A stretch of DNA of 64,000 bases, taken from NCBI GenBank assembly GCA_965655095.1, contig OZ296648.1:177320001-177384000 (forward strand). Reading direction: 5' to 3'. The notes beneath the pieces are model-generated. The model was not told where the DNA came from. It saw only the letters and a program-made list of their open reading frames with translations, and did not search any database. Made by a program: the position numbers and the translations under genes. Positions within the stretch are counted from its first letter, which is position 1. Every line of letters begins with the position of its first letter. Source of the stretch: Haplodiscus bocki. Taxonomy: Eukaryota. This document shows, in pieces, positions 1-64,000 of the stretch.

Positions 1-1611
1 AGTTCTCTTACAAATTGTTTTTAGAATGCATTTTCTCGAATTTTGTGTTTGGTGTCTTTCACATTACATGTAACGCCTTAACAACACTTTCAATTTTGAA
101 AAAACTGATTTCTGAACTAGTTGCAATAATAACGTTTCTATTCCTCGCACACCTTCCCCGACCAACTTCGTCGGAATACATGACGAACTGTATAATAATT
201 TTTTAAACTGGGCCTTTCATTTAGCTTGGAACCTCTTTCTGTGGAAGCAGCGCCTTTATCTGAGCGTATCAATTAAGGAAAAACATCTACGAAGAGTGTA
301 GAAGATTTTAAGCCATTTTTAAAATTTTTTTGTGTTATGGGCGGACAGCCTATTGGTGTAACGATCACGGGGTAATAAAATGTAAAAGTCCCGATGTTAA
401 ATTTCTATTTGTCGATTGAAAATCGAAAGCATTATTTTATTCGGTTGCTTCAATTCTGTTGAAGTGTTTTTTTGCACATTTTTTTACCGAGCTTGTTATT
501 TTTACCAGACTTTTTCCACGGTTCTCACCGGTCGCATTTCATATATATGTCTTTATATGGTTTTGCCCAGAAAGAGATGTCAGCTTAGACATCTTTTTGA
601 TCATTAGGTGTGCTTTTTGTAACAAGATGACTGTTGTTCGTAATCCGGTATCAATATCTCTTCCTGAAAGATACAATCAATAATCTATTGTCAGCTTGTT
701 TGCGGTGATCAGGTTTTCGGCCGATAAATGCTCGAACTGCTGTCGTTCCAGGCACACCAGTGTTCTCGACATTTTTTCACCCTTGGTTGTTTCTGGCATC
801 AAGAGATTGGGATCGAGCGGAAGTTCATTGTCCCCAGGGCTTAGGGTCTCCGATAAATGCAATTGGTTGTCAAACTACACTTTTGGTGCATAGCCAAAAT
901 GTATGTAATTGATAGATTCCCACCAATGATTAAACAAATTCATTAGGTTCGTTGCCAGCAGTTGCCTAATGACTTCATAGGCGGTTTAGTAACTTCTCGA
1001 TTGTTTGCCCTCAACCTCAATCTAGCCCTTTGTTGATGTGGTGGCTGGCCATTCTCCAGATGTACCCGGTACGTTATACCTGCTAGTTCTTCAGTGCCCA
1101 GTTCCATGATTAATTTCCAGGGTTTCATCTCAAATTGTACCACTTCTTGTCTCAGGTGCTTCAGTGGGCTTCCTGATCCCCCACTGCCGTTTTACCAATT
1201 CATGTCCCTCTTGCTGAAACTTTGTTTCCAAATTCGACTACCACCGAGCGTCCACCGCTATGTGTTAAGAAACATCAACTGATTTTTGATACATTTAATT
1301 TCTGCAGCTGAATTAGTTTTAATTGCTGAACTGGTAGCTGTCAATTAGAAATTGCGAATGCCACATTCGCCTATCTAGTTCAGCATCTTCTAGTCTCCCG
1401 TGATTGGATGACAGTCATTTGCTCATTCACTGTTTTGTTGATGCGGCGTTTCAGGAGGTTGCGTTACTTCCTGTGGGGTAATCAAATCAACAAGTTTCTT
1501 CGTTCCGGTTCGCGACCTTCAATCATTCAATTTATTTTACGTGTGCTCATGTATTGCATTCGTTAATGATTTTAATGAAATGTCACCTTCCCTGATTTTC
1601 TTTGACGTCAG

Positions 1612-2029
1612 TACACTCATTATTTTTTATAAGAACAATTTTTTAAGAACATGAGGGTCCGAAAAATTTTTTGATTAAGAACACTCAAGAACAATTCAGG
1701 CTCAAATTTATTCAAAAGGTGTTATGAGACAAAATATAGTTCTGGATTTCCAATTCTAATTCCTAATTAAATACAGTTTTTGTTTGTCCGAGGAAATTAG
1801 CAGCGGCACAATTTGGTTAGTTGAATTACAGGTAGCAGCCGCAGAGCTGCACTAACTAATAGCTGCTGTAGAACTCAGTATTTTCATAGGCTGAACGAGA
1901 ATTACGTCATACATGTAGTCTAAGAACACTTTAAGAACAATTGAGCCTCAATTCGCTGTTTTCCTTTTCGTCAAGAACAAATGAGGCTCGATTTCAATAA
2001 GTGTGTTCTTATGAGGGATAATGAGTGTA
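1612..2029. mobile_element. Non-autonomous TIR element (MITE), Tc1/mariner-like
   Basis: Terminal inverted repeats TACACTCATTATttttTATAAGAAC (1612-1636) vs reverse complement of 2005-2029 TACACTCATTATccctCATAAGAAC. The outer TA on each side fits a TA TSD. Internal repeated AAGAACA motifs; no ORF. Confidence 0.7.
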
Positions 2030-2728
2030 ATTCAGACTCTGTGATACTTCCAAACTCGATAGTTTTTTGTATGTTTTTAAATCTACTTCGAATAATTGTA
2101 CATTGTATCTGTCGGTAGCGATGTTGAGTCGCTCCCCGAATGGTTTTTCGCATCTCTTTTAGGCCGATGTGCTTCACGCCCAAATGAAGGAAGAAGAAGT
2201 GCTCACCCAGTCGTTCTTGGTATTCCTCTCTGGATATTTTTCATCAAGCCCGCTAAGTCTAATCCCCGTGTTATTTCTGTTTAGCGATAAACCATCTGCA
2301 CCATAGCTTGGCTCCAATGCTGTCTGTTGGGCGAATTCTTGCTCTGAGATCCGGTCTTCCGATAGAATCGTTGATGTTCACAAACTTGTGTTGTCATCTA
2401 TTGCGCTATTATTTATTTGCGACATATTGTTTTCTGGGTCTTTTCCGTTTCTTCAATTTTTGGACCGAAAGTCCGGAATTTTTTCGAAATACGTTGATTT
2501 TTGAAATAGTTACTGGTATAATTATAACAAAGGGGGTTATCACAAGCAGTAGAAACGCTCGACGTTGTTGGGGAAGGACAGTCGCACAAAAAATGCAACT
2601 ATGTCCGATTTGGACCAGTTTGACGTGAGCTATATCACCTTTTGAAATAAATTCACTAAAATAGTCGGCCTCTTTTGCTAAAAGTATCGGTTAATTTCAT
2701 TTCATTTTGCCTCGTCCTAATATGGTTG

Positions 2729-3431
2729 TGTAGCGGCCCTGTATGAACCAGTACGAACATTTTGCAAGCAAATACTCGACATCCACTTCAGATTTATATT
2801 GTCATCTTTTGTCCCCCAGCCCCATAAACAGGCCTCTTTTAAAACAATCAAGTCTCAGCTTTGTATTCAATTAGCCAAGTAAACCCACACTTGAAGTGGC
2901 AATATATCTTATCATAAACTATCATTTTCACATGTTACATTATATTCCAGTCCTAACTTGTTGATTTTCATACGCATCTAAACTTATAACCAGGCCTCAA
3001 TTTATAAACTTTCATGTTAATCTAAACTTGTAAATTATCTTAAAAACATGAATCCTCCAACATTCTGCTGTTAATTGTAATCCTGTTTAAAACTTGACTA
3101 TTCGTGAATTCGAAACAAGAAAAAGAAGCAAAAACAAAAATCAGCAATCAGACGAACACGGAAGCGAAACGAGAAGAAGCTGCTTGTAAAAGAAGACAAA
3201 AAGAAAGAAAAACTCTGAACAATTGTGATATTCTGCTGATCATCACTAATGTAAGTGATTTGTGTTAAATATTAAAGTTAAATTCAGTCTTAAAGCAGAA
3301 CTAGATTTTTCTCTTAGAACAATCCCAAAGAGTACCTAACACAAACAACCGTCCTCGCATCCGAAGTATTGAAAGAAATGAGAACTCTAAACTCTTGTTG
3401 CCAATTTTCCAATAAAATCACGGTTGTTAAA
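2729..3431 (+). repeat. Element 1 5' LTR
   Basis: TGTAGCGGCCC...CGGTTGTTAAA, matching 14722-15424 with about 7 substitutions seen by eye. Splice-donor-like GTAAGT at 3251-3256; AATAAA at 3411-3416. Confidence 0.97.
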
Positions 3432-3432
3432 T

Positions 3433-3451
3433 TGGTGACAAGGGTGGGATT
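3433..3451 (+). promoter_or_regulatory. Primer binding site of Element 1 (tRNA-Leu/Ser-like)
   Basis: TGGTGACAAGGGTGGGATT lies 1 nt after the LTR. Its reverse complement AATCCCACCCTTGTCA-CCA resembles a tRNA 3' end of the Leu/Ser type. Confidence 0.8.
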
Positions 3452-3830
3452 GTTTTAAGCAATTTAGGTTAAAAATTCTTAACTTAGCATGATCATAGCT
3501 TTCCAAAAACTGCCTTAAGATCTCTTTGCCGGGACTTGTGCCGCGCTAACGCTAGTTTGTGCTCCACTAGCGAAAACCACCGTAGACGGCAGCTAAGGCC
3601 CATAGGTAGGAAAATTGAAATGAGCACGGGCAATTAGGAAATTGGAATTTTGTAAAACGAACTACTCTTCAGTACGGTTAGTTTAGTTCTTCATTAAATG
3701 ATTAACTTGTAGATAACTTCAAATACTAATTTTAGCTTGTTTTCTCTAACTGCCTTCATAAATAACGCAATCCTTCTTTTTGAAAATGACTTGCCTCCAG
3801 AAAAAGTTTTCCGTTTTTAAAATTATCTGA

Positions 3831-4082
3831 ATGTTCTCTAACCATACTAATCAACTACCCCTGTACCTTTTAAACCCAAACAACCCCGTTGACCCCCCAC
3901 CCCGTTATTCACGGAGCGACTCCGGGAGGCTACGCTACGATAGCAGCTCTGTTTTTCTTTGGGCGCTTTTCGCATTCTGTGTACTAGCACTCCTCTTTTT
4001 GATAGTGGTAGGATTAGTCCTCGTGCGCATACAATTAGATCACGTAGTAGCCAGTTGCACAGCCACTTCGCTAACAAATTGA
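3831..4082 (+). CDS. Small leader ORF: 83-aa single-pass membrane peptide with PPxY motif
   Basis: ATG-initiated; PPPRY followed by a ~25-aa hydrophobic stretch (VFLWALFAFCVLALLFLIVVGLVLV); lies between PBS and gag. Confidence 0.45.
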   Translation: MFSNHTNQLPLYLLNPNNPVDPPPRYSRSDSGRLRYDSSSVFLWALFAFCVLALLFLIVVGLVLVRIQLDHVVASCTATSLTN

Positions 4083-4577
4083 AGAATTCCTAACCGCACC
4101 TCAGTGGAGTTCGACTGTTTTTTTCCCAACATTCAATGCATTCTTTCATCTTTAAATCAGAAGCCAAACTCTTAGACCCACAGCATACCCCCACCCAATA
4201 CCCGTGTTTCTTCTGCCAGGTCGAATCGTTCGGACTCTTCAACATTTGGAGAAATACTCTGCCCATGCTTGTCAATTGTCACCTCAATTGTCTCTAATTT
4301 ATTTAACCTTGTTGCAAATCCACGATACCGATCATAGTACCACTATTGTCATCGAAAAGCTTTCCAGTAGGAAACAACTATCGAGAGTGCATCCCAAATC
4401 ACTGTTTTATTTCCGGTTAGCTAGAAAGTGGGTCAAAAACTTGCACCTTATAGAAGTATATTTGACAAATCTGTACCTCAAAAGTGAGAAAACTCAAATT
4501 TGAACTGCAATTTGCGCCAGTCCCTCAAATTCGCACCTTTTTAACAAGTATAAAGATAACGCTGACTACTAATCATA

Positions 4578-5981
4578 ATGACTGAAGTGGAAGAAAATAA
4601 CATCGATGTCAACGAATTTGAAGAAAGAGACGTAGACGCGTCAAGGAGATCTCGAATAACAAATTCAAATGACCCTCACTCAACCCCGGGATTTGCTGCG
4701 CGACACGAAGCAGGTGGATCCGCTTCGGCCGGACCTCATTTTTCGACACTTTTGGGCCATGGAGCAGCTCCAACTGCCCAGATGGGACCTGGTGGTTTCT
4801 TTTTAAACCCCACTAGTACCCTGCCGTCATGCCTGATGCCTGACTCATTTACTGGATCAGGAGACTTTGAAGACTATCTCCAAAAGCTCAACACGGCCGC
4901 GATGCTCTCGGGATGGCACTCTTCCCGACACGACAACCGTCCCCAGTACTTTGCACTTCGATTGAGGGACAATGCACTTCATTTTTACACCACATTGTCA
5001 CCCGAACAACAGAATGATTTTGACCTCCTTGTAGACGCTTTCAGACAAAATTACACAACCAATGTGGACATTTTGAAAGCACGATTAAAAGCTGCGAAGC
5101 AGCAACCAAGTCAAGATATTGCAACCTTCCTCTGTGATATTCGAACATTGGCACGCCGAGCATACTGTGCCCATCCGCATCTGATAGACCAAATCGTCCT
5201 CACCAGTTTCATCGAGGGATTGCAAAGTTCCACTCTCCGATGGGAAGTGAGAAAAACGAAACCATCGACAGCCGATGAAGCCTTGACAATGGCCATTGAA
5301 CTAGACTCTTTCCTTGCTCTGGAGCGCCAGAACAATGCTCCGGCCAGTTCCTTGTTCCCGAGCAGCATCAATTCAATCGCAGCAAATGCTTTGCAGACGG
5401 ACCCTATGGACGAACTCGTGAAAAGCCTTCGAAAAGAAATTGACGAATTGAAGTCATCGATCAACAGGAGACAAAACTCGCCCGAGAGAGGTCGGAATCA
5501 GTATCGCACTAGTGACCCAAATTGGAACAGAAGCGGATCCAATGAACAGACACGTTATCGACAAAATTTCGAAACAAGAAACGACGAACGGAGATCCAAC
5601 AGGTATGACAATAGAAGTAATTCAAGAGACAGATCAGAAAACAGGGCAACCCACCATAATGACCGGAGCACTTCGTATGACAAACAAAATGGTTTCAAAA
5701 CCCGGTCAGTTCGATTCGAAGAGGATCGTGGACGGACACATAACAATCAACACAATCAATCAATGCGCTACAATACACATAGCATGAATGCCGGAAATCA
5801 TCAGCCTATGAATAGCAACCGCAACAAGACATCTTCAAGATATCCACCTCAGAATCAAGAATGTCGACATTGTAAACGAAGAAACCATGCTTCTCATGAG
5901 TGTCAAGCCTGTTTTAATTGCCTCCGCGTTGGACATTTCCGAAGGGACTGTCCTAGGCAACGATCCAACCAGGAAAACTAA
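4578..5981 (+). CDS. gag: Gag (capsid + zinc knuckles)
   Basis: Retrotransposon-gag-like core (LRLRDNALHFY...KQQPSQDIATF...SFIEGL), R/N/D-rich region, and two CX2CX4HX4C knuckles (CRHCKRRNHASHEC, CFNCLRVGHFRRDC). Confidence 0.93.
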   Translation: MTEVEENNIDVNEFEERDVDASRRSRITNSNDPHSTPGFAARHEAGGSASAGPHFSTLLGHGAAPTAQMGPGGFFLNPTSTLPSCLMPDSFTGSGDFEDYLQKLNTAAMLSGWHSSRHDNRPQYFALRLRDNALHFYTTLSPEQQNDFDLLVDAFRQNYTTNVDILKARLKAAKQQPSQDIATFLCDIRTLARRAYCAHPHLIDQIVLTSFIEGLQSSTLRWEVRKTKPSTADEALTMAIELDSFLALERQNNAPASSLFPSSINSIAANALQTDPMDELVKSLRKEIDELKSSINRRQNSPERGRNQYRTSDPNWNRSGSNEQTRYRQNFETRNDERRSNRYDNRSNSRDRSENRATHHNDRSTSYDKQNGFKTRSVRFEEDRGRTHNNQHNQSMRYNTHSMNAGNHQPMNSNRNKTSSRYPPQNQECRHCKRRNHASHECQACFNCLRVGHFRRDCPRQRSNQEN

Positions 5982-6014
5982 AACAGTCTACGCAAAAGGG
6001 TCTTCGCGCAGACT
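5972..6014 (+). promoter_or_regulatory. Putative -1 ribosomal frameshift signal (gag-pol)
   Basis: G GAA AAC (5972-5978) directly precedes the gag TAA. pol is in the -1 frame and open from 5972. An imperfect hairpin AGTCT...AGACT spans 5985-6014. Confidence 0.7.
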
Positions 6015-9000
6015 TGAATAATAGAAAGGGCCCACAACGAACAATTGGTTTAAACTCAGTGGTCGATTCGCGCAGCGTTTTTGTGCAATTGAAAATTTTA
6101 GACAAAATGGTGGAAGCAGTATGCGATTGTGGAGCAAGTGTATCTTGTTTGAGCTCTGAGATTTACAACGAACTTAAGAAAACTTATCAAATAACATTGG
6201 AAGCCTGCACTAGAAGCCTGAGAGCGGCAAATGGACTGCCGATTGAAGTGAAAGGCATGATCAGAGTACCAGTATGTCTGGGGAATAAATTATTCTATCA
6301 TGAGTTTCGAGTTTTGGAAAAATCAGAAGCTGACTGCCTTTTAGGTCTGGATTTCTTAGAACGCCATAAATGCGACCCCCTGTTTTCACGAATGGAGTTA
6401 AGGTGGGACTCAACCCATTCTGCCCCCCTCTATCACAAAAACTTTGAAAATGACCACCATGCTATCTTTCGAGTCGTTGCGACCGAAACCATTAAAGTAC
6501 CAGCAGGCCACGCAACAATTCTTCCAGCACACATCCCAAATTGGAAGAGACCACCTTTCCACCTAAATGCTGTTTTTGAACCTTTGGAGAAATTCAATAT
6601 GAGTGAAGACATCTCAGCTCACAACATACTTTTTGATTTTTCCGACGATACGATCCCTGTCATTTTGACTAACGCATCGGACTCTGAGATCACGATCTAC
6701 AAAAACACAACTCTTGGGTCATCCGAACTTGTATCGGACGAACTCATCAATAATGTTAGCCACCAATTGCCAGCCCCCAGCGCACCTCCGGCTGCAGGAT
6801 CGGTACAAAACCGGCCAGACTCTTCGAGATATGACTTGCGAACAGTGATCACCTCAGTTGATTCAACCATTCACCGACAATACCGTCAACAATTTGCCGC
6901 ACTCGTCAAAGAATTCAAGCACGTTTTTTCGTCCTCAGAATGGGACTTGGGTAAGTGTGACGCTACGAGTCACAAAATTGATGTCTACCCTGACTCCAAA
7001 CCGATCAAAATTCCTAATCGTCGAATGCCATTGCCTTATAAGGAGGATTTGCAGTCAAAACTTGATGTGTTTTTGGAGAAAGATTTGATCGCACCTTGCC
7101 ACAGTCCTTACAGTTCTCCTGCTATGCTAGTGCCAAAGAAGAATGGAAAGTTGCGTCTTGTTATTGATTACTGCCAACTAAACAAGCAGACTGTTAAATC
7201 CAGTTGGCCGATCCCGTCTTTTGAAGAAATCTTCGACACACTGGGCGGAAGCTGTTATTTCTCTACAATTGATATGTCCGCTGGATTTTATCAAGTACCC
7301 ATGGATAGGGACAGCCAAGACTACACAGCATTTAGCACTCCCTTTGGATCGTTCAAGTGGCTGCGAATGCCGATGGGACTAACTGGAAGCCCAAACACTT
7401 TCCAAAGCCTAATGGAACGTGTTCTTACTGGCCTTACCTGGAAAACGTGTGTACCCTATCTCGACGATTGCATCATCTTCTCCACAACCCCAGAGGAACA
7501 CCTTTCACGTTTACGCCAAGTATTTCAACGTTTCCAGCAGGCCAACTTGAAAATCAATCCATCGAAATGCGCTTTCTTTCAAACGAAGGTACAGTTCCTT
7601 GGGCACATTGTCAGTAAGGATGGACGTCAGGTGGACCCCGAGAAAATCAATGCAGTACTTAAGTTTCCTACCCACACCAACCAGACACACGTGAAGTCCT
7701 TCTTGGGCTTAGCCTCCTACTATCGCCGCTATGTCAAAGATTTCGCTGAAATCGCTCGACCTTTACACAAAGCAAGTGAAACTTCTTCCGAGTTTCAATG
7801 GAATGACGCAGCACAAACTTCTTTTGACTCGTTAAAACATGGTTTGACGACCACTCCAATTTTAGCATATCCGTCACTTCAAAAGCCATTTGTGTTATAT
7901 ACAGACGCCAGCCAATTTGCAATGGGCGCTGTTTTGGCTCTGGAACAAGACGGTTTAGAACGAGCAATCTGTTACGCCTCCAAGGCTCTTTCCAAAACCG
8001 AGAGCAAGTATTCAGCAACTCGTCGTGAACTCTTGGCCATTGTAACTTTCACCCGTCACTTCAGACACTATTTACTGGGACGCAAGTTCACCATTGTAAC
8101 GGATCGTCGAGCACTTCAATGGCTCCATAATTTCAAAGACCCGGATGGAATAACCGCCCGTTGGTTAGAAAAATTAGCACCTTTTGATTACGATGTTCGA
8201 CATCGTCCTGGGAAGTCTATTGGACATGCTGATGGACTTTCAAGAATTCCGTCGCCCATACATGCAGTAGCAGAAACCAACAACCCTTCATTCCCGTTTG
8301 AAGAACATCTGGGACCCAATGACTCGCCCACCTATCAGACGCAAGTGAACGACGGTAGTTACTACTCTGACCAACATCACATTGATTCCCCCACGACGAA
8401 TGCAACAACTCAACAGCAAGATGAAGCAATCGGCATCTACCGCGAAGCAGTTGGAAACCTTTTCGATATCCACGAGTCCTTTGGCCACTGTGTGTCCGCT
8501 GACTTCAAAATGTCGGCCGGTATAGCGAGAAAGATTCGCCGTAACTACCCTTGTACTTACCCAACCGGATGGAATCACATCACGAACCCCTTTTGGCCCC
8601 AATGGTTGCCTGAATCCAAACGATACCTCTACCATTTAGTTACAAAACAGAAGTTCTATCAAAAACCAACTTACGGAACACTGCGCGCTTCCTTGGAAAG
8701 AATGCGATCGCACGCCGAACAGCATCACGTTTACAAAATTAGTTTGCCATGTATCGGCTCTGGCCTCGACAAGCTCGAATGGGAGCAAGTACGCCAACTG
8801 ATTCAGGAAGTTTTCCGTACCTCCCCTTTTCATATTACTGTTTTTCTGAAAACTCCAGTAGACCCTAAGGAGAACGACTGTAACTCCGATTTCCATGACA
8901 ACGCCTTGGTACAAGCACAGGAAGCTGACGAAAGCTTACACCAGGTTCGGAAATGGATTCGAAAAAGTCGTGTACCTCGGAGGGATGAACTGCAAGGACT

Positions 9001-10771
9001 CCCTCGTTTAGGATGGCAAATGTTCAACCAATTAGCTAGTCTCCACATCAAAAACAACGTGCTTTGTCGAAAGTTTGAACCACTTGACGGTAATTTGCCC
9101 TTCTTACAAAAGATTATTCCGCGATCCATGGTACCAGAAATTTTGACGGCTTTACACAGTTCTAAAACCGCTGGTCATTTGGGAACGCACAAAGTCATTG
9201 AAAAAGTGCGTCAACGTTTCTGCTGGCCCGGATTTAAAGAAGATGTCAAGCAATTCATCCAATGTTGTGACGTTTGTCAAAAGAAGTCTGGACCCCCAAA
9301 GACCCACCGCCATTCTTTAGTTGACTGGAAGATCAGCTACCCCTTCCATCACATTGGTCTCGACTTTCTTGGCCCACTTCCCCTTTCTAATGGCAACCGC
9401 TTTATTCTTGTGATTGGCGACCATTTCACCAAATGGTACGAGGCGATACCCCTGCCAGACCAGCAAGCTTCCACTACTGCCGATGCGCTAATTGAACACT
9501 GGATTTGCCGTTTTGGATGCCTTAACAGCATTCACACGGACCAAGGCCGTAATTTCAAATCAGCCTTGTTTCAGCGTCTGATGACTTTGCTCGAAATCAA
9601 TAAGACACGGACAACTTCTTTCCACCCACAGTCAAACTCAGTCATTGAGCGCATGAACCGCACATTACTGAATATGCTCACCAAAAGTATCGACAAACAA
9701 CAAGCTAACTGGTCTTATTTCCTTCCCTTCGTTCTAATGGCATATCGGTCCTCCGTCCACGAATCAACCGGTTTCACTCCCAACCGTCTGGTCCTTGGAC
9801 ATGAGGTTTTGCTTCCTCTTGACTTGATGTATCCGCCTCCCGGAAGCCACGTCCCAACTAACATCAATGAATATGTGATGACCCAACAACAGAAATTTCA
9901 CCAAGTTTTCGAACTAGTTCGGTGAAATATTACAGCTCAACAACGCCGTCGCAACGCTCTTTACAACAGGAAAGTCCACGGCCCCACATACAGAGCGGAT
10001 GATTTTGTCCTTCTCCATTACGACGTCACTGTCACTGGCCAAAGTCCAAAACTATCCAGCCCCTGGCGCGGCCCTTACCGCATTTTGAAGTGCATTAATG
10101 ACGTTAACTACAAAACTGAGGAACTCTCAACTGGCAAACAGCTAATTGTTCACTATGACCGCCTAAAACGATACCATGGCAGTCCGCCTCCCTCAACGAC
10201 AAAACCGGCCCGACCTTCACCTCCTGGACCTGCTCAGCAGACGACATCGCAGCCCTCCTCGGAGACCGTCAACCACGATGACTGCGTTGTCTCGTATTTA
10301 CCTCCTCCTACTCTCTTTGCTCCCTCGCCGTGGTTCAGCCACCCGCTTCCGACCCCTACAGACAACACCCCTTCCCGAAATGTCACCGTTGCTTCCCATG
10401 TCTCGCCACCTATTTCACCGAGTATTACTGCCTCCACACTTCCCTACGCTTTAATGCCTAGCTCCTTGCCATCCCAAGCCTCAATTCCTTCCCGTAATGC
10501 GACTTCTTCCAATCAACCCAGGACAATCCCGTTTACCAACTCCCCGCCTACGAGACCCCCGTCTTCCCCGGTGGCGAATATTGTTCGTCGCGCTGCTCGC
10601 GAGCTACACAGCCGCAGTCCCTGCAACAAACGTACCCTCCGACCTAGCACGGCGACTCAACGAAAAGCACAGCCTCTTTTCCGCTCTCGCTTACCCCGCG
10701 ATCTGACGGATTTCCTTTCTCCTAGGAGGCAGAAAAAAGCGCAGCCTTCTGCTCTGTCTAACCAGCACTAA
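6014..10771 (+). pseudogene. pol: Pol: protease - RT - RNase H - macrodomain - integrase (GPY/F) - P/S/T-rich tail; one in-frame stop at 9923-9925
   Basis: PR VCDCGAS; RT YLDD; RNase H YTDASQ...RELLA; integrase H-H-C-C, IGLDFLGP/IHTDQG/SVIERMN; in-frame continuation PWRGPY after the TGA into ORF 10085-10771. Confidence 0.95.
8435..8848 (+). other. TARG1/OARD1 (Poa1p-like) macrodomain inside Element 1 Pol, between RNase H and integrase
   Basis: GNLF...GHCVSADFKMSAGIA...YLYHLVTKQKFYQKPTY...ISLPCIGSGLDKLEWEQV...VF parallels the TARG1 motifs AHCISEDCRMGAGIA / YIYYLITK..KPTY / MPRIGCGLDRLQW (recalled, not searched). Confidence 0.9.
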
Positions 10772-10846
10772 CACTCTGTCACAGCCAATGAACCAATGCC
10801 GAATGATTGTATGGTCTTCTCTTTATTTAGGAGACACACCAGCTAT

Positions 10847-13201
10847 ATGACGTCACCCACCCCTTTCTTTTTCCTTCCTTTTTTATCCTCCTTCCTCAAC
10901 GTCTGTGCTGATGTCCAGTTCACAACACATTTGAGCGATTCATTGGACGACCCTGTTTTCAAGAAAGGTGCTGCTTTTGTCTTTCAATTTCAAGCCGTGA
11001 CACCGGAAAGTGAGAGTAAGGTTCGTGTGTTCTCACCGTTCCCAAGGATCCCTGATATTAACTTGACCAACGCGTATACTATCCTTCAACAACGTGGACA
11101 CTCCGATACCCTAGCAGGAATGGCCTCGGTTAAGCTGTGCCACACTGCAGACTTGGAACAATTATATGATAACTTGTTTAATCGACTCGCCGAAAAATTG
11201 AAAATATTGGAAAAAGAAATTCAAGCTGCTCAGACAGATCAACACAACTTGGTGACGATGGCTTCTTCTTTCTTACCGCCGTCGATTCACCCACATGACG
11301 CACCTTCACGAAACAAACGAGCAATTGGACTCATCGCAGCGGCTGCGGGAGCCGCGGGACTGGCTCTGGGAGACCCGGTCAAAGAGGCTGCATGTTCAGC
11401 GCTCTCTATTTTTAACCTTTGCACAGATACTTCAGATTTGCAACACGACATTGACGGTATTTTAGCTACTCAATATCAGTTTCAAGATGTTCTGCAACGC
11501 GTTCAAACGAAAAACGATGAAAAATTTTTCTTGCTTGGTAACGAAATCAAAGACACACAGGACAGTGTGGTCAAGATAACAAAACTCGTGGGCACACAGT
11601 TAAAAACCCTGGAAAAAGAATTAATGGAAATCAAAGGCGTGATAGCCAGCCTTCCGGTTTGTAATCAACAACTTATACACAGTATGTCCTTTTTGCAACA
11701 AATTCGGGATTATATTGATCATTTGGGAACACTGTACGCACATATTAAATCTTACAGAGCCGCTTTTTACGCCTACCAGATTGCGCTCTATTCCACTATT
11801 TCGTCACTGGCTGCTGGGTATGTCAGCCGTCAATTTCTCCTCCCTTCCCAACTGGCTTCCATTGTCAGCGACCTTGCCCATGACGAGACTCTCCGTGGCA
11901 ACAAGCTCTCGCCTGCCATCCATGTGGGCCAGGAAGCCATCTACTATGAACTCCAGATGGTTTTAGAAGTTTCCCTTCTCCCTAAAGGTATTTCGGTTGT
12001 CCTTGGCGTTCCGATGAACTCTAAGCGCCCCTTCAACGTCTATCGCGCAATTTCCCTGTACCAGCCTAACGATGATGGCGATACCGCTTCCTTGTATCAC
12101 TTCCCCAACCCTCTTCTAGCCATATCTACTGACAATTCCCGTTTTGCTGAGCTTGATGCCGCCAGCCTTCAGCAATGTTCTGGTAATAACCGCATTAAAC
12201 TCTGTCGTCAAGGTTTTTCGACCACTACAGACGAAACCTTGCTTTGTTTACCGTCTTTGTACTATAATTACGATATACCCGCTCTTCGTAACTGTAAAGT
12301 AGAATCTGTCCTTCTGCCTGACGCTCCTCAAGCTTTTTACTTGGCTGATGGTTTATATCATATTATCTCTCGTGACCCTCACATACAGATGAAAAATGAC
12401 AGTGGCTCTGACTTTTCTATTTCTACCTTATCTTGCAAAGCTTGCTTGATCCGCCCTAGCTGCAGTAGCACCCTCTCTTTCAATCAAGGTGATTTGGAAC
12501 TCCGCCCTGACCTCGATTTCTGCAAAACTAAACCCGAACCCTTCTTGGCCAAAATACAGCTTACTCCTTCTCTGGATTAGATCTTTCAGCATGTTCCCCG
12601 CACCGCCAGTAACTTTCACACATATTCCGTGACGGAAGCCCGTCACTCAGTCCTTAGCAGCGTTCGTTTGGAATTAGCCGAACTCCCTAATGTTAAAACA
12701 ATGTCCACCGAATCCCTTGCTGAGCTTGCAAGACCAATCGCTCAGTAAAATTTTTCCGTCTCTCCGGCCACTTCTGCAGCCTTATCCTCTTACCTCCCCA
12801 CCCGTACAGCTATCTGTTTTTCGGTCGTCTCCATCACTATCTCTCTTCTTACCTTCAGTATTAGTTTTACTCTCTTCCGTCGACAATGGAAACGTCTCTT
12901 TGCCCACCCTCAACGCTTTTTCCGTGGTACTTCTGGCAAGTTCTTGCACATTGTGGATGCCCATCCAACTTCCCCTAACACAGACTCTTCTTTCTTGTAC
13001 CTTTCGGTGCAAGAGTTTCAGGCCTTGCAGGCTCTCGCCCATGCAACTCTCCGTGACCGGTCCCCACCCTTAGTCTCACCCAACCCCCCGGCTACCGCCT
13101 TACCCACTCACCCGCCTACTAACTACACTCAACCTAACCCCCAACTCACTAGTGTGTATCCTTCTGTTACTGTGCCTCTGTACTCCGAATCTACTACTTA
13201 A
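10847..13201 (+). pseudogene. env: Env, class I fusion glycoprotein (baculovirus F/errantivirus/paramyxovirus F-like); in-frame stops at 12578-12580 and 12746-12748
   Basis: Signal peptide MTSPTPFFFLPFLSSFLNVCA; furin site RNKR (11309-11320) followed by fusion peptide AIGLIAAAAGAAGLALG; heptad region; Cys-rich region. The in-frame TM (ICFSVVSITISLLTFSISFTLF-RRQWKR) and tail continue through ORF 12944-13201. Acceptor-like TTCTCTTTATTTAG ends at 10830. Confidence 0.88.
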
Positions 13202-13592
13202 CTTGTCACCCTTTCCGCGTATGTTATATATGATTCTCAGTATCTATGTATCACCTTCTATTACTTCTTTTTATGTTCCTATGTCTTCTCTTCTCATCCT
13301 GCGCGATGCCTCCTAACGCGTTTCCGCGTTACCACCTTTCCTCCTCCTGCCGCGCTTGAGTGTGCGCAATTTTGGCACGTTTCCGTGCGTTTTTCCTCCA
13401 GTCTCGGACTAGACGCGCTCTCTGCGCCCCGCATTACGGTGTTCGACACGTTTCCGTGTCTCCCTGTACTTGGTGACTTCTTGTCTTCATACGTTTCCGT
13501 ATGTAGCCTGCCCCCCTCTTTTTTCGTTTTTCCTTTTTTCGTTTTGTCCCTTCTTTCCCTCACTATGTTTGTATCATCTCTTGTTGTTTCAG

Positions 13593-13938
13593 GTCGCACT
13601 TCAACTTCTTCAGCACCCACCTTGCCCGCCGACACCCTGTGTTAACCAGTTCTGGACGCATCCACCCTGTCGCTGTCGGAGACCATGTGTATCTGGTGGA
13701 AGACGTCCAATATCGCATCACCAAGTTGTCCCCAGACAGTGATTCCGTTTGTTTACAAAAGATCAATTCGAGAGACCGTCCTTTTAAGCGTTCCATCCGC
13801 CAAATCTGGTTGCCTCCACCCACTACTTCTGAATCTTCTGCCTTCGCTGACCTCCCACAACCAACTGTTTTTGCCCAGAACCCTTGCCTCCTCCCGTTCT
13901 CCCCGACGTCATGGATAAGTCCACCCAAGCTGACATAG
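13593..13938 (+). CDS. Uncharacterised accessory reading frame (possible small beta-barrel), perhaps the frameshifted N-terminus of the J-domain ORF
   Basis: Follows a long pyrimidine tract and TTTCAG acceptor (AG 13591-13592). VGDHVYLVEDVQYRITKL...VCLQK has an SH3/Tudor-like alternating pattern. It overlaps the next ORF in a different frame. Confidence 0.35.
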
Positions 13939-14672
13939 ATAAAGAAACTGCTCTCAATGATTGGGTCACTGTCACTACCGACTTTTCTTCTGTCAACCAA
14001 CTGGACAAGGCTTTCCAAGATGCCCGGCGTGAGGCTGAAGTATTTTACGATATGTATACTGAGGCCGACTTGGCTGCTGCCTCCGCCCGCAAGCAAATTA
14101 AACAGCTCACAGCTGAATCTCAACAACTCCGTTCTTCCTTGGATGACTTAAACCGTACCCACAATAGCATGATGGCCGATTCCCTCCGACATCTTAACGA
14201 AATCAGTTCTCTCCGCACTCATCTATCTTCTTTGGACGGCTCCCACACGAAAGCGTTAGCTTCAATGATCCAACACCATCTGTTATCTCTTCCCACCAAT
14301 TTTAACGATCCTGCCACCCCGGACGACACATTCTATCATTTTCTTTGCTGCAACCCTTCCGCTGATATGTCTACACTTGTCCGTCATGCCAACACACTCC
14401 TGCGCTGCCTACATCCTGATAAAGCTTCACCCACTACCGACCACGCCGTCGCTGCTTCTCGCCTAGTTCCCCTCCTTACTAACATCAAACGTGTGTTGAC
14501 ACATCCCGGCCTTCGCAAAGTGTATGACCACTGTGGTCTTCTTGGATTCCGCCGCCTCCTGGATTCTTCTCTTCGTTGCTACCGTTGCACCCCTCGAGAC
14601 GCCGATGACAATTTCACCAAGCAAGGCCGCTGTGAATTCCCACAATTATTCCTGCTCTTCTCAACCTCCTGA
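13911..14672 (+). CDS. Accessory protein: coiled coil + C-terminal DnaJ J-domain
   Basis: Heptad region (ARKQIKQLTAESQQLRSSLDDLNR), then FYHFLCCNPSADMSTLVRHANTLLRCL-HPDK...IKRVLTHPGLRKVYDHCG, the J-domain pattern (HPD at 14412-14420). Confidence 0.82.
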   Translation: MDKSTQADIDKETALNDWVTVTTDFSSVNQLDKAFQDARREAEVFYDMYTEADLAAASARKQIKQLTAESQQLRSSLDDLNRTHNSMMADSLRHLNEISSLRTHLSSLDGSHTKALASMIQHHLLSLPTNFNDPATPDDTFYHFLCCNPSADMSTLVRHANTLLRCLHPDKASPTTDHAVAASRLVPLLTNIKRVLTHPGLRKVYDHCGLLGFRRLLDSSLRCYRCTPRDADDNFTKQGRCEFPQLFLLFSTS

Positions 14673-14708
14673 TTTTTTCCCTCCAATTGCGCGGACGCAA
14701 TTTCCCGC

Positions 14709-14720
14709 GGAGGGGAGTAG
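14709..14720 (+). promoter_or_regulatory. Polypurine tract of Element 1
   Basis: GGAGGGGAGTAG ends 1 nt before the 3' LTR. Confidence 0.85.
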
Positions 14721-14721
14721 T

Positions 14722-15424
14722 TGTAGCGGCCCTGTATGAACCAGTATGAACATTTTGCAAGCAAATACTCGTCATCCACTTCAGATTTATATTGTCATCT
14801 TTTGTCCCCCAGCCCCATAAACAGGCCTCTTTTAAAACAATCATGTCTCAGCTTTGTATTCAATTAGCCAAGTAAACCCACACTTGAAGTGGCAATATAT
14901 CTTATCATAAACTATCATTTTCACATGTTACATTATATTCCAGTCCTAACTTGTTGATTTTCATACGCATCTAAACTTATAACCAGGCCTCAATTTATAA
15001 ACTTTCATGTTAATCTAAACTTGTAAATTATCTTAAAAACATGAATCCTCCAACATTCTGCTGTTAATTGTAATCCTGTTTAAAACTTGACTATTCGTGA
15101 ATTCGAAACAAGAAAAAGAAGCAAAAAGAAAAATCAGCAATCAGACGAACACAGAAGCGAAACGAGAAGAAGCTGCTTGTAAAACAAGACAAAAAGAAAG
15201 AAAAACTCTGAACAATTGTGATATTCTGCTGATCATCACTAATGTAAGTGATTTGTGTTAAATATTAAAGTTAAATTCAGTCTTAAAGCAAAACTAGATT
15301 TTTCTCTTAGAACAATCCCAAAGAGTACCTAACACAAACAACCGTCCTCGCATCCGAAGTATTGAAAGAAATGAGAACTCTAAACTCTTGTTGCCAATTT
15401 TCCAATAAAATCACGGTTGTTAAA
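14722..15424 (+). repeat. Element 1 3' LTR
   Basis: Direct repeat of 2729-3431, followed by TSD GTTG. Confidence 0.97.
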
Positions 15425-17949
15425 GTTGTAATTAGATGGCAACCCATGGCATGTTGACTTGAGCGAAAAAATTCCTGTAAAACTTGATAGGCACTTGATA
15501 TCTAACATGATTAGCTGAGAGAATAATAACGAGAAATATTAGTGAACATTGCCCAGGTTCATCAAGCGTGCAAATCATGAAAGAACCATACATGTAAAAT
15601 GGTAGCATACAATCATACAAAAAAAAACAATTTATGACTTGTATGAAATCTATTATCGTCTATTCATGACTTGATGTCACCGTATCCTTCTTTTGAACTT
15701 CAAAACTTTCATGTTTTCATAGGTTACTACTATATATGAGTTTCTATGATTTCCATGTTTCTTCCACGGAAGTCAAATTGAGTGGCAGATGGGGAATTAC
15801 CACACATTTTAAGATTAAAATCAGATCAAGCGGCCAACTTTACATTTGTCGAATTCGAATCCAGATCGCCTGCCATGAAATTTTCGAAAGATAATTCGAT
15901 TAAATTTTTGATCAACCAATCATGTTTAGGCTCTTACTACTTTACTGGCACAATAAAGGCTACCCCACTTGAGAACACATTGGTAACATTGACTCATCAT
16001 TATTGTTGTCATCCCTAACATCAATGATGCATCAATTTTACATCGAAAAATGTGAATGACTCCTGGATATTGCATTAATGTTTCTTCCTCTTTTCCTTTT
16101 TTCAATTTTTTTCAATAATTTCCCATATAAAAGCCATCGATGTTCCGTCGAATAAACATCAATGATTCATCGATGAAACATGAATGAATCATCACTGAAA
16201 CAACGAGGAATCACCGATGAAAAAGTAATTTTAATTAAGTGTCCGACGGCTGAATTTGAAGTACGAAATTACGATTTCTTCAAATTTCATCAATTCCAAT
16301 ATAATTGAGCAAAAGTAATCGTCAAAAAGTTGATCTAAAATCGAAAGAGCAATAGGTTTAGAAATAACGCCGAATAAGATATTCTTGGCGAGTCTCAGGC
16401 CTGAAAATAAAATTTTTCTAGTAAAATGCCCTGTTTTTGTTTTTAGTTTATAGAAGACGTCTTTTAAAGTTAGATCGATTGAATTGTAGCCAAAAGAAGA
16501 AGTAAAAGGGGAAAAGGGCAAAACCTGCAGAAGTAGAAAAAATAATTCTTTCTCGACTAGTTTAATTCTTACAAAGTCTTCTTAAAAAAATTTTTGAAAT
16601 TTTTGATGTTTGTAAGGAACTTTAAGATCATCCATCCTATAGGTTCCCACTAGTAGCTGAAAATTGGATTTGGAAAGCACAAGCATGATGATACTGAAAA
16701 TATCACGATATTATTTTTGTTGGATCGCGTTTATAATTAGAGCAACGAAAATGTCATTGTTGACTAATTTCAGCAATTTTGAGATATACAATTTTTTTAC
16801 ATGTAACGTTTTGTTTTCATTTAGCACCTAGTTTTAATAATTTTTCACTGTTTAGTGCGTAAATCTTTCAAAAATTGTGTTGCAAAATGGCAAATCTTAA
16901 AAGACATCATTGATAGATCAAATTTTTAATATTAGACACGGCTAAAGGTACTGCTCTCATTTGGACGCTTTGGAACAAAATTTTGATTGACAAATGTTGT
17001 AGTGTTGCTAAAAATGCCAACCTTGTATCCAGTCAATGTTCAAATATCTCTCTGGACCTTTAACCTGAGAACTTTCTCTTTGATTTCAACTGACAAGTCG
17101 ACAAGTCAGAATATGTTGCGAAGTTCTCTTTCGCCCCTGTGTTCAAATTTTTATAAGTTTATTTCTTCCTGGTTACAAAGTCCCGGTTGATTTGCTATAT
17201 TTTAGGCCTTGTGTTTTTGGGTTTTTTTTGCAACGCCAAGGGTAAAGTTTCTGTTTTCTTTCTTGTGCAATGTGAAAGATGCATGAATCATTAATGAACA
17301 TCATCAATGTTTTGAAACATTATGCTTAATAATCATTGATGATCTTCAGTGTTTCTATCGAAATCATCAATGTTTCCTCAATGTCATGTCGATATTTTTT
17401 CAAAGAATCATTAATGAAACTCGCGTTATAGCTAACGCTTAAACAGATATATTATATTTCCTAAATGCGTGCAGTAAGCTATTAAACAGGGAATGAATAA
17501 TGTTTAACACGGGAACTGCAATTGGTATTGACTAACCTGGGAGTTGCTGTTGCTGGTGGTAAATGGTATAAAAGAAAGCTGAAAGATTGGAATTGCACAA
17601 AGAGAAGGGAAAGCAAAATTTCTAAAGGCGCGGAAATGTGGTTCGACGTGATTGGCTCAACGACCAGTCACGAAGATGTCGTCATAACTTCGTTTCCTAG
17701 CTGGTACGAGAGAACGGCTTGGCCATTTTTGACTTACTCGCTTACCGGCCGGCAGCCATATTCCTTTCCCTTATTTCACTTCCCTTTCCTTACGCCTCGC
17801 TTTCTTTTCCTTCTTGCTTGGCCAAATTTATTCTGAATTCCCTTCTTTCTCTCCGCGGACGAAAATATTCCAAGACAATTCTAGCTTGCCTTGCCTACAA
17901 ATTTTGCCGCTTACAGACCCAACCGTCCTACTCTCCGCTTATCACCAAA

Positions 17950-18313
17950 TGATCTGATTGGCTCTCGGTCAAACGGCGGCCATCTTGAAAATTCAAGTAT
18001 AAATAACCGGCGCACAGCTATAGCATTCATTCACGCTTTTTAGCCTATTTCCACGAGGCGAACCTCTCTTCCACTTTCCTATCATCATAATTTTGGGATT
18101 TATTCTTATTCCCGAAATTATTCTAAGACAACTTCAAAACTCGTCTTAGTCAAATTTCTCTATCGCCTCAACAGAATTATTCTAAGACAACTTTAAAACT
18201 TGTCTTAGCCGCCAACCTTACAGAACCAACCTTCCTGCTCTCCAATTCTCACCAAATGATTTGATTGGCTCCCGCTTAAACGGCGGCCATCTTGGAAGGA
18301 TCGAGTATAAATA
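17950..18313 (+). promoter_or_regulatory. Duplicated promoter module in the solo LTR (ATTGG box - GGCGGCCATCTTG - TATAAATA)
   Basis: The module occurs at ~17950-18005 and ~18257-18313; GCCATCTTG resembles a YY1 site. Confidence 0.6.
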
Positions 18314-18588
18314 CCCAGTGCACAGCCATAATATTCATTCGCTTGCTACCGTCAACTACCAACTTCCCCGAGGCAAAACTCTCTTCCACCTTCCTTTCAC
18401 CCATATTCTGGAAATATTCAAAGACTCTTCGTCAACAACCCGAAAATATTCAAAGACTTTTTCGCCTGCAAATTTGTCTGAGCCGCAAATCAGCAACAAC
18501 CCGAAAATATTCAAAGACTTTTTCGCCTGCAAATTTGTCTTAGCCGCAAATCATCAACTATATCCCGGAAATATTCGAAGACTTTCTG

Positions 18589-18885
18589 GGCAGCAATCAA
18601 CAGCATCAACCAGCAGCAGCAACCAGCAGCAGCTACCAACAGCAGCAACCAGCAGCAGCTACCAACAGCAGCAACCAGCAGCAACTACCAACAGCAGCAA
18701 TCAGCAACATCAACCAGCAGCAGCAACCAACAGCAACAATCAACCGCAGCAATCAGCAGCATCAACCAGCAGCAGCAACCAGCAGCAGCATTCAGCAGCA
18801 ACAATCAACAGCAGCAACCAGCAGCATCGATCAGCAGCAGCAACCAGCACTAACAATCAACAGCAACGACCAAAAGCAACAACCA
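18589..18885 (+). repeat. Degenerate CAG/CAA trinucleotide array inside the solo LTR
   Basis: (CAG/CAA)n interrupted by AAC/ATC units; it accounts for the Q/S/A-rich ORF 18261-18938. Confidence 0.9.
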
Positions 18886-21332
18886 GTTTCGTCCTACCAG
18901 CATCACCCCCACAATCCACGACGACCCACGTTAGATAACATTACGGTTCCTAGCACTGGCTACGTCCTGCTAGAAGTTGATTTAGGATTAGCCGCCCGGT
19001 TGCGAGTGCAGTCACCGTTACCGAGGACCATTTTTTGTGACATTTCGATTTTTCTAAAACTCCCTTTTTGTGATTTTTCTTTTTTTTCCTAAGACGTAGT
19101 ACTAACTATTAACCTGTAAAAGTAAAACTTTATTATTCACGACCTATTGGCAGTCCCTATGACGTATGCCTTGGTCGCAGATAAAAGAGAATAAAATTCA
19201 TTGCTGGTTTCCCGTGGGTCCGGACTTTATCGGCAGGGACTAAAACACCGGCTTAAGATTAAACCCGACGAGCTGGTTTTATACCGCACGGAGGTACTTT
19301 TTTATACTAAGAGTAGTGTAAAATGCATGTAATGTAAAATGCATGTAATTTGAACCCCCTTTCCCTACAGACTAGCCTATCCAGCTTGGGACTAAAACAG
19401 GGGCTAGTCTTTTTTTACCCGTAATCCTAGTTTATCAAGAGAGACGTGGTATAACTAAACGTAAAACAAATTGTAAAATGGCGGGCTAAAAAAAAGCCGA
19501 CCAGAGATAAGACGGGACTTGTTCGCCACCCGCACTGGTCAGAAAAGTAAAATGGTGTATGTGAAACATTTTATTCTATTGTCAGGCAGTGGATGTGGAT
19601 GTGGATGTGGAATAAATTATAATTTTGATGTTTAGAAGTTTTAATTTATAACATTAAATTTATGGGACTAAATTTGAATAGTCCAAGAGTGTATTTACGA
19701 TGATTCATTTATAATTCAATTGGACTAAATTCAACGAGTCCAATTTTTATTCTTGAGTTTCTAAATCCTAAACTAAACTTAATTCAATAAATTTGACTTT
19801 TATATTTAACTTCATAATTTCAATTCAGACTAAATTAAAGTAGTCTGAATTGGTGGATGTTGATTGCATTTTGTAATTTTAATTCAGACTAAATTAAAGT
19901 GGTCTGGATTTTTTAATTGCTATTATATTCCTCACTCCTAAAGTGAAGTTAACATAACGGTGATTAATATTTTTCACGTTTGGTGGCACCCTTATTTATA
20001 CAAATCCTGATTTAATTTTTCCAACTTCTGGTAGTATCTTCACGTGCAAAATTTTGTTGCTGTAAACAGAATAAGAGAGACGTAAGTCGGGTTGGCAACT
20101 ATATTGAGCAGAAGTAAAGGCTATATGGCAAATTTCCCTGTGCTATTCCACGCTTACAATTTGGTAACTCCCCCTTACCAACGTGCAGTTAGTCGAACTT
20201 AGAAAGTTGGAAATTTGGAATACCTTCAATATTAATTCAATGTTCTTTCGTACCATTCTCCGCTATAGCTCAAAAGTCCTTGCTTGAATTCACGCAGTTC
20301 CTTTGTTCGCACGGTTAAGCAAGGCACGCCATTGAGACTTGTAAATATTAGCCGTCGCTATAACGCTGTAGTGCTGGCTGAGTTAGCTACCGGCACAGCT
20401 AAGTAAATATTAGATTTGTAATACCAGTACCCCTACCACGTGCGACAAAACATTAATGGAACATCAATAGAACATCGATGTTTCAGAAATTAACAACACA
20501 TTGTGAACATTACTTATCTTTGCCTCGTTGTCTGTTTAATGACCGAGCCTGTTTTTTCCACGATGACATCGATGATTAATCAATAATTTCAATGCGCTCT
20601 CAACTGGGACTGTAGAATTAGCAGGCGACACTTTCATTTAAGTGACGATGTATGACATCAAAATCAAGGAAGCGAACAGAGTTGAACTGAGTTGAAATGA
20701 TTTGTGAGGACAGCGCGAAAAAAAATTTTAGGAAGAAAAGAATTGATGAAAACGACTGAAGATGAGGTCTTCTCAACTGTTTAGTCGCGCACACGTCTAA
20801 CAATGTCTAATAAATATATAAACACTGTAAAAAGGCGCATTTCAATTTGTATGCAACTCCCGCAGATGAATCTATCCGAAACTAAATTTCGATGTAAATG
20901 AATGAATATTTTTCTGCAGGTGGGGTTTACAAACAGCTCCCGCAAACAATAAAAGAACTTCATCAGGGGTTCCTCAATCTCTTTCTATTAAAAAACCTAC
21001 CGTTTGAACTAGCAAATCTGGATTTTTCTGCCAGGAATACTGGATTCCTGAGTTTCTTGTTAGCACCTCTATATGCCCAAATTTCGTGGTGAGAATCCTG
21101 TATTCCTGAGTTTTCGGATAGGATCCAGGTTCACTATCTGAATGTGCAAAATTTGAAAGACATGCGTGAAATGTAATCAAAACATTCTATTATCTCCAAC
21201 CCATATTAATATGCTCTATCATTAATCGAGCTACATCCTTTTTGACTAGCAATTCCATATTAAGTTCCAACGTGTTAGTAGCAACTGCTAACTAACACGC
21301 TGAAATTTACTTAAATTGCAATTGGTAGTACA

Positions 21333-21400
21333 AGACGATAAAGCATTGGCGTAGAGATTCTGACTGCAGTCCGATAGGTCAATGGTTCGAATCGTTGTGT
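21333..21400 (+). pseudogene. tRNA-derived SINE/pseudogene-like fragment
   Basis: A-box-like TGGCGTAG and B-box GGTTCGAATC with tRNA-like spacing; no intact cloverleaf. Confidence 0.3.
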
Positions 21401-24400
21401 CATCTCTTTCTTTTCATTTTTTTTGCATTTTTGCGTCCGGGATTTCCTCCCAAATAATCTTCCATGATTTTACAGATTCCTGGATATTCCTTCCGGAAAT
21501 CATGAAGAATCTTGGAAGGATCCTGACAGAAAATCCATCAAGTGAAACGCTGGCCATACATAATCATAATGTAGTCTTGATATTTTAAAGTGGTCTGGGC
21601 AGAACTATTTCTTATAAAATCCCAATATTACTTTTCTTCACTTTAGTTTTCACTTTCCCCGAGGACTTCTGTCGTACTACAACAAAATTGATACCAAACT
21701 GTGGAAATATCGAGATCCTACTTAAATTCTTCTCTTCTCTCTTCAAAGGTCAAATTGAACAAGTCACTTAGCACAGGGGATATAAAAATGTCGTTGTTAA
21801 AATCATCTCTTCGTTTTTTTTCTTCCCTGAAAATTCTGGTTGGAATGCAGCACCTTAGATTCGGTTTTAAGGGAGTCTGTTAATAGTGGACTGGTCCCAA
21901 GTTTTGAAAACTGAGAAAAGAGTAACATTTCTGCAAGTAAAATCATTTGTCTGAGACCGCAAACAAATCTCAAGTAACCCATATGTGATCTACTCAAAAC
22001 GGTAGAGTATAACATGGATAGAATGAAAAAGGCCCCATACCCCAGTCGAGAAGATTTATTTTTCGATTGGAGAATTAAAGATCATCATTGATTGCACGTT
22101 TTGCAATGCACTATTTTTTGAAACATCGTTATCTCATTGATGGTTCGCTGATGAATCTTCATTGAAACACCGATGTAACATCAATGAAACATAATCAACT
22201 TTCGTCGGGTTCTGGCTAATCTGACATTCGCCTGCAGGTACACATTCAAACCCCCATCATTAATAAAAACACATCCAACTTTAAAGAAGCATAAAAAATT
22301 ATGCAAACAACCAAACAAGAATTAAACTCAACGAATCAAAAACTCAAGAACTTTTTTTTTCCGTAAACTGAGAACATCCAATGGAAAGCAGAGTCGATGA
22401 ATTGGCGCTAACTATTGATCGTATTACTACAACGTAATGTGTGAGGTAACCAAAAAGAACTACAGAGATTTTATTTATTGGCACTTTTGGGACGAATGAA
22501 ACTGAGAAATCAAAATCTTTACCTAGTCAATTTTTTGAGTCTTGGCAGGTCAGGACATAGTTGATGACACTCGCTGAGTTAGTTCGTGCAGGAGCATATT
22601 CAAAACTTTGCCACTAAGAGAAGCATATCTCAATTTAGAAAAATCATCAAGCCTATGAGCTTTTACTCACCAAAACAAAAGGTTTAAAAAAATTGATATC
22701 CTTCTCAGACAGCACTAGATTCACCAGTGGAGCTGCTCGTGAACCAAGCTTACGCCTGAGCTACCTTCAAATGTGGTGACACTTAACTCCACGTTTTGAT
22801 AGGTATGTTCTTCTTCATCTCATGTGTTATTTGAGAAGTCGTTCTGGTGTTGCCTGGTCGAAATCGGGTAGATTGACGTCAAACGTGGCAAGCCTCACAA
22901 CTGCCCTACGTTGTTTCGTCCATTTTGACAGTGCTCAACTTGTTGCCTTAATCGTACTCCAACTCCTACGTTGTATCTTTTGTATCTTTGGGGCTTTTCG
23001 GTTAATGTGAAAAAAGAATATTTCGAAAACCAACCAATAAATCCGGTTGAAGTCTTTCAAAAGACACAATCGAGACGTGATTTCGTTTTCAGAGGTTTTC
23101 GAAGAGACTTCATTTTCCAAACAATTTGGTCAAAAGTGAAATTTTTGATGCCCTGGTTTCTGTAATGCCAATGCCATTACTTGTACAATTGCAGGTTTTT
23201 AGGCAGCGCTTTGGAGAATTTACTAAGAAACCCGAGTAGTACAGTATTTAGTATTTTTTGACGTGAAGACTCACAGTGTGTACAACGTTTTTCTTCTATG
23301 AAATTTTGCATCTTTACCTCGGCGTTAATTGAGCTTTGAAAACTTACGAAGAGCGAACATATACGGTATATAAAGATAACCAACAATGCTTTTGACATTT
23401 TCTTTCAAAAGTCGCCCATCACCTCACGCAAACCGTTTTTCTTGCGAAATGGTATATTAAAACTTTGAACTTTTTTGTTTTAGTAATCAATGGAACCAAA
23501 CTTCACGAGAAAAAAACAACGTGACTATAGCACATTTTCCAAAATTTTCCAAAAAAATGGGTGGCCTGTGGATATTTGGGTTGCTAAATTAGTAGCAGTT
23601 TTTGAATATTTTGCACGAACAAGATTCTGATGGGAAGAGCAGAATCAAATCTTTTTCTTTTGAAAAACCTCCTCAAGTACGGAGCTGTCGGTTGAAGCCT
23701 TTATGCAGGAAGGCAAGCTGGTAGTTTTGAAAAATCATGAGTCTGAAAACCGATAACCGAGATCGGTAATTATTAATAGCCTGTCTAACATTGTGGGCCT
23801 GTCAGGATTAGGATGCAAAGAAATACATTGCTGATATTTTGTTTAAAAATTCCTCTTCGAAAAAGAGCTGTCGACTCAGACCTTGATGAAAGAATTGAAC
23901 GATGTAGTTATGGACAAAAGTAAGTTTCAACGTTCATCAAAATCAAAACTTAAGCTTAAAGATTATATACAACAACGAACATTTTGGGAAAAAAACCTGT
24001 TGTAAGGAAGATATGAGTTTTTCGAATTTCGAGCAAAAAAACGATCCGCAGGGTTGTCAAAATTTCATTCTATGTGTGCAGAAGAACATTTTAGTGGTTG
24101 AAAAAAAAACGTGAATTCATTCCGAATGGGCATATCACCGGAGAAAAATGTCTACATACTGAGAGAATGATTTTTTTTCGTACTTTATGTTACAAGGGAA
24201 AGAACCAGGGGATTGGGTGGAAAAAGAATACGCCCATCTTTATTCTGCAAACAAGGATTGTCTTCTGAGGGTGAAGCTTGCAGCTTTCTGCGTCATCATT
24301 TTTGAACATTTTATAGCTCATTTCTTAAAAATGGAAACCAGTTTAAGAAGCTTGAAAAAATAACAAAGTGTTTCGGCAACCAAAACAATGAGTATGAACA

Positions 24401-27400
24401 CGAATGAAAAAAAAACAAAATGGGAACAAAGGAAAAAGGGAAATTTTCGAAAGTATTTATTCTTCTTCAAGTGTCTTACTAGATAAAAAATTGAATAGAA
24501 AGATTAATAGGGAAAAATTTTCTTAAAAAATTATAGAATCTATTAATAGAAAGAATATGTTTACTGTGAAGTCAATATTGTAGAGTGTTTCCTGTTGTTT
24601 TTCCGCTAGTAATTAACGGGAAAAGTTGCAGCAAAATTTTTCAACATACCTTTAAAACTTCAGAAAGTAGATAAACTTTTCAAAATATTCATGTCAACAT
24701 TTTCCTCACAAAAATCGGAAGAGTAGAAAAAATGACAATTGTCAATGATTGGCGACATTGAGCATAAATAGTTTATTTTAAACCTTCATAGCGTACACTA
24801 TGAAGAATTAATTGTGGATTTTAATAAATCATTAATTTGTTAACTTGTCAATTGCATAAACGTGTGAGGTTTTAGCTAAATTAGTTCGTGCAAAATCATA
24901 AAACATAGGCGCTAATATGCTTAGCGCAAAGCACGCGAAGGTACTAAACTTGTTAACCAAAACGCTGACCAGATGCTTATGCAATGCCAGAGAGCATATA
25001 GCGAAATCTGGGGAGGTTAGGTAGAAAACAACATTGAGATAACAGCGGAGGTTCAAGTTAACTATCCTACTTCATACAAAATTTAGCTGAGAAAAGAAAG
25101 TTTGTCATCTCAAAAGTCAGCGGAAGCCAGCCGCTGTTTAGCAAATGCTGTCTCAGACAAGCGAGCTTCCAAAAGTTGACAACTCTGTGTTAAGTGAAGA
25201 ACAACGAATCCAGAAACAAATATCGTCCCAAAAAGCCGTTTTTCTTCGATAAATATTCTCACGAAACTCGACTAAAAGAATTTTGGCGCAACCCCGAGGT
25301 CACGTGGGCACTCAAAAGAGGCTTAAAGATAATAGCAGACACATACTTCAGGCAACTTTCCAGGTGACGAGAGTACTAAATTACCGCAAAGGGCAAAAAT
25401 AATTGAAAAAAATTGATCTACACCTAAAGAGTACCTCGGCCATACAACCTATTTACGACCAAGCGTAACCTTAAATGCTCTCAACTGCTTCTCCAGGAAC
25501 TCCAGTGAGCATCACGAAGCCCAGTTTACTTTTATTGTTTGTGCAACTGGATAAAAAGTTTATCAAAGAGTCAACAAAGGTTAAGGAAACCTACTCTTTG
25601 ACAAAATTCCGCAATAAATACATGAGAAAAAATCACTGACAGTCGAAACTTGCATCAAAACTCATTGCTATGCACATTGCTCAAACATTTTTTCAATTCT
25701 AGTGATATGCATTACTTTGAGGTATGCTAAACGCGCTAAACTGTAGATAAAGCAAAAATTTCTTTGAAAAATCAATTTTCTGTTCAAAATTTTTCAGTCA
25801 AAAAACTAGGAAAAATCAAAAAATTATCGTCTGACTCCTGAATGCAACTAACCCTTCATATTCCATCACCTACCCAAAAATGGGATGCTATACATAGGAT
25901 ATTACGGCAGAGAATTGTGAAAAAGTAACACTTGCCCTCTGAAAAAATCTGGGCTTTCAATTATTTTCGCCGAAAATTTCAGCCACGTTCATTTACAACG
26001 TTGTCAAGGCAGCTAAGCAAAAAGCAAATTGATCCTCTAAATGCGTTTTTAGAAAATGAGCGTAAAATTTGAGAAAGGCAATGGGCAATTGGGAATGTCA
26101 CATCCGTTCCGAAAAAATTCAAAACTTTCATCTTTATTTGACGAAAACTGACCTGAAAATTATTTTTGGCAGAAACCATTAAAGCACGCCGCTCAACTGA
26201 ATGGCGCTCATCGATTAAGGCAAAAATATTAGCATTTCGAAGCTTACTGAGAAGACAGGACTCAAAAATATAACGTTTGTCCTCTAAAAATCTAAAAATT
26301 GAAATTTTTATCCCAAATAACTTGCAAAAAAAAGTTTTCGGCGGCCGAAAGTTTGGAATATGATAGATCGTGAACACGTCGTAATGTTTATACAAAAATC
26401 GGATGAATCGGATCAATAGGTGTTGCGAAAATTAAATTTAAAGAGTTGAAACGCAGAGGGATGTCACGGACGGGAAAAAAACGAGATCATTTTGACGTGT
26501 CTTTATGCGAAAAGGCTGCGCTCCGCCCGCCTAAAAACTCTTGTCCAAAAAACGGATTTTCCTTTAATGAACAGTTGCAACAAAGTTTAAACTATCTGAG
26601 ATTGCAAGTAATTTATAGATCTGTTGATCGAAAAAGTGAGGAGACTTCTTTAAAAATAATAATTTGAAGTAAAAAAACAATTTGTGAAAAAAATGAAAAA
26701 TTTTAGCTAGTGTTTTCGCAAAGCTTGTTCAATAAAATTAGCAAACATATATAATATGAAACTATAATAGGCGGAATCAGTAGAATTGAAACATACTGGT
26801 TTAAAAAAGCATCCCATGTTACATTGACAAAACTCACTTTGCAGCTCAGCAGATGAATATATATTTTTTGAAAAAAAAACAAGAAGAGTCAGTTAACAGT
26901 TTGCTGAGAAGTTATTTTCCAGCATAAGTTGTTCAATTTGTGCCTCCTGGTGATCTGAACTTTTTTATTTTAAACCATGATATGTGTCCGTTATTTCTGG
27001 AATTCCCAGTTCAGTCTGATGCAGCTTCATGATACTATTACAAATGTCCTGTAAAATGGCACCACACAATCATGATCTTGACAAAATTATTGCACCATTT
27101 ACCTGGGCATACATAGATCTACTTTTTAGGTTTGAAGCGATATTCATTCATTTTCCCTGATGTTAAATTGAACCGAAAGTCACACTGGGTGGATGAATTG
27201 AAAATTTTCATCTTTCTGGCGTCGGTTTTCAGTATTCATGGTGTATTTCAGGTGTTCATTGCATAGAGGGTAGCTTCTAGTTGGATATCATAGTCAGAAT
27301 TGCGACAACTAAGAACGCTCATTGTTATGGGGCAAAATGCGTGTATTTCCAATTATAAATTTCGCACAGAAGCATGATTTTTATTTGACAACAAATAAAC

Positions 27401-30105
27401 AAATTTGAGAACAAATGATCACTCACACCTCAGTCTAACCGATCCATTTCATGAAACCTCGTTGAACAACGTGCACCACACTTTGTGAAGCTTCACAAAG
27501 CTGGTAAATCAAGTTCCTCCAGTTTTCTGAAAAATCAGAGCTGCGTGACGCACGAATACCAGGAAAAAGCCCATGGAAACCGATGCAAAATTATTGCAAC
27601 TTGTCGAATGGATATTATACCACATTAAAAAAATGAATTTTGCCAGATTTTGTCTGAAACTCATATGTAAGATTATTGCCTGAAACTGCATTCTTCACTT
27701 CTCCAGAAAGGGCGAAAGAAAGAAAATTCTAGAAGAATGCGACTTGTACGAGCTTTTTAGTGCGTCCTCAAAAACCACACCAAACACGGCGCCAGAAATG
27801 TTTGCTTTTTGCTCATGAGTAAGATTTTTGTACAAATATGAATCCTAAAGAAACTGTTCTGAGTATTATCACGTGCGTTTTCATCCTTCCTAATACAATT
27901 GTAGCTAAGAGGATAATTTGGAGAGGAACCTCACCAGATTTCTAAGAAATAGCAAGTTTTGCCGTTTTTGTCTGACTCTGGAGCACCAAAAGTCCACTTT
28001 TGAAAGATATTTTCAAAATTTTAAGGTACACTTCAGAATTTTCTATTCAATTCAGATGGAGACGTAGTTGATTTGAAAGACAAAAGAGTAAAAATTGAAC
28101 AAATATTAGAAATTGATTGTTTGGACCAGAAGAAAAACACTAAAACAACGCCTTTAGATCAAAATAAATGACATCTCATTGACAACTGCAAATTATGTCC
28201 TCTTTTGTTGTTTTTCAATGCAACTGTAGCAAACGAATACAGTTAGAAGGAAAAAAGCGGAAAATCTGCACAAGTGGAAAAAGTAGCAATTCTCGTTAAC
28301 ATCTAACCAGTGAAAACCGTTTTGTTGATGAGAACTGCATTATTTATGTGTGGCGTTTTCATTTGACTAACTAGTTTAAAACAGATAATGAAGCTAATAG
28401 TGCGATAAGTGGAAAATTCTTGATATTATGGCGTCAAAAACACCATTTAGGCCTTTGGAAAATCGTAATAGCGAAAATTTCTGTTCTGCATGTCCACCTT
28501 CCTTCTTCTGTAATTCATTAGTTTGTTAAAGTAGCTAGAACGTGGATAAGGCATTAAACTTCAAAAAATCTGGGAAAATGAAGAAATTAACTTTTTTGGG
28601 CTACTTCAAAACAGTAAAAACATCATTTTTGACAAATCCTTTGAAGTTTTGGAACAATTCCTCAAAACACGTTTGAACCGATTTCGGTTCTATGCGTACT
28701 TCAAAATATAAATTCTGAGCCGAAACGACAAAAAATATGAAAAATAAAAAAAAACGAACTATTTTTGTACACTTAAGTTATGGAATTTTTCGATTTTCTC
28801 AAAAAACATCTTTATATTTTCCAGAAATTTTTCCTAGGTTTTAGCTTTGTCATTTTTCGCGCAAAATTTTTGACGTGAAAATGAGGCGAAGTAGCAAAAT
28901 TTTTTAACGGTCGAAAAATTATTTGAGTTTCGGAAAAGATGCACATTTATTTTTTTTTCAAAAAAAAAATGAAATCTCAGCCAAATTTGTGGAAAAATTC
29001 AAGAAAATGAAAGCGGAATGAAGTTCCAAAAAAAATTTCGGAAAGCAGAAAACTGATCCGTTCCGCCTGAGATATAAGCGTTTTTTTCGAAAAAGATGCC
29101 AGATTGAAAAAAAAAGAAAACGGAGCGCAGAAAAATTTGGTCGAGTGGGGATTCGATCCTAGACTAGTAACCAATCGCGCACGGTTGTCGTTATTAATCA
29201 CTAGTTCAAATGGTACATGACTTTGGTTAGATTTAACCCACTATTGGGGTCTAATGGAGAAATCAAAACAAGCGCCAGGCAAAAAAATTGAGGTCTGAAG
29301 TACTTCGCATACAAAGTATGAAAAGAAATTCCCCTTCTAGTCACTAAAATTTTCATCTAATGACTGACTGCGGCAGGGCTGAATGAGATGGTTACTATAA
29401 ACAGCATCAGAGGAGCCAGTTATGACAAAAAAACTCCAGTGAAACCAATCAAATTCCTCCCCTGATATCAGTTTTCAATATGGATGTAAGATCTGTGAAA
29501 TCATTTTACCATCATCGAGCTCTGAATCGGTGCTCTGAGTTTTACTGAGCATTTCCAGAAGCATTTTCAGCAAGGTTCGACTGTCACAGATTTTCATATA
29601 TCTCTATAAATATATCTCATATTAATAATAAAAAGCTTAGAAGATCCAGCTCTCATAATTTCGTTGTTTGAAAATTATTTTGAAACAACCACGTTTGATT
29701 CATCCAGCTTAAGAACTAGTATTACGTAACTTCATCGTTGGATAAAAATTTTTTTCGCTTTGAAGCAGTGCTAGGTTTGAACCGGTGAATCAGCTTAGAG
29801 AGAACCAGGCCCTAATTTATTGATGGTACCATTTTGACTCCAGTTTTGAAAAAAATCACCTAATCCACCTTCAAAGGAAGTAAAATTTTAGATCCCTTGT
29901 TTCTCGTCTGTACTTGATGGATGCATTTTGATGATGCGACATCAAAGTCGATTTTCATCGATTCACTAATAATTAAGACTTTTACTTTTGATACTTTCCG
30001 AAGCCCAAGTTATCCGCCAGTTTTTCAAGTCATCTCTTTAAACCACATTCGTGAAAATAGCCTAAAAATTATGTCTTGCTGTCATGAGAACAAAACCAGC
30101 TATGA

Positions 30106-30412
30106 CCCTAGTTTAGAAAAAATATAATTCTTGCAAGACTCTTGTAAATATTAAAATATCCTTGCAAAATCTTGCAAGAAAATGTATTATCCTTACATAA
30201 TCTTGCCAGATTCCCCGCAAGATATGTATGAGATTCTTGCATGGTTTGTAAAAATTTTCCAAATAATTGATTTTTTGCAAGATCTTTGTAAGTATCTTGT
30301 AAGAAATCCATTGCCTAGAAGGATCTTGCAAGATTATTGCCAGTAGTACATGGACTTGCAAGAAGTCCACTTTTTGTTGACTCTTGAATTGTATTTTGTC
30401 ATTCAACTAGGG
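30106..30412. mobile_element. CCC...GGG-terminated MITE with internal TCTTGCAAGA repeats
   Basis: TIR CCCTAGTT...AACTAGGG with extended AAAATAYAATTC match; many palindromic TCTTGCAAGA units. Confidence 0.65.
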
Positions 30413-30905
30413 AATCGATCTTTCTAAATTTAGCAGGGTACATCTATTTTGAGATAGTAGGAGGTAAAAGGTGATTTCACACAAAATGCTGACTTTTTGC
30501 CTGCGGAATTACTTTTGTTATCCAGAATTCAAGAAAACCGTACAGAATTTAGGCTTTGCGGAGACAGTCATCTTAAAAATAGGTCAGGATGTAATGCACG
30601 TTGACAATTGTCCATATTGGATTAAATTATTAGACCTTAAGGCTACCGAATCAAAGACGAAAACGATAGAATTAATGTATATTTCAAAAAAAATATTTCA
30701 AAATATATTTCCATAATTTGGCAAACGTTTGATCAATTTGCAAATTTCATTTCTGCAATTCAGTTCAAACAGAGCACAAATTGATTGCTAGTATTTAATA
30801 TTGTACATTATTCTTTGTTGCAACAAATTTGTGGTAATAAGTTGGCGTGAAAATAGCACCAAAAGAATACAAATATTTGAATTGCAGCACTTTTTTGTCG
30901 AAATC

Positions 30906-31037
30906 TCATAGGAAAGAAGATTTCACGATTCTGTCTCCGAGAGGTTGACAAGGCCGGAAGTTGTCACACATGTGACCTTCAGTGAAATCTGGCAAATCTT
31001 CCCGAGTAAAGGCTCTGAGTTTTCTGAATTTGGCCAT
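30906..31037 (-). CDS. CA8: CA8-like carbonic anhydrase-related protein, last coding exon
   Basis: TTTTAG acceptor then MAKFRKLRAFTREDLPDFTEGHMCDNFRPCQPLGDRIVKSSFL*, containing the alpha-CA C-terminal DNFRPxQPL motif. Confidence 0.9.
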   Translation of the reverse strand: MAKFRKLRAFTREDLPDFTEGHMCDNFRPCQPLGDRIVKSSFL

Positions 31038-31992
31038 CTAAAAGGAAAAGTCAATTTATAAATCATTCCTGAAACATTGTGCAAGTGTAGCTCCTGATCC
31101 CCCCCCCCCCACAAGAAAAACGTTGTAAATATGCTTGAAATGAAATGAAGCTAGCTTTACAAAATCAATTTTTTGGGGTAAAGAGAAACTTGATTTTCTT
31201 AGAGTTAATGCTTATTAATAAATGTCGGAATTTGTCCAACATTAGTATAATATCTACTAATGTAGACAACAGTTGAAAATTTTCAATGAAAAAAGTATTA
31301 GTTGTTAAAGTAAAAAATTTAATGCACTTTATACTCGTTTTATGGTAGTTTTGACAACAATGTTGTGCAATTAGCAAGTTTACTTACAGTGGTCGGAAAC
31401 GCCTATAGTGGTCAAATAAATTTTCTTGCATAGCAAAATATGACGTCTTCTTTCCCTGAGTCATCATTTTTAGCATATCCCCACAAAATAAATTAAACTT
31501 GTGGAGAGATTTTCATGGAATTTCGACACCATAAGAAACAATAGTTCAAATTCTGCTATGCGAAAATTGGCCTTTCATTTGAATTCCCCACATAAAGAAT
31601 TCACAGTTTTATAATTTAAAAATTACAATAAATTTTTTCAAGCATCCATCAGAATTTATCTCTCTGGTAGTTTTTAAAGGCAATGGAAGGAGAGGTAAAC
31701 ACTACTGGAAGGCATTATGCTCATGCCGAGAAAAACTAAAGAAATGGCATTCTATCCAAATGTACAGAAAAACGGAACGCTGTGATTTGATTATTGAATT
31801 GATTGTTGTCATGGTCGAAAAAAGGTTTTCAAGGTTTCCGCTATTCTTTGCCATGATAATGTCAAGTATTTATGTAAAGATGAGCAAAATCATGCAAGAT
31901 AGTTCAACATGGTGGGAAAGCCAATAGAATCTGAGACATTTTTTCCGGACGACAACTTATTTAAGGACTTTCATCTAGACTTATTTAACCTA

Positions 31993-32111
31993 CCCGGTTG
32001 CAGCCATGGTCAAGCATGACGATCATGCTGTGACATAGTATGATCATGGCCATGTTTTTGACCTGACGATGGCATGATCATGGCACGGTGGCCATGTTTT
32101 TCTAAACCGGG
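31993..32111. mobile_element. Short CCC...GGG MITE with CATG repeats
   Basis: CCCGGTT...AACCGGG termini; internal CATG/GATCATG repeats. Confidence 0.5.
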
Positions 32112-33749
32112 TGCATACATATGTATCACTTCGAATATTTCTTCACATGTACAAAAAAGTGAGAAAAATCAATTAATTATTACAGCAAATGTTGAGTATA
32201 AACGCGAAATTTCTACTCTTTCTTGCCAACAATTTGAGAACGCTGTTCGTGTTGCCGAAAAATTCAACCCAACAATTCTTGTTGCTCTTGCTAAATTCAA
32301 AATCTTGGGAACAAATTCAGGATACTACAGTTTTCCCAAGATCTTGGTAAGTCGAGCAAGACTCAAATCGTTTGGTGCCTCGCTATGTTTGAAACTTCTA
32401 AACGCTCATAATCTCAAAGAACAAATGGAATCTGAGGGGTTCATCAAAAGTGCCAGTTACGCGAAATTATGAGATCGGACTTTTCCGTCAAATTGGCGGC
32501 AAAAAAACTGTAGAAAACAGATGAAAATTGATTCAAAATGCTCGATTTTCTTGAAATCTGGATTTGGGATTACCTAGCGCTATGTTTTGAAAAGTCAGAA
32601 ATTCGAGAAGGTGACCATGTTTGTATTTCTGCCCACTCTTTCTCCCCGGTAGATTTATTTTGAAATTGAGTACTTCCTTTAGCAATTTAGCCACACTTTG
32701 GATTTCTAAAGCTTCATTTAGTAGAACTAGGAAACCTTCTGCCAGATCGGTGGATTAAATGTTCAATCCGTCCAAAACATTTTGAAGATCCATTCCGCGT
32801 CAAGAATATTGAGATTTCACGTCTTTTCACGGCAAATTTGATGTTTTACAAATCAAGTGTTTTTTCTTCCTTTCAAATTCCAATTCTGATGGCGCCCACT
32901 TTAACCAGTATAATCCAACCCATTTTGAGTGCTCATTTACAAAAGCGTTTTTAAAATATTTGTCTTGTATATTTCATTAACGTTCCACTTTTGATGCCTA
33001 CCTTGGAGAAACTTAGAAAGAGTGAGTTATTGCAGTTTCCATTGCAATGATTTGCTCCAACATACTTGGAAAATTTCGATTTTCTTAAGAACAGTTCTTC
33101 ACGCGTTATGCGATGTTTAATAGCATTATTTGTTATGGAAACAATGTGTTCTAATAGTTAGTTAGACGAATTGCAATGATCACTAGAAGTCAGACTGCTC
33201 GAAATCGGAGATTTTTCTGTTAGTTTCTTTATAGTCCATTGTTAAAGGTAGATCTGAGTCGAAGTTGGGACAATTATAGCAGTAATGCCTGTTCGAGGAA
33301 TCTGAAAATAGGAATTTCTCAACCTTGAAATATTCTCGAATTGAGTTAAATTCAAAAATACCTGCATCACACACTTTTTTTGCTTTGCTTTGTTGTAAGT
33401 GGAAAGGAAAGAGAACCAGAGACCAGTATAGGCTTGAATCAGTTTTTCACATTTATGTCAACCGTTACAAACTTATGTTCAATCAATTTCGGTGTTAGTG
33501 TTCTGCCTATAGAGAGAAACACTGTAATACATCACTTTCAGCCACTTCAGATCTGTGATCGCACAATTATGAAAAATTCGAAATTCCAGCTCAGATGCTC
33601 TTTACACATGTCGGGTATGAGAAGAGCGGTAGGAAATAGAAGAAAAGGGAAAAGACAAGCGCATACTATTGCATAAAGGCAACAAATTGAGGGAGAGTTA
33701 CGATAGAAACTGGAAATTGAAATCAGGAAAAAAGACAGGAGAATCAGAT

Positions 33750-34705
33750 TGTTATTTTCCGCCCATATTTAAAATATGGAGGGAAAATCATCCGCTCATC
33801 GCGAACGTTTTTTACCCGATGTTTGCCAATTGATATTGTCTGATGTTCGACTTTGTCGACCACCTTCTGAGCTTGAACAATTCTTTTGACTAAGTTATAG
33901 AAAATTTGCCGTAGAATGTGACTGAAAGATTAACATTTCTCAAAATTTCAAACTTTGGGTTTTTTTTGAAAAAAAGACGTTTTTTGGAAATAAACTTGAT
34001 TTTGTTTTCAAAATTGCTAAAGGTTTCAACTTTGCTGTAGAATGCGTAGCAACTGATAATTTTTCTCAAAAATGTTTGCCACTTCATATATGCGGTGTTT
34101 TGGCAAGAAATCAGAATTTTTCTAAAATTGGAAAAAATAGAAAGTATGATAAAAGAGTGTGTTATGGAAAAAAACACTTTTAACTTTTTAAAAGCCTTCT
34201 TTGCGAAAATGGGGAAGCAGTAAATATGTCTGTTGTAGCTGGCCGTCTTGTTCTGATATTGTGGGCTTATTCGACTTCGAGAAATGTGTCTTGGGATTTT
34301 TTTCCACCATTTTTTTATATGGAGGAATATCACACCGCGTTTTTTTAAACATTCACTTGCCAATTGCACGATTCTGGCAAATCGCGCGATTTCTAACTCT
34401 GAATTTTTTAATTACAGCAAATTCTAGTATCTAAACGAACGCTTTTTTTCCACAAAAACCGAGAAAAAATTGAGTTCTTGCGGAAAATCTTCAAATTGGG
34501 ATAAAGTAGCAAACTTGCTACAGAATATGTATAAAATGGTAAATGATGCCTTTGTTCGACAAAAATTTAGGGTTTTCTGAAAAAATTACAACCCACAAAA
34601 AACTACAATTTTGCTGCAGAATGCCTTTTTTCACCTAAAACTCATTTTAAGCATAGCTAGAAGGAGAGAAATATACCATCTGGTGATAGCCGGGCGTGTT
34701 TTTCT
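33750..34705 (+). repeat. Dispersed repeat family, copy A
   Basis: Start GTTATTTTCCGCCCATATTT..ATATGGA and end GGTGATARCCRGG are shared with 60389-60875; internal TTTGCTGTAGAAT sub-repeats. Confidence 0.65.
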
Positions 34706-35002
34706 TATAGTTATTGAGTGAAAAACACCAAACCATCAGGGTCAGGCAGCCCCAAGTTTTACTGGACAACTTCAAATCTGAGTTTGCAGGCTAAGCCTAA
34801 AAGTTGTGACATGTCATTAAATTACAAAGTGCTCTCCCCACTACTCCCAGAGGCCAACCCGGAATCTGGGGCACCAAAATTGCCGGAAGGTCAAAAATGT
34901 GACCTTATGGTCTCGTACTTAGGCTGGCTACCTTTCGCTCTCCCCATGTAGTTAGCACTACCTGAAATTTTTACAACATACGGTCATATTCCATCCACTA
35001 AC

Positions 35003-35115
35003 CTGGTTGGGTGAGATTGTGAGTGGGTATCTGTAGACAATCCATTGCACGTAGTCTATGATAGGAGGAAAGGTAGTGGAGCCAACGTAGTACCAGTAAT
35101 CTCTCAGGTCATGCT
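35003..35115 (-). CDS. CA8: CA8-like exon (113 bp)
   Basis: AG/GT-bounded; (E)[37 protein letters not shown] matches the alpha-CA YxYxGSLTxPP..W motif; phase fits neighbouring exons. Confidence 0.92.
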
Positions 35116-37909
35116 CTGAAAAAAAACAAGCAAGTTGTTATCAAAAAAATAATGTGTAAGGAGGTCTTCCAAAAAAAGTTGAATCGGCAGTTTGAAGTCT
35201 GGAATAGTATCGAAAAAGGATAAGATTTAAAACTTGGTGTAATTACCTAAAAGTAATTACATTTCCCAGATACTTTTCAAACTAGGGCTTTCACGTTTCC
35301 TGGACTTCAATCTGCAAATTTCATTTCGTCTCTTTTCGGTTGACTTTTGAACAATTCTTTTAAATTGTTGATGCCTAATTTTATATTTCTGCATCCCTCA
35401 TTTTAGCCAGTTTTATATATTTTTTAAATGTTGAAAAAGAGAATTTCCATATCTGGTTTCAATAGATCGAGAGATAGTTTGAAGATTTTGGTTTATATTG
35501 GACATAGCGAAAAAAACTGGGTGGTATTTTACTAAAAAATATGTGTTAGTTTTGGATTGTGCTCGCATTAGACTCCAAGACATTGCGAATGGTTGTTGTA
35601 GGTTGACGGCAGGTTTCCCGAGTCGACTGTTTATGACTGTTTCAAAAACTGACTGTTTATGGAAAATCATCCATGATCCCGGATATGCCGTGGATACAAA
35701 TAAATGAAACATAGAAAATAGTGTCTGAATTATGGAAATACTATTATTCAATGATCTGCTACCATCCATGACATATTCATGAAACTTTTAACGCACTAAC
35801 GTTGATACTCATCTATAATCTTTTATGCCGGGAATGCTAATGTTCCATCTGGAAAATTAGCCCAATTTGCATCCAACCACTTGATAACAGAACGTAGAAA
35901 AAAATGTCGGTTGGTTTTTGAATGAAGAAAAAACAAAATCATTCATTCGAAGACTGCAAATATTTTATCATATTTAAGAGTCCCTGGGACTTTCCAACAG
36001 AAGTTTTTAAAGATCGGGCTTCTGGAGATAATTTCTACAGTTTGTATCTTTCACCTCAATAACTTCTAACTACCCTAGTGAACGTTGCGCGAAATTTTAG
36101 TATACTGCATTAATTCGTATAGGCAAATAATTTGTTCAACATAGAAATTTGAAACATTTAGCATATATATTTTCTCAAAATTTTCACTGGAGCGTCAAAA
36201 GATTGTTCATGTTTTCAAACTTTACAAAGAAAATTGGAAAAACCTCGCACTTCTATCAACTCCACTACTATTACTTCAGACTTATTAAATTTTCTTATTT
36301 CGGTGACACATTGACCGTTAAGTTAATATTTGTTCACAAGTGATGCCGAGTCTTGAAGAGGTGTCTACTACAGGTATCGCAGGCTGCTGCCTGTGACGGC
36401 CGGACATACACAGTTAATTTTGGCAGTCCCTGCACGGGCATGCAAGTTAATCCGTTGCCTTTATTTTAAGACCAAAATGTAAAAAAATCATTTGAATATA
36501 TAAGTGCTGAATAAAAGGTATCTCCTCTTTGACACAATCCACCCTACATACATCTTTAAACCTACGTATATACATATGTCTTAGAAAATTGACTTGTACG
36601 TTACAAAATTCATACCAACAACAAACGCGCTAGTAACAATCGGGAAATCAGTCCGGCACATTTACAGTGCTTAATCGATGCGCAGTAATATTTTGAACTC
36701 CCATTAGTCCAAATAACTAATGCCGCCAAAATCAGGACCAAGTAAAAGAACTGCAAAATAGAGTGGTCAAAGTTGGTCACCATGAACTACTTTTGACCAG
36801 TTTGCTCAAAACAAACGGTCGTCTCAAAATAAAGGAGGAAAGACGGCAAAACGAAGCAGGACTGGAAAATGACCACTACTATTCTAATGACGCTATGAAT
36901 TCAGTCTGTATATATCAGAAATAAGCATACAACTAAACATTATTTTATGCCCGGCCAACCCGTGCTCATTACTAGTAGCTCTCCTGCAAAAATCATAAAT
37001 GGTAACAAGACGGTACTAATGACCGCCTCATGACAACCAACTATAAATGCTAACCCAATCCAATGAACACAGTCAAATAAAATCTTTTGTGCCATGAAAA
37101 TTACTTCGCATTGTTAATCAACTCATTTAATGAAATACATTTGAGCGTTTATGCAAAAAATTATAAAAAAGCAGTAATGACATGAACTTTCACTCTATCG
37201 TTTTAACCATGCTAGTCAATATGACATGTGCTTACACAAGTCACCATGACCAAGTAATTGATTTACTCCACTCCATGTGATCATACGACGTTAGAACATC
37301 ACTATGCCGCCAAAAAATCCTGAAACACAACCAAAGACATAGTGTCACATATCATTCCTTCTGTTCATATAATGATTGAGTATGCTCCTACGATTCCATT
37401 GAGGCTCTTGGAGAAAATCAGGACCTTAACCTCCGATTTTCTATAACAAAATTCATGCGTGTAATCATGTTCTATGTTGTATTGATTTGAACCTTAGCTT
37501 TCGTTTGGATTTAATAACTCAATTTTCCTTGTCTTGATTTTTCGGCATTTTCGTTTTGATATTTCGACCAGTTGTTTTTTTTAAAATTATACTATAATGA
37601 TGTCATGTAAAGTGCGGCATAATTGCTTTTTTGTTTAATTTAGTTATAGTTGCAGGTATAACGTCAACAGTCTGACATCCTGATGGGCTGCCGATCAAAG
37701 GGTCAAAGAAAAAGATCTTGATGCGAAGTTAGCTCGAAGTTGATTTGAGATATTCCAGAACACCTCCGCAAAGCGGTTACTCAAAATTACTGAATAAAAA
37801 GAAAAACTTTAGTTTCATTTGTGATAGTGTTTGATCCATATTCATTTTGAACTTTGTGGCTCAGTTTGTTCAATATCGTTATAATTGGAACTCACGTTTT
37901 AAGGCAAGC

Positions 37910-38118
37910 ATGACTTCAACTCGGAAGAAAAAAAGACAAAAAAGAAGGCTCCGTAGCCAACTGGATGACTTTGATCGAAATGTTGGTTTGGCGACCTTGT
38001 AAGCAGCGGACGACAAAATGTTGCAGTCAATTGCGGTTCTGTTGACCGAGAATTTACTGGCCGTATTAATGACTGTATTTTAACAACCAATGAGAATACA
38101 GTGAACGTTCAAACATTG
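37910..38118 (+). pseudogene. 5' half of an older degenerate ORF split by Element 2 (continues at 58268-58654)
   Basis: ...NENTVNVQTL joins in frame to EGCFNEKIDRE...LTAIDNIITPRIELAV on the far side of Element 2. Confidence 0.55.
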
Positions 38119-40646
38119 TGTTGCGAGGGGTAGGGGGAATTATTGCTATGCTACTACGAGCATGCGGAAAGTAGAATCAATACTTGAGTTTAATATTCTT
38201 TCTCGCTCTAATTTTCTTTCTCGCTTAGTGCGGCAGGTTATTAGTGTTGCTTCTGTTGTCTAGATCAATACAGCGGTGGCGCCGCGGCGATTGTTTCGTC
38301 TAATGAAAATAAATCTCAGGGGCTTTTATCGATCTACTTTCAGGTGCCTTGCAGGCCCCGCGAACAAAGATTGCGTAAGTTCAAAGCAAGGACTTTACGA
38401 GCGATGAGGAGAAAATAGGAAATGAAATAATCAATTATTCAGTCAGCCGGGGGAACAAATATAATTAAATGCAAAATGAAAGGGGACTGCGCTAATGGAA
38501 AATGAATCATATAGTAGCAAAAGTGGGAGCAGAGTAAATTTCAGTCTCCATATAAAGTGTTTACAGCAGCCAGCAGAAAATTTTGTTATTTTTAAAATCA
38601 CCGAGAATTTATTCCCTTCAAAAGAATTACGATTATCGTCCCGTTGTAAATATTCCCTTCATTTATAAAATTCATCAGTTCAGCTGAAACTCGAAAACGT
38701 AATATTCAAGAAAAATTAAGATGGAAAACGCTGATAACACAACGAATATCTGATAATCTATTAATAAATTGAATGTTTAAAAAATCATTAGTAGAAATAA
38801 AATTAGCAAAGCAGTTTCCAATAACTTACGAATTTCATATGACAAAAATATAAGATGTCTTTTACAAAACTCTCAATACTATTTGAGATAAATTTCGGAG
38901 GTAAATTAACGTCTAGTAGTTTTTTTTTCTTCAGGCCAGATAGGAGACCTTTGTTCTCCTATTGTTCTGGGCCTGTTTTCTGAGGGAGTTTTTGGCTTTT
39001 TGTTGGTTTTATTTTATTAATTAACGTTATGTTATATATAACCTTTTGTATTTTGGTCTACACTCAGTACTGGCTTCGGCACAGTAACTGGTTGTGATCC
39101 TATTTTCCCGATCGTCCAAACCGTGAATAAATCACCGGATTTATTGGCGGGATTTGATTTGTTTTAAGCTTTGTCAATTTTGGTCTACACTCAGTACTTG
39201 CGTCAGCACAGTAACTGGTTGTGGTCCTAGTTTCCCGATTGTCCGAACCGTGAAAAAATCACCGAATTTAGTGGCGGGGTTTCGATTTGTTTTGAATTTT
39301 GTCTATAACTCAGGCAAAAGCTCGCTTTTAGCGGCAACCTGGTGATATTCTCCTAGTTCCCTTTCTTTCCAACCGAGAGCTTTGTCTAGCGGATGTTACG
39401 GAAGGAATTTATAAAGATTAGAACTGATCAGAGAGATATACTCAGTCTGAACTAGGAAACTTATTGACTTACGGTTACCGTTGATGGAGTTTGATGATCT
39501 ATTGATAACTCTGGGACTCTCCTCTGGGAAATCTGACTTGCGCGGAAAACGAATGGGAATTTTCGAATCAATACAAGGAATGGAATTGTTTGAATCAAGA
39601 ATGGACGGTTTCTGCGTATTTAAACCGTAAATCGGAATTTAGAATAAATTCTAAAGACCACGGTAGCAGACGAGGTGAGAATGGTCTATGAGTAATGTCA
39701 ATTCTCTTTGCCTAAGAACCTCGTGGGGGGTCGTGCATATTTAAGATCCACTCATGCTTCAGAACTAAGTTCATCCACGGAACCCGCACACGCCAATGCC
39801 GAAGCTAGCGTCAGTGGACACCGTTTAGACTCCGATGGCAAGAGTATGTAATAGGTAAGCAGGGAAGAGGGAATTTTTCTAAGTCAAGAAAAGAATGGGA
39901 CTTAGAATATTTTTGTAGAATTGAGCTGGTTTTGCGATTAAGACGGAAATTGGAACTGTCTTAGAATATTTTTGTAGAATTGAATTGCTTTCGCGACTAA
40001 GACAGAAATTAGAATTGTCTTAGAATATTTTTGTAGGATTGGAATTGGACTTAGAATATTTTTGTCCAAGAAGAGGAGAGAAGAGAGAAATTGGACTTAG
40101 AAAATTTTTGTCCAAGAAGAGGAGAGAAGAGAGAAATTGGACTGAGAAAATTTTTGTCCAAAGAGGTAAAAGGGAGAAGGGAGTTGGACTTAGAATAAAT
40201 TTGTCCAAGTAAAAGGGAGAAGTAGAGTAAAGTAAGCAAGTCAGAAGAGGAGTAAGAAGTCCCGTCCGCTTGAGCGGGAAAGCGAGTTATGATCAGGTCC
40301 GTTTCCCAGATCGACCCCAAAATAACATCATGCTGCCGTTTCATGCAACCAATAAGAAAAAAGCTTGTAGCAGCTATGGAACCAATAAGAAAAAGGCTTG
40401 TAGCAGCCATGGATTTTTGCTTGTAGCAGCAGGAGCCAATAAGAAAAAGGCTCGAGTTAGAAATTTTTTTTTAAAATTATTTATGCAACTTCAACGGTTT
40501 CTTTATTTCTTCAGCTTTTTTCTATTCTTCAATTCGTTAACGGCCCCCATATTTATCAACAGCCCCTCAAGAAGGTTAGCTTTAAGTAATTAATTAATTA
40601 TGTTTCCATTAATTAACGTTTAAGCGTTATGTGTAACGCGATAACT
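38119..40646 (-). repeat. Element 2 3' LTR
   Basis: Direct repeat of 55738-58266 (offset 17619). Internal ~120-bp duplication, CTTAGAATATTTTTGT tandem units, and CCAATAAGAAAAA x3. Confidence 0.96.
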
Positions 40647-40683
40647 CACACCGCTCAAAGGGAAGTGAAAATGATTGGGGGCT

Positions 40684-42051
40684 CTATGAAAACGGGAAAA
40701 GGAGGGAAGTTTGGGTGTGAGGTTTCAGCACAAGAGGGTCAGAAAATTTGATCTCTATGAAACTCGCAGCATCAATTAGAAAACCTTCAGTTTCACTAAA
40801 GAGTTTGGAGTGGGGAATAAAATTATAAATTAGGATTGTTGCAACTCCAGTTTTTGTTGACATTGTTGGCTTCTTGTAGGCTGGGTCTTGATCGGGTCGG
40901 ATTGTCTTCATCCATGTGTTCATTGGATCCAGTTGGTCTCGAATACCAATGTGGATGAGCTTTGAGAAGGGCCATTGGAGAAGATTGTTGTAGTCTCCAG
41001 GGAAGAGGGTGAATAGAATTGAAGCACACTTGCCTATAGCGGGTCCAATACCATACGGGTAGAATTTATTGAAGAAATTGTACCCATGGGGGTGAGTCCT
41101 GAAGATAGGGCTACTAAAGCTTGTGGCCGGCTCAATGAGGGGATCAGATGATGGTCGGGCCACTTTTGCAGAGTCGAATACAAATTTCACTGAGGGGATT
41201 TTCCAAATAATAACATCTGAATTGCCGGGTTCAAGCTGGCGAATTTTATAGTATAAGAAGAAGTATTGGGAGTGAACACCCGCAGTGATGGATGTGTAAT
41301 TCGATATTTCATTGGCAAACAGTTTTTCTAATTTGCAAATTCCTGTTGTGAGGTTCTGCATTGTGGTTGAAGAAGCTTCCTGTGAGTTGCTTGTGGGCTT
41401 GAAATCGGCGTTTGGAGTATTGTTTGTTTTTGTTGTGGGTGCCCCCACAGGGCCCACCGGGGTAGAACGATGAAGTTTGGGGTCACCAGGGCCAGAAAGG
41501 AGAAAAGCAGAGGAGGTAGGGTTAGGGTTAGGGCTAGGGTTAGGATTAGGGTTAACGTTAGGAATTAATAGAGGACTAGTAGCGGCGTCCTTGGCTTTGA
41601 TATCCTTATTGAGGGTTGTGTCAACCGGGAGAAAGAGCAAGTAGCGCAATAAGGCAAAGTCATTTTGCAATTGGAGGAGGATGAGTTGTAGTGTCTGCCT
41701 GTCTGATTGTTCGGCTTTCAAATGCTGGTTAACCTGTTTGATGGTTTTGTTAATATCCTGAAGGCAGTTCGCTTGATGTTGGAGTGATGAAGGCAAAGGA
41801 GCTGAAGACCCAGGAGTTGATTGATTAGCTGCTACATCTGGTTTAGACTGGTTTGTCGGCTGGAGAAGAGGGAGGAGGAGAGTGTTGTCCGCAATGTGTT
41901 GGTTAATAGAGGGAATAGTTTACAAAGGCATTCCGCAAATTAATTGAGCCAAAGGAAGATTCATTGTATTAGAATGGTCCAACGAGGTAGGTGGGTCAGA
42001 GGAAGATTGATGATGAGGGAGGAAAGCTGGTGCAAGTGGGTTAAGTGACAT
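40684..42051 (-). pseudogene. PAM2 motif - coiled coil - TRAF-type MATH domain protein; one in-frame stop at 41920-41922
   Basis: ATG at 42051 starts MSLNPLAPAFLP (PAM2-like) in the same frame as ORF 40684-41796. Coiled coil LQDINKTIKQVNQHLKAEQ; MATH motifs VIIWKIP, SPIFRTHPHGYNF, FPGDYNNLLQWPF, IRDQ. Confidence 0.85.
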
Positions 42052-42674
42052 CAGCGGGGAAGTGCGGTAATGGCCTGTGGTGGTACTACTAATCGTTGAG
42101 AGGGGAGAGATGTGCTCTGGGTAGTATATTGTTGACGCTTGCCGTCCCAAAAGATTATTTCCCACTGACAAAACTCTGGTTTGAGACAGTATTGTAATTG
42201 TTGATTAAAACGGGGTCGTTTTGTTCTACCAGCGTGATTTGTATAATATTCACGGCGATGCTGTCGTCCAAGGGCAGATTGATCGGGCTGAAGTTTAAGG
42301 TGATTAGGACTTGACAGAAGGGGTCGAGCGTCAAATAAGAAGGAACTAAGAAGGGGGAGTTCTTGAGTGTTGTCGGATTGACTGGCTTTAGGTGAAGAAA
42401 TAGAAAATTGAGGGCCAGCTGATGCAGAAAGAGCAACGTCTGGGTGTATAAGTGGAGGTTGGCTGGTTGACAACGAGATTAGAGAGGGCGGTTCGTCAGG
42501 AGAGGCTGGATTGGAGGGTATTTTCGATGGAGAAGAGATAGGAGATAGGCAGGTGACACCGGTTTTAGTAAGGAGGTTCAAACTTGAAGGCGTTCGCGGT
42601 CGGAAGTCGTCCTCTGGATCAGAGATGACTGAAAGACAATCGTCACAAGGGGGAAAGGTTGAATGTAATTGGGC
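42051..42674 (-). CDS. Putative spliced 3' exon of an accessory gene (S/P-rich)
   Basis: TTCTTTTTTAG acceptor (AG 42676-42675) is in frame with ORF 42051-42581. Its TGA overlaps the next ATG (TGATG). Confidence 0.4.
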   Translation of the reverse strand, partial: AQLHSTFPPCDDCLSVISDPEDDFRPRTPSSLNLLTKTGVTCLSPISSPSKIPSNPASPDEPPSLISLSTSQPPLIHPDVALSASAGPQFSISSPKASQSDNTQELPLLSSFLFDARPLLSSPNHLKLQPDQSALGRQHRREYYTNHAGRTKRPRFNQQLQYCLKPEFCQWEIIFWDGKRQQYTTQSTSLPSQRLVVPPQAITALPR

Positions 42675-42696
42675 CTAAAAAAGAATCATGGCATAT

Positions 42697-44880
42697 TTAG
42701 ACAGGGGGAATGGGGGTCACGGCTTGGTTAAATTGAGCCGGACTCATGACAGGATAAATATGCTCCTCCTTTTTCTTAGGAGTATTTTTTATATCAGTTA
42801 ATTCTTCCCAACTATAAAGAGTCTTGCGCTCTTCTTCTACCGTGGCGAATGTAGGCGCGCGTGGATCATACATTGACGTAGAGACTGACATGAGGAAGAT
42901 ATTGTATGACGCACTAAGAAGGGTCTTACCGAACCCAACGGATGCGCCGGTCATTCTAGAGATTTCTAGGTGGCGTATTACCATGACCACGACATCTATT
43001 ATAAGTTTTAAAAGTAAAAACACTGAGAAGTAAATTCTGCAATGTTCAAGAACATATGCAACCGGCCCAAACGTATCCATGAACCGATCTTTGAAATATT
43101 CCGGAGATATCATTTTGTCAACATAGAAATCAGTCCTTGGGGTGTAATAGTGGAGGCCGTCAGGTCCGTCCGGTTGAGTAGAGTCTATAATTAGGTTCTG
43201 AGAATTTAAGGCAGTCCTGGAGGCGGCGTTAATGAGGATGTTGTCCCAAAATCCGCGAATTTCGTTTCCTGTGTACATCCCTGCATCCTGTGATCCAATG
43301 AGAGGCTGCGCAGTCATCGGTGTTAAATTCTTGGGGCCAAAAATAGCGGGTCTGTCCTGGTGTACTATGCCAGGAGTAAGATTATACCATGAATCTTCTT
43401 GATCCATGTCGAGTTGAAAAAGGTTCTTGATTCTATCTGAACAATTCTGCGGGACGGCATCAGGATAAGTTTGTCGGGTAATTGGGTCAACGAAACGAAT
43501 TTCACCTTCGTAGAGTATGGGTATCTTATCATAGCACTGATTCATCGTATGAAGTGGTGAGTGAACCTTCGGACAATGGTAAAGCCAGGCAACGCTTCCA
43601 TCAGTTTCCAGGAACATGGATCTATTCCCTGTGAGCATATAGCCGGCTAACCGGGGATTCTCGAGAGCGAGCATTAGGTTAGTGAGGATCTGGGTGCGCT
43701 CTTGTTCACATTGGTTCTGTAGTAGCTGTATTTCAGTTGCTTGGAGAAGTCGCGAACTTTGGAAGAATAGATAATCTATCTTCGTTCCGAGGTGCATTTC
43801 ATAATCCATGTTCAAGTAGCTATTCGGGTCTTCTGCTTGTTTGAACTGAGTGCCTTCCAACTGAGGGTTATCCGCATAGAGTTGACCAAAATCATTTTCT
43901 GCTCCAGGTCCTAGATACTGAAGAATTTTAGTGGCACCATTCTTCTCGCGGCCAAGATTCCTTCCAGTATTCATATCAAAACCTTCAGTGATTCGAGCCA
44001 TATAAAGCGAGTCGTAGTTTTTTGGGTAAATAGGTGTGGGCTTACCGCAATGTTTTTGTGGATTATTTTTGACTTCGAATACAAACTTGGACGTAGAGTC
44101 TTTCCCACTAATGACGTAGTATTTTGTATCCTGTTTAACCATGTTGACTTCTTCTGTTCGGAGGATGGAAAGCACACAATTGTCAGGGTAGTCCCAGATG
44201 TAGGCATATGGGTGCAGTGAAGTTGTTTCGCAACCAAGCTCTTCCAGAGCACAAAGCAGAATCAATCCCATATCAGATAATACTTTTCCGTTTTCCATCG
44301 TGACTTTTAGAGTTGTTTTCTGCATGTGAATAATAAAGGTATCCCGGGAAATCCAGCCTCTTGTTTTGCAATGATTCCTGTTTGAGCCTGTCGGATCACC
44401 AGAAACTTTGACAACAGGAGTTTTTGTGTCCCATTCAGCGCCAATCCAGTGGCCTTGCAGATAGATACTGGCTCCTTTTGCAAGGGTTCGGCAGTGTTCT
44501 GGCGAAATGATCAAATCACTTGTTATTCCAGCAATAGTGTGGTCGATGCTACTATGGTCAAGATGTCCACAATGCCATTTTTCACGTTGGTGCTGGCCGC
44601 GGCATTTGGTTGCGGCTAGTTCTCTCCGAAAGTGCTTGGTGTAGAGTGTGATTGTGGCTTTGCTGACTTCTAATTCTTCAGGTGTAATATGACACGGCCG
44701 TACTTGATTGATCGCATAAAATGAATTTTCTGTCATTGAGCTGCAGTCGAAGTGAGACACTTTAGGGGCTGGGGCAACCTGGTCTGCGTCTGGAACTAGA
44801 GTGTAAACGACCTCGGAACAAAACACGAGGATTTGAAAGAAAAATAGCGTCATCGCTGTACTCTTCAGCGGAGGTTCCAT
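42697..44880 (-). CDS. env: Env: chuvirus-glycoprotein-like (class III, gB-related) fusion protein, intact 727 aa
   Basis: Signal peptide; Cys pattern FDC..RPC..KCR..HCGHLDHS..EHCRTL..CALEELGC..WDYPDNC..KHCG..CEQER..LYHCPKV..QCYDKIP..FVDPITR..QNC; C-terminal TM IYFSVFLLLKLIIDVVVMVI. Branch/acceptor-like CTGAC...CAG just before the ATG. Confidence 0.8.
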   Translation of the reverse strand: MEPPLKSTAMTLFFFQILVFCSEVVYTLVPDADQVAPAPKVSHFDCSSMTENSFYAINQVRPCHITPEELEVSKATITLYTKHFRRELAATKCRGQHQREKWHCGHLDHSSIDHTIAGITSDLIISPEHCRTLAKGASIYLQGHWIGAEWDTKTPVVKVSGDPTGSNRNHCKTRGWISRDTFIIHMQKTTLKVTMENGKVLSDMGLILLCALEELGCETTSLHPYAYIWDYPDNCVLSILRTEEVNMVKQDTKYYVISGKDSTSKFVFEVKNNPQKHCGKPTPIYPKNYDSLYMARITEGFDMNTGRNLGREKNGATKILQYLGPGAENDFGQLYADNPQLEGTQFKQAEDPNSYLNMDYEMHLGTKIDYLFFQSSRLLQATEIQLLQNQCEQERTQILTNLMLALENPRLAGYMLTGNRSMFLETDGSVAWLYHCPKVHSPLHTMNQCYDKIPILYEGEIRFVDPITRQTYPDAVPQNCSDRIKNLFQLDMDQEDSWYNLTPGIVHQDRPAIFGPKNLTPMTAQPLIGSQDAGMYTGNEIRGFWDNILINAASRTALNSQNLIIDSTQPDGPDGLHYYTPRTDFYVDKMISPEYFKDRFMDTFGPVAYVLEHCRIYFSVFLLLKLIIDVVVMVIRHLEISRMTGASVGFGKTLLSASYNIFLMSVSTSMYDPRAPTFATVEEERKTLYSWEELTDIKNTPKKKEEHIYPVMSPAQFNQAVTPIPPV

Positions 44881-45183
44881 CTCTGGTATTTTACGTCAGA
44901 GAGAAAAACTATTAAAAAAAGAAATAGCGTCTTCACAGGTTTTCCCCGTGGAAGTTCACTCTATTTTTTCAGAGGAATAGCTATTGAAAAAAAATGCCGT
45001 AACATCAAACCGGCGCTCTGTGGGCACTAACACAAAGTGGAAACTATAATTTTATAGTAGTAGTTCCACTACTATTAAAACAACGTCGAGATTTTCATAA
45101 AGGGTGCCGGAATAGAACCGGTATCACCAAAAAAGTGCCAAATTCAGTATGTAAAAGTAACTCACCTCAACCATTGGGTTTCT

Positions 45184-46146
45184 TCAATTGTAGTGTGTTT
45201 TGTTGCGCTTTGGGCTTGTTGGCTTATCATTAGAAGTTGGAAATTGACACTGACGGATGAGTTGTTTGACTAAGTGTCTGGTCAGAGGATGAGTATTGTT
45301 GAACTGTGGAAAGTTCGTAAGTTTTTGTAGGGCTGAGAGGAGATTAGTTTGCTCTTCAGTCCCCGGTTTAATGGGAATTTTCCAGGTTCCAGGTTGCAGT
45401 TGCCTCAGACTATGGGCTGTTATTACAATTGGGTCAGATGCTTCACGCCACTCTATTTTTGTGATCTCCAAATGGTTACTCGTAGGTAGCAGGGTGCTGC
45501 CAGAGGCATTTGATGTTTAGTTCAAATGTCATATAGATCAACAAGAGCGTGCAGGATATTGATGTGTGACATATCGTTAAATCTCCCAAGGTTCTTGTCC
45601 ATATAATCCAGAAGATCGTCCAAGCTTTGGTTTTCTCTCTTATCCAGCGTCCTGGAAATTTTTAGAATTACAAAGAGGTTGGCGAACTCTTCTGTTCGAA
45701 CTGCTATGGGAATAAGGATTATCGCGAGTAGATTCTCAGTAACCCGCAATCTGACTTGTAAGGGACTTCCGACCGGAATCCAAAAGATTGTGGTTATAAA
45801 GTGTTCTCCTTGAAGAGAGAGTTGTGCCCACTTGCAGCGAATGTCGGCTCTCGTATGTGTCTTGTTGTTACCAGGTCGCTGTAAAGTAATTTCAATTGGG
45901 TTCATTCAGTGAATCGTCAAATATTCAAATTGTGTGATACATGCTCACAATTTTTGTTGGAGGAGGATTTTTAAAAAAGCCGTCCATAAAAGCAAAATTA
46001 GTAGATTCGAAAGGGCAAGAAAAGGTAACTTTTTCCCAAGTTTCAAGTTTTTCTGTGTCGATTTTGTAACTTTTAGCTGTAACGCTGTAGGTCAGACTTT
46101 TGATAATGTAGATTTTGTCGTTTATATCAAGGAAAATAGTTGTCAT
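45184..46146 (-). pseudogene. Cluster of degraded accessory reading frames (45925-46146, 45522-45905, 45184-45471)
   Basis: The first ATG is directly preceded by a CATTTAG acceptor; three abutting ORFs; GAG|GTGAGT donor at 45165; no recognisable domain. Confidence 0.45.
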
Positions 46147-46808
46147 CTAAATGATGAAATTTTCGTTTCCACAAACAATGTCACTAGGCATATAGATTTC
46201 TGAGGAAAGGAATTTCCGCAGATGATAATAATTAGGGGATCCAGAAGGGCAAGTATAGACAGACCTCTTCCTTCCCTGTTTCCGTTTCAATATGCAGCAG
46301 AATAGTCTCTGATTCGGACGTCAATTCAATTCTTTTGATTGTTTTTAGTTGTCCGTCAATCTTCACATACATCGAATCATCGCAAATCTGAGAACAAAGC
46401 CATCAGTTATTTCATTGCTCTTCGAGTATGTAATATTTATAAATTATTAATATAAAACTAGGATTGTTTTTCTAAAATTTTTGATTAGGTAAGAATTTTC
46501 TGAAATTTTTGATTAGGTAACAGGAAGATATTATGATAAAAAGATTATCAAATCAGCGTTCTTCATTCATTCTTCTTTTTCCATCTTCTTCGCTCGGCGT
46601 TTCTTCGTAGCAGAGCTTGGCATCGTCATGGAACGGGCCTTCCGGGTAGAAATAGGAGTTTCATGGTAGGGTAGGAGTCAGGTTCGGATGTGAGAAATGC
46701 ATCGAGAGATGAGGAGTCCGAAGATAGAGGTTAACGGATCGTAGAAAGAGGAGTCGGGATAAAAACAGGGGGGTCGTAGTTGCATATTCAAAAATTTCTT
46801 GTTGTAGG

Positions 46809-47405
46809 ATGGAACAGCCCGAAGAATTCTACGAGGAAGTTTCAGACGATGATGTTCAAGAAGTCCAGCCAGCGCAGGTGGCAGTCGTAGCACCGCTAAA
46901 TGTGGAGGTGCCGGAGATTCCGGAGAATCCGGAGTCTCCGTCACCTCAGCCTTCTCCCGTCTCTCTGCATCCGTCTCCCGCCTCCTCCGGTGGGTCGTCC
47001 CCTGTTGGTGGGCCTCCTGTTCCCCCGCCTCCTGGGTCCCCTAGGGAGGATGCCACGTCGTTCATGGGTTTTTACACCCATGAAGACGTGGTAGAACTTG
47101 AACAGTGGACGGTGGACGCGAGGGCCGCCAGAAGGGATCCGGCGGCTCGTATAGAGGAGCCCGAGGTGTCACCGAATTTAAAACTATATCTACGCTATGT
47201 ATATGGGACACAGTGGGAAGTTAAATTAATTCGTGAATCGGGGGAGGTTTTAATTGAACAATTAAAAGCTTATTTAGCAGGGTATAATCAATTAATCAGT
47301 TTCAACCGTCGGCAGTGGCTCCGACTGTTTCCTGCCTGGACTGCCCAAGAAAGGCGGGTGCAGTTGGGGGCACTCGCCGACGCGGGGGGATTTTGGGTTA
47401 TTTAG
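46809..47405 (+). CDS. Antisense accessory ORF, 198 aa (acidic/Pro-rich N-terminus, helical C-terminus)
   Basis: ATG-initiated, GC-rich, does not overlap gag/pol/env; TTGTAG acceptor-like site 1 nt before the ATG. Confidence 0.6.
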   Translation: MEQPEEFYEEVSDDDVQEVQPAQVAVVAPLNVEVPEIPENPESPSPQPSPVSLHPSPASSGGSSPVGGPPVPPPPGSPREDATSFMGFYTHEDVVELEQWTVDARAARRDPAARIEEPEVSPNLKLYLRYVYGTQWEVKLIRESGEVLIEQLKAYLAGYNQLISFNRRQWLRLFPAWTAQERRVQLGALADAGGFWVI

Positions 47406-47517
47406 GGCCTCGGGCCCTTCTTGCGGGTCGTCGGTCGTTCTCAGCCGGCGGCCCTTTTGTATGTCCAGTGCCGTCCTTGTGGTAAAAATCATGGAGTTGC
47501 ATAATACATAAAAGTAT

Positions 47518-47940
47518 TCAGGAAAAGTAAGTTGAATCGTCAGAGTAAATTGCAGAGGTCGAACAGTCGATTGAATGGACTGATTCTTCATCTGAGGAAT
47601 GTTCGTAACCAATATAATCGAAAATATGGGAGTGAAAACGTGTAGGGAGGTAGGCGAGTAATTCTTCGAGGAGAGGGTCTGTAGTTGTAAGAGAATGATA
47701 GCAAAGAAGATCGTACAAGCTAGCCATTGCTTTAGAGCCGAAATGAACTTGAAGGTTACTTTTATTGGTAAAGGGAAGACCAGGGTTAATAGGGGATTTT
47801 TGGGAGAGGCAGACACGGACTATATGAGTAGCATAGTTCCAGTAAACTTTGTTGAGAAGTGCCAAATCAAAGTTCAGTCCGTGCCATTCAGAAGGAACAT
47901 GCCATACACAGTTAGGATAAATTTTGTGGCATTTAGGCAT
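47518..47940 (-). CDS. Accessory ORF, 140 aa, acidic Ser-rich tail
   Basis: ATG preceded by pyrimidine tract and acceptor TTCCCTACTTTATTCCAG|ATAACC; lies just downstream of pol. Confidence 0.55.
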   Translation of the reverse strand: MPKCHKIYPNCVWHVPSEWHGLNFDLALLNKVYWNYATHIVRVCLSQKSPINPGLPFTNKSNLQVHFGSKAMASLYDLLCYHSLTTTDPLLEELLAYLPTRFHSHIFDYIGYEHSSDEESVHSIDCSTSAIYSDDSTYFS

Positions 47941-50900
47941 GGTTATCTGGAATAAAGTAGGGAAGTATAAAGCATATAATAAAGCTCATGAGGTATAAAT
48001 ATCAGAATTGTCATAAAAGAGATCATATAAAAAGTGAAAAATTAGAGTTTATAGCCTTGTCGAGTGCGCGTTTGGAGTACCGATTGTGAATCGGGATGAT
48101 CGGGCTGAAAGCGATTGTATTTTGGCTCTTTGGTTTTTGATTTCCGACTTTTTTCGATGAACTGTTGAATAGGAGTTAATGATCTGCTAGGAGGAGGCAT
48201 TCGTGAAGTTGATGGTATAAGAGGCGACTGCGAATGATCAGGTGTTATTGGCATTGCCGGGGAAGGGAAATGAGGAGAGTTAACTCCAGAATCACTACTA
48301 GTATTACTGACTCGTTTCGATGAGAGTGTAACCGGAGCAGTACGGAGAGGTTCAATAGGAAATGGGAGAGAGTCTTCCATGCTGGATTGTTCGGGGTTGT
48401 TTATCTTCTGAATGCGTTGTTCCATGAATCGTTCGTAGAAGTCATCCTGACGGCGGTCCATAGGCACATATTCCTCAATCATCGGAGGTAGAGTTTCCTC
48501 TTTAGAATAGTATTCGACTAGGTGATTTCGATGGACTGTTTTAAGAATCGTAGGATCCTTATCATCTTGGATTTGGTAAGTTGTGTTAGTTATTCGTTTC
48601 GTAACTGTAAAGGGTCCAAGTCGTCTTTGTTGAAGTTTCTGGCTCTTGGAAAGATCTTGGCGATGATTTTTGTAGAGAATTTCTTGTCCTATCTCTTAGT
48701 GTTGTCCCAGTTTGAATCGATTTCTGTAGGCATGGGATCTGGCTGTTTGTTCACGACATCTTTCGAAAGTAGCAGAGTAGATTCTTTTGAAGGCGCGTTC
48801 TCGTTCTAGGAGTGCATGTGAGAGTTGTGGTCGCAGGAGATTGTCTAATAACTGACTTTTTAAGTTGTTCTCACTATGTGAATGAGGTGGTAGGTCCTTG
48901 CAGAAATCAGAACAGCAAAGTTTGTGTTTGTTGCGGTAAAGTCCAAGTTTCAGATACATAGGAATCTGAGGTTTGGTATCGAAAACAATTTCATAAGGGG
49001 TCTTTCCAGTTGTATACTTATCACTTGTATTATGTGCAAAAGCAAATTTAGGAGCTAGTAAAGACCAATTGTTCCCAGCATCGTTCAAGAAGTTTCGCCA
49101 ATAACGGGCGACGTGTTGGTTTTGAGTTTCAATTTTGCCATTAGTCCAAGGCGAATGTGCTGTTCTAGGTCGTAAAGTGATTCCTAATTCTTTTGTCCAG
49201 TTAACGAATTCGGTATTGATGAATGCCGTGCCTCGGTCATGCACAATAGATTGAGGAATTCCGAATGAATGAATCCATTTCTCCACGGCAGAAATCGTAG
49301 TCTGAGCACCAGTGTTAGCAACTGGATAGACCATCAAGAACCGGGAGAATGCATCAATAACCAGGAGACAATGAAGGTTTCGATTACTTGGTGGGTGAAG
49401 AGGTCCCTTGTGATCTATGTGAATTGTTCGGAACGGAACAGTCTCGTTTTGCCATTCTTCTAGGGGTACTTCGTTCCTGTGTTTAGGCTTTGGTTTGTTG
49501 TTCTGGCAGGTGAGGCAATCAGCGGTAAGCGCACATATCCAATCAAACATACCGGACCAGTAGTAGAATCGTTTTGCATTGTTATAGGTTTTGGCGGATC
49601 CCATGTGTCCACCCATTTCATTGTAATGTCCAAGTCTGAAGCATGCTAAGAATAGGGATAGGGGTAGGCAAATTCGTAGGTTTTCATCATCTAATTTGTC
49701 AGTAGGTTCGTTGTAGCATAAGAGTTGTCCTTCTTCCTCGATTAAGAGTCGATCGAATTCTTGGCAATATCGAAGTAATCCCTTAGATTGTTGAAAATCG
49801 GGTGATTTTGCTTCGGGCGAGATGCTCTTACGGAGCCAAGAACGGACAGTGCCAAGCACTGGATCTTTAATCTGCTCGGCTAAGATTGTAGAAACGTCAA
49901 GATTAACTGTCTTAGCAACATCATCTAGTTTAGCAATTAGAGATTTAGTGTCCAAATGCGGCGCCTCAGTAGCTGTGAGTAGTTTCTTGGCTAGGGAAGC
50001 GTCTATTTTTCCCAAGATTGCGTCATGGGCTGCTTTAGCTTTGCACAGTCTGGAGTGGTCGGTGTGTGTGTTTATTTCACATATTAGGTTGTCCTCCTCG
50101 TCACTGGCAGTGGCGTCGTTCTCGACATCATGGGTCTCGTCGAATGCATTATCGTCTCCGTTAGTGTTCAGTGAATTGATCGCACTGTATGTGGGTTCGG
50201 AGTCTTCTATGGAGCTCAAGGATTGCGTTGAGGGTAGACATAGACGTCGGAATTGGTTGATTGTTCTGCCCAGTCGGAAACAATCCGTTGCAGATTGTAT
50301 TGTTGTTGAAGGAAACTCGTTACTAAGACTATTTAATGTGAAGGTTTCACCATCATTATGCAATCGGAGAACCTTGTTGTCGTTTCCTTGTTGGCAGTGC
50401 ATTGGGTAGAAATCGTTGCAAGTGTCGTTAGGATTATCATCGTGTTGTATTCGGTAGGTCACCGGAGAGCCACGTTCGTCATAGAATTCTATGTCTCTAG
50501 GTATTTTCTTGTGTTGTAGCTGATGTTTCTGGTATTCTTCCACCGTCACGTTTCGACTTAGAATATCCGGTAAAACAAGATTTGATCCTGGAGTCCAGAT
50601 AATCTTGAGATTTTGGAATTTAGTTATGATTACTTGATACCTGAAGAACCGATGCGATAGTTGTCCTTTTCTTCCCCATAGATACAGAATCGGTTTGTGA
50701 TCACAATATAAGTATATAGGGAAAGGAGATCCAATGATATAGTGTTCATAAGTTTGTAAAGCGGAGACTATTCCACAAAGTTCCCGATGCAGGGTAGACA
50801 TTTTCTGTTCTGCTTTGTCCAAGATTCTAGAATTGAAAGAGATTATTCGTTTTCCTTCAGGGAACTGTTGGATTAGGATGCAACCAGTTCCAACGTTTGA

Positions 50901-52244
50901 TGAATCCACATGAATGTGAAAGGGATATTCAGTAGAGGGTACAGCAAGAATAGTGTCTTCGCTAATCCTGTCCTTGATGGTTTGGAATAATTTTTCGTGC
51001 TCATGTGTCCAGTGGAAAGGAGTCGAGTCCTTAATCAAGTCGCAGAAGGGCTGACTGTCCACATGAAGGTTCCTAATATAACAACTCTAGAACCCTAGGC
51101 ATCCAAGAACTTTCATGACATCTCGTATACTTTCTAGTGATTTGAGGTTTTTCAAGTCTTTTACTCGTTTTGCAATAGGTTGAATTCCTTCTGGTGATAT
51201 AACGTGACCAAGAAATTTAACTTTCTTTAGGAAGAAGAACATTTTGTCGGGTGCTGCTTTAAGACCTGCTTTCCTAAGAAGAGTATGGAACTCGTTGATT
51301 ACTGTGAATATTTCGTTCTTGTTTTGTGATTGCAATATGGTATCGTCGATGTAAGTGATTGCTTGTTTTTCTTGATGAGGGGGTCGAAATGTATTGTCAT
51401 TAGCCGACTGAAGAAGTTTGGAAGTCCGCATAAGCCATAGAACCCACGTGTGTAGGTGTACTGTTTCCCACACCACCAGTTGGATTATGAAACTGGTTAG
51501 CTTTTGTGTGTCTGGGCTCAATGGAACTTGATGATAGGCACAGGAGAGATCACTTACTGAGAAGACTTTGCCATTGACCCGAGTGATGATCATCTGCACT
51601 GGTTCTTAGGGCCAGGAATAGATCGTAAGATCTGTCACTGAATTAAGATATCTCGCATCAATCACTAACTTCACATAGTCGTGCTTAGGCATTAAGATGA
51701 TTGGGTTAACAAATAACGATCCCATCTCGTCGTCGTCACCCATTTCACGAATGATATCTGCGTCTTTTAGTTGTGTGAGTAGCTTTTCTAGCTTTTCTTT
51801 CAAGTGTAGGGGGATTTTGCTAGGTCGTTGTCGTTTCAATTCCACATTAGGTTTTAGTGTGACATTGAAATTCTGACGGGTTTTGCCCACATCGAATTTA
51901 TGATGAGAATAAACGTCTCGCGCGTCAACTAACATATCAATCAGGAGTACCATTTCTTCGTCGGTAATGTCCGAGTACTGGAAGTCGAATTCTTTAACGT
52001 AGTTTATGAGTTCTTTTGGCTGATATTGAAGATAGTGATCAATGAGTCGGTGGCTGTGATCTTTCTCACGGAGGATTGGAAATTGCTCGTCACATGTTGG
52101 CTGACAGGATTTAGAGTCTTTAGTAAAGTCTGTTTCTAACTCGTGGTTTTCTAGGAGAAATTCTTCACTGTATCGTTCTATCTCGTCGTCTGCATAGAAC
52201 TCAGCATCGCCTTCAGCGGACAACGCGTGAACTCCACTTTCCTC

Positions 52245-52670
52245 GAGAGTGTAGACTACGATTTGCACTTCAGCATAAGCAAAGATGTCTCGAAGTAGCT
52301 TTACAACCTCTTGCCAATTCATTTGATCTAGTCCACAACCAAGTTTGGGTATAGCAATAGTGGAGACACCATTTGTACTAGCATGAATCTTCATTGCTTC
52401 TAATGTTTTAGACAGTGTTGGTAGATTAGGTTTGTCGCAGAACCTTTCTTTAGTCACTAAGTTGTAGATGTAGCGTTTTCCTGTTGAGTCCCAAAAAGGG
52501 TAGACTTGTCCCATGAAGAGTTTTGGTTTTCGGCATGTTGATCTAAGACCAGGAATTCTATGGGATAGGAAATCTGCGAAGCCTTTACTCATTCGGGCAT
52601 CCGCCGATATGCAGTGTCCAATCTAATTAGGTTGTAGGAGAATTGAATCTTCCGTGCCATAGATGATTTG
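52245..52670 (-). other. TARG1/OARD1-type macrodomain inside Element 2 Pol, between protease and RT
   Basis: IGHCISADARMSKGFA...YIYNLVTKERFCDKP...TLEAMKIH...IAIPKLGCGLDQMNWQEV...IVVYTL. Confidence 0.9.
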
Positions 52671-53548
52671 TAAAAATTCGTCACTGTTCTGGGCTGGAAC
52701 CGTTGAATGTAAGAGAAAGCAGTCATTGTATCGTTCATCAGTAGAGACGACAGCATTTGTTAACTCATAAGGACTTCGTATTTGATATTTGGGTTCTTCT
52801 TGATCAACCACGTCAAGAGAAGAGAATCCGATCCGTCCCTTTGGTAGCGTTATCTGATGATTCTTGTTGTTTTCCATCAGTATTGGAAGATTACATTCGG
52901 ATCTGGTACATAAAGTGTTTATAAAAGACAGGCCAGTAGCCACAGCAGTTCGATTCGGCTGAAAAGTAGAGCCTGGTGGGAAGTGTATATGGGGATCCGT
53001 AGGCGAATATTTCCAGCAACGGGCACTTTTAGCATCAATATACTTTGTATAAGGGGTTCTAATAGTTAAGGTTTGCGACAGATGGGGATAGGATTTATTT
53101 TGGTGGAAACTGCCATAACAGATTGACTTTGGAGGATTTTTAATTTCAATCCCAGGCAGATCAAAATCAATTCCAGAAACCTGTTTTTGGCAGAAGTCCA
53201 TGCCAAGGAGATTTTGAGTCCTCATCTCAGTGATCCACACTGTTAGCGGGAAGATAAATTGTCCATCTGGATCATAACTAAAAGTGATAGTCGCATGGCC
53301 GATCATTGGAACTGTTTGTCCCGAGTAAGTCTTTGTTATTTTGGTAATTTTTTGTATAGTGATTGGGTGCTGTAACTGGCAAATTTCCCAAAAAGTTCGG
53401 TAATTGGTGATAGAGCAAGAAGCTCCTGTGTCTAACATGAATTCGATCTCTAAACCACTTTCTTTTTGAGTGTCTCCGGTGGCGAAGTGGAAGATATTGA
53501 GGCTAAGTCTTGAATTTCTAGATTTGTCGGTGTTTGAGTTCGGAGACC

Positions 53549-54989
53549 TTAGTAGTTTAACGGGCAAAGGTCCGATATTTCGTTAACCGTATCATCTGTT
53601 GTTGTGAAACGGACCACATTAGATGATGTTTGATTATTGTTCTGCGGAAATTTTTGTTCGTAGGGCGTAAAACTAGTCGTTGGTCGATTGTCAGATCTAC
53701 GGAACGCAGAGTTATTAGGTTGATCACTTCCTGGTTGGCGATAGGAGTTATTCTGTGAAAAGTCTCTTCTTTGAGTCGATGGTGAACGAGAAAAGTTTGC
53801 ATTTGGTCGCCAGTTCCCATTCGAGTTATTGAAAGATCCATTTCGAGATCGAGTTCCATCGTTTGTATTAAATGACTGATTTCGACGTTGATCAAAGGAT
53901 CTCCCATTGTCTGGGCGATTATTTCCTTATGGGAAGTGTGGTCTCGGAGAGAAATTCTGGTTTTTATTGGGGGGAATTTCTCTTAAATCCATCGTTATTA
54001 TAGTTGTTATTTCTTCTTCGGAAATCCTGACCTCTGGTCCATTGTTGCGATTCATGGTCTGGTCCTCGTTTCTTGTTGTAATCTTGAGTAAAAGTGACTT
54101 TTTTGTCGGCAGTTCTTTCATTCTCAAATCTTTTCAATTCTTCATCTCGTATCTTCTTGCGGCACCAGCTTGGGGTATGTCCGTTTGTGCGGCAAAAGTT
54201 GCAAAATCGTGTTGCATTCTGTCTTCCCTTCTGATTTGGGTCTACTGTTCGAGAATTTCCTTCTACAGCATTGACTCGGTGTTCTAGCAGCTCTGATCTT
54301 AGGTTCTTCATCTCTTGGCCCAACGTGGCCATCTGAGCCTTGGTTTGTTCTTCGTCATTTAAAAAGTTGGAAGAAACTTGAAATGATATATCTTTTTGTA
54401 TTATTCTGGCAGAAAAATCGTTCCACGTAGCATTTGGGTTTTCCATCAGATATTCCTGTGCCTTTCGTTGTAAGTATTTCGGTCTAAGTCCCTTTAGTGA
54501 GTAGTCGATGTATCTCTGTCTTCTTTGTCGTCCTTGAGCTGCACGTTCTTCGCCGTGTTGAGCAGCCTCAACACCGTTCATATCGTCGGGCCAACCTTTA
54601 TCCACAGTTCTCTTGATACGGTGTAAGAAGTTTCGGATTTCTTCTCCGTCTCCTCTAATGCAATGTTCCACTTCCATTCGGTATCGGAATTTGTTTCGTC
54701 CGTCTGAGAATCTGGTGATGAAGTTCGTTCGGACGTCGTCCCAGGCTGTTGCGTTGGTAATATTGCTTTCGTACCACTCAGCGGCTGGTCCTCGGAGTAA
54801 AGAGGAAAACAGCGCTTTCTTCCTGAAGGTGTAGTTTGCAAGTTCACTAAAGTCTCCAGGTGCGTCTCCAAGAGCAAAGTTGATTCTTCGTTCATTTAAT
54901 TGGATAAAGGATTCGGCGTCCTGATCGGGGTCTGTGCCAGAGAGTTTGTCGATGGCTAGATCAGGATACGCGAGGTGAGTATTGGCCAT
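53549..54989 (-). pseudogene. gag: Gag (one frameshift near 53964 and a stop at 53927)
   Basis: LLRGPAAEWY gag core; knuckle CNFCRTNGHTPSWC; N/R-rich tail ending DLCPLNY* at 53549. Confidence 0.88.
53555..53561 (-). promoter_or_regulatory. Putative -1 slippery site G TTA AAC (gag-pol)
   Basis: gag reads CCG TTA AAC TAC TAA; the -1 frame reads PVKLLRSP, the start of pol. Confidence 0.65.
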
Positions 54990-55005
54990 TGTGGGAGTTG
55001 TATTG

Positions 55006-55347
55006 TCAAACCAGGGAGTCTAATAGTTCTCCAAGAATATGAAGTTGGTAGGAGTTTATGTGGGGTTCGGGAGAATCTTCGTATTCGTCGAGAACTTCTG
55101 ATAGAGATTCAAGTAACGGGTTATTTTTATTAATATCTATTTGTTTCGAGATATTGGGGTTTCCTTCTGGGTGGGCAGTTACTCTGATCCAAAAATCATA
55201 GTTGAAGGTCCATTTTATGCATGTAATGACAACTGTTAAGGTTTCGTTTCCAGAAGTGATGGTCCACAGGCAATTCAGTGGAATATGCTGGCATTCATCG
55301 TCTATGTCATTCCAATTCGGAGGAAGATTCTCAGATTTCTGTGGCAT
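55006..55347 (-). CDS. Pre-gag ORF, 113 aa, unknown function
   Basis: ATG-initiated, globular-looking composition, ends 16 nt before the gag ATG. Confidence 0.5.
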   Translation of the reverse strand: MPQKSENLPPNWNDIDDECQHIPLNCLWTITSGNETLTVVITCIKWTFNYDFWIRVTAHPEGNPNISKQIDINKNNPLLESLSEVLDEYEDSPEPHINSYQLHILGELLDSLV

Positions 55348-55713
55348 TTACAATTTATTCTAATTTAACACGAGTATTGAGATTTGGGAAAGGAATTATA
55401 ACTTTAAGAATCAATTTTCAGAGGTTCGGTTGCGAATAATTTTCTCCAATTCAAAAACTGCTAGGAGATAGGTAGGTGTTAGAAGTAGGGCGATAACAGC
55501 AATCAAGAAAAAACATAGCGCCAGAATCAAATCAGTTCTCAATTGAAACTTTTATACTGCAGAAACTCGAGAATTACTGGATGAGAGTATTCTAATCAAG
55601 GCAAATGTTAGAATTCCCAGAGATATAAGAAGATTAAACGTTACAAAAGGAAAAATAAAGAGAAGCATTTAGCGCCGCACAATATCTAGCAAATCGCTCA
55701 AAAAAATTTAAAT

Positions 55714-55734
55714 CGAGCCTCACTGGTTGCACCA
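55714..55734 (-). promoter_or_regulatory. Primer binding site of Element 2 (tRNA-Ile(UAU)/elongator-Met-like)
   Basis: TGGTGCAACCAGTGAGGCTCG lies 3 nt after the LTR CA. The + strand reads CGAGCCTCACTGGTTGCA-CCA, like a tRNA 3' end. Confidence 0.8.
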
Positions 55735-55737
55735 GTT

Positions 55738-58266
55738 TGTCGCGAGGGGTAGGGGGAATTATTGCTATGCTACTACGAGCATGCGGAAAGTAGAATCAAT
55801 ACTTGAATTTAATATTCTTTCTCGCTCTAATTTTCTTTCTCGCTTAGTGCGGCAGGTTATTAGTGTTGCTTCTGTTGTCTAGATCAATACAGCGGCGGCG
55901 CCGCGGCGATTGTTTCGTCTAATGAAAATAAATCTCAGGGGCTTTTATCGATCTACTTTCAGGTGCCTTGCAGGCCTCGCGAACAAAGATTGCGTAAGTT
56001 CAAAGCAAGGACTTTATGAGCGATGAGGGGAAAATAGGAAATGAAATAATCAATTATTCAGTCAGCCGGGGGAACAAATATAATTAAATGGAAAATGAAA
56101 GGGGACTGCGCTAATGGAAACTGAATCATATAGTAGCAAAAGTGGGAGCAGAGTAAATTTCAGTCTCCATATAAAGTGTTTACAGCAGCCAGCAGAAAAT
56201 TTTGTTATTTTTAAAATCACCGAGAATTTATTCCCTTCAAAAGAATTACGATTATCGTCCCGTTGTAAATATTCCCTTCATTTATAAAATTCATCAGTTC
56301 AGCTGAAACTCGAAAACGTAATATTCAAGAAAAATTAAGATGGAAAACGCTGATAACACAACGAATATCTGATAATCTATTAAAAAATTGAATGTTTACA
56401 AAATCATTAGTAGAAATAAAATTAGCAAAGCAGTTTCCAATAACTTACGAATTTCATATGACAAAAATATAAGATGTCTTTTACAAAACTCTCAATACTA
56501 TTTGAGATAAATTTCGGAGGTAAATTAACGTCTAGTAGTTTTTTTTTCTTTAGGCCAGATAGGAGACCTTTGTTCTCCTATTGTTCTGGGCCTGTTTTCT
56601 GAGGGAGTTTTTGGCTTTTTGTTGGTTTTATTTTATTAATTAACGTTATGTTATATATAACCTTTTGTATTTTGGTCTACACTCAGTACTGGCTTCGGCA
56701 CAGTAACTGGTTGTGATCCTATTTTCCCGATCGTCCAAACCGTGAATAAATCACCGGATTTATTGGCGGGATTTGATTTGTTTTAAGCTTTGTCAATTTT
56801 GGTCTACACTCAGTACTTGCGTCAGCACAGTAACTGGTTGTGGTCCTAGTTTCCCGATTGTCCGAACCGTGAAAAAATCACCGAATTTAGTGGCGGGGTT
56901 TCGATTTGTTTTGAATTTTGTCTATAACTCAGGCAAAAGCTCGCTTTTAGCGGCAACCTGGTGATATTCTCCTAGTTCCCTTTCTTTCCAACCGAGAGCT
57001 TTGTCTAGCGGATGTTACGGAAGGAATTTATAAAGATTAGAACTGATCAGAGAGATATACTCAGTCTGAACTAGGAAACTTATTGACTTACGGTTACCGT
57101 TGATGGAGTTTGATGATCTATTGATAACTCTGGGACTCTCCTCTGGGAAATCTGACTTGCGCGGAAAACGAATGGGAATTTTCGAATCAATACAAGGAAT
57201 GGAATTGTTTGAATCAAGAATGGACGGTTTCTGCGTATTTAAACCGTAAATCGGAATTTAGAATAAATTCTAAAGACCACGGTAGCAGACGAGGTGAGAA
57301 TGGTCTATGAGTAATGTCAATTCTCTTTGCCTAAGAACCTCGTGGGGGGTCGTGCATATTTAAGATCCACTCATGCTTCAGAACTAAGTTCATCCACGGA
57401 ACCCGCACACGCCAATGCCGAAGCTAGCGTCAGTGGACACCGTTTAGACTCCGATGGCAAGAGTATGTAATAGGTAAGCAGGGAAGAGGGAATTTTTCTA
57501 AGTCAAGAAAAGAATGGGACTTAGAATATTTTTGTAGAATTGAGCTGGTTTTGCGATTAAGACGGAAATTGGAACTGTCTTAGAATATTTTTGTAGAATT
57601 GAATTGCTTTCGCGACTAAGACAGAAATTAGAATTGTCTTAGAATATTTTTGTAGGATTGGAATTGGACTTAGAATATTTTTGTCCAAGAAGAGGAGAGA
57701 AGAGAGAAATTGGACTTAGAAAATTTTTGTCCAAGAAGAGGAGAGAAGAGAGAAATTGGACTGAGAAAATTTTTGTCCAAAGAGGTAAAAGGGAGAAGGG
57801 AGTTGGACTTAGAATAAATTTGTCCAAGTAAAAGGGAGAAGTAGAGTAAAGTAAGCAAGTCAGAAGAGGAGTAAGAAGTCCCGTCCGCTTGAGCGGGAAA
57901 GCGAGTTATGATCAGGTCCGTTTCCCAGATCGACCCCAAAATAACATCATGCTGCCGTTTCATGCAACCAATAAGAAAAAAGCTTGTAGCAGCTATGGAA
58001 CCAATAAGAAAAAGGCTTGTAGCAGCCATGGATTTTTGCTTGTAGCAGCAGGAGCCAATAAGAAAAAGGCTCGTGTTAGAAATTTTTTTATAAAAACTAT
58101 TTATGCAACTTCAACGGTTTCTTTATTTCTTCAGCTTTTTTCTATTCTTCAATTCGTTAACGGCCCCCATATTTATCGACAGCCGCTCAAGAAGGTTAGC
58201 TTTAATTAATTAATTAATTATGTTTCCATTAATTAACGTTTAAGCGTTATGTGTAACGCGATAACT
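55738..58266 (-). repeat. Element 2 5' LTR
   Basis: Direct repeat of 38119-40646; minus strand reads AGTTATCGCG...CGCGACA. Confidence 0.96.
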
Positions 58267-59311
58267 GGAAGGATGTTTCAATGAGAAGATTGACAGGGAA
58301 ATATGTAACAATGTCGGTACAGTTGAGGATAAAATCCAGAACGCGATTTTGACCGCGATTGATAATATTATCACCCCTAGAATTGAATTAGCAGTTAGGT
58401 CAACAACTGCATCTACTGAACAAGACACTACTATTGTCACAGCAAATTTAGATCGTGTGGAACGTGCAGGGATTACCGCCTCTTTTGAAAACGTATCCGA
58501 AAGGAACAACACAAATCATGAATTAAACGCGAATGATGAGACTCGGCAAAACATCCCATACAAGGTAAGTGAATTTTTGGCCACGATAACACGTTTTGAC
58601 CAGCAATCACACACTCATTACAGCAGAGGTATTGTAGCTACGGCTCAACCTTGAAACGTAAAAAAAAATTAGTGATTTATTAATATTCACACTTTACATG
58701 TAACTTACAAAAACCCGCCATTCGTCACAGAAACTGACAAAATATCATTACAAAGACAACAAAAAATTATTAACGTAAAATGATTAACGTAAAAATATGC
58801 AAAAAAAATTAGGTAACATACAAAATCATACAAAAATCTCATGCAACCAACAAAGTAATTTGTTGTTGAATCGAAATAAAGTTTGGCCTTACTGAAAAAG
58901 CGGTATGCAGGAATACTTTGCTACTTAAAAAAAGTGAAAATGGCCGTTTTTCTGATATTATCAAGTTTGCCAAAGCATTTTACTATCTTCTGTCGATTGC
59001 AATCGATGAACAATCTCCGTGAGAAAAAGATATTTTTGGGAATTAATTAATTTTTTTTTCTAAATTCACGGAAGATCATACACGGTTTGCAAATCAAAAA
59101 CAACTATGGACTGACTTGACCCATAGCAGTGCGGTTTATGAGTCATCAGCGGTCAAATGGGCGAGCTTAACTTAGAATCTCCGGAGTGGGAATAGCTAAA
59201 TAGTGGAAACTGCGTGTAGCATGTGAACTTCCATACAGCAGGAGTGCTTCTTTCAACCAGTAGTTTTTCGAGACATTGAAACTTTTCATGGAACGAAATG
59301 TTCAACTGAGT

Positions 59312-59651
59312 CCCTGGATAATCTGTCAGACAAAAGTTGCAAGATCATTGGACGTTTCTTGCATGATCTTTCAAGATCATGCAATATTCTTGCTGAAAAT
59401 TGCATGACTCTTTCCAAGAGGTGCAAGAAGTGTCAGATTCCTGGAAAATTCTAGCAAGAGACTTCCGATTTGTTCAATTTTCTTCTGTTCAGGAGATCAG
59501 ACCTTTCCCTTGCAAGACACTTTTAAGAAAATTGTAATTTTTTTCTGTACTTGCAAGGTAAATCAGTTCCTGTAAGTTTCTGGCAAGTCTTTTCAGTTGC
59601 TAGCAATTTTTGTAAGATCTTTGCAAGAAATCTCCGGAGGATCATCCAGGG
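59312..59651. mobile_element. CCC...GGG MITE with TTGCAAGA repeats (CMC/EnSpm-like)
   Basis: TIR CCCTGGAT...ATCCAGGG, GT on both flanks, internal TTGCAAG units as in 30106-30412. Confidence 0.6.
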
Positions 59652-59740
59652 GTTCCATTGTTTTTATAGTCAAAAGTGTAATAGAGATTATCGAAACTGA
59701 TGGGAGGTCAAGCTGGGATTGCTGATATTTCCTGACTAAC

Positions 59741-59798
59741 CTGGTAAAAAGCAGTTAGGATTTAGCCAGTGAGGTTCACAGACAGTTTTGGATCTCAT
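59741..59798 (-). CDS. CA8: CA8-like exon (58 bp)
   Basis: TTTCAG|MRSKTVCEPHWLNPNCFLP+G|GTTAGT; matches the FNPxxLLP motif; the phase-1 end fits exon 35003-35115. Confidence 0.85.
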
Positions 59799-60017
59799 CT
59801 GAAACAAAAATAGCCGCTGAATTGAGAGAAAACAAAGTGATACAAGTCTTAAAATCTTAAGAAATTTCAGCCTCTAATTCATGGCAAGTCAAATCTTTTC
59901 GCTCATATTTCTCGAAAGACGCAAATGAAATATAGATTTTTACAAGATAGGATAGGATTCTAGCACATCGAAGAAAAAGGAAAATGATTGAAACTTGAGT
60001 TTAAGAGCTCAACTAAC

Positions 60018-60080
60018 CATAAAATGTACATCTTCCAGAAAATCAAGGAAAGAATTGAAACCCTGGTTTTCACGTCCAAT
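60018..60080 (-). CDS. CA8: CA8-like exon (63 bp)
   Basis: TTCAG|IGRENQGFNSFLDFLEDVHFM|GTTAGT. Confidence 0.88.
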
Positions 60081-60173
60081 CTGAACAAAGTCAGCATAAC
60101 CGTCAAAATTCTAACTTATAGTGTTGCAAAATTCACCAGCTGGCTTAAACATAAAAATTTATAAATTTATAAC

Positions 60174-60269
60174 CTGGACGAAGACACACGTGATAACGAC
60201 TCCGTCTTTTGTGCCAGCGGCTTCCTCGTAACTTGAGAATTCATCGCTGTTCCAATGCACTAGTTGTAC
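60174..60269 (-). CDS. CA8: CA8-like exon (96 bp); upstream exons not found in the window
   Basis: TTCCCAG|VQLVHWNSDEFSSYEEAAGTKDGVVITCVFVQ|GT; alpha-CA LHLVHWN region. Confidence 0.9.
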
Positions 60270-60388
60270 CTGGGAAAACAAAAAGCTACTTTCCACATTT
60301 TTGTGGACATTTGTTCGAGAAAATTTAGAAACGATTGCTGTCAAACATCCTTCTTCGCACAATTTACAATCCACAAGTAATCCACTAT

Positions 60389-60875
60389 TTGTTATTTTCC
60401 GCCCATATTTGAATATGGAAGAAAAATTATCCGCTCAACGCGTTCGCTTTTTTACGTTTACTTGCCAATTGCTCGATTGCATAAGAGTTGGATCATTTTG
60501 GCTTTGAAAATTTTATATCACCACATATAGCAAATTTGGCGTAGAATACGAATGAAATGGTAGGTTTTTTCAAAAAAGTACGCAAATAGGTTTTTTAAGT
60601 CAAAAAAGTTATATTTTTTGGAAAAGCTAAATTTTTAAAAATTGGGAAAAGAATAAATTTGATGTAGAATGAGATAAAAAGAATAATATTGCTTAAAAAA
60701 GCCTTTTGCGAACAAAATTTAGGGTTCTTAAAGAAATTCGAACTTGTTTGAAATTGGGAAATAGTAGCAAGAGTGATATTCAAGGCAGATAGAAGTGTAT
60801 TTTTTCCTAAAAACGCATTTTTAACAAAATTGGATGGCGGAAAATATCCCGGTGATAACCAGGTGCCTTGTTTTA
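60389..60875 (+). repeat. Dispersed repeat family, copy B (shorter)
   Basis: Homologous to 33750-34705 at both ends. Confidence 0.6.
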
Positions 60876-63800
60876 TGTTTAAGCAAAATTCCAAAATTTT
60901 ATAATTTGTAGCCCCTGAAAATGTTGTTCTGTGATTTTAGTAGCAGTTAGCTATGTTGGCAGCAATCTCTGTGACCTTTGCAGCACTAAAGTCAAGACTA
61001 CAGCCAAGTTGCACTAAATGACGACTGACCCGCTGTTAGGAAAATGGAAGCTTCTCCATGTTGGCTGTCATGGAATTTTTATGAAAATTTTTCCATGGCT
61101 ATTGATTTTGCTAGAAAATTTTTGTCATTACCTTCTCACGGAAAATATTTAGCAACATCACCTCTGAAAAACCAAGATTTGTGACGTATTCACGTAAAAA
61201 ATAATGACAACGGAGTTGACATTGTTTTAACGAGTTGAAATCAATAAGGCGCGAAGAACGTTTTTTATCGAATAACACGACATCAACAGAATTCAGCAAC
61301 ATGAAAACATAAGGTCAGGTAAAAAGGAGTCAATTTTCACCAAAAATCTTTCTACTGTAATTGAGAACATTTCTGATTTTGTCATGCCGTTAATTGACAT
61401 GTAAATTTGTCAACATAATTTCTCTAAGATCACATTTCTAGGAATAAATTCTCCGACTTGCATGTGTCAACTAAGTAGTTTCCAACAAGTTTGCTGTTGT
61501 AGTTAAAACTATGCTTGGAATGTACTGAAGAAAGTTATGGGAATAGCATAGTTATAATGTTCTGCACTTTGACTTACTACAAAAAATCCATTTTCAATTC
61601 ACTAAAATTTATGGTCAATTTTTCCCGATTTCATGCAACACTTGAAGGAATGATGCTCGCCGTAACGTTCATGAATCATGGTTTAGTGTCGTTGATTGGT
61701 CAACTTGCGACTATAGTCGCAGAGTTTTGCCTCTTGTTACGAAGAATGACATCGCTTACTTAGTATATTTTCCGCCTGCGAATTGAAAAATAGAATTTAT
61801 TACGCATTTTACTGTATGTAAAATACCCGATGTTGTATTGTTCTTGGTTGACAGTATATAATGAATAGTTCTGTCGAAAATGTATTCCTTAAGGATGTAA
61901 CAGTTGGGAAATAAAAAGGTACTTTATAACAAAACTCGATCTTAATATTAGCCGTACAGCCAACATTCTCATCGGGCAACATAAATTAAATGTCAGGTAT
62001 GTTAACCGATTTATTAACAAAAAATGACTTGGAGCAAAGTAAAAAGTTTCGATTGTTCGTTTTGTGAACTCAATTTACAAAATTCTCCCTTCTAAAACTT
62101 GTTGCAGCTCCTTGATGCATTGATCGATCTAAATCACTTTTTGATCTTCCAATAAGCGTCCTGTACTGGTGTTTCCGCTCGTATTGCTTCGTGTTAATGA
62201 TCGAATACATTCTATTCATTTATTTCAAGACGGTTCGTGCCTTGATTCAACTACACTTTTCTGGTGAATATTGGAATTTTCAAAACCTTCCAGTTACTTT
62301 GCTTTTCCCTTCCTTTTCATCGAAAATATCATCTTGTTTTTCCTCTTCATAGATTACCGGCTCAAATAATGAGACTTCCCTGCTGACCTTGGCATGTTTG
62401 CCTCCACTGATCTTCCTGATGAGAATCTCAGGTGCATAATATCTGCCAAATATGATAGCCGCTTTCCGGGTGATCTCTCGACTCGACTTGCACTACTGAT
62501 GTGACATTATCGATTGGCCATTATTTCTTTCAGCTTTTCCCAGTTCGGTTTTGGTTTCTTTTCACAGGATGCCAACCACAAGTGGGTCTTCGGGTTGCAT
62601 CATCTTTTATATCGCATTAAGTATTTTGGCTAAAACACGGGCTCAGAAATGATTTTCTTATGTACATTTAGGTTATAATCGATTAGCACCAAAAATTTGG
62701 CCTCTTCAATCACTTTAGTTGGTTCATTTTTGAATTTGTTATCTGTCGTTCTTGCTTTCGTAATATTTTTGAACCGAAATTACAGTTTTCTACGAACAGG
62801 ACCTAATGGTCTGTCCGAAAGTTCGAGTCGTTTCGTCAGCGTGCTTTTCCATCAACAGGGTACAAGATGGTGTGACAGCTCACCGTCTTCATCGAAGCAT
62901 TGTTGACCCTTCGCTGAAACTAAGTTAGATATTGGCCAATCATGAGTTCTTTCAACCACCGATGATATTGTCATTTTTATGTCGCGGCCCTCCAGCATAA
63001 GTTTCTTCTAATGGCAAGTTTCCTTGTCTTGTTTGAACGGACATTCGCATGGCTTTTGAAAATAATCGTAAGCTTTCGAATTGACTTTTCTCAATGTTTA
63101 CCCCCTCTGAAGTTCTTTCAGGTGCGGTCAAACATGTTGGTTGTTGTTTTCGAAATATTGAGGCTGGTTATAAATTTGGTTTTGTGTTCTCTACAGTTTT
63201 TTCCAATTGTTTTCCTAGTGAAAGTGGTTCCATTATCCGTTCAAATTCCTTCTGTGTTCCGTTTACTATCATGTAGTTTTTGTAGAAAAACTGTTATGCT
63301 CTCGGTTTCAGATGTATCACAATTTCTTGCCATTGGTTCAATACGATACCAGTCAACAGGAATTAGAAAACACATTCCCCTTAATCTCATAAATTTTTGG
63401 CTTTTAGGAGTTGCTTCATTTTCTTTTTTAGATGAATTGAGTTTGAGTTGTTTTATTTTCTATTCAGCGTTGCAGAGTTAGCTTGACATCGTTTTTTTGC
63501 TCCATATATCCTTGAAAGTATCTCCACCAGAAACTATTTGCTTGACCTCATCTTTTTGCCCTCTCGATTTTCCCGCATGTAGTAGATGTATTACTCTCTG
63601 CTGAAACCTCTTTGGCAGTTGAAGGATACCTTTCCGTTCTAAGAATTTTTGAAAAATTATCAGCCATTCGATTGGAAGACATTCGCTATTTCTGGTTTGT
63701 ACGGCTGCTAATACAATACAAATTCGAGGTGACTTCCAACTTTTTGAATTAGGTAGCTAATATTAGTCACGAAGTGATCCTCTTTTATTTTGACGTTCTG

Positions 63801-64000
63801 CGCTTCTGGCTCGCTTTTGTAAAACGGTTTCGGCATCATCTGTTTTGTTTATTTTTTTTTGCATACAAATACGGCAGATACTTTTGTGTTGAATATTGGG
63901 ATACAGCTGTGTGTTTATTTCCTCTCGCTGCTATTTGAGTGTTTCTCTTCTCGTTTCGATCAGTTCGAAAACGTTAGACAATATTTTGTTTGTTTGTACA

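Follow-up and report, generated by a model that had tools for sequence, protein, structure and literature searches.

The window analysed here, a 64,000-nucleotide stretch of the Haplodiscus bocki genome (contig OZ296648.1, positions 177,320,001 to 177,384,000 of the forward strand), contains one copy each of two mutually unrelated env-bearing Ty3/gypsy families. The outer limits given in an earlier sequence-only reading were right, with Element 1 (E1) at 2729-15424 on the plus strand and Element 2 (E2) at 38119-58266 on the minus strand. E1 carries the following features.

2729..3431, plus: 5' LTR, 703 bp, with a 4-bp target-site duplication just before it
3433..3451, plus: primer-binding site; 16-nt core found 51 times in the genome, control 0
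4566..5981, plus: gag (Retrotrans_gag, CCHC knuckle)
5957..10771, plus: pol, PR-RT-RH-Macro-IN-SH3; one in-frame stop (9923-9925) in the window copy
8429..8884, plus: TARG1-type macrodomain in Pol, in the RNase H/integrase gap
10772..13201, plus: env, class-I F-like, with furin-type site and C-terminal TM segment; two frames in the window copy
13540..13592, plus: putative splice acceptor (pyrimidine tract and AG) upstream of the J ORF
13593..14672, plus: J accessory ORF, split over two frames in the window copy
14722..15424, plus: 3' LTR, 703 bp

The E1 LTRs differ at 7 positions over 703 bp. The match of its env to Baculo_F lies under the Pfam cut-off (E 0.0017), and the furin-type site and C-terminal TM segment support the class. 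Gene linkage was intact in 20/20 E1 copies examined; because these copies were chosen by their J region, the genuine test of linkage concerns pol, the macrodomain and env. The AG of the putative acceptor is kept in all 20, and its tract is 79-88% pyrimidine in the 18 aligned copies. E2 is longer and holds more genes.

38119..40646, minus: 3' LTR, about 2.53 kb, with internal tandem repeats; last few bases missing
40684..42051, minus: PAM2/coiled-coil/TRAF accessory ORF; one in-frame stop near 41920 in the window copy
42051..42674, minus: ORF-D, 207 codons, Pro/Ser-rich orphan
42697..44895, minus: env, class-III (Monjiviricetes/gB-like), with signal and TM segments
44898..45516, minus: candidate small ORFs, one of 110 codons, one hydrophobic and broken
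45522..45905, minus: ORF-C, 127-aa orphan
45925..46146, minus: 73-aa orphan ORF, beginning straight after an upstream stop
46147..46402, minus: candidate paralogue of the 73-aa ORF, in two frames in the window copy
46809..47405, plus: ORF-B, antisense orphan of about 198 aa, with acidic/Pro-rich N-half and helical C-half
47518..47940, minus: ORF-A, orphan of about 140 aa with an acidic tail
48042..53982, minus: pol, PR-Macro-RT-RH-IN-SH3; several stops and frameshifts in the window copy
52203..52622, minus: TARG1-type macrodomain in the protease/RT gap; N-terminal strand lost to a stop in the window copy
53964..55019, minus: gag
55713..55734, minus: primer-binding site, overlapping the LTR end
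55734..58266, minus: 5' LTR, about 2.53 kb

Over 2540 aligned columns the E2 LTR pair differs at 22 positions and has 1 gap, and a search for a target duplication of E2 found none. Both window copies are young, with LTRs about 1% apart, and both are defective: pol, the TRAF and J ORFs, and env of E1 are interrupted by stops or frameshifts. The differences in LTR size (703 bp and about 2.53 kb), primer-binding site and env class on which the sequence-only reading had separated the two elements were all borne out. The primer-binding sites differ in sequence, that of E2 possibly resembling tRNA-Ile, and searches for the tRNA behind either site found none. The E2 env matches Monjiviricetes_fusion at E 1e-35, has no sequence match in PDB, and shares no similarity with the E1 env. 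A splice-donor consensus was looked for in both leaders and not found, and an Rfam search gave no match.

Both elements are gypsy-type, as originally called, with LTRs, a primer-binding site, gag and the pol order PR-RT-RH-IN that characterize Metaviridae. Ranked by similarity rather than placed on a tree, E1 RT/RH is closest to Ty3 (E 8e-74), followed by CaMV (7e-55), MLV (7e-36) and foamy virus (3e-33); the E2 RH likewise places Ty3 (2.5e-6) above MLV (5e-4), a weak difference. Neither element has a retroviral RT or a degenerate tether with a second RNase H. Retroviridae is excluded because a single gypsy-type RH follows RT and the retroviral RTs compared, those of MLV and foamy virus, score far lower. 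Both carry the F-type or gB-type fusogen that broadly defines errantiviruses (PMC13524379), E1 only through its sub-threshold F-like match.

The TARG1-like macrodomain reported in both elements matched human TARG1 structures at E 2e-23 (E1) and 5e-25 (E2), and its position does differ as described. The Lys and Asp positions of TARG1 align in both domains, a pair that forms the catalytic dyad of TARG1/OARD1; by similarity and dyad together, both belong to the TARG1/OARD1 type. The Lys motif and the Asp motif are each present in 18/20 E1 copies, and in 149 other copies the E2 domain keeps 94-96% amino acid identity, compared with 89-91% for the surrounding 1.2 kb of DNA. In lists of up to 40 scored candidates each, at least 7 of the 39 E2 macrodomain matches lie 9-11 kb from a TRAF match. 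TARG1-like domains also occur in other gypsy-type Pols (P0216 of Athalia rosae, P0269 and P0273), and among the nearest TARG1-like matches are fusions with repair proteins (DNA ligase, BRCT and PNK3P). In a tree built by a quick method on 144 columns (143 of 152 rows, matches shorter than 100 residues dropped), E1 and E2 fall in a common 32-row group (SH-aLRT 94) yet in separate subgroups, so the tree does not tell single from double capture. Other gypsy Pols fall elsewhere in this poorly resolved tree, which suggests that macrodomains may have been captured repeatedly. TARG1 takes ADP-ribose off DNA and RNA ends, according to the available part of PMC11088682.

The E1 J ORF encodes an N-terminal beta-type segment, a long coiled coil, a J-domain with HPD, and a C-terminal Cys pair. 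The J-domain proposed from the sequence falls under the Pfam DnaJ cut-off (E 0.0027); its predicted model (pLDDT 81.6) nevertheless shows a helical J fold in which HPD lies between helices II and III, and the top PDB matches are J-domains (probability 1.00, best E 0.05), with no PDB fold match at E 0.001 or better. HPD is present in 24/27 homologues of at least 260 aa and in 17/20 E1 copies, and relatives of the ORF remain open at identities down to 40-50%. Among viral contigs searched for such relatives, 48 pattern matches yielded 0 confirmed cases. Viral matches of the model include baculovirus Bjdp (18% identity, E 0.32), the orthologue of Ac51. Bjdp likewise joins a J-domain to a coiled coil, and its virus group has F proteins as well; the likeness is at the level of the J-domain fold only, with no sign of common descent. 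Ac51 promotes nuclear egress of nucleocapsids, as stated in the accessible portion of PMC12172431.

The E2 TRAF ORF contains the predicted coiled coil and TRAF-C/MATH domain (TRAF/MATH E 3e-14; best PDB TRAF match E 3e-13), with a PAM2-like motif at 42045. A PAM2-like pattern, following the core consensus (L/F-N-x-x-A-x-x-F-x-P), recurs in 69/78 long homologues, while Pfam PAM2 gives no score on P0065 and the PAM2 region as a whole is weakly constrained (pN/pS 0.65). The ORF thus has the coiled coil and TRAF-C/MATH of a canonical TRAF adaptor and lacks the N-terminal part, since neither the window ORF nor full-length P0065 has a Pfam match to a RING or zinc finger. Textbooks give the TRAF-C trimer without a RING as the dominant-negative form, and PAM2 is a motif of translation and of mRNPs. 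The E2 MATH has diverged: aligned to TRAF5, it carries another residue in place of the NGD Asp, which acts in TRAF receptor-peptide binding, so it may not bind the usual TRAF ligands.

E2 also holds at least five further conserved orphan ORFs that the sequence-only reading had missed, including one antisense and one that may be stop/start-coupled to TRAF. The latter, ORF-D, starts at a putative splice acceptor (acceptor pattern in 11/12 loci), and its stop overlaps the TRAF start codon (10/12 loci). Scored matches were free of internal stops in 150/150 cases for ORF-C (90-93% identity), 133/150 for ORF-A, and 138/150 for the 73-aa ORF (77-88% identity), whose opposite-strand control frame was open in 7/150, mostly at 60-70%. 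ORF-B has 265 homologue clusters, and its segment is missing from 4/39 spacer matches. None of the orphans reached the cut-off of any Pfam family. Against the Atlas, ORF-B had no usable match and ORF-C matched bacterial hypothetical clusters only, with low recognition, which makes these weak leads. Modelling of ORF-B gave a poor structure (pLDDT 61.6; best PDB Z 4.2, nothing significant in the viral library) that is silent on fold novelty. HTLV also has an antisense gene, a likeness to ORF-B.

Far from being absent from other copies or evolving neutrally, the accessory ORFs recur across copies under purifying selection. Pairwise, hence non-independent, dN/dS values between copies were 0.09-0.23 for J, 0.12-0.39 for the E1 macrodomain, 0.16-0.21 for MATH and, against a frame control, 0.21-0.31 for ORF-D, near those for RT (0.06-0.31) and E2 env (0.10-0.11); the closest 11 copies used here were picked after the E1 linkage survey had been viewed. 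Other frames gave 0.9-2.6 and non-coding sequence 0.7-1.4, and constraint was confined to the coding frame and its codon-aligned antisense shadow. At the domain level, dN/dS revealed no accelerated evolution of the arms-race type. The view that these are complex lineages of the endogenous-retrovirus kind whose accessory genes are functional is thereby upheld, within Ty3/gypsy rather than Retroviridae. Low dN/dS indicates that these genes are useful; an immune target does not follow.

The novelty of these families held in part. Our literature search found no retroelement J-protein and no precedent for this gene set, whereas retroelements with env and MATH/TRAF, or with macrodomains, were already described. 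The 'ancient' errantiviruses (Chary and Hayashi, PMC13524379) are likewise multicopy, recently active LTR-gag-pol-env Ty3/gypsy elements with F-type and HSV/gB-type env, and have extra structures between RNase H and integrase. Macro, TRAF, DnaJ and accessory genes are unmentioned in that text and its 7 supplements hold no such domains; in the window families TARG1 occupies this bridge in E1 and the gap between PR and RT in E2, with additional genes after or on either side of env. Planarian Burro/GYPSM1 (PMC6431247, in part) resembles E2 as a gypsy element with env homology, thousands of copies and MATH/TRAF-C, which in one species forms an accessory ORF by itself; Burro is proposed to interfere with apoptosis and ubiquitination. 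It exceeds 30 kb, its env is F-like, and env and MATH are for the most part joined with BIR, BCL2 and ankyrin in a polyprotein of 4,900 aa; E2, in contrast, is 20 kb, has a class-III env and a macrodomain, and carries an array of orphan ORFs as well as a PAM2/coiled-coil/TRAF gene downstream of env. Pfam scans of the window ORFs found none of the Burro hallmarks (giant Gag-env polyprotein, BIR, BCL2, ankyrin). Teleost epsilon-like ERVs also captured a macrodomain (Basta et al. 2009, via the available text of PMC4977317); unlike E1 and E2, they are Retroviridae with the domain in separate ORFs. In the P0216 gypsy Pol, the macrodomain lies between RNase H and integrase as in E1. Oikopleura Tor is another invertebrate gypsy element with env, having a pol-env spacer and, in some groups, internal promoters; the accessible sections of PMC4402516 mention no macrodomain and show no accessory gene array. 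Plant Retand/Grande/Ogre elements have conserved orphan ORFs downstream of pol, antisense ones included (PMC7264820, in part), and E2 differs in its animal host, true viral fusogen and several ORFs in tandem.

On balance, we lean towards two independent, recently active errantivirus-like families whose accessory genes probably aid replication and cell-to-cell spread in a division of labour. Architecture, copy-wide presence, purifying selection and motif conservation are observed; expression, splicing, stop/start coupling and every function are what we infer from them. The macrodomain, made within Pol, would be packaged with RT and IN, strip ADP-ribose from element nucleic-acid ends or proteins, and so counter restriction or marking of the PARP type when the element is reverse-transcribed and integrated. 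The coiled-coil/J protein of E1 would be translated from a spliced mRNA and recruit host Hsp70 for particle assembly, transport or uncoating. In E2, the RING-less TRAF, translated by stop/start coupling after ORF-D, may dock on poly(A)-binding protein via PAM2 and act as a dominant-negative adaptor that, in producing cells, damps the immune or death signalling that depends on TRAFs. The 'anti-immunity toolkit' proposed from the sequence is plausible for E2 TRAF. For the macrodomain such a role is ambiguous because travel inside Pol fits a replication aid equally, and for the J protein it is weak because the nearest viral analogue among J proteins works in nucleocapsid egress.

A kit that helps replication and has no immune role is a possibility we hold more tentatively. 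The macrodomain would then clean ADP-ribosylated DNA ends or tRNA-processing products while cDNA is synthesized and gaps are repaired, the J protein would be an assembly chaperone, and PAM2/MATH a scaffold for RNA handling or trafficking that boosts translation or packaging of element RNA. This fits macrodomains always within Pol at three different positions across elements, the repair-protein fusions among the closest matches, an outside-Pol macrodomain (P0273) paired with a Tpt1/KptA domain, the mRNP association of PAM2, and strong, uniform purifying selection. The dominant-negative form of the TRAF speaks against it, as does the fact that most gypsy elements replicate without any such domains. 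Burro, too, joins MATH with BIR and BCL2 apoptosis modules, pointing to control of signalling or death (PMC6431247, in part).

It is unlikely that the genes serve the host cell lineage, through stem- or germ-cell survival or antiviral protection, with carrier copies tolerated. The candidates from a genome-wide first look (about 2967 MATH and 6229 macro) could mean a large dose for the host, and accessory domains of transposable elements have been proposed to benefit hosts (PMC6338049, available part). Constraint, however, extends over dispersed copies and subfamilies, as it does for gag, pol and env, and stops already interrupt these ORFs in the young window copies, which is what selection during replication, and not at any one fixed locus, would be expected to produce. 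It is highly improbable that the additional ORFs arose as frames by chance or ride along as neutral passengers. Recent amplification leaves frames open by descent, ranking matches by protein score favours stop-free copies, and the ORF-B segment is missing from some spacers; against this stand the open, divergent J-ORF relatives and the 73-aa ORF with its mostly closed control frame, and dN/dS far below the controls rules this reading out for macro, J, MATH and ORF-D.

Complex vertebrate retroviruses are marked out by their accessory genes, and with an envelope and selected extra genes both elements look as gene-rich. In each of two unrelated gypsy families, one with thousands of candidate copies, selection maintains a set of several accessory genes, which shows that such complexity evolved repeatedly outside Retroviridae. 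The apparently repeated capture of a catalytically intact-looking TARG1 into Pol, at varied positions, predicts that ADP-ribosylation limits LTR retroelements, and the orphan ORFs, J protein and PAM2-TRAF gene are new candidates for probing host pathways that retroelements must manipulate. More speculatively, E2 may be an analogue of a complex infectious retrovirus that arose independently in Ty3/gypsy, with a class-III fusogen and at least seven accessory genes expressed by splicing, stop/start coupling and an antisense transcript, among them a PABP-tethered TRAF decoy shutting innate signalling, and with a particle-borne ADP-ribose eraser. If so, E2, together with E1, would imply that retroelements are restricted through PARP and TRAF in this animal lineage, and the TRAF copies that the elements carry, thousands in number, would reshape host signalling.

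By Pfam, both retroelements of the window show the gypsy domain order gag, protease (PR), reverse transcriptase (RT), RNase H (RH) and integrase (IN), and both bear an env gene.

2729-15424, + strand: Element 1 (E1), flanked by a 4-bp target duplication, with 703-bp LTRs that differ at 7 sites
about 38119-58266, - strand: Element 2 (E2), with LTRs of ~2.53 kb that differ at 22 sites and by one gap

Both insertions are young, because the LTR-LTR K2P distances are 0.010 and 0.009 for the two elements. E2 lacks a few bases at its 3' end, and a target duplication was looked for at its ends and not found. The similarity ranking of the E1 RT-RH places Ty3 (E 8e-74) far ahead of the caulimovirus, MLV and foamy enzymes. 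The Pol proteins of E1 and E2 share only 26-30% identity, and sequence comparison shows their envs to be unrelated, that of E1 being F-like (Baculo_F at E 0.0017, below the cut-off, plus a furin-type site and TM) and that of E2 class III (Monjiviricetes_fusion, E 1e-35). The sequence-only reading had described two distinct env-bearing gypsy-type elements with captured cellular-type domains, differing in LTR size, env class and macrodomain position, and the Pfam order, env matches and domain matches bear this out. Each element's copy in the window is defective; stops or frameshifts interrupt pol, the E1 env, and the post-env ORFs of E1 (the J ORF) and E2 (the TRAF ORF).

The macrodomains of both elements match human TARG1 at E about 1e-23 to 1e-25, as had been claimed, and align at its Lys and Asp positions, which we take to be the catalytic pair. 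They are 37% identical to each other and lie between RH and IN in E1 and between PR and RT in E2. In 149 other copies the E2 macrodomain shows 94-96% protein identity versus 89-91% DNA identity, often enclosed in frames of about 1847 codons. Retroelement Pol domains were present in 10 of the 54 TARG1-like representatives scanned (54 among 150 listed). One of these ten is from Athalia rosae, and some of the others may stem from the same organism as the window; across the ten, the macrodomain occupies three different positions. The TARG1-like representative P0273 (1651 aa) is a gypsy-type Pol whose RT-RH-IN core precedes a TARG1-like domain and a weak match to Tpt1/KptA 2'-phosphotransferase, a composition that possibly unites an ADP-ribose writer and eraser within one retroelement.

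The structure model of the J ORF predicts an 80-residue coiled coil and then a helical domain, the best PDB matches of which are J-domains (none at E <=0.001), in agreement with the J-domain read from sequence; HPD is kept in 24/27 long homologues, 38 homologues having been found in all. Baculovirus Bjdp, presumably the orthologue of Ac51, is among the viral fold matches of this model. The TRAF ORF likewise has the composition first proposed, with coiled coils, a TRAF-C/MATH domain (E 3e-14; PDB TRAFs E 3e-13) and an N-terminal PAM2-like motif in 69/78 long homologues, counted within the 120 clusters listed out of 677; a RING was looked for by Pfam and not found. Upstream of the J ORF lies a pyrimidine tract with an AG that is kept in 20/20 copies. 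ORF-D, an orphan between the E2 env and the TRAF ORF, starts at a pyrimidine-AG site (pattern in 11/12 loci); in 10/12 loci the stop codon of ORF-D overlaps the start codon of the TRAF ORF, the other two not being located.

The accessory genes of E1 and E2 are family-wide and under selection. Copies were sought in a 1.5-Gb genome (G000), where first-look candidates numbered 139 with the E1 J region as query and 1553-2640 with E2 DNA regions, figures that are not copy numbers. In all 20 E1 copies taken from 39 other matches, a pol that includes the macrodomain is followed by env and then the J ORF, with an env frame of at least 780 codons in 9 and a J frame of at least 362 codons in 10, and at least 7 of 39 E2 macrodomain matches sit 9-11 kb from a TRAF match (best 40 scored candidates per query), so the accessory ORFs are not absent from other copies. 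In the 11 closest E1 copies, which were picked after copy comparison, pairwise Nei-Gojobori dN/dS was 0.06-0.07 for RT, 0.10-0.14 for IN, 0.12-0.13 for env, 0.12-0.18 for the macrodomain and 0.09-0.10 for the J ORF, with the Pro/Ser-rich IN tail (0.47-0.70) higher than other E1 regions. All values were higher in nine farther, more decayed copies (RT 0.16-0.31, macrodomain 0.23-0.39, J ORF 0.14-0.23). Eleven E2 copies, the best-ranked among 41 other matches, gave 0.16-0.21 for MATH, 0.10-0.11 for env, 0.21-0.31 for ORF-D and 0.55 for the TRAF linker, and the PAM2 stretch as a whole is weakly constrained (0.65). Frame controls lay at 0.9-2.6, apart from a codon-aligned antisense shadow at 0.2-0.4, and the non-coding spacer control at 0.7-1.4; Fisher tests on single pairs gave p from 2e-14 to 0.016. 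Over pairs that are not independent, the J ORF, E1 macrodomain and MATH domain thus all fall at 0.09-0.39, and these ORFs are not evolving neutrally.

A 3.1-kb spacer separates pol from env in E2; it is packed with further ORFs and is nearly whole in 33/39 other scored matches. Stop-free matches, in a score ranking that favours stop-free copies, number 133/150 for ORF-A (about 140 aa), 150/150 for ORF-C (127 aa) and 138/150 for a 73-aa ORF, for which an opposite-strand control frame is stop-free in only 7/150, at lower identity. Homologues of the antisense ORF-B (46809-47405, about 198 aa) form 265 clusters, and its helical C-half is conserved; the ORF-B segment is absent from 4/39 spacer matches. 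The segment is missing with both flanks kept at G000:C8:54239267-54242478, at G000:C3:73494883-73498090 and at two C9 loci near 15.03-15.05 Mb, and spacer copies of this kind suggest that ORF-B is a modular, dispensable or subfamily-specific gene. No Pfam, Atlas or fold assignment was found for the E2 orphan ORFs. By eye, small ORFs at 46147-46402 and 45925-46146 (-) resemble tandem paralogues, and the match to the 73-aa ORF sits within a frame of 147-158 codons in several copies. In the E2 pol, the roughly 300 codons that separate RNase H from the integrase zinc finger (49600-50600, -) have no Pfam domain, a stretch longer than the "mini-domain" bridge of ancient errantiviruses.

Several other features were seen in the window and genome. 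A repeat cluster at 17910-18940 consists of an 81-bp pair with 61-bp and 13-bp tandem arrays, includes 45 nt with 78% complementarity to the E2 LTR, and is possibly a remnant LTR from a family related to E2. A 129-codon frame at 58265-58654, adjoining the E2 5' LTR and with no Pfam match, may be a repeat that received the E2 insertion. An old dispersed repeat pair, 67% identical, lies at 33749-34072 and 60389-60699. At G000:C5:94900712-94908336 the core of the E1 primer site is matched four times at a spacing of about 2.5 kb, which may represent a tandem tRNA array from which E1 draws its primer.

Parts of this architecture have precedents in the accessible portions of the literature. Gypsy elements with F- and gB-type env are widespread (PMC13524379), and a term search of the available text and 7 supplements of that source turned up neither macro nor TRAF nor DnaJ domains. 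Planarian Burro, like E2, combines env with MATH/TRAF (PMC6431247), teleost ERVs are reported to carry macrodomains (PMC4977317), and additional ORFs in antisense orientation have been described in plants (PMC7264820); what was accessible on Tor elements (PMC4402516), in PMC6338049 and in bioRxiv 2021.11.30.470311 held no closer match. The env types, MATH/TRAF with env and macrodomains have been described before; searches of the openly accessible literature found no gypsy element with a J-domain gene, a PAM2-TRAF gene or such an ORF array. The original observation is real, more complex than reported and partly anticipated, and the function is putative.

Of the proposed "accessory anti-immunity toolkit", the selected, family-wide genes stand, whereas the counter-defence role is putative. 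These genes might instead form a pure replication-helper kit, the main alternative, which we consider rather unlikely and which is supported by the fixed place of the macrodomain in Pol, the repair-type fusions among TARG1-like matches and the divergent MATH peptide groove. That all three genes serve counter-defence appears improbable; that at least one does is about an even call. We slightly favour, as a whole, a mechanism in three parts. The Pol-borne macrodomain would erase ADP-ribose from the element's nucleic-acid ends or proteins, TARG1 being described as erasing it at DNA and RNA ends (PMC11088682). The J protein would recruit Hsp70 as an assembly or trafficking factor, and Ac51 is reported to promote nucleocapsid egress (PMC12172431). 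The RING-less TRAF would act as a decoy docked on PABP.

Follow-up and report, generated by a model that had tools for sequence, protein, structure and literature searches.

Organization of the window and of element 1

The window, the whole stretch of 64,000 nucleotides of the Haplodiscus bocki genome that was analysed, contains two LTR retroelements. Element 1 (2729–15424), a Ty3/Gypsy element of family A1, was delimited by its LTRs, target-site duplication (TSD), and sequences resembling a primer-binding site (PBS) and a polypurine tract (PPT); it lies on the forward strand, as do all of its features described below. The alignment of the 5′ LTR (2729–3431, 703 bp) with the 3′ LTR (14722–15424) showed 7 mismatches between the 703-bp copies, which corresponds to 99.0% identity. 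A 4-bp TSD flanks the element (2725–2728 and 15425–15428), the PBS-like sequence (3433–3451) adjoins the 5′ LTR, and the PPT-like purine tract (14709–14717) precedes the 3′ LTR.

The gag gene (4566–5981) encodes a Retrotrans_gag domain and a zinc knuckle, and runs into the start of pol, which is read in the -1 frame. The pol gene (5957–9925) is an open frame of 1322 codons that ends at a premature stop. It encodes the protease (6083–6364); the reverse transcriptase (RT; about 6992–7726, with the Pfam match at Pol residues 392–552); the RNase H (about 7799–8251, Pfam, residues 615–743); and the integrase (9116–9613, Pfam, residues 1054–1219). The premature stop (9923–9925) cuts the C-terminal SH3-like domain and tail (9926–10771; PF22938, E 1.6e-9) off the integrase. 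The next gene (10772–13201) is env-like and of the F type by a weak match (Baculo_F, E 0.0017, under the cut-off), and its frame is broken from position 12578 onward. An accessory ORF (13851–14672) encodes a coiled coil, with a weak match to DnaJ (J-domain, E 0.0027, under the cut-off). The copy is young yet defective.

Element 1 presents all the traits of Ty3/Gypsy elements, namely the LTRs, TSD, PBS, PPT, the order protease–RT–RNase H–integrase, and RT and RNase H of the Ty3 type. The nearest solved RT is that of Ty3 (E 1e-73), while the gammaretroviral RT was matched only at E 1e-35, which rules out a Retroviridae-type RT. Outside both elements, a 61-bp duplication followed by a 13-bp tandem array was observed at 18433–18940.

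Identification of a TARG1-class macrodomain in Pol

Between the RNase H and the zinc finger of the integrase, Pol of element 1 carries in frame a macrodomain of the TARG1/OARD1 class (8435–8848; Pol residues 827–964). A preliminary description had reported an uninterrupted macrodomain with LVTK and GSGLD motifs in this interval, and both the stop-free translation and the order of the Pfam domains agree with it. The Pfam Macro profile matched residues 888–948 with 21.1 bits within the whole Pol (cut-off 22) and with 26.5 bits (E 6.8e-6) when the domain was excised. The translation presents the motifs LVTK (8636–8647) and PCIGSGLD (8747–8770), which contain the equivalents of TARG1 Lys84 (8645–8647), Gly123 (8762–8764) and Asp125 (8768–8770); this numbering follows an offset inferred from the alignment with the PDB sequence.

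A phmmer search against the PDB recovered eight sequences at E ≤ 0.1. The top five were human TARG1/C6orf130 (E 2–3e-23), with LVTK aligned over LITK, GSGLD over GCGLD, and Asp over Asp; DarG came next (E 4e-4), and Poa1p was not among the eight. Since the prediction from the single sequence was poor (pLDDT 48.5), an AlphaFold model built from an alignment of 66 sequences was used instead (pLDDT 97). With this model, TARG1 was the first match both in Foldseek (TMq 0.86) and in VIA-align (Z 23.9, rmsd 1.4 Å over 135 residues, 36% identity), followed in the latter by DarG (Z 19.9) and Poa1p (Z 17.2). Judged by the sequence alignments and the predicted structure, the match to the TARG1 class is far beyond chance, so that the class assignment of the preliminary description stands, also by the structural comparison that it had proposed as a check.

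The sites from which TARG1 removes ADP-ribose are acidic residues, phosphate ends of DNA and RNA, and thymidine (PMC7050489, PMC8501950, PMC8883491). Its catalytic residue is Lys84 (PMC7050489, PMC8501950); the acidic partner is written Glu125 in one of these reviews (PMC7050489), and the PDB sequence of TARG1 has Asp. The domain of element 1 shares with human TARG1/OARD1/C6orf130 (PDB 4J5Q, 4J5R, 4J5S) the minimal ALC1-like macro fold, the Lys84 and Asp125 equivalents and the glycine-rich phosphate loop. It differs in being part of a retroelement polyprotein and not a stand-alone cellular gene, in having a hydrolase role that is predicted, and in presenting Cys at the position of Arg119 in the phosphate-binding loop. 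This Cys occurs in three subfamilies, the copy in element 1 included; across 168 domains, the position is occupied by Arg in 66, Lys in 37, Gln in 23 and Cys in 17. The domain is probably an active ADP-ribose hydrolase.

Two further groups of macrodomains offer a comparison. DarG (PDB 5M3E, 5M3I) has the next closest fold and the same catalytic Lys, but it lacks the acidic partner and is paired with DarT (PMC7050489), while the domain of element 1 has the Asp; no transferase family that could be a DarT-type partner was found among the 15 ORFs of the window that were scanned. The macrodomains of alphaviruses and coronaviruses provide a model for counter-defence erasers located inside a polyprotein, but they are far more distant (for alphaviruses, Z about 14 and 10–12% identity). 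Viral macrodomains reverse the marks placed on RNA by PARP10 (PMC7050489, PMC8501950, PMC8883491). Many viral genomes hold TARG1-like homologues, few of them with all the catalytic residues (PMC4245714).

A second macrodomain in element 2

Element 2 (38119–58266), an LTR element of family B, and all of its features lie on the reverse strand. It comprises gag, a broken pol, and two LTRs (38119–40646 and 55738–58266) that are 99.3% identical; they are unusually long (2.5 kb) and present internal repeats. No matching TSD was found for this element by eye. The env gene (42697–44895) is of the gB type, with a clear match (E 1e-35). Between env and the 3′ LTR lies a TRAF/MATH ORF (40684–41919), a possible signalling antagonist; in the genome search, all 150 scored matches to it were 90–100% identical, many of them in frames of about 500 codons.

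A second macrodomain of the TARG1 class (52224–52622) is encoded by element 2, here between the protease and the RT, and a stop lies just upstream of it in the window copy. The two elements are 37% identical in their macrodomains and 30% in their RTs. All 150 scored genome matches to the family B macrodomain presented 93–100% identity, and deeper subfamilies were found at 66–78% and at 45%. The dN/dS ratio was 0.09 in two of three pairs, the third pair having no synonymous change, and 27 of 30 family B loci, chosen by score, retain both the Lys and the Asp.

Distribution and selection of the family A macrodomain

The search of the 1.5-Gb genome with the macrodomain of element 1 gave 6055 first-look candidates, and all 150 that were scored proved to be matches, with 58–100% identity. 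The integrase profile gave 18,988 candidates; neither figure represents a copy number. The order protease–RT–RNase H–macrodomain–integrase is common to six family A subfamilies of the genome and one library protein. Compared with the window copy, these subfamilies are 77–85% identical in RT, 72–82% in RNase H, 64–75% in integrase, 50–66% in protease and 45–68% in the macrodomain. Between subfamilies, the macrodomains are 64–70% identical and the linkers on either side only 5–30%. Behind env, subfamily A5 also presents two RING-finger-like ORFs (locus L092, 7825–8244 and 8884–9351, forward strand; best E 1e-4, under the cut-offs).

Nei–Gojobori dN/dS ratios were computed for 11 family A pairs. 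The macrodomain presented values of 0.06–0.12 in seven open-frame pairs, one of them near saturation, and two pairs were saturated at synonymous sites. The two remaining pairs, which involve the window copy, presented 0.19–0.25, as expected because this copy is decaying. The equivalents of Lys84 and Asp125, which the preliminary description had identified with the catalytic pair of TARG1, are present in all 62 distinct family A loci, as is the equivalent of Gly123; these loci were picked by score, a choice that favours intact motifs.

This purifying selection demonstrates that the macrodomain matters to the element. A domain captured by recombination and merely tolerated in the linker could account for its not being universal among the LTR families of the host. 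Such a neutral passenger is nevertheless refuted by dN/dS values near 0.1 in a domain whose linkers diverge and whose catalytic residues are kept across subfamilies saturated at synonymous sites, and we regard it as extremely improbable. There was also no sign of rapid adaptive change in the macrodomain, which evolves at about the rate of the protease.

Predicted processing of Pol

A short motif of the type hydrophobic-Asn/His/Gln-x-hydrophobic, which we take to be a protease site as in Ty3/Gypsy elements, precedes the protease in all six genomic subfamilies of family A and follows the RNase H in six of the seven subfamilies examined. In element 1, this putative cut site lies just after the RNase H (8258–8269). 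No such motif was found between the macrodomain and the start of the integrase in any of the seven, an absence that, given so short a linker, is weak evidence. Since the motif follows the RNase H and none precedes the integrase, the family A macrodomain probably stays on the N-terminus of the integrase after processing. In both family B subfamilies examined, a site-like motif lies directly behind the macrodomain, which is probably cut free from the RT.

Chromodomains steer integration in chromoviruses, and the macrodomain might likewise be a reader that binds ADP-ribosylated chromatin and directs the integrase. The probable fusion to integrase in family A and the presence of readers in the ALC1-like class (PMC7050489) are in keeping with such a function. 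The retention of both catalytic residues in 62 of 62 family A and 27 of 30 family B loci, and a position in family B that is not on the integrase, speak against it, and we find a reader very unlikely.

Related elements and origin of the macrodomain

As a control, integrase loci were chosen regardless of the presence of a macrodomain. Among five further loci, three belonged to family B and two had no macrodomain. Two other LTR families in this control have open Pol frames without a match to Macro, which makes the domain an accessory one. The first has a gag-pol frame of 1263 codons and no downstream ORF of at least 150 codons; the second has a gB-type env and an RT 50% identical to that of family A.

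The domain was also compared with a library of protein representatives at 50% identity, of which the best 150 of 2580 matches were considered; a Pfam scan covered 61 of the 76 proteins of at least 200 residues among them. Retroelement Pol domains were found in 10 of these 61 proteins. Among the matches listed, the macrodomain occupies four positions in Pol, including one behind the integrase, in four proteins, and others on either side of the protease. One protein, P0119, is a Ty3/Gypsy Pol that ends in a macrodomain and a Tpt1/KptA-like domain, the latter a weak match (E 3e-6), and it possibly joins a writer and an eraser in one polyprotein. Fusions of TARG1-like domains to DNA ligase III, PNKP, UDG, TatD and NADAR were also observed (P0169, P0100, P0030, P0151, P0132, P0124). 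P0100 was considered as an NCLDV-like protein, an assignment that was dropped, as it looks like DNA ligase III.

According to the preliminary description, the domain is packaged with Pol and may reverse PARP-mediated ADP-ribosylation of the cDNA, the intasome or repair proteins at integration sites. On this view, a domain tethered to integrase would clear the marks of PARP1–3 from cDNA ends, integration gaps or repair proteins. Such a function would be housekeeping that lets the host repair complete integration, and not counter-defence. PARP1–3 modify DNA ends (PMC7050489, PMC8501950, PMC8883491), the host encodes a canonical PARP1, and the domain is probably retained on the integrase in family A. 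Among the library matches listed, the four proteins with a macrodomain behind the integrase and the fusions to DNA ligase III, PNKP, UDG and TatD point in the same direction. On the other hand, the family B domain is far from the integrase, between protease and RT and with a site-like motif behind it; library proteins, among the matches listed, have it before or behind the protease; and the repair step is common to all LTR elements, yet two families lack the domain. The fold, the class and the Lys/Asp pair of that description hold, a role at integration sites is not required, and we consider such a role unlikely.

Capture of macrodomains by reverse-transcribing elements has a precedent in fish, where Basta et al. 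are said to have found in 2009 a domain of the Poa1p/TARG1-like type in pol, with RNase H and integrase on its two sides. Fish epsilon-like elements are described as occasionally encoding CNPase or macro domain proteins (PMC4977317, citing Basta et al. 2009). As far as that account goes, these teleost endogenous retroviruses resemble element 1 in being env-bearing and in carrying a captured macrodomain, but they have a retroviral RT, whereas the RT here is of the Ty3/Gypsy type; here, moreover, two lineages and two positions occur in one genome, and the catalytic pair and the selection are documented. The fish domains were absent from the 61 longer library proteins scanned.

A survey of 1512 env-bearing Ty3/Gypsy elements, named ancient errantiviruses, included the bridge between RNase H and integrase, for which RNase H-like, 'mini' and 'pseudo' domains were named (PMC13524379). 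These elements share the gag-pol-env organization with those described here, in which env is of the F type in element 1 (weak match) and of the gB type in element 2, but no macrodomain is named for their bridge, in which a 'pseudo' domain might have a macro fold. The word 'macro' does not occur in the text of that survey, and the matches displayed from its supplement are species names. In the literature searched, which left most subscription papers and the Repbase reports outside its scope, no macrodomain was described in a Ty3/Gypsy Pol.

Among viruses, the nearest folds came from RNA viruses associated with invertebrates and from a CRESS virus. A single-protein query of viral contigs gave 10 pattern matches, none of which was confirmed as a relative. 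The ESM Atlas yielded only stand-alone Macro/OARD1-like clusters, and generic RNase H–integrase clusters under 0.9.

Phylogenetic trees grouped family A with retroelement fragments of the library and placed family B apart, with deep nodes weakly fixed; each family forms one side of a branch (SH-aLRT 91 and 99). In a tree of 52 rows, with four long-branch rows and one partial row left out, a single origin was rejected by the AU test neither for families A and B (p-AU 0.70) nor for a set of 19 retroelement domains (p-AU 0.11), so independent captures are not claimed. Trees of RT, macrodomain and integrase with 11 rows had weak support. The host also has two tandem TARG1-like genes that are not part of LTR elements (L091, G000:C2:12301600–12311500). 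One of them matches library protein P0041, and its neighbour bears a long repetitive extension that terminates in RG repeats; one of the two is 38% identical to the macrodomain of element 1.

Candidate ADP-ribosyltransferases of the host

In the search of the genome with the PARP profile, 26 of 41 scored candidates matched. Of 14 PARP loci examined, nine are fusions of an Upf1/ZNFX1-like SF1 helicase with PARP; the others are PARP1, a tankyrase, two WWE-PARPs and one without an assignment. The host has at least nine such helicase–PARP fusions as long single-frame genes (L107–L114 and L116; contigs 2, 3, 5, 11, 12 and 155). Four have a ZNFX1 domain and three have two PARP domains. The first PARP domain is of the H-Y-E type in four and of the H-Y-hydrophobic type in four. 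Pairwise dN/dS among four close paralogs ranged from 0.06 to 0.37, as under purifying selection, and no positive selection appeared in these pairwise averages. The fusions are tied to the macrodomain-bearing elements solely by their common genome.

The genome presented a single weak match to the Tpt1 family, a frame of 2061 codons on a 22-kb contig (L115, 2349–8531, reverse strand). A Tpt1-type enzyme bears on another possible function, in which the macrodomain, inside the particle, would remove ADP-ribose caps from primers or RNase H products at their 5′-phosphate ends, or clear ADP-ribose-phosphate metabolites. Tpt1 caps the 5′-phosphates of RNA and DNA, and TARG1 reverses this capping (PMC8883491); CNPase or macro domains occur in fish endogenous retroviruses (PMC4977317); and P0119, among the library matches listed, combines the two domains. 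But the match that defines the Tpt1-like domain in P0119 is weak and the activity of that domain putative, the host offers just the one weak match on a small contig, and by fold the macrodomain is nearer to TARG1 than to Poa1p. We find this housekeeping of RNA ends quite unlikely.

A macrodomain as a putative counter-defence enzyme

By a narrow judgement, we favour the reading that a captured ADP-ribose hydrolase of the TARG1 class is kept by these elements as an accessory counter-defence enzyme. Being encoded in the frameshifted Pol frame, the macrodomain would be made at a low level as part of Gag-Pol and would enter the particle, attached to the N-terminus of the integrase in family A and freed from the RT in family B. 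Such a scarce, particle-bound domain would be suited to local action on the RNA, cDNA and proteins of the element. There it may strip ADP-ribose placed by host transferases on the components of the element itself; candidate targets are the genomic RNA or the cDNA, at their phosphate ends, and acidic residues of Gag and Pol proteins. PARP10, PARP11, PARP15 and TRPT1 modify RNA ends (PMC7050489, PMC8501950, PMC8883491). The removal of ADP-ribose would allow reverse transcription and integration to proceed. The packaging, the cleavage pattern, the target and the defensive nature of the marks are all inferred.

Counter-defence is preferred to the other functions considered above because the domain occurs at two positions, is optional, and is accompanied by other captures, since the same elements carry the TRAF/MATH and RING domains, host-derived and typical of antagonists. 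Several observations count against it: TARG1-like genes also exist in the host itself; families without a macrodomain also multiply; the macrodomain presents no rapid adaptive change, evolving at about the rate of the protease, and in three subfamilies has Cys at the Arg119 position; the loci in which the catalytic residues were counted had been chosen by score; and the helicase–PARPs, under purifying selection, give no hint of an arms race in pairwise averages.

A more specific proposal is that of a defence by ADP-ribosylation, in which the expanded family of ZNFX1/Upf1-like RNA helicase–PARPs would sense and tag the RNA or proteins of retroelements, and the env-bearing Ty3/Gypsy lineages would answer with a TARG1-class eraser placed at different positions in Pol. 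We offer it as a speculation that is more probably wrong than right. If true, writer and eraser would form a conflict system for transposons in addition to piRNA silencing, one that recurs across animals; hints of such recurrence are the four Pol positions among the library matches listed and the fish retroviruses.

Significance for retroelement biology

Viral macrodomains have been the clearest sign of antiviral ADP-ribosylation, and the evidence for retrotransposons has been thin so far. Captured domains of this kind were already on record for endogenous retroviruses of fish and for viruses of invertebrates. As the domain is small and candidate writers of the host can be named, experiments on isolated proteins could ask which step of the retroelement cycle is ADP-ribosylated. 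The presence of an eraser under selection in two distant and abundant Ty3/Gypsy lineages implies that ADP-ribose marks affect the fitness of retroelements in this animal, and suggests that the host may use ADP-ribose tags against mobile DNA and that the elements remove them.

Follow-up and report, generated by a model that had tools for sequence, protein, structure and literature searches.

A J-domain accessory gene between env and the 3' LTR in a clade of Ty3/gypsy elements of Haplodiscus bocki

We analysed a stretch of 64,000 nt of the Haplodiscus bocki genome (contig OZ296648.1, positions 177,320,001 to 177,384,000 of the forward strand), referred to here as the window, and confirmed that its positions 13593-14672 are ORF4, the fourth gene of a Ty3/gypsy element with an F-type env. 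ORF4 is a genuine, selectively maintained accessory gene of an element clade, and its product contains a J-domain, by which cellular proteins dock and recruit the Hsp70 chaperone. The original prediction, which placed a J-domain gene after env and before the 3' LTR, was borne out by the J fold, the HPD motif and a stop just before the polypurine tract (PPT).

Architecture of the element and structure of ORF4

The window element has LTRs, gag and pol in the order PR-RT-RH-IN, i.e. the Ty3/gypsy order (Table 1). Its two LTRs show 7 mismatches in 703 nt (99.0% identity) and, since ten LTR pairs are 98.6-99.9% identical, many ORF4 lineages have been recently mobile. The primer-binding-site-like motif is similar after 10 of 10 other 5' LTRs. 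The window copy carries an in-frame stop in pol at 9923-9925 and in-frame stops in env between 12578 and 12748. Its env matches Baculo_F with E=0.0017, below the Pfam cut-off, which was exceeded by the env homologue P0241 and by one genomic copy. Most LTRs of the ORF4 clade (L089-L108) start with TATAAC/TGTAG and end with TTAAA/TATA, not with TG...CA.

Table 1 Features of the window element and of its ORF4
Feature	Position	Strand	Basis or remark
4-nt target-site duplication	2725-2728 and 15425-15428		flanks of the window element
LTR element	2729-15424	+	Ty3/gypsy, F-type env
5' LTR, 703 nt	2729..3431	+	LTR comparison
Predicted splice donor AT/GTAAGT in 5' LTR	3249..3256	+	exon ends AT
Primer-binding-site-like motif after 5' LTR	3433..3450	+	sequence
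gag frame: Retrotrans_gag, zinc knuckle	4566..5981	+	ORF list, Pfam
pol: protease, RT, RNase H, weak Macro-domain match, integrase	5957..10771	+	ORF list, Pfam
env, F-type	10831..13201	+	starts at phase-2 acceptor, then signal-peptide-like stretch
Polypyrimidine tract and phase-2 acceptor of ORF4	13573..13593	+	first exon base 13593
ORF4 exon (sister copies without a break encode about 360 aa)	13593..14672	+	fourth gene of the window element
N-terminal small beta-rich domain	13648..13815	+	conserved in all lineages
Long helix / coiled coil	13983..14228	+	model residues 25-106
J-domain	14331..14528	+	Pfam, structure model, family matches
HPD	14412-14420	+	J-domain, helix II-III loop
RKVYD	14514-14528	+	J-domain end
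[H/C]CG-x11-13-CxxC module	14529..14588	+	directly after J helix IV
Polypurine tract (PPT)	14709..14721	+	sequence
3' LTR	14722..15424	+	LTR comparison

A search of the 1.5-Gb assembly gave 1130 candidate ORF4 loci, of which 150 were scored. The upstream part and the J part lie in one frame in 22 of the 30 best-scoring loci (15 without a stop) and in different frames in 6, the window among them, while the N-terminal part is missing in 2. Because both parts share a frame at most loci, the region is one exon of about 360 codons. The suspicion that the upstream frame is the ORF4 N-terminus behind a predicted splice acceptor was therefore correct, and the comparison across the family of 13593-13938 with 13911-14672 resolves them into one ORF. 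In the window copy, ORF4 is frameshifted in the overlap of its two frames (about 13850-13940), and the downstream frame, 13851-14672, encodes 273 aa with a long helix followed by the J-like domain. A programmed frameshift was rejected, as most sister copies have a single frame, and the shift in the window is damage; the Met at 13911 was rejected as the start, as other subfamilies do not conserve it. The ORF4 stop is located about 35 nt 5' of the PPT and about 50 nt 5' of the 3' LTR.

At L018/L019 and L023/L024, ORF4 matches lie 12 kb apart and the upstream copy is without the N-terminal part, which suggests that some elements have most of ORF4 within their terminal repeats. At L084 (G000:C10:69547000-69556900, the array extending to about 69584000), a 2.73-kb tandem unit consists of LTR and ORF4, without gag, pol or env; there are at least 8 units, 98.5% alike, and the J part is open over 267 codons.

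In every lineage, ORF4 homology opens at a pyrimidine tract and AG/G, with the last G in third codon position, and env starts in a similar way, at a phase-2 acceptor with a signal-peptide-like stretch downstream. No in-frame ATG is found upstream of the predicted LTR donor, and the AU of the donor exon joined to the acceptor G would give a start codon for env or ORF4. Of 10 other LTR pairs, 7 have the AT/GTRAG donor motif within the LTR, one has it in the leader and two lack it; shuffled LTRs contained it in 2-7% of 300 trials. Among the joints listed for four runs of contigs whose kind is not specified, none falls at the predicted splice sites, a result that speaks neither for nor against splicing. 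In P0077 and four members of its cluster, which form one outside lineage, an alignment made by eye places a Met exactly at the junction position. For the Drosophila springer subclade, a spliced env with an AU leader exon is documented (PMC12992720), and the present elements would resemble it in this respect, as predicted from sequence signals. Splicing from the LTR thus probably creates the AUG at which ORF4 starts, as it would for env; the predicted LTR donor may, however, lie outside the transcript.

Several other features were observed in the window. A Macro-like domain is located in pol of the window element at about 8620-8800, between RNase H and integrase, and another one in pol of a second LTR element at 51606-52622, before RT; with E=3e-4 and 9e-4, both narrowly miss the cut-off. 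This second element, of 20 kb (38119-58266, minus strand), has LTRs of 2.5 kb that are 99.3% identical, a Monjiviricetes-type fusion env (E=1e-35) and, between env and the 3' LTR, an ORF with a TRAF-type MATH domain (40684-41919, E=2.7e-14), i.e. another captured host-signalling domain in the same position as ORF4. It also contains several further frames of 110-225 aa at 45184-47985 (between pol and env, one of them, 46728-47405, being antisense) and 55006-55347 (before gag), with no Pfam match. An array of a 13-nt unit is present at 18525-18940, outside both elements.

The J-domain and the other parts of the ORF4 product

The window J-domain matched the Pfam DnaJ profile (PF00226) with 18.2 bits and E=0.0027, below the cut-off of 27.8 bits, in an alignment spanning profile positions 2-63 of 63. 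DnaJ matches at E<=0.1 were obtained for 14 of 18 aligned relatives, and five of the ten family proteins scanned (P0175, P0169, P0054, P0077 and P0051) passed the cut-off, by up to 31 bits, with E-values of 5e-16 for P0175 and 1e-9 for P0169. As these distant members pass it, the ORF4 family bridges to canonical J-domains. Many element copies in the host genome also exceed the PF00226 cut-off and, among the 150 matches scored in the DnaJ search of the genome, most of those below the top host genes coincide with element copies, as judged by coordinates and not by a count. The best PDB sequence match of the window J-domain was DNAJC5, with E=0.05, or 0.001 with the family profile.

The AlphaFold model obtained from an 18-row alignment (pLDDT 83) presents an 80-residue helix followed by a J fold, with helices at residues 140-144, 153-167, 177-196 and 199-217. 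Using this model, Foldseek returned J-domains in most of the top rows with a probability near 1.0, none of them at E<=0.001 (E>0.06); for instance, 1wjz was matched with a probability of 1.00 and an rmsd of 2.1 A over 69 columns. The VIA ranks 1-20 were all J-domain entries, with Z values of 6.8-7.9, which is a middling range. In both searches, the J-domain matches have an rmsd of about 2-3 A over 64-77 residues. The J fold anticipated from the letters alone is thus recovered by the structure model, whose matches are dominated by J-domains.

The domain had also been described as complete and intact. This description was overstated, because helix II of the window's clade has lost the equivalents of DnaJ Y25 and K26, with Ala and Asn at these positions. 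The H-7 position of helix II is Asn in the window's clade and basic in 4 of 9 lineage representatives. These nine representatives have 1-3 K/R in helix II, compared to 4-7 in 17 of 18 host J-domains, and sister lineages keep a near-canonical helix II. K26/R26 of helix II was needed in all J-domains tested, as described in PMC1906734, and, in the available text of a recent review, DnaK-contact residues are not all conserved among JDPs (PMC13254874).

The layout is not that of class A or B, as the J-domain lies near the C-terminus after a coiled coil and is accompanied by no G/F or client-binding Pfam domains. Sequence and model together indicate that the ORF4 product would be a class C J-domain protein. 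Its N-terminal beta domain might be SH3/KOW/Tudor-like in look; no Pfam family was found for it in the nine lineages scanned, the Atlas scores were all under 0.8, and its single-sequence model, with a pLDDT of about 35, was too poor for a structure search. A relationship of this domain with the integrase C-terminal SH3 found no support (probability 3.6, with 1 of 30 shuffles scoring higher). The Cys/His pattern of the module that follows the J-domain is present in 21 of 22 diverse ORF4 rows, and the exchange of His and Cys within it suggests a metal ligand, so that the module is a probable metal site. No transmembrane stretch was found in the ORF4 exon, with a maximal hydropathy of <=1.3 in 21 of 22 rows and above it in the 22nd, which was called from upstream of the splice acceptor. 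An arginine-rich motif was not found either, with at most 5 K/R per 10 residues.

Conservation, inheritance and exchange of ORF4

From 87 loci we obtained 42 uninterrupted ORF4 exons, 37 of them distinct, which belong to nine lineages with 21-60% identity. HPD is kept in 36 of these 37 exons and in 27 of the 30 best-scoring loci, in agreement with its expected conservation among copies. The within-lineage dN/dS of 11 pairs was 0.00-0.11 for the J-domain and 0.09-0.23 for the whole exon; HPD-K is kept under strong purifying selection, and silent sites are mostly saturated between lineages. In 22 diverse rows, hand-picked among HPD-bearing, apparently whole proteins (altered-motif singletons, e.g. 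P0057 and P0034, being omitted), only the H, P and D residues and three of the cysteines in the module are invariant.

Forty loci were hand-picked from the match lists to span the lineages, long open frames being favoured. In 19 of 20 loci, ORF4 is preceded by pol and env in the same orientation, the remaining locus being the tandem array, and env or its TM part is present in 18 of 19 among the loci listed. A profile search of 1.84 billion representatives gave 210 proteins at E<=0.001. The best identity in the host genome is 26-29% for P0169, 42% for P0077 and 57% for P0175, and these sequences point to other host genomes as their source. Env homologues on contigs of matching size give a weak hint that database relatives also lie beside env. 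The word search found no near-length relatives of P0169, and viral contigs gave no match to the ORF4 family. The JGI metagenome match L147 is 86% identical to a lineage of the host genome, and another one, L148, was rejected as a false match.

Trees of RT-RNase H, env and ORF4 (19 rows each) have well-supported deep splits common to all, which fits one old capture of ORF4 that would have been inherited since. With a midpoint root, ORF4 branches are several times longer than those of RT and env, and are to be read with a long-branch warning. No donor host gene could be retained, as none of 19 host J-domain loci is clearly nearest and family members prefer different ones; DNAJC24 was rejected, its matches being too weak to name it as the donor.

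In three pairs of elements, L075/L076, L069/L072 and L036/L037, the four-fold-site differences are 0.04-0.21 in RT, IN and env compared to 0.67-0.70 in ORF4, and the amino acid identity of ORF4 is 53-66% compared to 94-98% in RT and 95-97% in env. A fourth pair shows differences of 0.05-0.08 in the backbone and 0.29 in ORF4, and the control pair 0.05-0.16 and 0.12, respectively. In the three swapped pairs identity falls just before ORF4, the LTRs align over their distal 96-240 nt only and the leaders are 91-97% identical (L071 stood for L072 in this LTR and leader comparison). In each of the three swaps, ORF4 and U3 were exchanged as a unit. As a single template switch would yield such a linkage, the swap does not prove an action of ORF4 on U3; U3 may be what selection acts on, ORF4 being carried along. 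Since ORF4 was swapped on near-identical backbones, it need not match its own Pol or Env, and the sequences of the swapped pairs argue against a client fixed to Gag or Env.

Possible functions of ORF4 and relation to known systems

For the family as a whole, we consider it quite likely that ORF4 recruits Hsp70, be it as an adaptor against a host complex, as a chaperone of the element's own particle or as a regulator of its own RNA or promoter. The reading that we prefer, with a confidence somewhat short of even, is that of an adaptor that would recruit Hsp70 and be directed against a regulatory or defence complex of the host. The LTR transcript would be spliced from one donor to either the env or the ORF4 acceptor, the junction making the AUG. 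The soluble class C J-domain protein would oligomerise through its coiled coil, the beta domain and/or the Cys module would bind the client, and the HPD loop would bring host Hsc70 to this client, leading to its disassembly or remodelling. The client would most likely be a host regulatory or defence complex that limits element expression, by analogy with SV40 T antigen and phage Rki, whose J-domains are used on host regulators. A more specific version, which we put forward only tentatively and find doubtful, is what would be the first Hsp70 co-chaperone encoded by a retroelement, on an exchangeable ORF4-U3 cassette that would turn Hsc70 against a silencing or restriction complex, its deeply divergent versions being retained and swapped as in a host-parasite conflict.

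An Hsp70 adaptor serving the particle itself, in Gag folding or assembly, capsid uncoating or Env handling, would explain why ORF4 is always in cis with gag-pol-env and shares its predicted donor with env, and the J-domain of SV40 T is described as used in capsid morphogenesis (PMC3486835). Divergent ORF4 versions on near-identical backbones indicate, however, no tight sequence pairing, and the protein lacks a signal peptide or TM segment with which it could reach Env in the ER, so that we regard this explanation as unlikely. The original prediction had proposed a role in capsid assembly or uncoating, or else in the remodelling of host complexes; the former is weakened by the 53-66% identical versions, with saturated silent sites, found on near-identical pol-env backbones, and the latter would fit better. 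The joint movement of ORF4 and U3 in 3 of 3 swaps could instead point to a Rev/Tat/CERV-like regulator of the element's own RNA or promoter, whose beta domain or Cys module would bind U3 or the 3' RNA, with Hsp70 remodelling for transcription or export. An element that makes two spliced mRNAs also has to get its unspliced RNA out of the nucleus, and CERV of Cer1, which is spliced and has a coiled coil and an essential Cys loop, is described as acting in this way (PMC10309623). Nevertheless, with a gap of about 50 nt between ORF4 and U3 the linkage is expected anyway, and no arginine-rich motif was found in ORF4, for which no homology to CERV is known; we judge such a regulator improbable.

The loss of the Y25/K26 equivalents and the low charge of helix II in the window's clade, together with the Pfam DnaJ score of the window below threshold, could also indicate a decoy that does not stimulate Hsp70, in which HPD would bind or sequester Hsp70 or another partner and ATP hydrolysis would not be triggered. 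This proposal concerns the J-like domain of the window's clade and has a still lower probability in our estimation, as it is opposed by the strong purifying selection on HPD-K, by the near-canonical helix II of sister lineages and by the incomplete conservation of DnaK-contact residues among JDPs noted in the available review text (PMC13254874). The weak scores of the window (Pfam E=0.003, PDB sequence E=0.05, Foldseek E>0.06) would be compatible with a resemblance due to chance or with a captured host gene that persists as a neutral relic. That explanation is largely refuted and very improbable, since relatives beat the DnaJ cut-off by up to 31 bits, dN/dS is far below 1 and the frame is kept while silent sites saturate. 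The adaptor directed at a host complex remains our preferred reading.

The elements resemble the metazoan env-carrying Ty3/gypsy 'errantiviruses' as described in PMC13524379 and PMC12992720, with an LTR-gag-pol-env-LTR order, an F-type env and a 4-nt target duplication, and differ from them by a conserved J-domain fourth ORF after env and a predicted second acceptor. With polyomavirus T antigens and Rki of phage RB43, ORF4 shares the class C layout, the HPD and a presumed hijack of Hsp70 (PMC3486835, PMC13254874). Those proteins belong to DNA viruses, whereas ORF4 belongs to a reverse-transcribing element, has its J-domain near the C-terminus, after the coiled coil and before a Cys module, and has no homology seen with them outside the J-domain. 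CERV of Caenorhabditis elegans Cer1 is likewise a Ty3/gypsy accessory product encoded in 3' position, spliced as predicted for ORF4, with a coiled coil and conserved cysteines, but it replaces env, while ORF4 adds to it, and no J-domain is reported for it in the available text, where 'DnaJ' and 'Hsp70' have 0 matches (PMC10309623). The ORF3s of bdelloid rotifer LTR elements (GDSL esterase, DEDDy exonuclease) are also cellular domains captured 3', but are described as enzymes in place of env, not chaperone cofactors (PMC5408684). Arabidopsis SILENZIO, as described in PMC8616336, brings a J-domain and Hsp70 to transposon regulation; it is host-encoded and repressive, whereas ORF4 is element-encoded. 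The metazoan errantivirus survey has 'DnaJ' 0 times in its main text and 7 supplement files (PMC13524379), and the available text of the 2026 J-protein review treats phage, polyomavirus and herpes cases, with 'transposon' occurring 0 times (PMC13254874). No J-domain in a retroelement was found in the literature searched. As this literature did not extend to subscription journals, Repbase reports and bioRxiv supplements, an earlier annotation is possible.

The usual picture of LTR elements in invertebrates is limited to gag-pol(-env). The ORF4 clade as a whole, of which one genome contains hundreds of candidate copies, has a layout like that of complex retroviruses, with two predicted spliced mRNAs as well as a conserved accessory protein bearing a host-chaperone docking domain. 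This extends virus-encoded J-proteins from DNA viruses to retroelements and makes ORF4 a candidate, open to assay, for a factor by which animal transposons counter host defence or are regulated, whose natural variants with and without a canonical helix II would be of use in the study of J-domain requirements. Our findings suggest that ORF4 elements redirect host chaperones as some DNA viruses do.

Follow-up and report, generated by a model that had tools for sequence, protein, structure and literature searches.

The last gene of an LTR retrotransposon in the animal Haplodiscus bocki codes for a TRAF-domain protein that is not a RING-type TRAF and that begins with a PAM2-like motif; judging from its codon substitutions, it is a functional accessory gene of a complex, env-carrying Ty3/Gypsy family. 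The window analyzed, i.e., the whole stretch of 64,000 nt (OZ296648.1:177,320,001-177,384,000) from a host genome of 1.5 Gb, contains the feature under study at 40684..42051 (Table 1). The initial annotation had described there about 455 aa readable through one stop (41920-41922) and comprising a coiled coil, a low-complexity linker, a helix and a TRAF-type MATH domain, without RING or zinc fingers and inside an LTR element. This architecture was confirmed: the frame runs from 42051 to 40684 on the minus strand (a point on which that annotation was silent), between env and the 3' LTR, and has 455 codons with the N-terminus MSLNPLAPAFLP and a single internal TAA at codon 44; the plus strand of the same interval is closed, and the "helix" is the TRAF-N coiled coil.

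Table 1. Features of the TRAF-bearing element in the window, in element sense order (positions are those of the window).
Feature	Position	Strand	Evidence
5' LTR, 2.5 kb	55738..58266	-	LTR alignment
113-aa ORF preceding gag; other subfamilies have one to three homologues in tandem	55006..55347	-	
gag (Retrotrans_gag), frameshifted in the window copy	53549..55019	-	Pfam
pol in several pieces, with stops: aspartic protease, macrodomain, RT, RNase H, integrase	48042..53582	-	Pfam, PDB
TARG1/OARD1-like macrodomain between protease and RT	about 52245-52619	-	PDB E 5e-24
155-aa ORF that follows integrase; subfamilies A, C and D have homologues	47518..47985	-	
Antisense acidic/proline-rich ORF; homologues in other subfamilies	46728..47405	+	
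127-aa ORF, subfamilies A, B, D	45522..45905	-	
Predicted mini-exon Met-Val-Glu (45174-45166), donor at 45165, in phase with ORF-U	45160..45174	-	
env-like gene, class III-type viral fusion glycoprotein	42697..44895	-	Pfam Monjiviricetes_fusion E 1e-35
Conserved, predicted 3' splice acceptor immediately 5' of ORF-U: pyrimidine run + AG	42675..42686	-	
ORF-U, 207-aa exon without Met; TGA overlaps the TRAF ATG (TGATG)	42051..42674	-	
PAM2-coil-linker-coil-MATH accessory gene, 455 codons, one internal stop	40684..42051	-	ORF translation, Pfam, PDB, AlphaFold, Foldseek
N-terminal PAM2-like motif, codons 1-12, key L3 N4 P5 A7 F10 P12	42016..42051	-	Alignment, Pfam
Premature TAA, codon 44, private to the window copy	41920..41922	-	1/36 aligned copies
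First coiled coil, homologous to the upstream coil of host TRAF paralogues; dN/dS 0.22	41635..41790	-	Alignment, AlphaFold
Low-complexity linker with NP repeats, evolving almost neutrally; dN/dS 0.74 (95% CI 0.55-1.01)	41371..41634	-	Alignment, AlphaFold
TRAF-N coiled coil, predicted trimer stalk	41236..41370	-	AlphaFold, trimer prediction
TRAF-C/MATH domain, without the intron of host paralogues; dN/dS 0.21 (95% CI 0.16-0.26)	40741..41214	-	Pfam, PDB, Foldseek
3' LTR, 99.3% identical to 5' LTR	38119..40646	-	LTR alignment

The MATH domain was recognized by Pfam (TRAF-mep_MATH, E 2.7e-14; MATH_2, E 2.8e-12), by comparison with PDB sequences (TRAF4/5, E 4e-12 to 5e-11; profile match, E 5e-26) and by a Foldseek search with the predicted model (TRAF1/5/3/4/2 domains, E ~1e-11 to 1e-9). 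The AlphaFold model, which began after the codon-44 stop (411 aa) and leaves the PAM2-like motif itself outside, consists of two long helices (44-95 and 184-228), a low-confidence stretch (98-183) and a beta-sandwich (236-393); the segment following the motif has a pLDDT below 50. No Pfam match to a RING or a zinc finger was obtained in the 411-aa piece, and the RING pattern occurs in 0/119 of the database homologues tested. A longer in-frame N-terminus, as in database proteins starting ~38 aa upstream, was rejected: those starts are bacterial-code GTG calls, and upstream of the ATG this frame has a dN/dS >1 while the ORF-U frame is constrained.

The initial annotation had read the N-terminus as a PAM2 motif. 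This reading is supported by the selective conservation, visible in the alignments, of exactly those positions that define the motif, and is weakened by the score of the window copy, which reaches 13 bits (E 0.089) against the Pfam cut-off of 20 bits. The motif lies at the extreme N-terminus and only its key positions are conserved, its neighbours not: the N-termini of the four subfamilies recognized in this work all read MxLNPxAxxFxP and diverge directly afterwards, and M1, N4, P5, A7, F10 and P12 are conserved at 90% or more (16 sequences, four subfamilies) with synonymously varying codons. Within-family variation is in agreement with this, pN being 0.072 at the key positions and 0.147 at their neighbours (2.5% of random sets are as low). 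We take the conserved positions to be the PAM2-defining ones, in line with a consensus with which Pfam agrees in part.

With the Pfam model, any match was obtained in 3/8 N-termini and a match over the cut-off in 0/8. In the genome-wide scan, four other element copies scored 20.0-22.4 bits (cut-off 20; genome-wide E 0.28-1.7), and element N-termini accounted for seven of the nine top matches fetched. The best match (24.3 bits) is the N-terminal motif of a non-element host gene, which, by its likeness, is probably eRF3 (its GTPase exons were not reached within 20 kb). Both non-element matches also lack the Glu at position 9, before Phe, so that its absence from the element motifs is no objection in this host. 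The pattern L[NS]xxAxxFxP had no match when 27 non-element loci were translated and scanned (415,026 positions). As for possible partners, searches with PF00658 and TIGR01628 did not locate a host PABP (the TIGR01628 matches read are other RRM proteins), most likely a limit of the search; the only MLLE match in the genome is half a domain in a UBR5-type gene, followed by HECT, and a database search with this half MLLE returned two UBR5 fragments only.

A DNA search for related copies yielded 40 scored matches among 1460 candidates; 38 copies were read after dropping two duplicates, and 36 entered the codon analysis, two partial ones being left out. All 38 lie ahead of an LTR and have ORF-U and env sequence upstream as far as their flanks extend, with partial deletions in three of them (L035, L038, L040). 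The codon-44 stop occurs in 1/36 aligned copies, the window copy itself, other stops being scattered; fully open are 4/36 of these copies closest to the window, and 17 of 18 further copies are open from PAM2 through MATH, in a sample chosen by PAM2 score and hence biased toward intact motifs. The pairwise dN/dS was 0.21 (0.16-0.26) for MATH, 0.22 for the first coil, 0.24 (0.13-0.38) for the PAM2 codons and 0.74 (0.55-1.01) for the linker, these intervals being optimistic because the copies are related. Four subfamilies were distinguished: A, to which the window copy belongs, and B, C and D, whose proteins share 32-40% of their residues with that of the window. As judged from these substitution ratios, the TRAF ORF has been under purifying selection throughout its split into at least four subfamilies. 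Neither of the two findings that the initial annotation had named beforehand as speaking against its reading was encountered: the stop is private to the window copy rather than fixed, so that PAM2 is joined to the remainder elsewhere, and the MATH segment, far from being a neutrally decaying capture unique to this copy, belongs to a multi-copy family under purifying selection.

The family is large. Scanned with PF21355, the genome yielded 2967 candidates, a figure that is not a copy number, and all 150 of those scored were over the cut-off; hundreds of copies are a safe floor. The protein database holds 510 homologues of the TRAF ORF, and all of the 120 listed are unnamed. In six other copies the two LTRs are 89-98% identical to each other (a match was found in 7/8 comparisons), and therefore the elements have been active over a long time. 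A few structures depart from the common layout: in internally deleted copies (L057:734-1375 and 8559-9200, and L040) env is fused in frame to the MATH portion, and the L057 structure is repeated in tandem with a spacing of 7.8 kb. A location of MATH inside the LTR, suggested by pairs of matches ~18 kb apart, was discarded, the one pair followed being two tandem elements. In viral contigs, 54 pattern matches were obtained and none was confirmed.

The element proteins were compared phylogenetically with host TRAFs, a check that the initial annotation had proposed. In the MATH tree (37 rows) the element sequences form one clade (100/99), and together with the L048/L049-type TRAFs they split from the other TRAFs (100/96); the exact sister of the element clade is weakly placed (37/24), where long branches meet. 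The full coil-linker-coil-MATH layout is also that of L049 (C5:9.06 Mb) and L048 (C5:50.4 Mb), two host genes with introns, whose first coil has a motif in common with the element proteins. Both also have a MATH intron at H|SKL that the elements lack; therefore, the capture took place from a spliced mRNA. As judged from these alignments, the element TRAF descends once from a lineage-specific host TRAF and gained its PAM2-type motif N-terminally. No RING match was found near L048 or L049 (the pattern scan, over ~35 and 25 kb upstream of the two genes, gave one unconvincing match), so the loss of the RING may be inherited and not an engineered truncation; the donor TRAF may already have been RING-less and TRAF1-like. 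L049 has one zinc-finger-like exon upstream, without Pfam support, and a host gene with RING, zf-TRAF and MATH lies at C8:58.45 Mb. At least six decayed MATH copies (L076-L081), 42-52% identical to the host L049 and without element genes in the fetched flanks, form a distinct group of ancient TRAF duplications or captures. In addition, the database proteins P0272/P0205 and P0180, from short contigs, are RING-less TRAFs of the same host-type lineage without PAM2, P0272 having a proline-rich style like that of a mobile-element gene.

The element is 20.1 kb long, with 2.5-kb LTRs that are 99.3% identical. In sense order it contains the 113-aa ORF, gag, protease, macrodomain, RT, RNase H, integrase, the 155-aa ORF, the antisense ORF, the 127-aa ORF, env, ORF-U and the TRAF gene. 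This domain order and the best PDB match of pol, Ty3 Gag-Pol (E 1e-26), place it in Ty3/Gypsy. PF24664 was found in both env ORFs scanned (E 1e-35 and 7e-37), and env had no match among PDB sequences. The role of the TARG1/OARD1-like macrodomain is presumably ADP-ribose removal, and it is likely to be a second counter-defence module of the same element. No target-site duplication of 4-6 bp was seen at the aligned LTR ends (38119/58266), and there are many breaks in gag-pol despite the LTR identity; the window element was possibly mobilized in trans or rearranged. No tRNA was found in the window.

Other features of these elements and of the window were recorded. The 113-aa-type ORF, which has no Pfam family, is present in one, two or three divergent tandem copies by subfamily (e.g., L102:6672-7725). 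The homologues of the antisense ORF (L103:2249-2767, L104:551-1069) are ~30-40% conserved across subfamilies, and in a subfamily-C copy one lies inside both LTRs. A subfamily-A element (L150:6409-9898) sits, apparently within an intron, ~17 kb downstream of the first exon of the probable eRF3 gene. A second, different env-carrying Gypsy element occupies window positions 2729-15424 (+); its 703-bp LTRs are 99.0% identical, its macrodomain lies between RNase H and integrase, its env is Baculo_F-like (E 0.0017), and its ORF 13851-14672 combines a coiled coil with a J-domain-like segment containing HPD (DnaJ, E 0.0027). At 18433-18940 the window has a 13-nt repeat array and a 61-nt duplication; the left part of this array resembles the tail appended to the ORF in L047.

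The region directly upstream of the TRAF gene suggests how it might be expressed. ORF-U has an acidic amphipathic N-terminal part, a basic helix with KRPR and a small SH3/Tudor-like C-terminal barrel, and is under purifying selection in its own frame (dN/dS 0.24-0.55). It starts directly after a pyrimidine-AG in the four subfamilies, the acceptor AG being present in 31/35 subfamily-A copies. The mini-exon motif, ATG GTN GAR|GT(A/G/T)AG, lies 190-384 nt before env; the donor motif was found at 23/28 loci, 20 of them with the ATG, and the motif was absent from the 510 kb of non-element loci scanned. Of all trinucleotides, ATG shows the strongest depletion in the ORF-U exon (18 seen vs. 89 expected in 13 copies), and it is undepleted in the TRAF ORF (201 seen vs. 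197 expected). The stop of ORF-U, present in 35/35 A copies, forms with the start of the TRAF gene an overlap of the type TGATG, TAATG or ATGA. The AUG depletion and the stop-start overlap point to selection on the translation of the TRAF ORF. Taken together, these features predict a single spliced, subgenomic mRNA that is bicistronic and would be translated by leaky scanning and/or reinitiation; contigs from four sequencing runs of one study, of unrecorded type, gave no usable indication of splicing. Comparable layouts are those of HTLV tax/rex and of UAAUG-coupled genes. ORF-U has no Pfam family and no atlas match; Foldseek gave only non-significant SH3/Tudor/integrase-CTD barrels (best E 0.19), and all of the 120 listed of its 413 database homologues are unnamed. 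The predicted two-exon MVE+ORF-U protein, of no known family, is a candidate transactivator or RNA-export protein.

The coil and MATH are predicted to form a TRAF-type trimer: the homotrimer model of this part of the window protein scored 0.71 against 0.01 for the best control, its contacts agree by at least 90% between runs and its pLDDT is at least 77. The score mark was reached by 21/30 solved homo-pairs (7/16 for animals) and by 0/23 single chains, and the score may reflect the predictor's memory of solved TRAF trimers. The different surfaces have been kept to a different extent. Compared with 38% identity to the host and 51/136 columns invariant across subfamilies for the whole MATH, the TRAF-C trimer contacts reach 48% (8/14 invariant) and the groove-facing columns 23% (0/16 invariant), the latter having been chosen post hoc from the alignment and surface sites varying more than the core anyway. 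In the coil contacts the identity to the host is no more than 30%, which makes hetero-trimers uncertain.

A Phe and a Gly conserved in the groove of the host are lost in 4/4 subfamilies. In TRAF2 numbering, mapped through TRAF4/5 alignments and the TRAF2 sequence, the F410- and G468-equivalents are lost in 4/4 subfamilies and the equivalents of R393/Y395 are variable. Among the receptor hot spots of the TRAF1/2/3/5 type, which include a serine triad, R393/Y395 and F410 (PMC6125299, PMC7215387), the serine triad is absent from both element and donor proteins. Since the groove residues differ from those of the host, host ligands may not bind. Within subfamily A, pN in the groove is 0.074, the same as in the rest of MATH; a groove that is remodelled with respect to the host, yet constrained inside a subfamily, would therefore be in use with a changed specificity.

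On these grounds we favour, tentatively and at slightly less than even confidence, a trimeric counter-defence adaptor that would intercept signalling through host TRAFs from a docking site on MLLE proteins, namely PABP and possibly UBR5. The protein would be translated from a spliced bicistronic mRNA made of the MVE mini-exon, the ORF-U exon and the TRAF ORF, the last being reached by scanning through an AUG-free exon and/or by stop-start reinitiation. The TRAF-type trimer would display its three PAM2 motifs at the distal tip of a long stalk and, via its conserved trimer surface, might co-assemble with, or compete against, host TRAFs, to which it would supply no ubiquitin-ligase activity. Docking on poly(A)-bound PABP through PAM2-MLLE binding would then keep whatever TRAFs or TRAF ligands it captures bound to mRNPs and out of reach of their receptors. 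The more specific proposal of the initial annotation, a dominant negative of TNFR/TLR-NF-kB signalling, is unsupported: a Rel-homology domain (NF-kB) had no match in this genome, a weak negative for which no positive control rang, and the two TIR matches read are, as far as seen, not Toll-like receptor ORFs. The difference between the element groove and that of the host also argues against a simple receptor-competing decoy.

A wider reading is possible, with rather more doubt attached to it, namely that an invertebrate Ty3/Gypsy lineage independently evolved both a complex-retrovirus layout and a TRAF adaptor with PAM2 in place of the RING, in hundreds or thousands of copies. Besides a class III-type env, such a lineage would possess an antisense ORF, a macrodomain that removes ADP-ribose and a regulatory protein spliced from two exons; its PAM2, by binding MLLE, would stand in functionally for the RING and link the TRAF pathway with PABP or with the UBR5 ligase.

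The protein might instead act on the RNA side and not as an immune antagonist. Its TRAF part would then be a trimeric scaffold with the groove re-specified for Gag, the Env tail or another element protein, and the PABP recruited by PAM2 would protect, translate, transport or package the element RNA, or the motif would compete with eRF3/PAIP-type proteins. We regard this as unlikely: the purifying selection on the remodelled groove inside subfamily A fits co-evolution with a subfamily-specific element partner, and the missing NF-kB match is in its favour, but both host-derived coils and the trimer surface remain host-like, no element partner has been identified, and Ty3/Gypsy elements are able to replicate without an adaptor of this kind. 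A parallel is offered by LINE-1, which encodes a PABPC-binding element (10.1101/2025.10.09.680815). The motif might also recruit, to make up for the absent RING, the MLLE of the HECT ligase UBR5/HYD, so that the MATH groove would pick a host defence protein for ubiquitination by a borrowed ligase. Vif/Vpx-type proteins work likewise with other ligases, and the UBR5 MLLE binds PAM2 motifs. The UBR5-type MLLE-HECT gene being the only MLLE match of the genome, and a groove that differs between subfamilies and is conserved within one of them, as expected of an arms-race target, speak for this adaptor; we nevertheless consider it improbable, in that PABP most likely escaped detection through a limit of the search, no substrate is known, and PABP far outnumbers PAM2 proteins in human data (10.64898/2026.01.10.698208) and would compete.

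A signalling activator, i.e., a trimer that clusters host TRAFs and triggers survival, proliferation or death signalling to the advantage of the element, appears still more improbable, given that it leaves PAM2 unexplained and that the element TRAF has no ligase domain. The viral TRAF to which it might be likened, ISKNV ORF111L, activates caspase-8 apoptosis via TRADD, but carries a RING (PMC3352826), and the RING-less TRAF1 is credited with positive as well as negative roles (PMC11117997). Lastly, the low Pfam PAM2 scores and the broken state of most copies near the window might suggest a neutral passenger, or a PAM2 likeness due to chance. This we judge very improbable indeed: neutrality of the TRAF ORF is already refuted by the dN/dS estimates for MATH (0.16-0.26) and the motif (0.13-0.38), the motif is kept with synonymous changes across subfamilies that are 32-40% identical, and the AUG depletion and stop-start overlap upstream are signs of selection on translation.

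If the adaptor reading is correct, invertebrate Ty3/Gypsy elements would be engaged in a protein-level arms race with the TRAF pathway, and PAM2 mimicry would be a tool of mobile elements. A selected element TRAF suggests a dedicated protein interfering with host signalling or mRNA handling, and hints at a role of the unusual TRAF paralogues of a host in which no NF-kB match was found. Moreover, element copies dominate the TRAF/MATH counts in this genome, which matters for the annotation of an "immune gene expansion". Large DNA viruses are known to carry captured immune-signalling adaptors, but the literature searched gave none in an LTR retrotransposon. The searches of open PMC/bioRxiv full texts showed neither a TRAF in an LTR element nor a PAM2-TRAF fusion; subscription papers, repeat libraries and supplements lay outside this scope, and a genome paper could hold a TRAF-bearing LTR element.

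The layout of the element recalls that of complex retroviruses (HTLV tax/rex, foamy virus bel), in which a short ATG exon upstream of env is spliced to a post-env exon and accessory genes lie between env and the 3' LTR. The likeness is one of layout, with splicing predicted here; there is no sequence relationship, and the window pol is closest to Ty3. Like Anakin, a BEL-Pao LTR element with a chuvirus-type glycoprotein (PMC7642597), the window element has captured a Monjiviricetes/chuvirus-related fusion glycoprotein, but it belongs to Ty3/Gypsy, measures ~20 kb and, besides a TARG1-like macrodomain, has at least five additional ORFs. With the PAM2 proteins eRF3, PAIP1/2, ataxin-2 and TOB (10.64898/2026.01.10.698208), it has in common an LNxxAxxFxP in a disordered terminus; in the element the motif, a putative MLLE binder, is fused to a TRAF domain and displayed three times on the predicted trimer. 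The capture of a host TRAF by a virus-like agent has a counterpart in ORF111L of the megalocytivirus ISKNV, which (PMC3352826) is encoded by a large DNA virus, has a RING, induces apoptosis and is described without a PAM2, differing in this from the element TRAF, for which a use in host signalling is proposed here. By analogy, the element TRAF may work like a captured viral signalling adaptor. Finally, it resembles the RING-less TRAF1 and the TRAF family (PMC6125299, PMC11117997) in its TRAF-N coil, TRAF-C sandwich, predicted mushroom trimer and lack of a RING; unlike TRAF1, it is encoded by a retroelement, intronless and endowed with a second upstream coil, an N-terminal PAM2 and changed groove residues, and it descends from a lineage-specific host TRAF instead of the vertebrate TRAF1.
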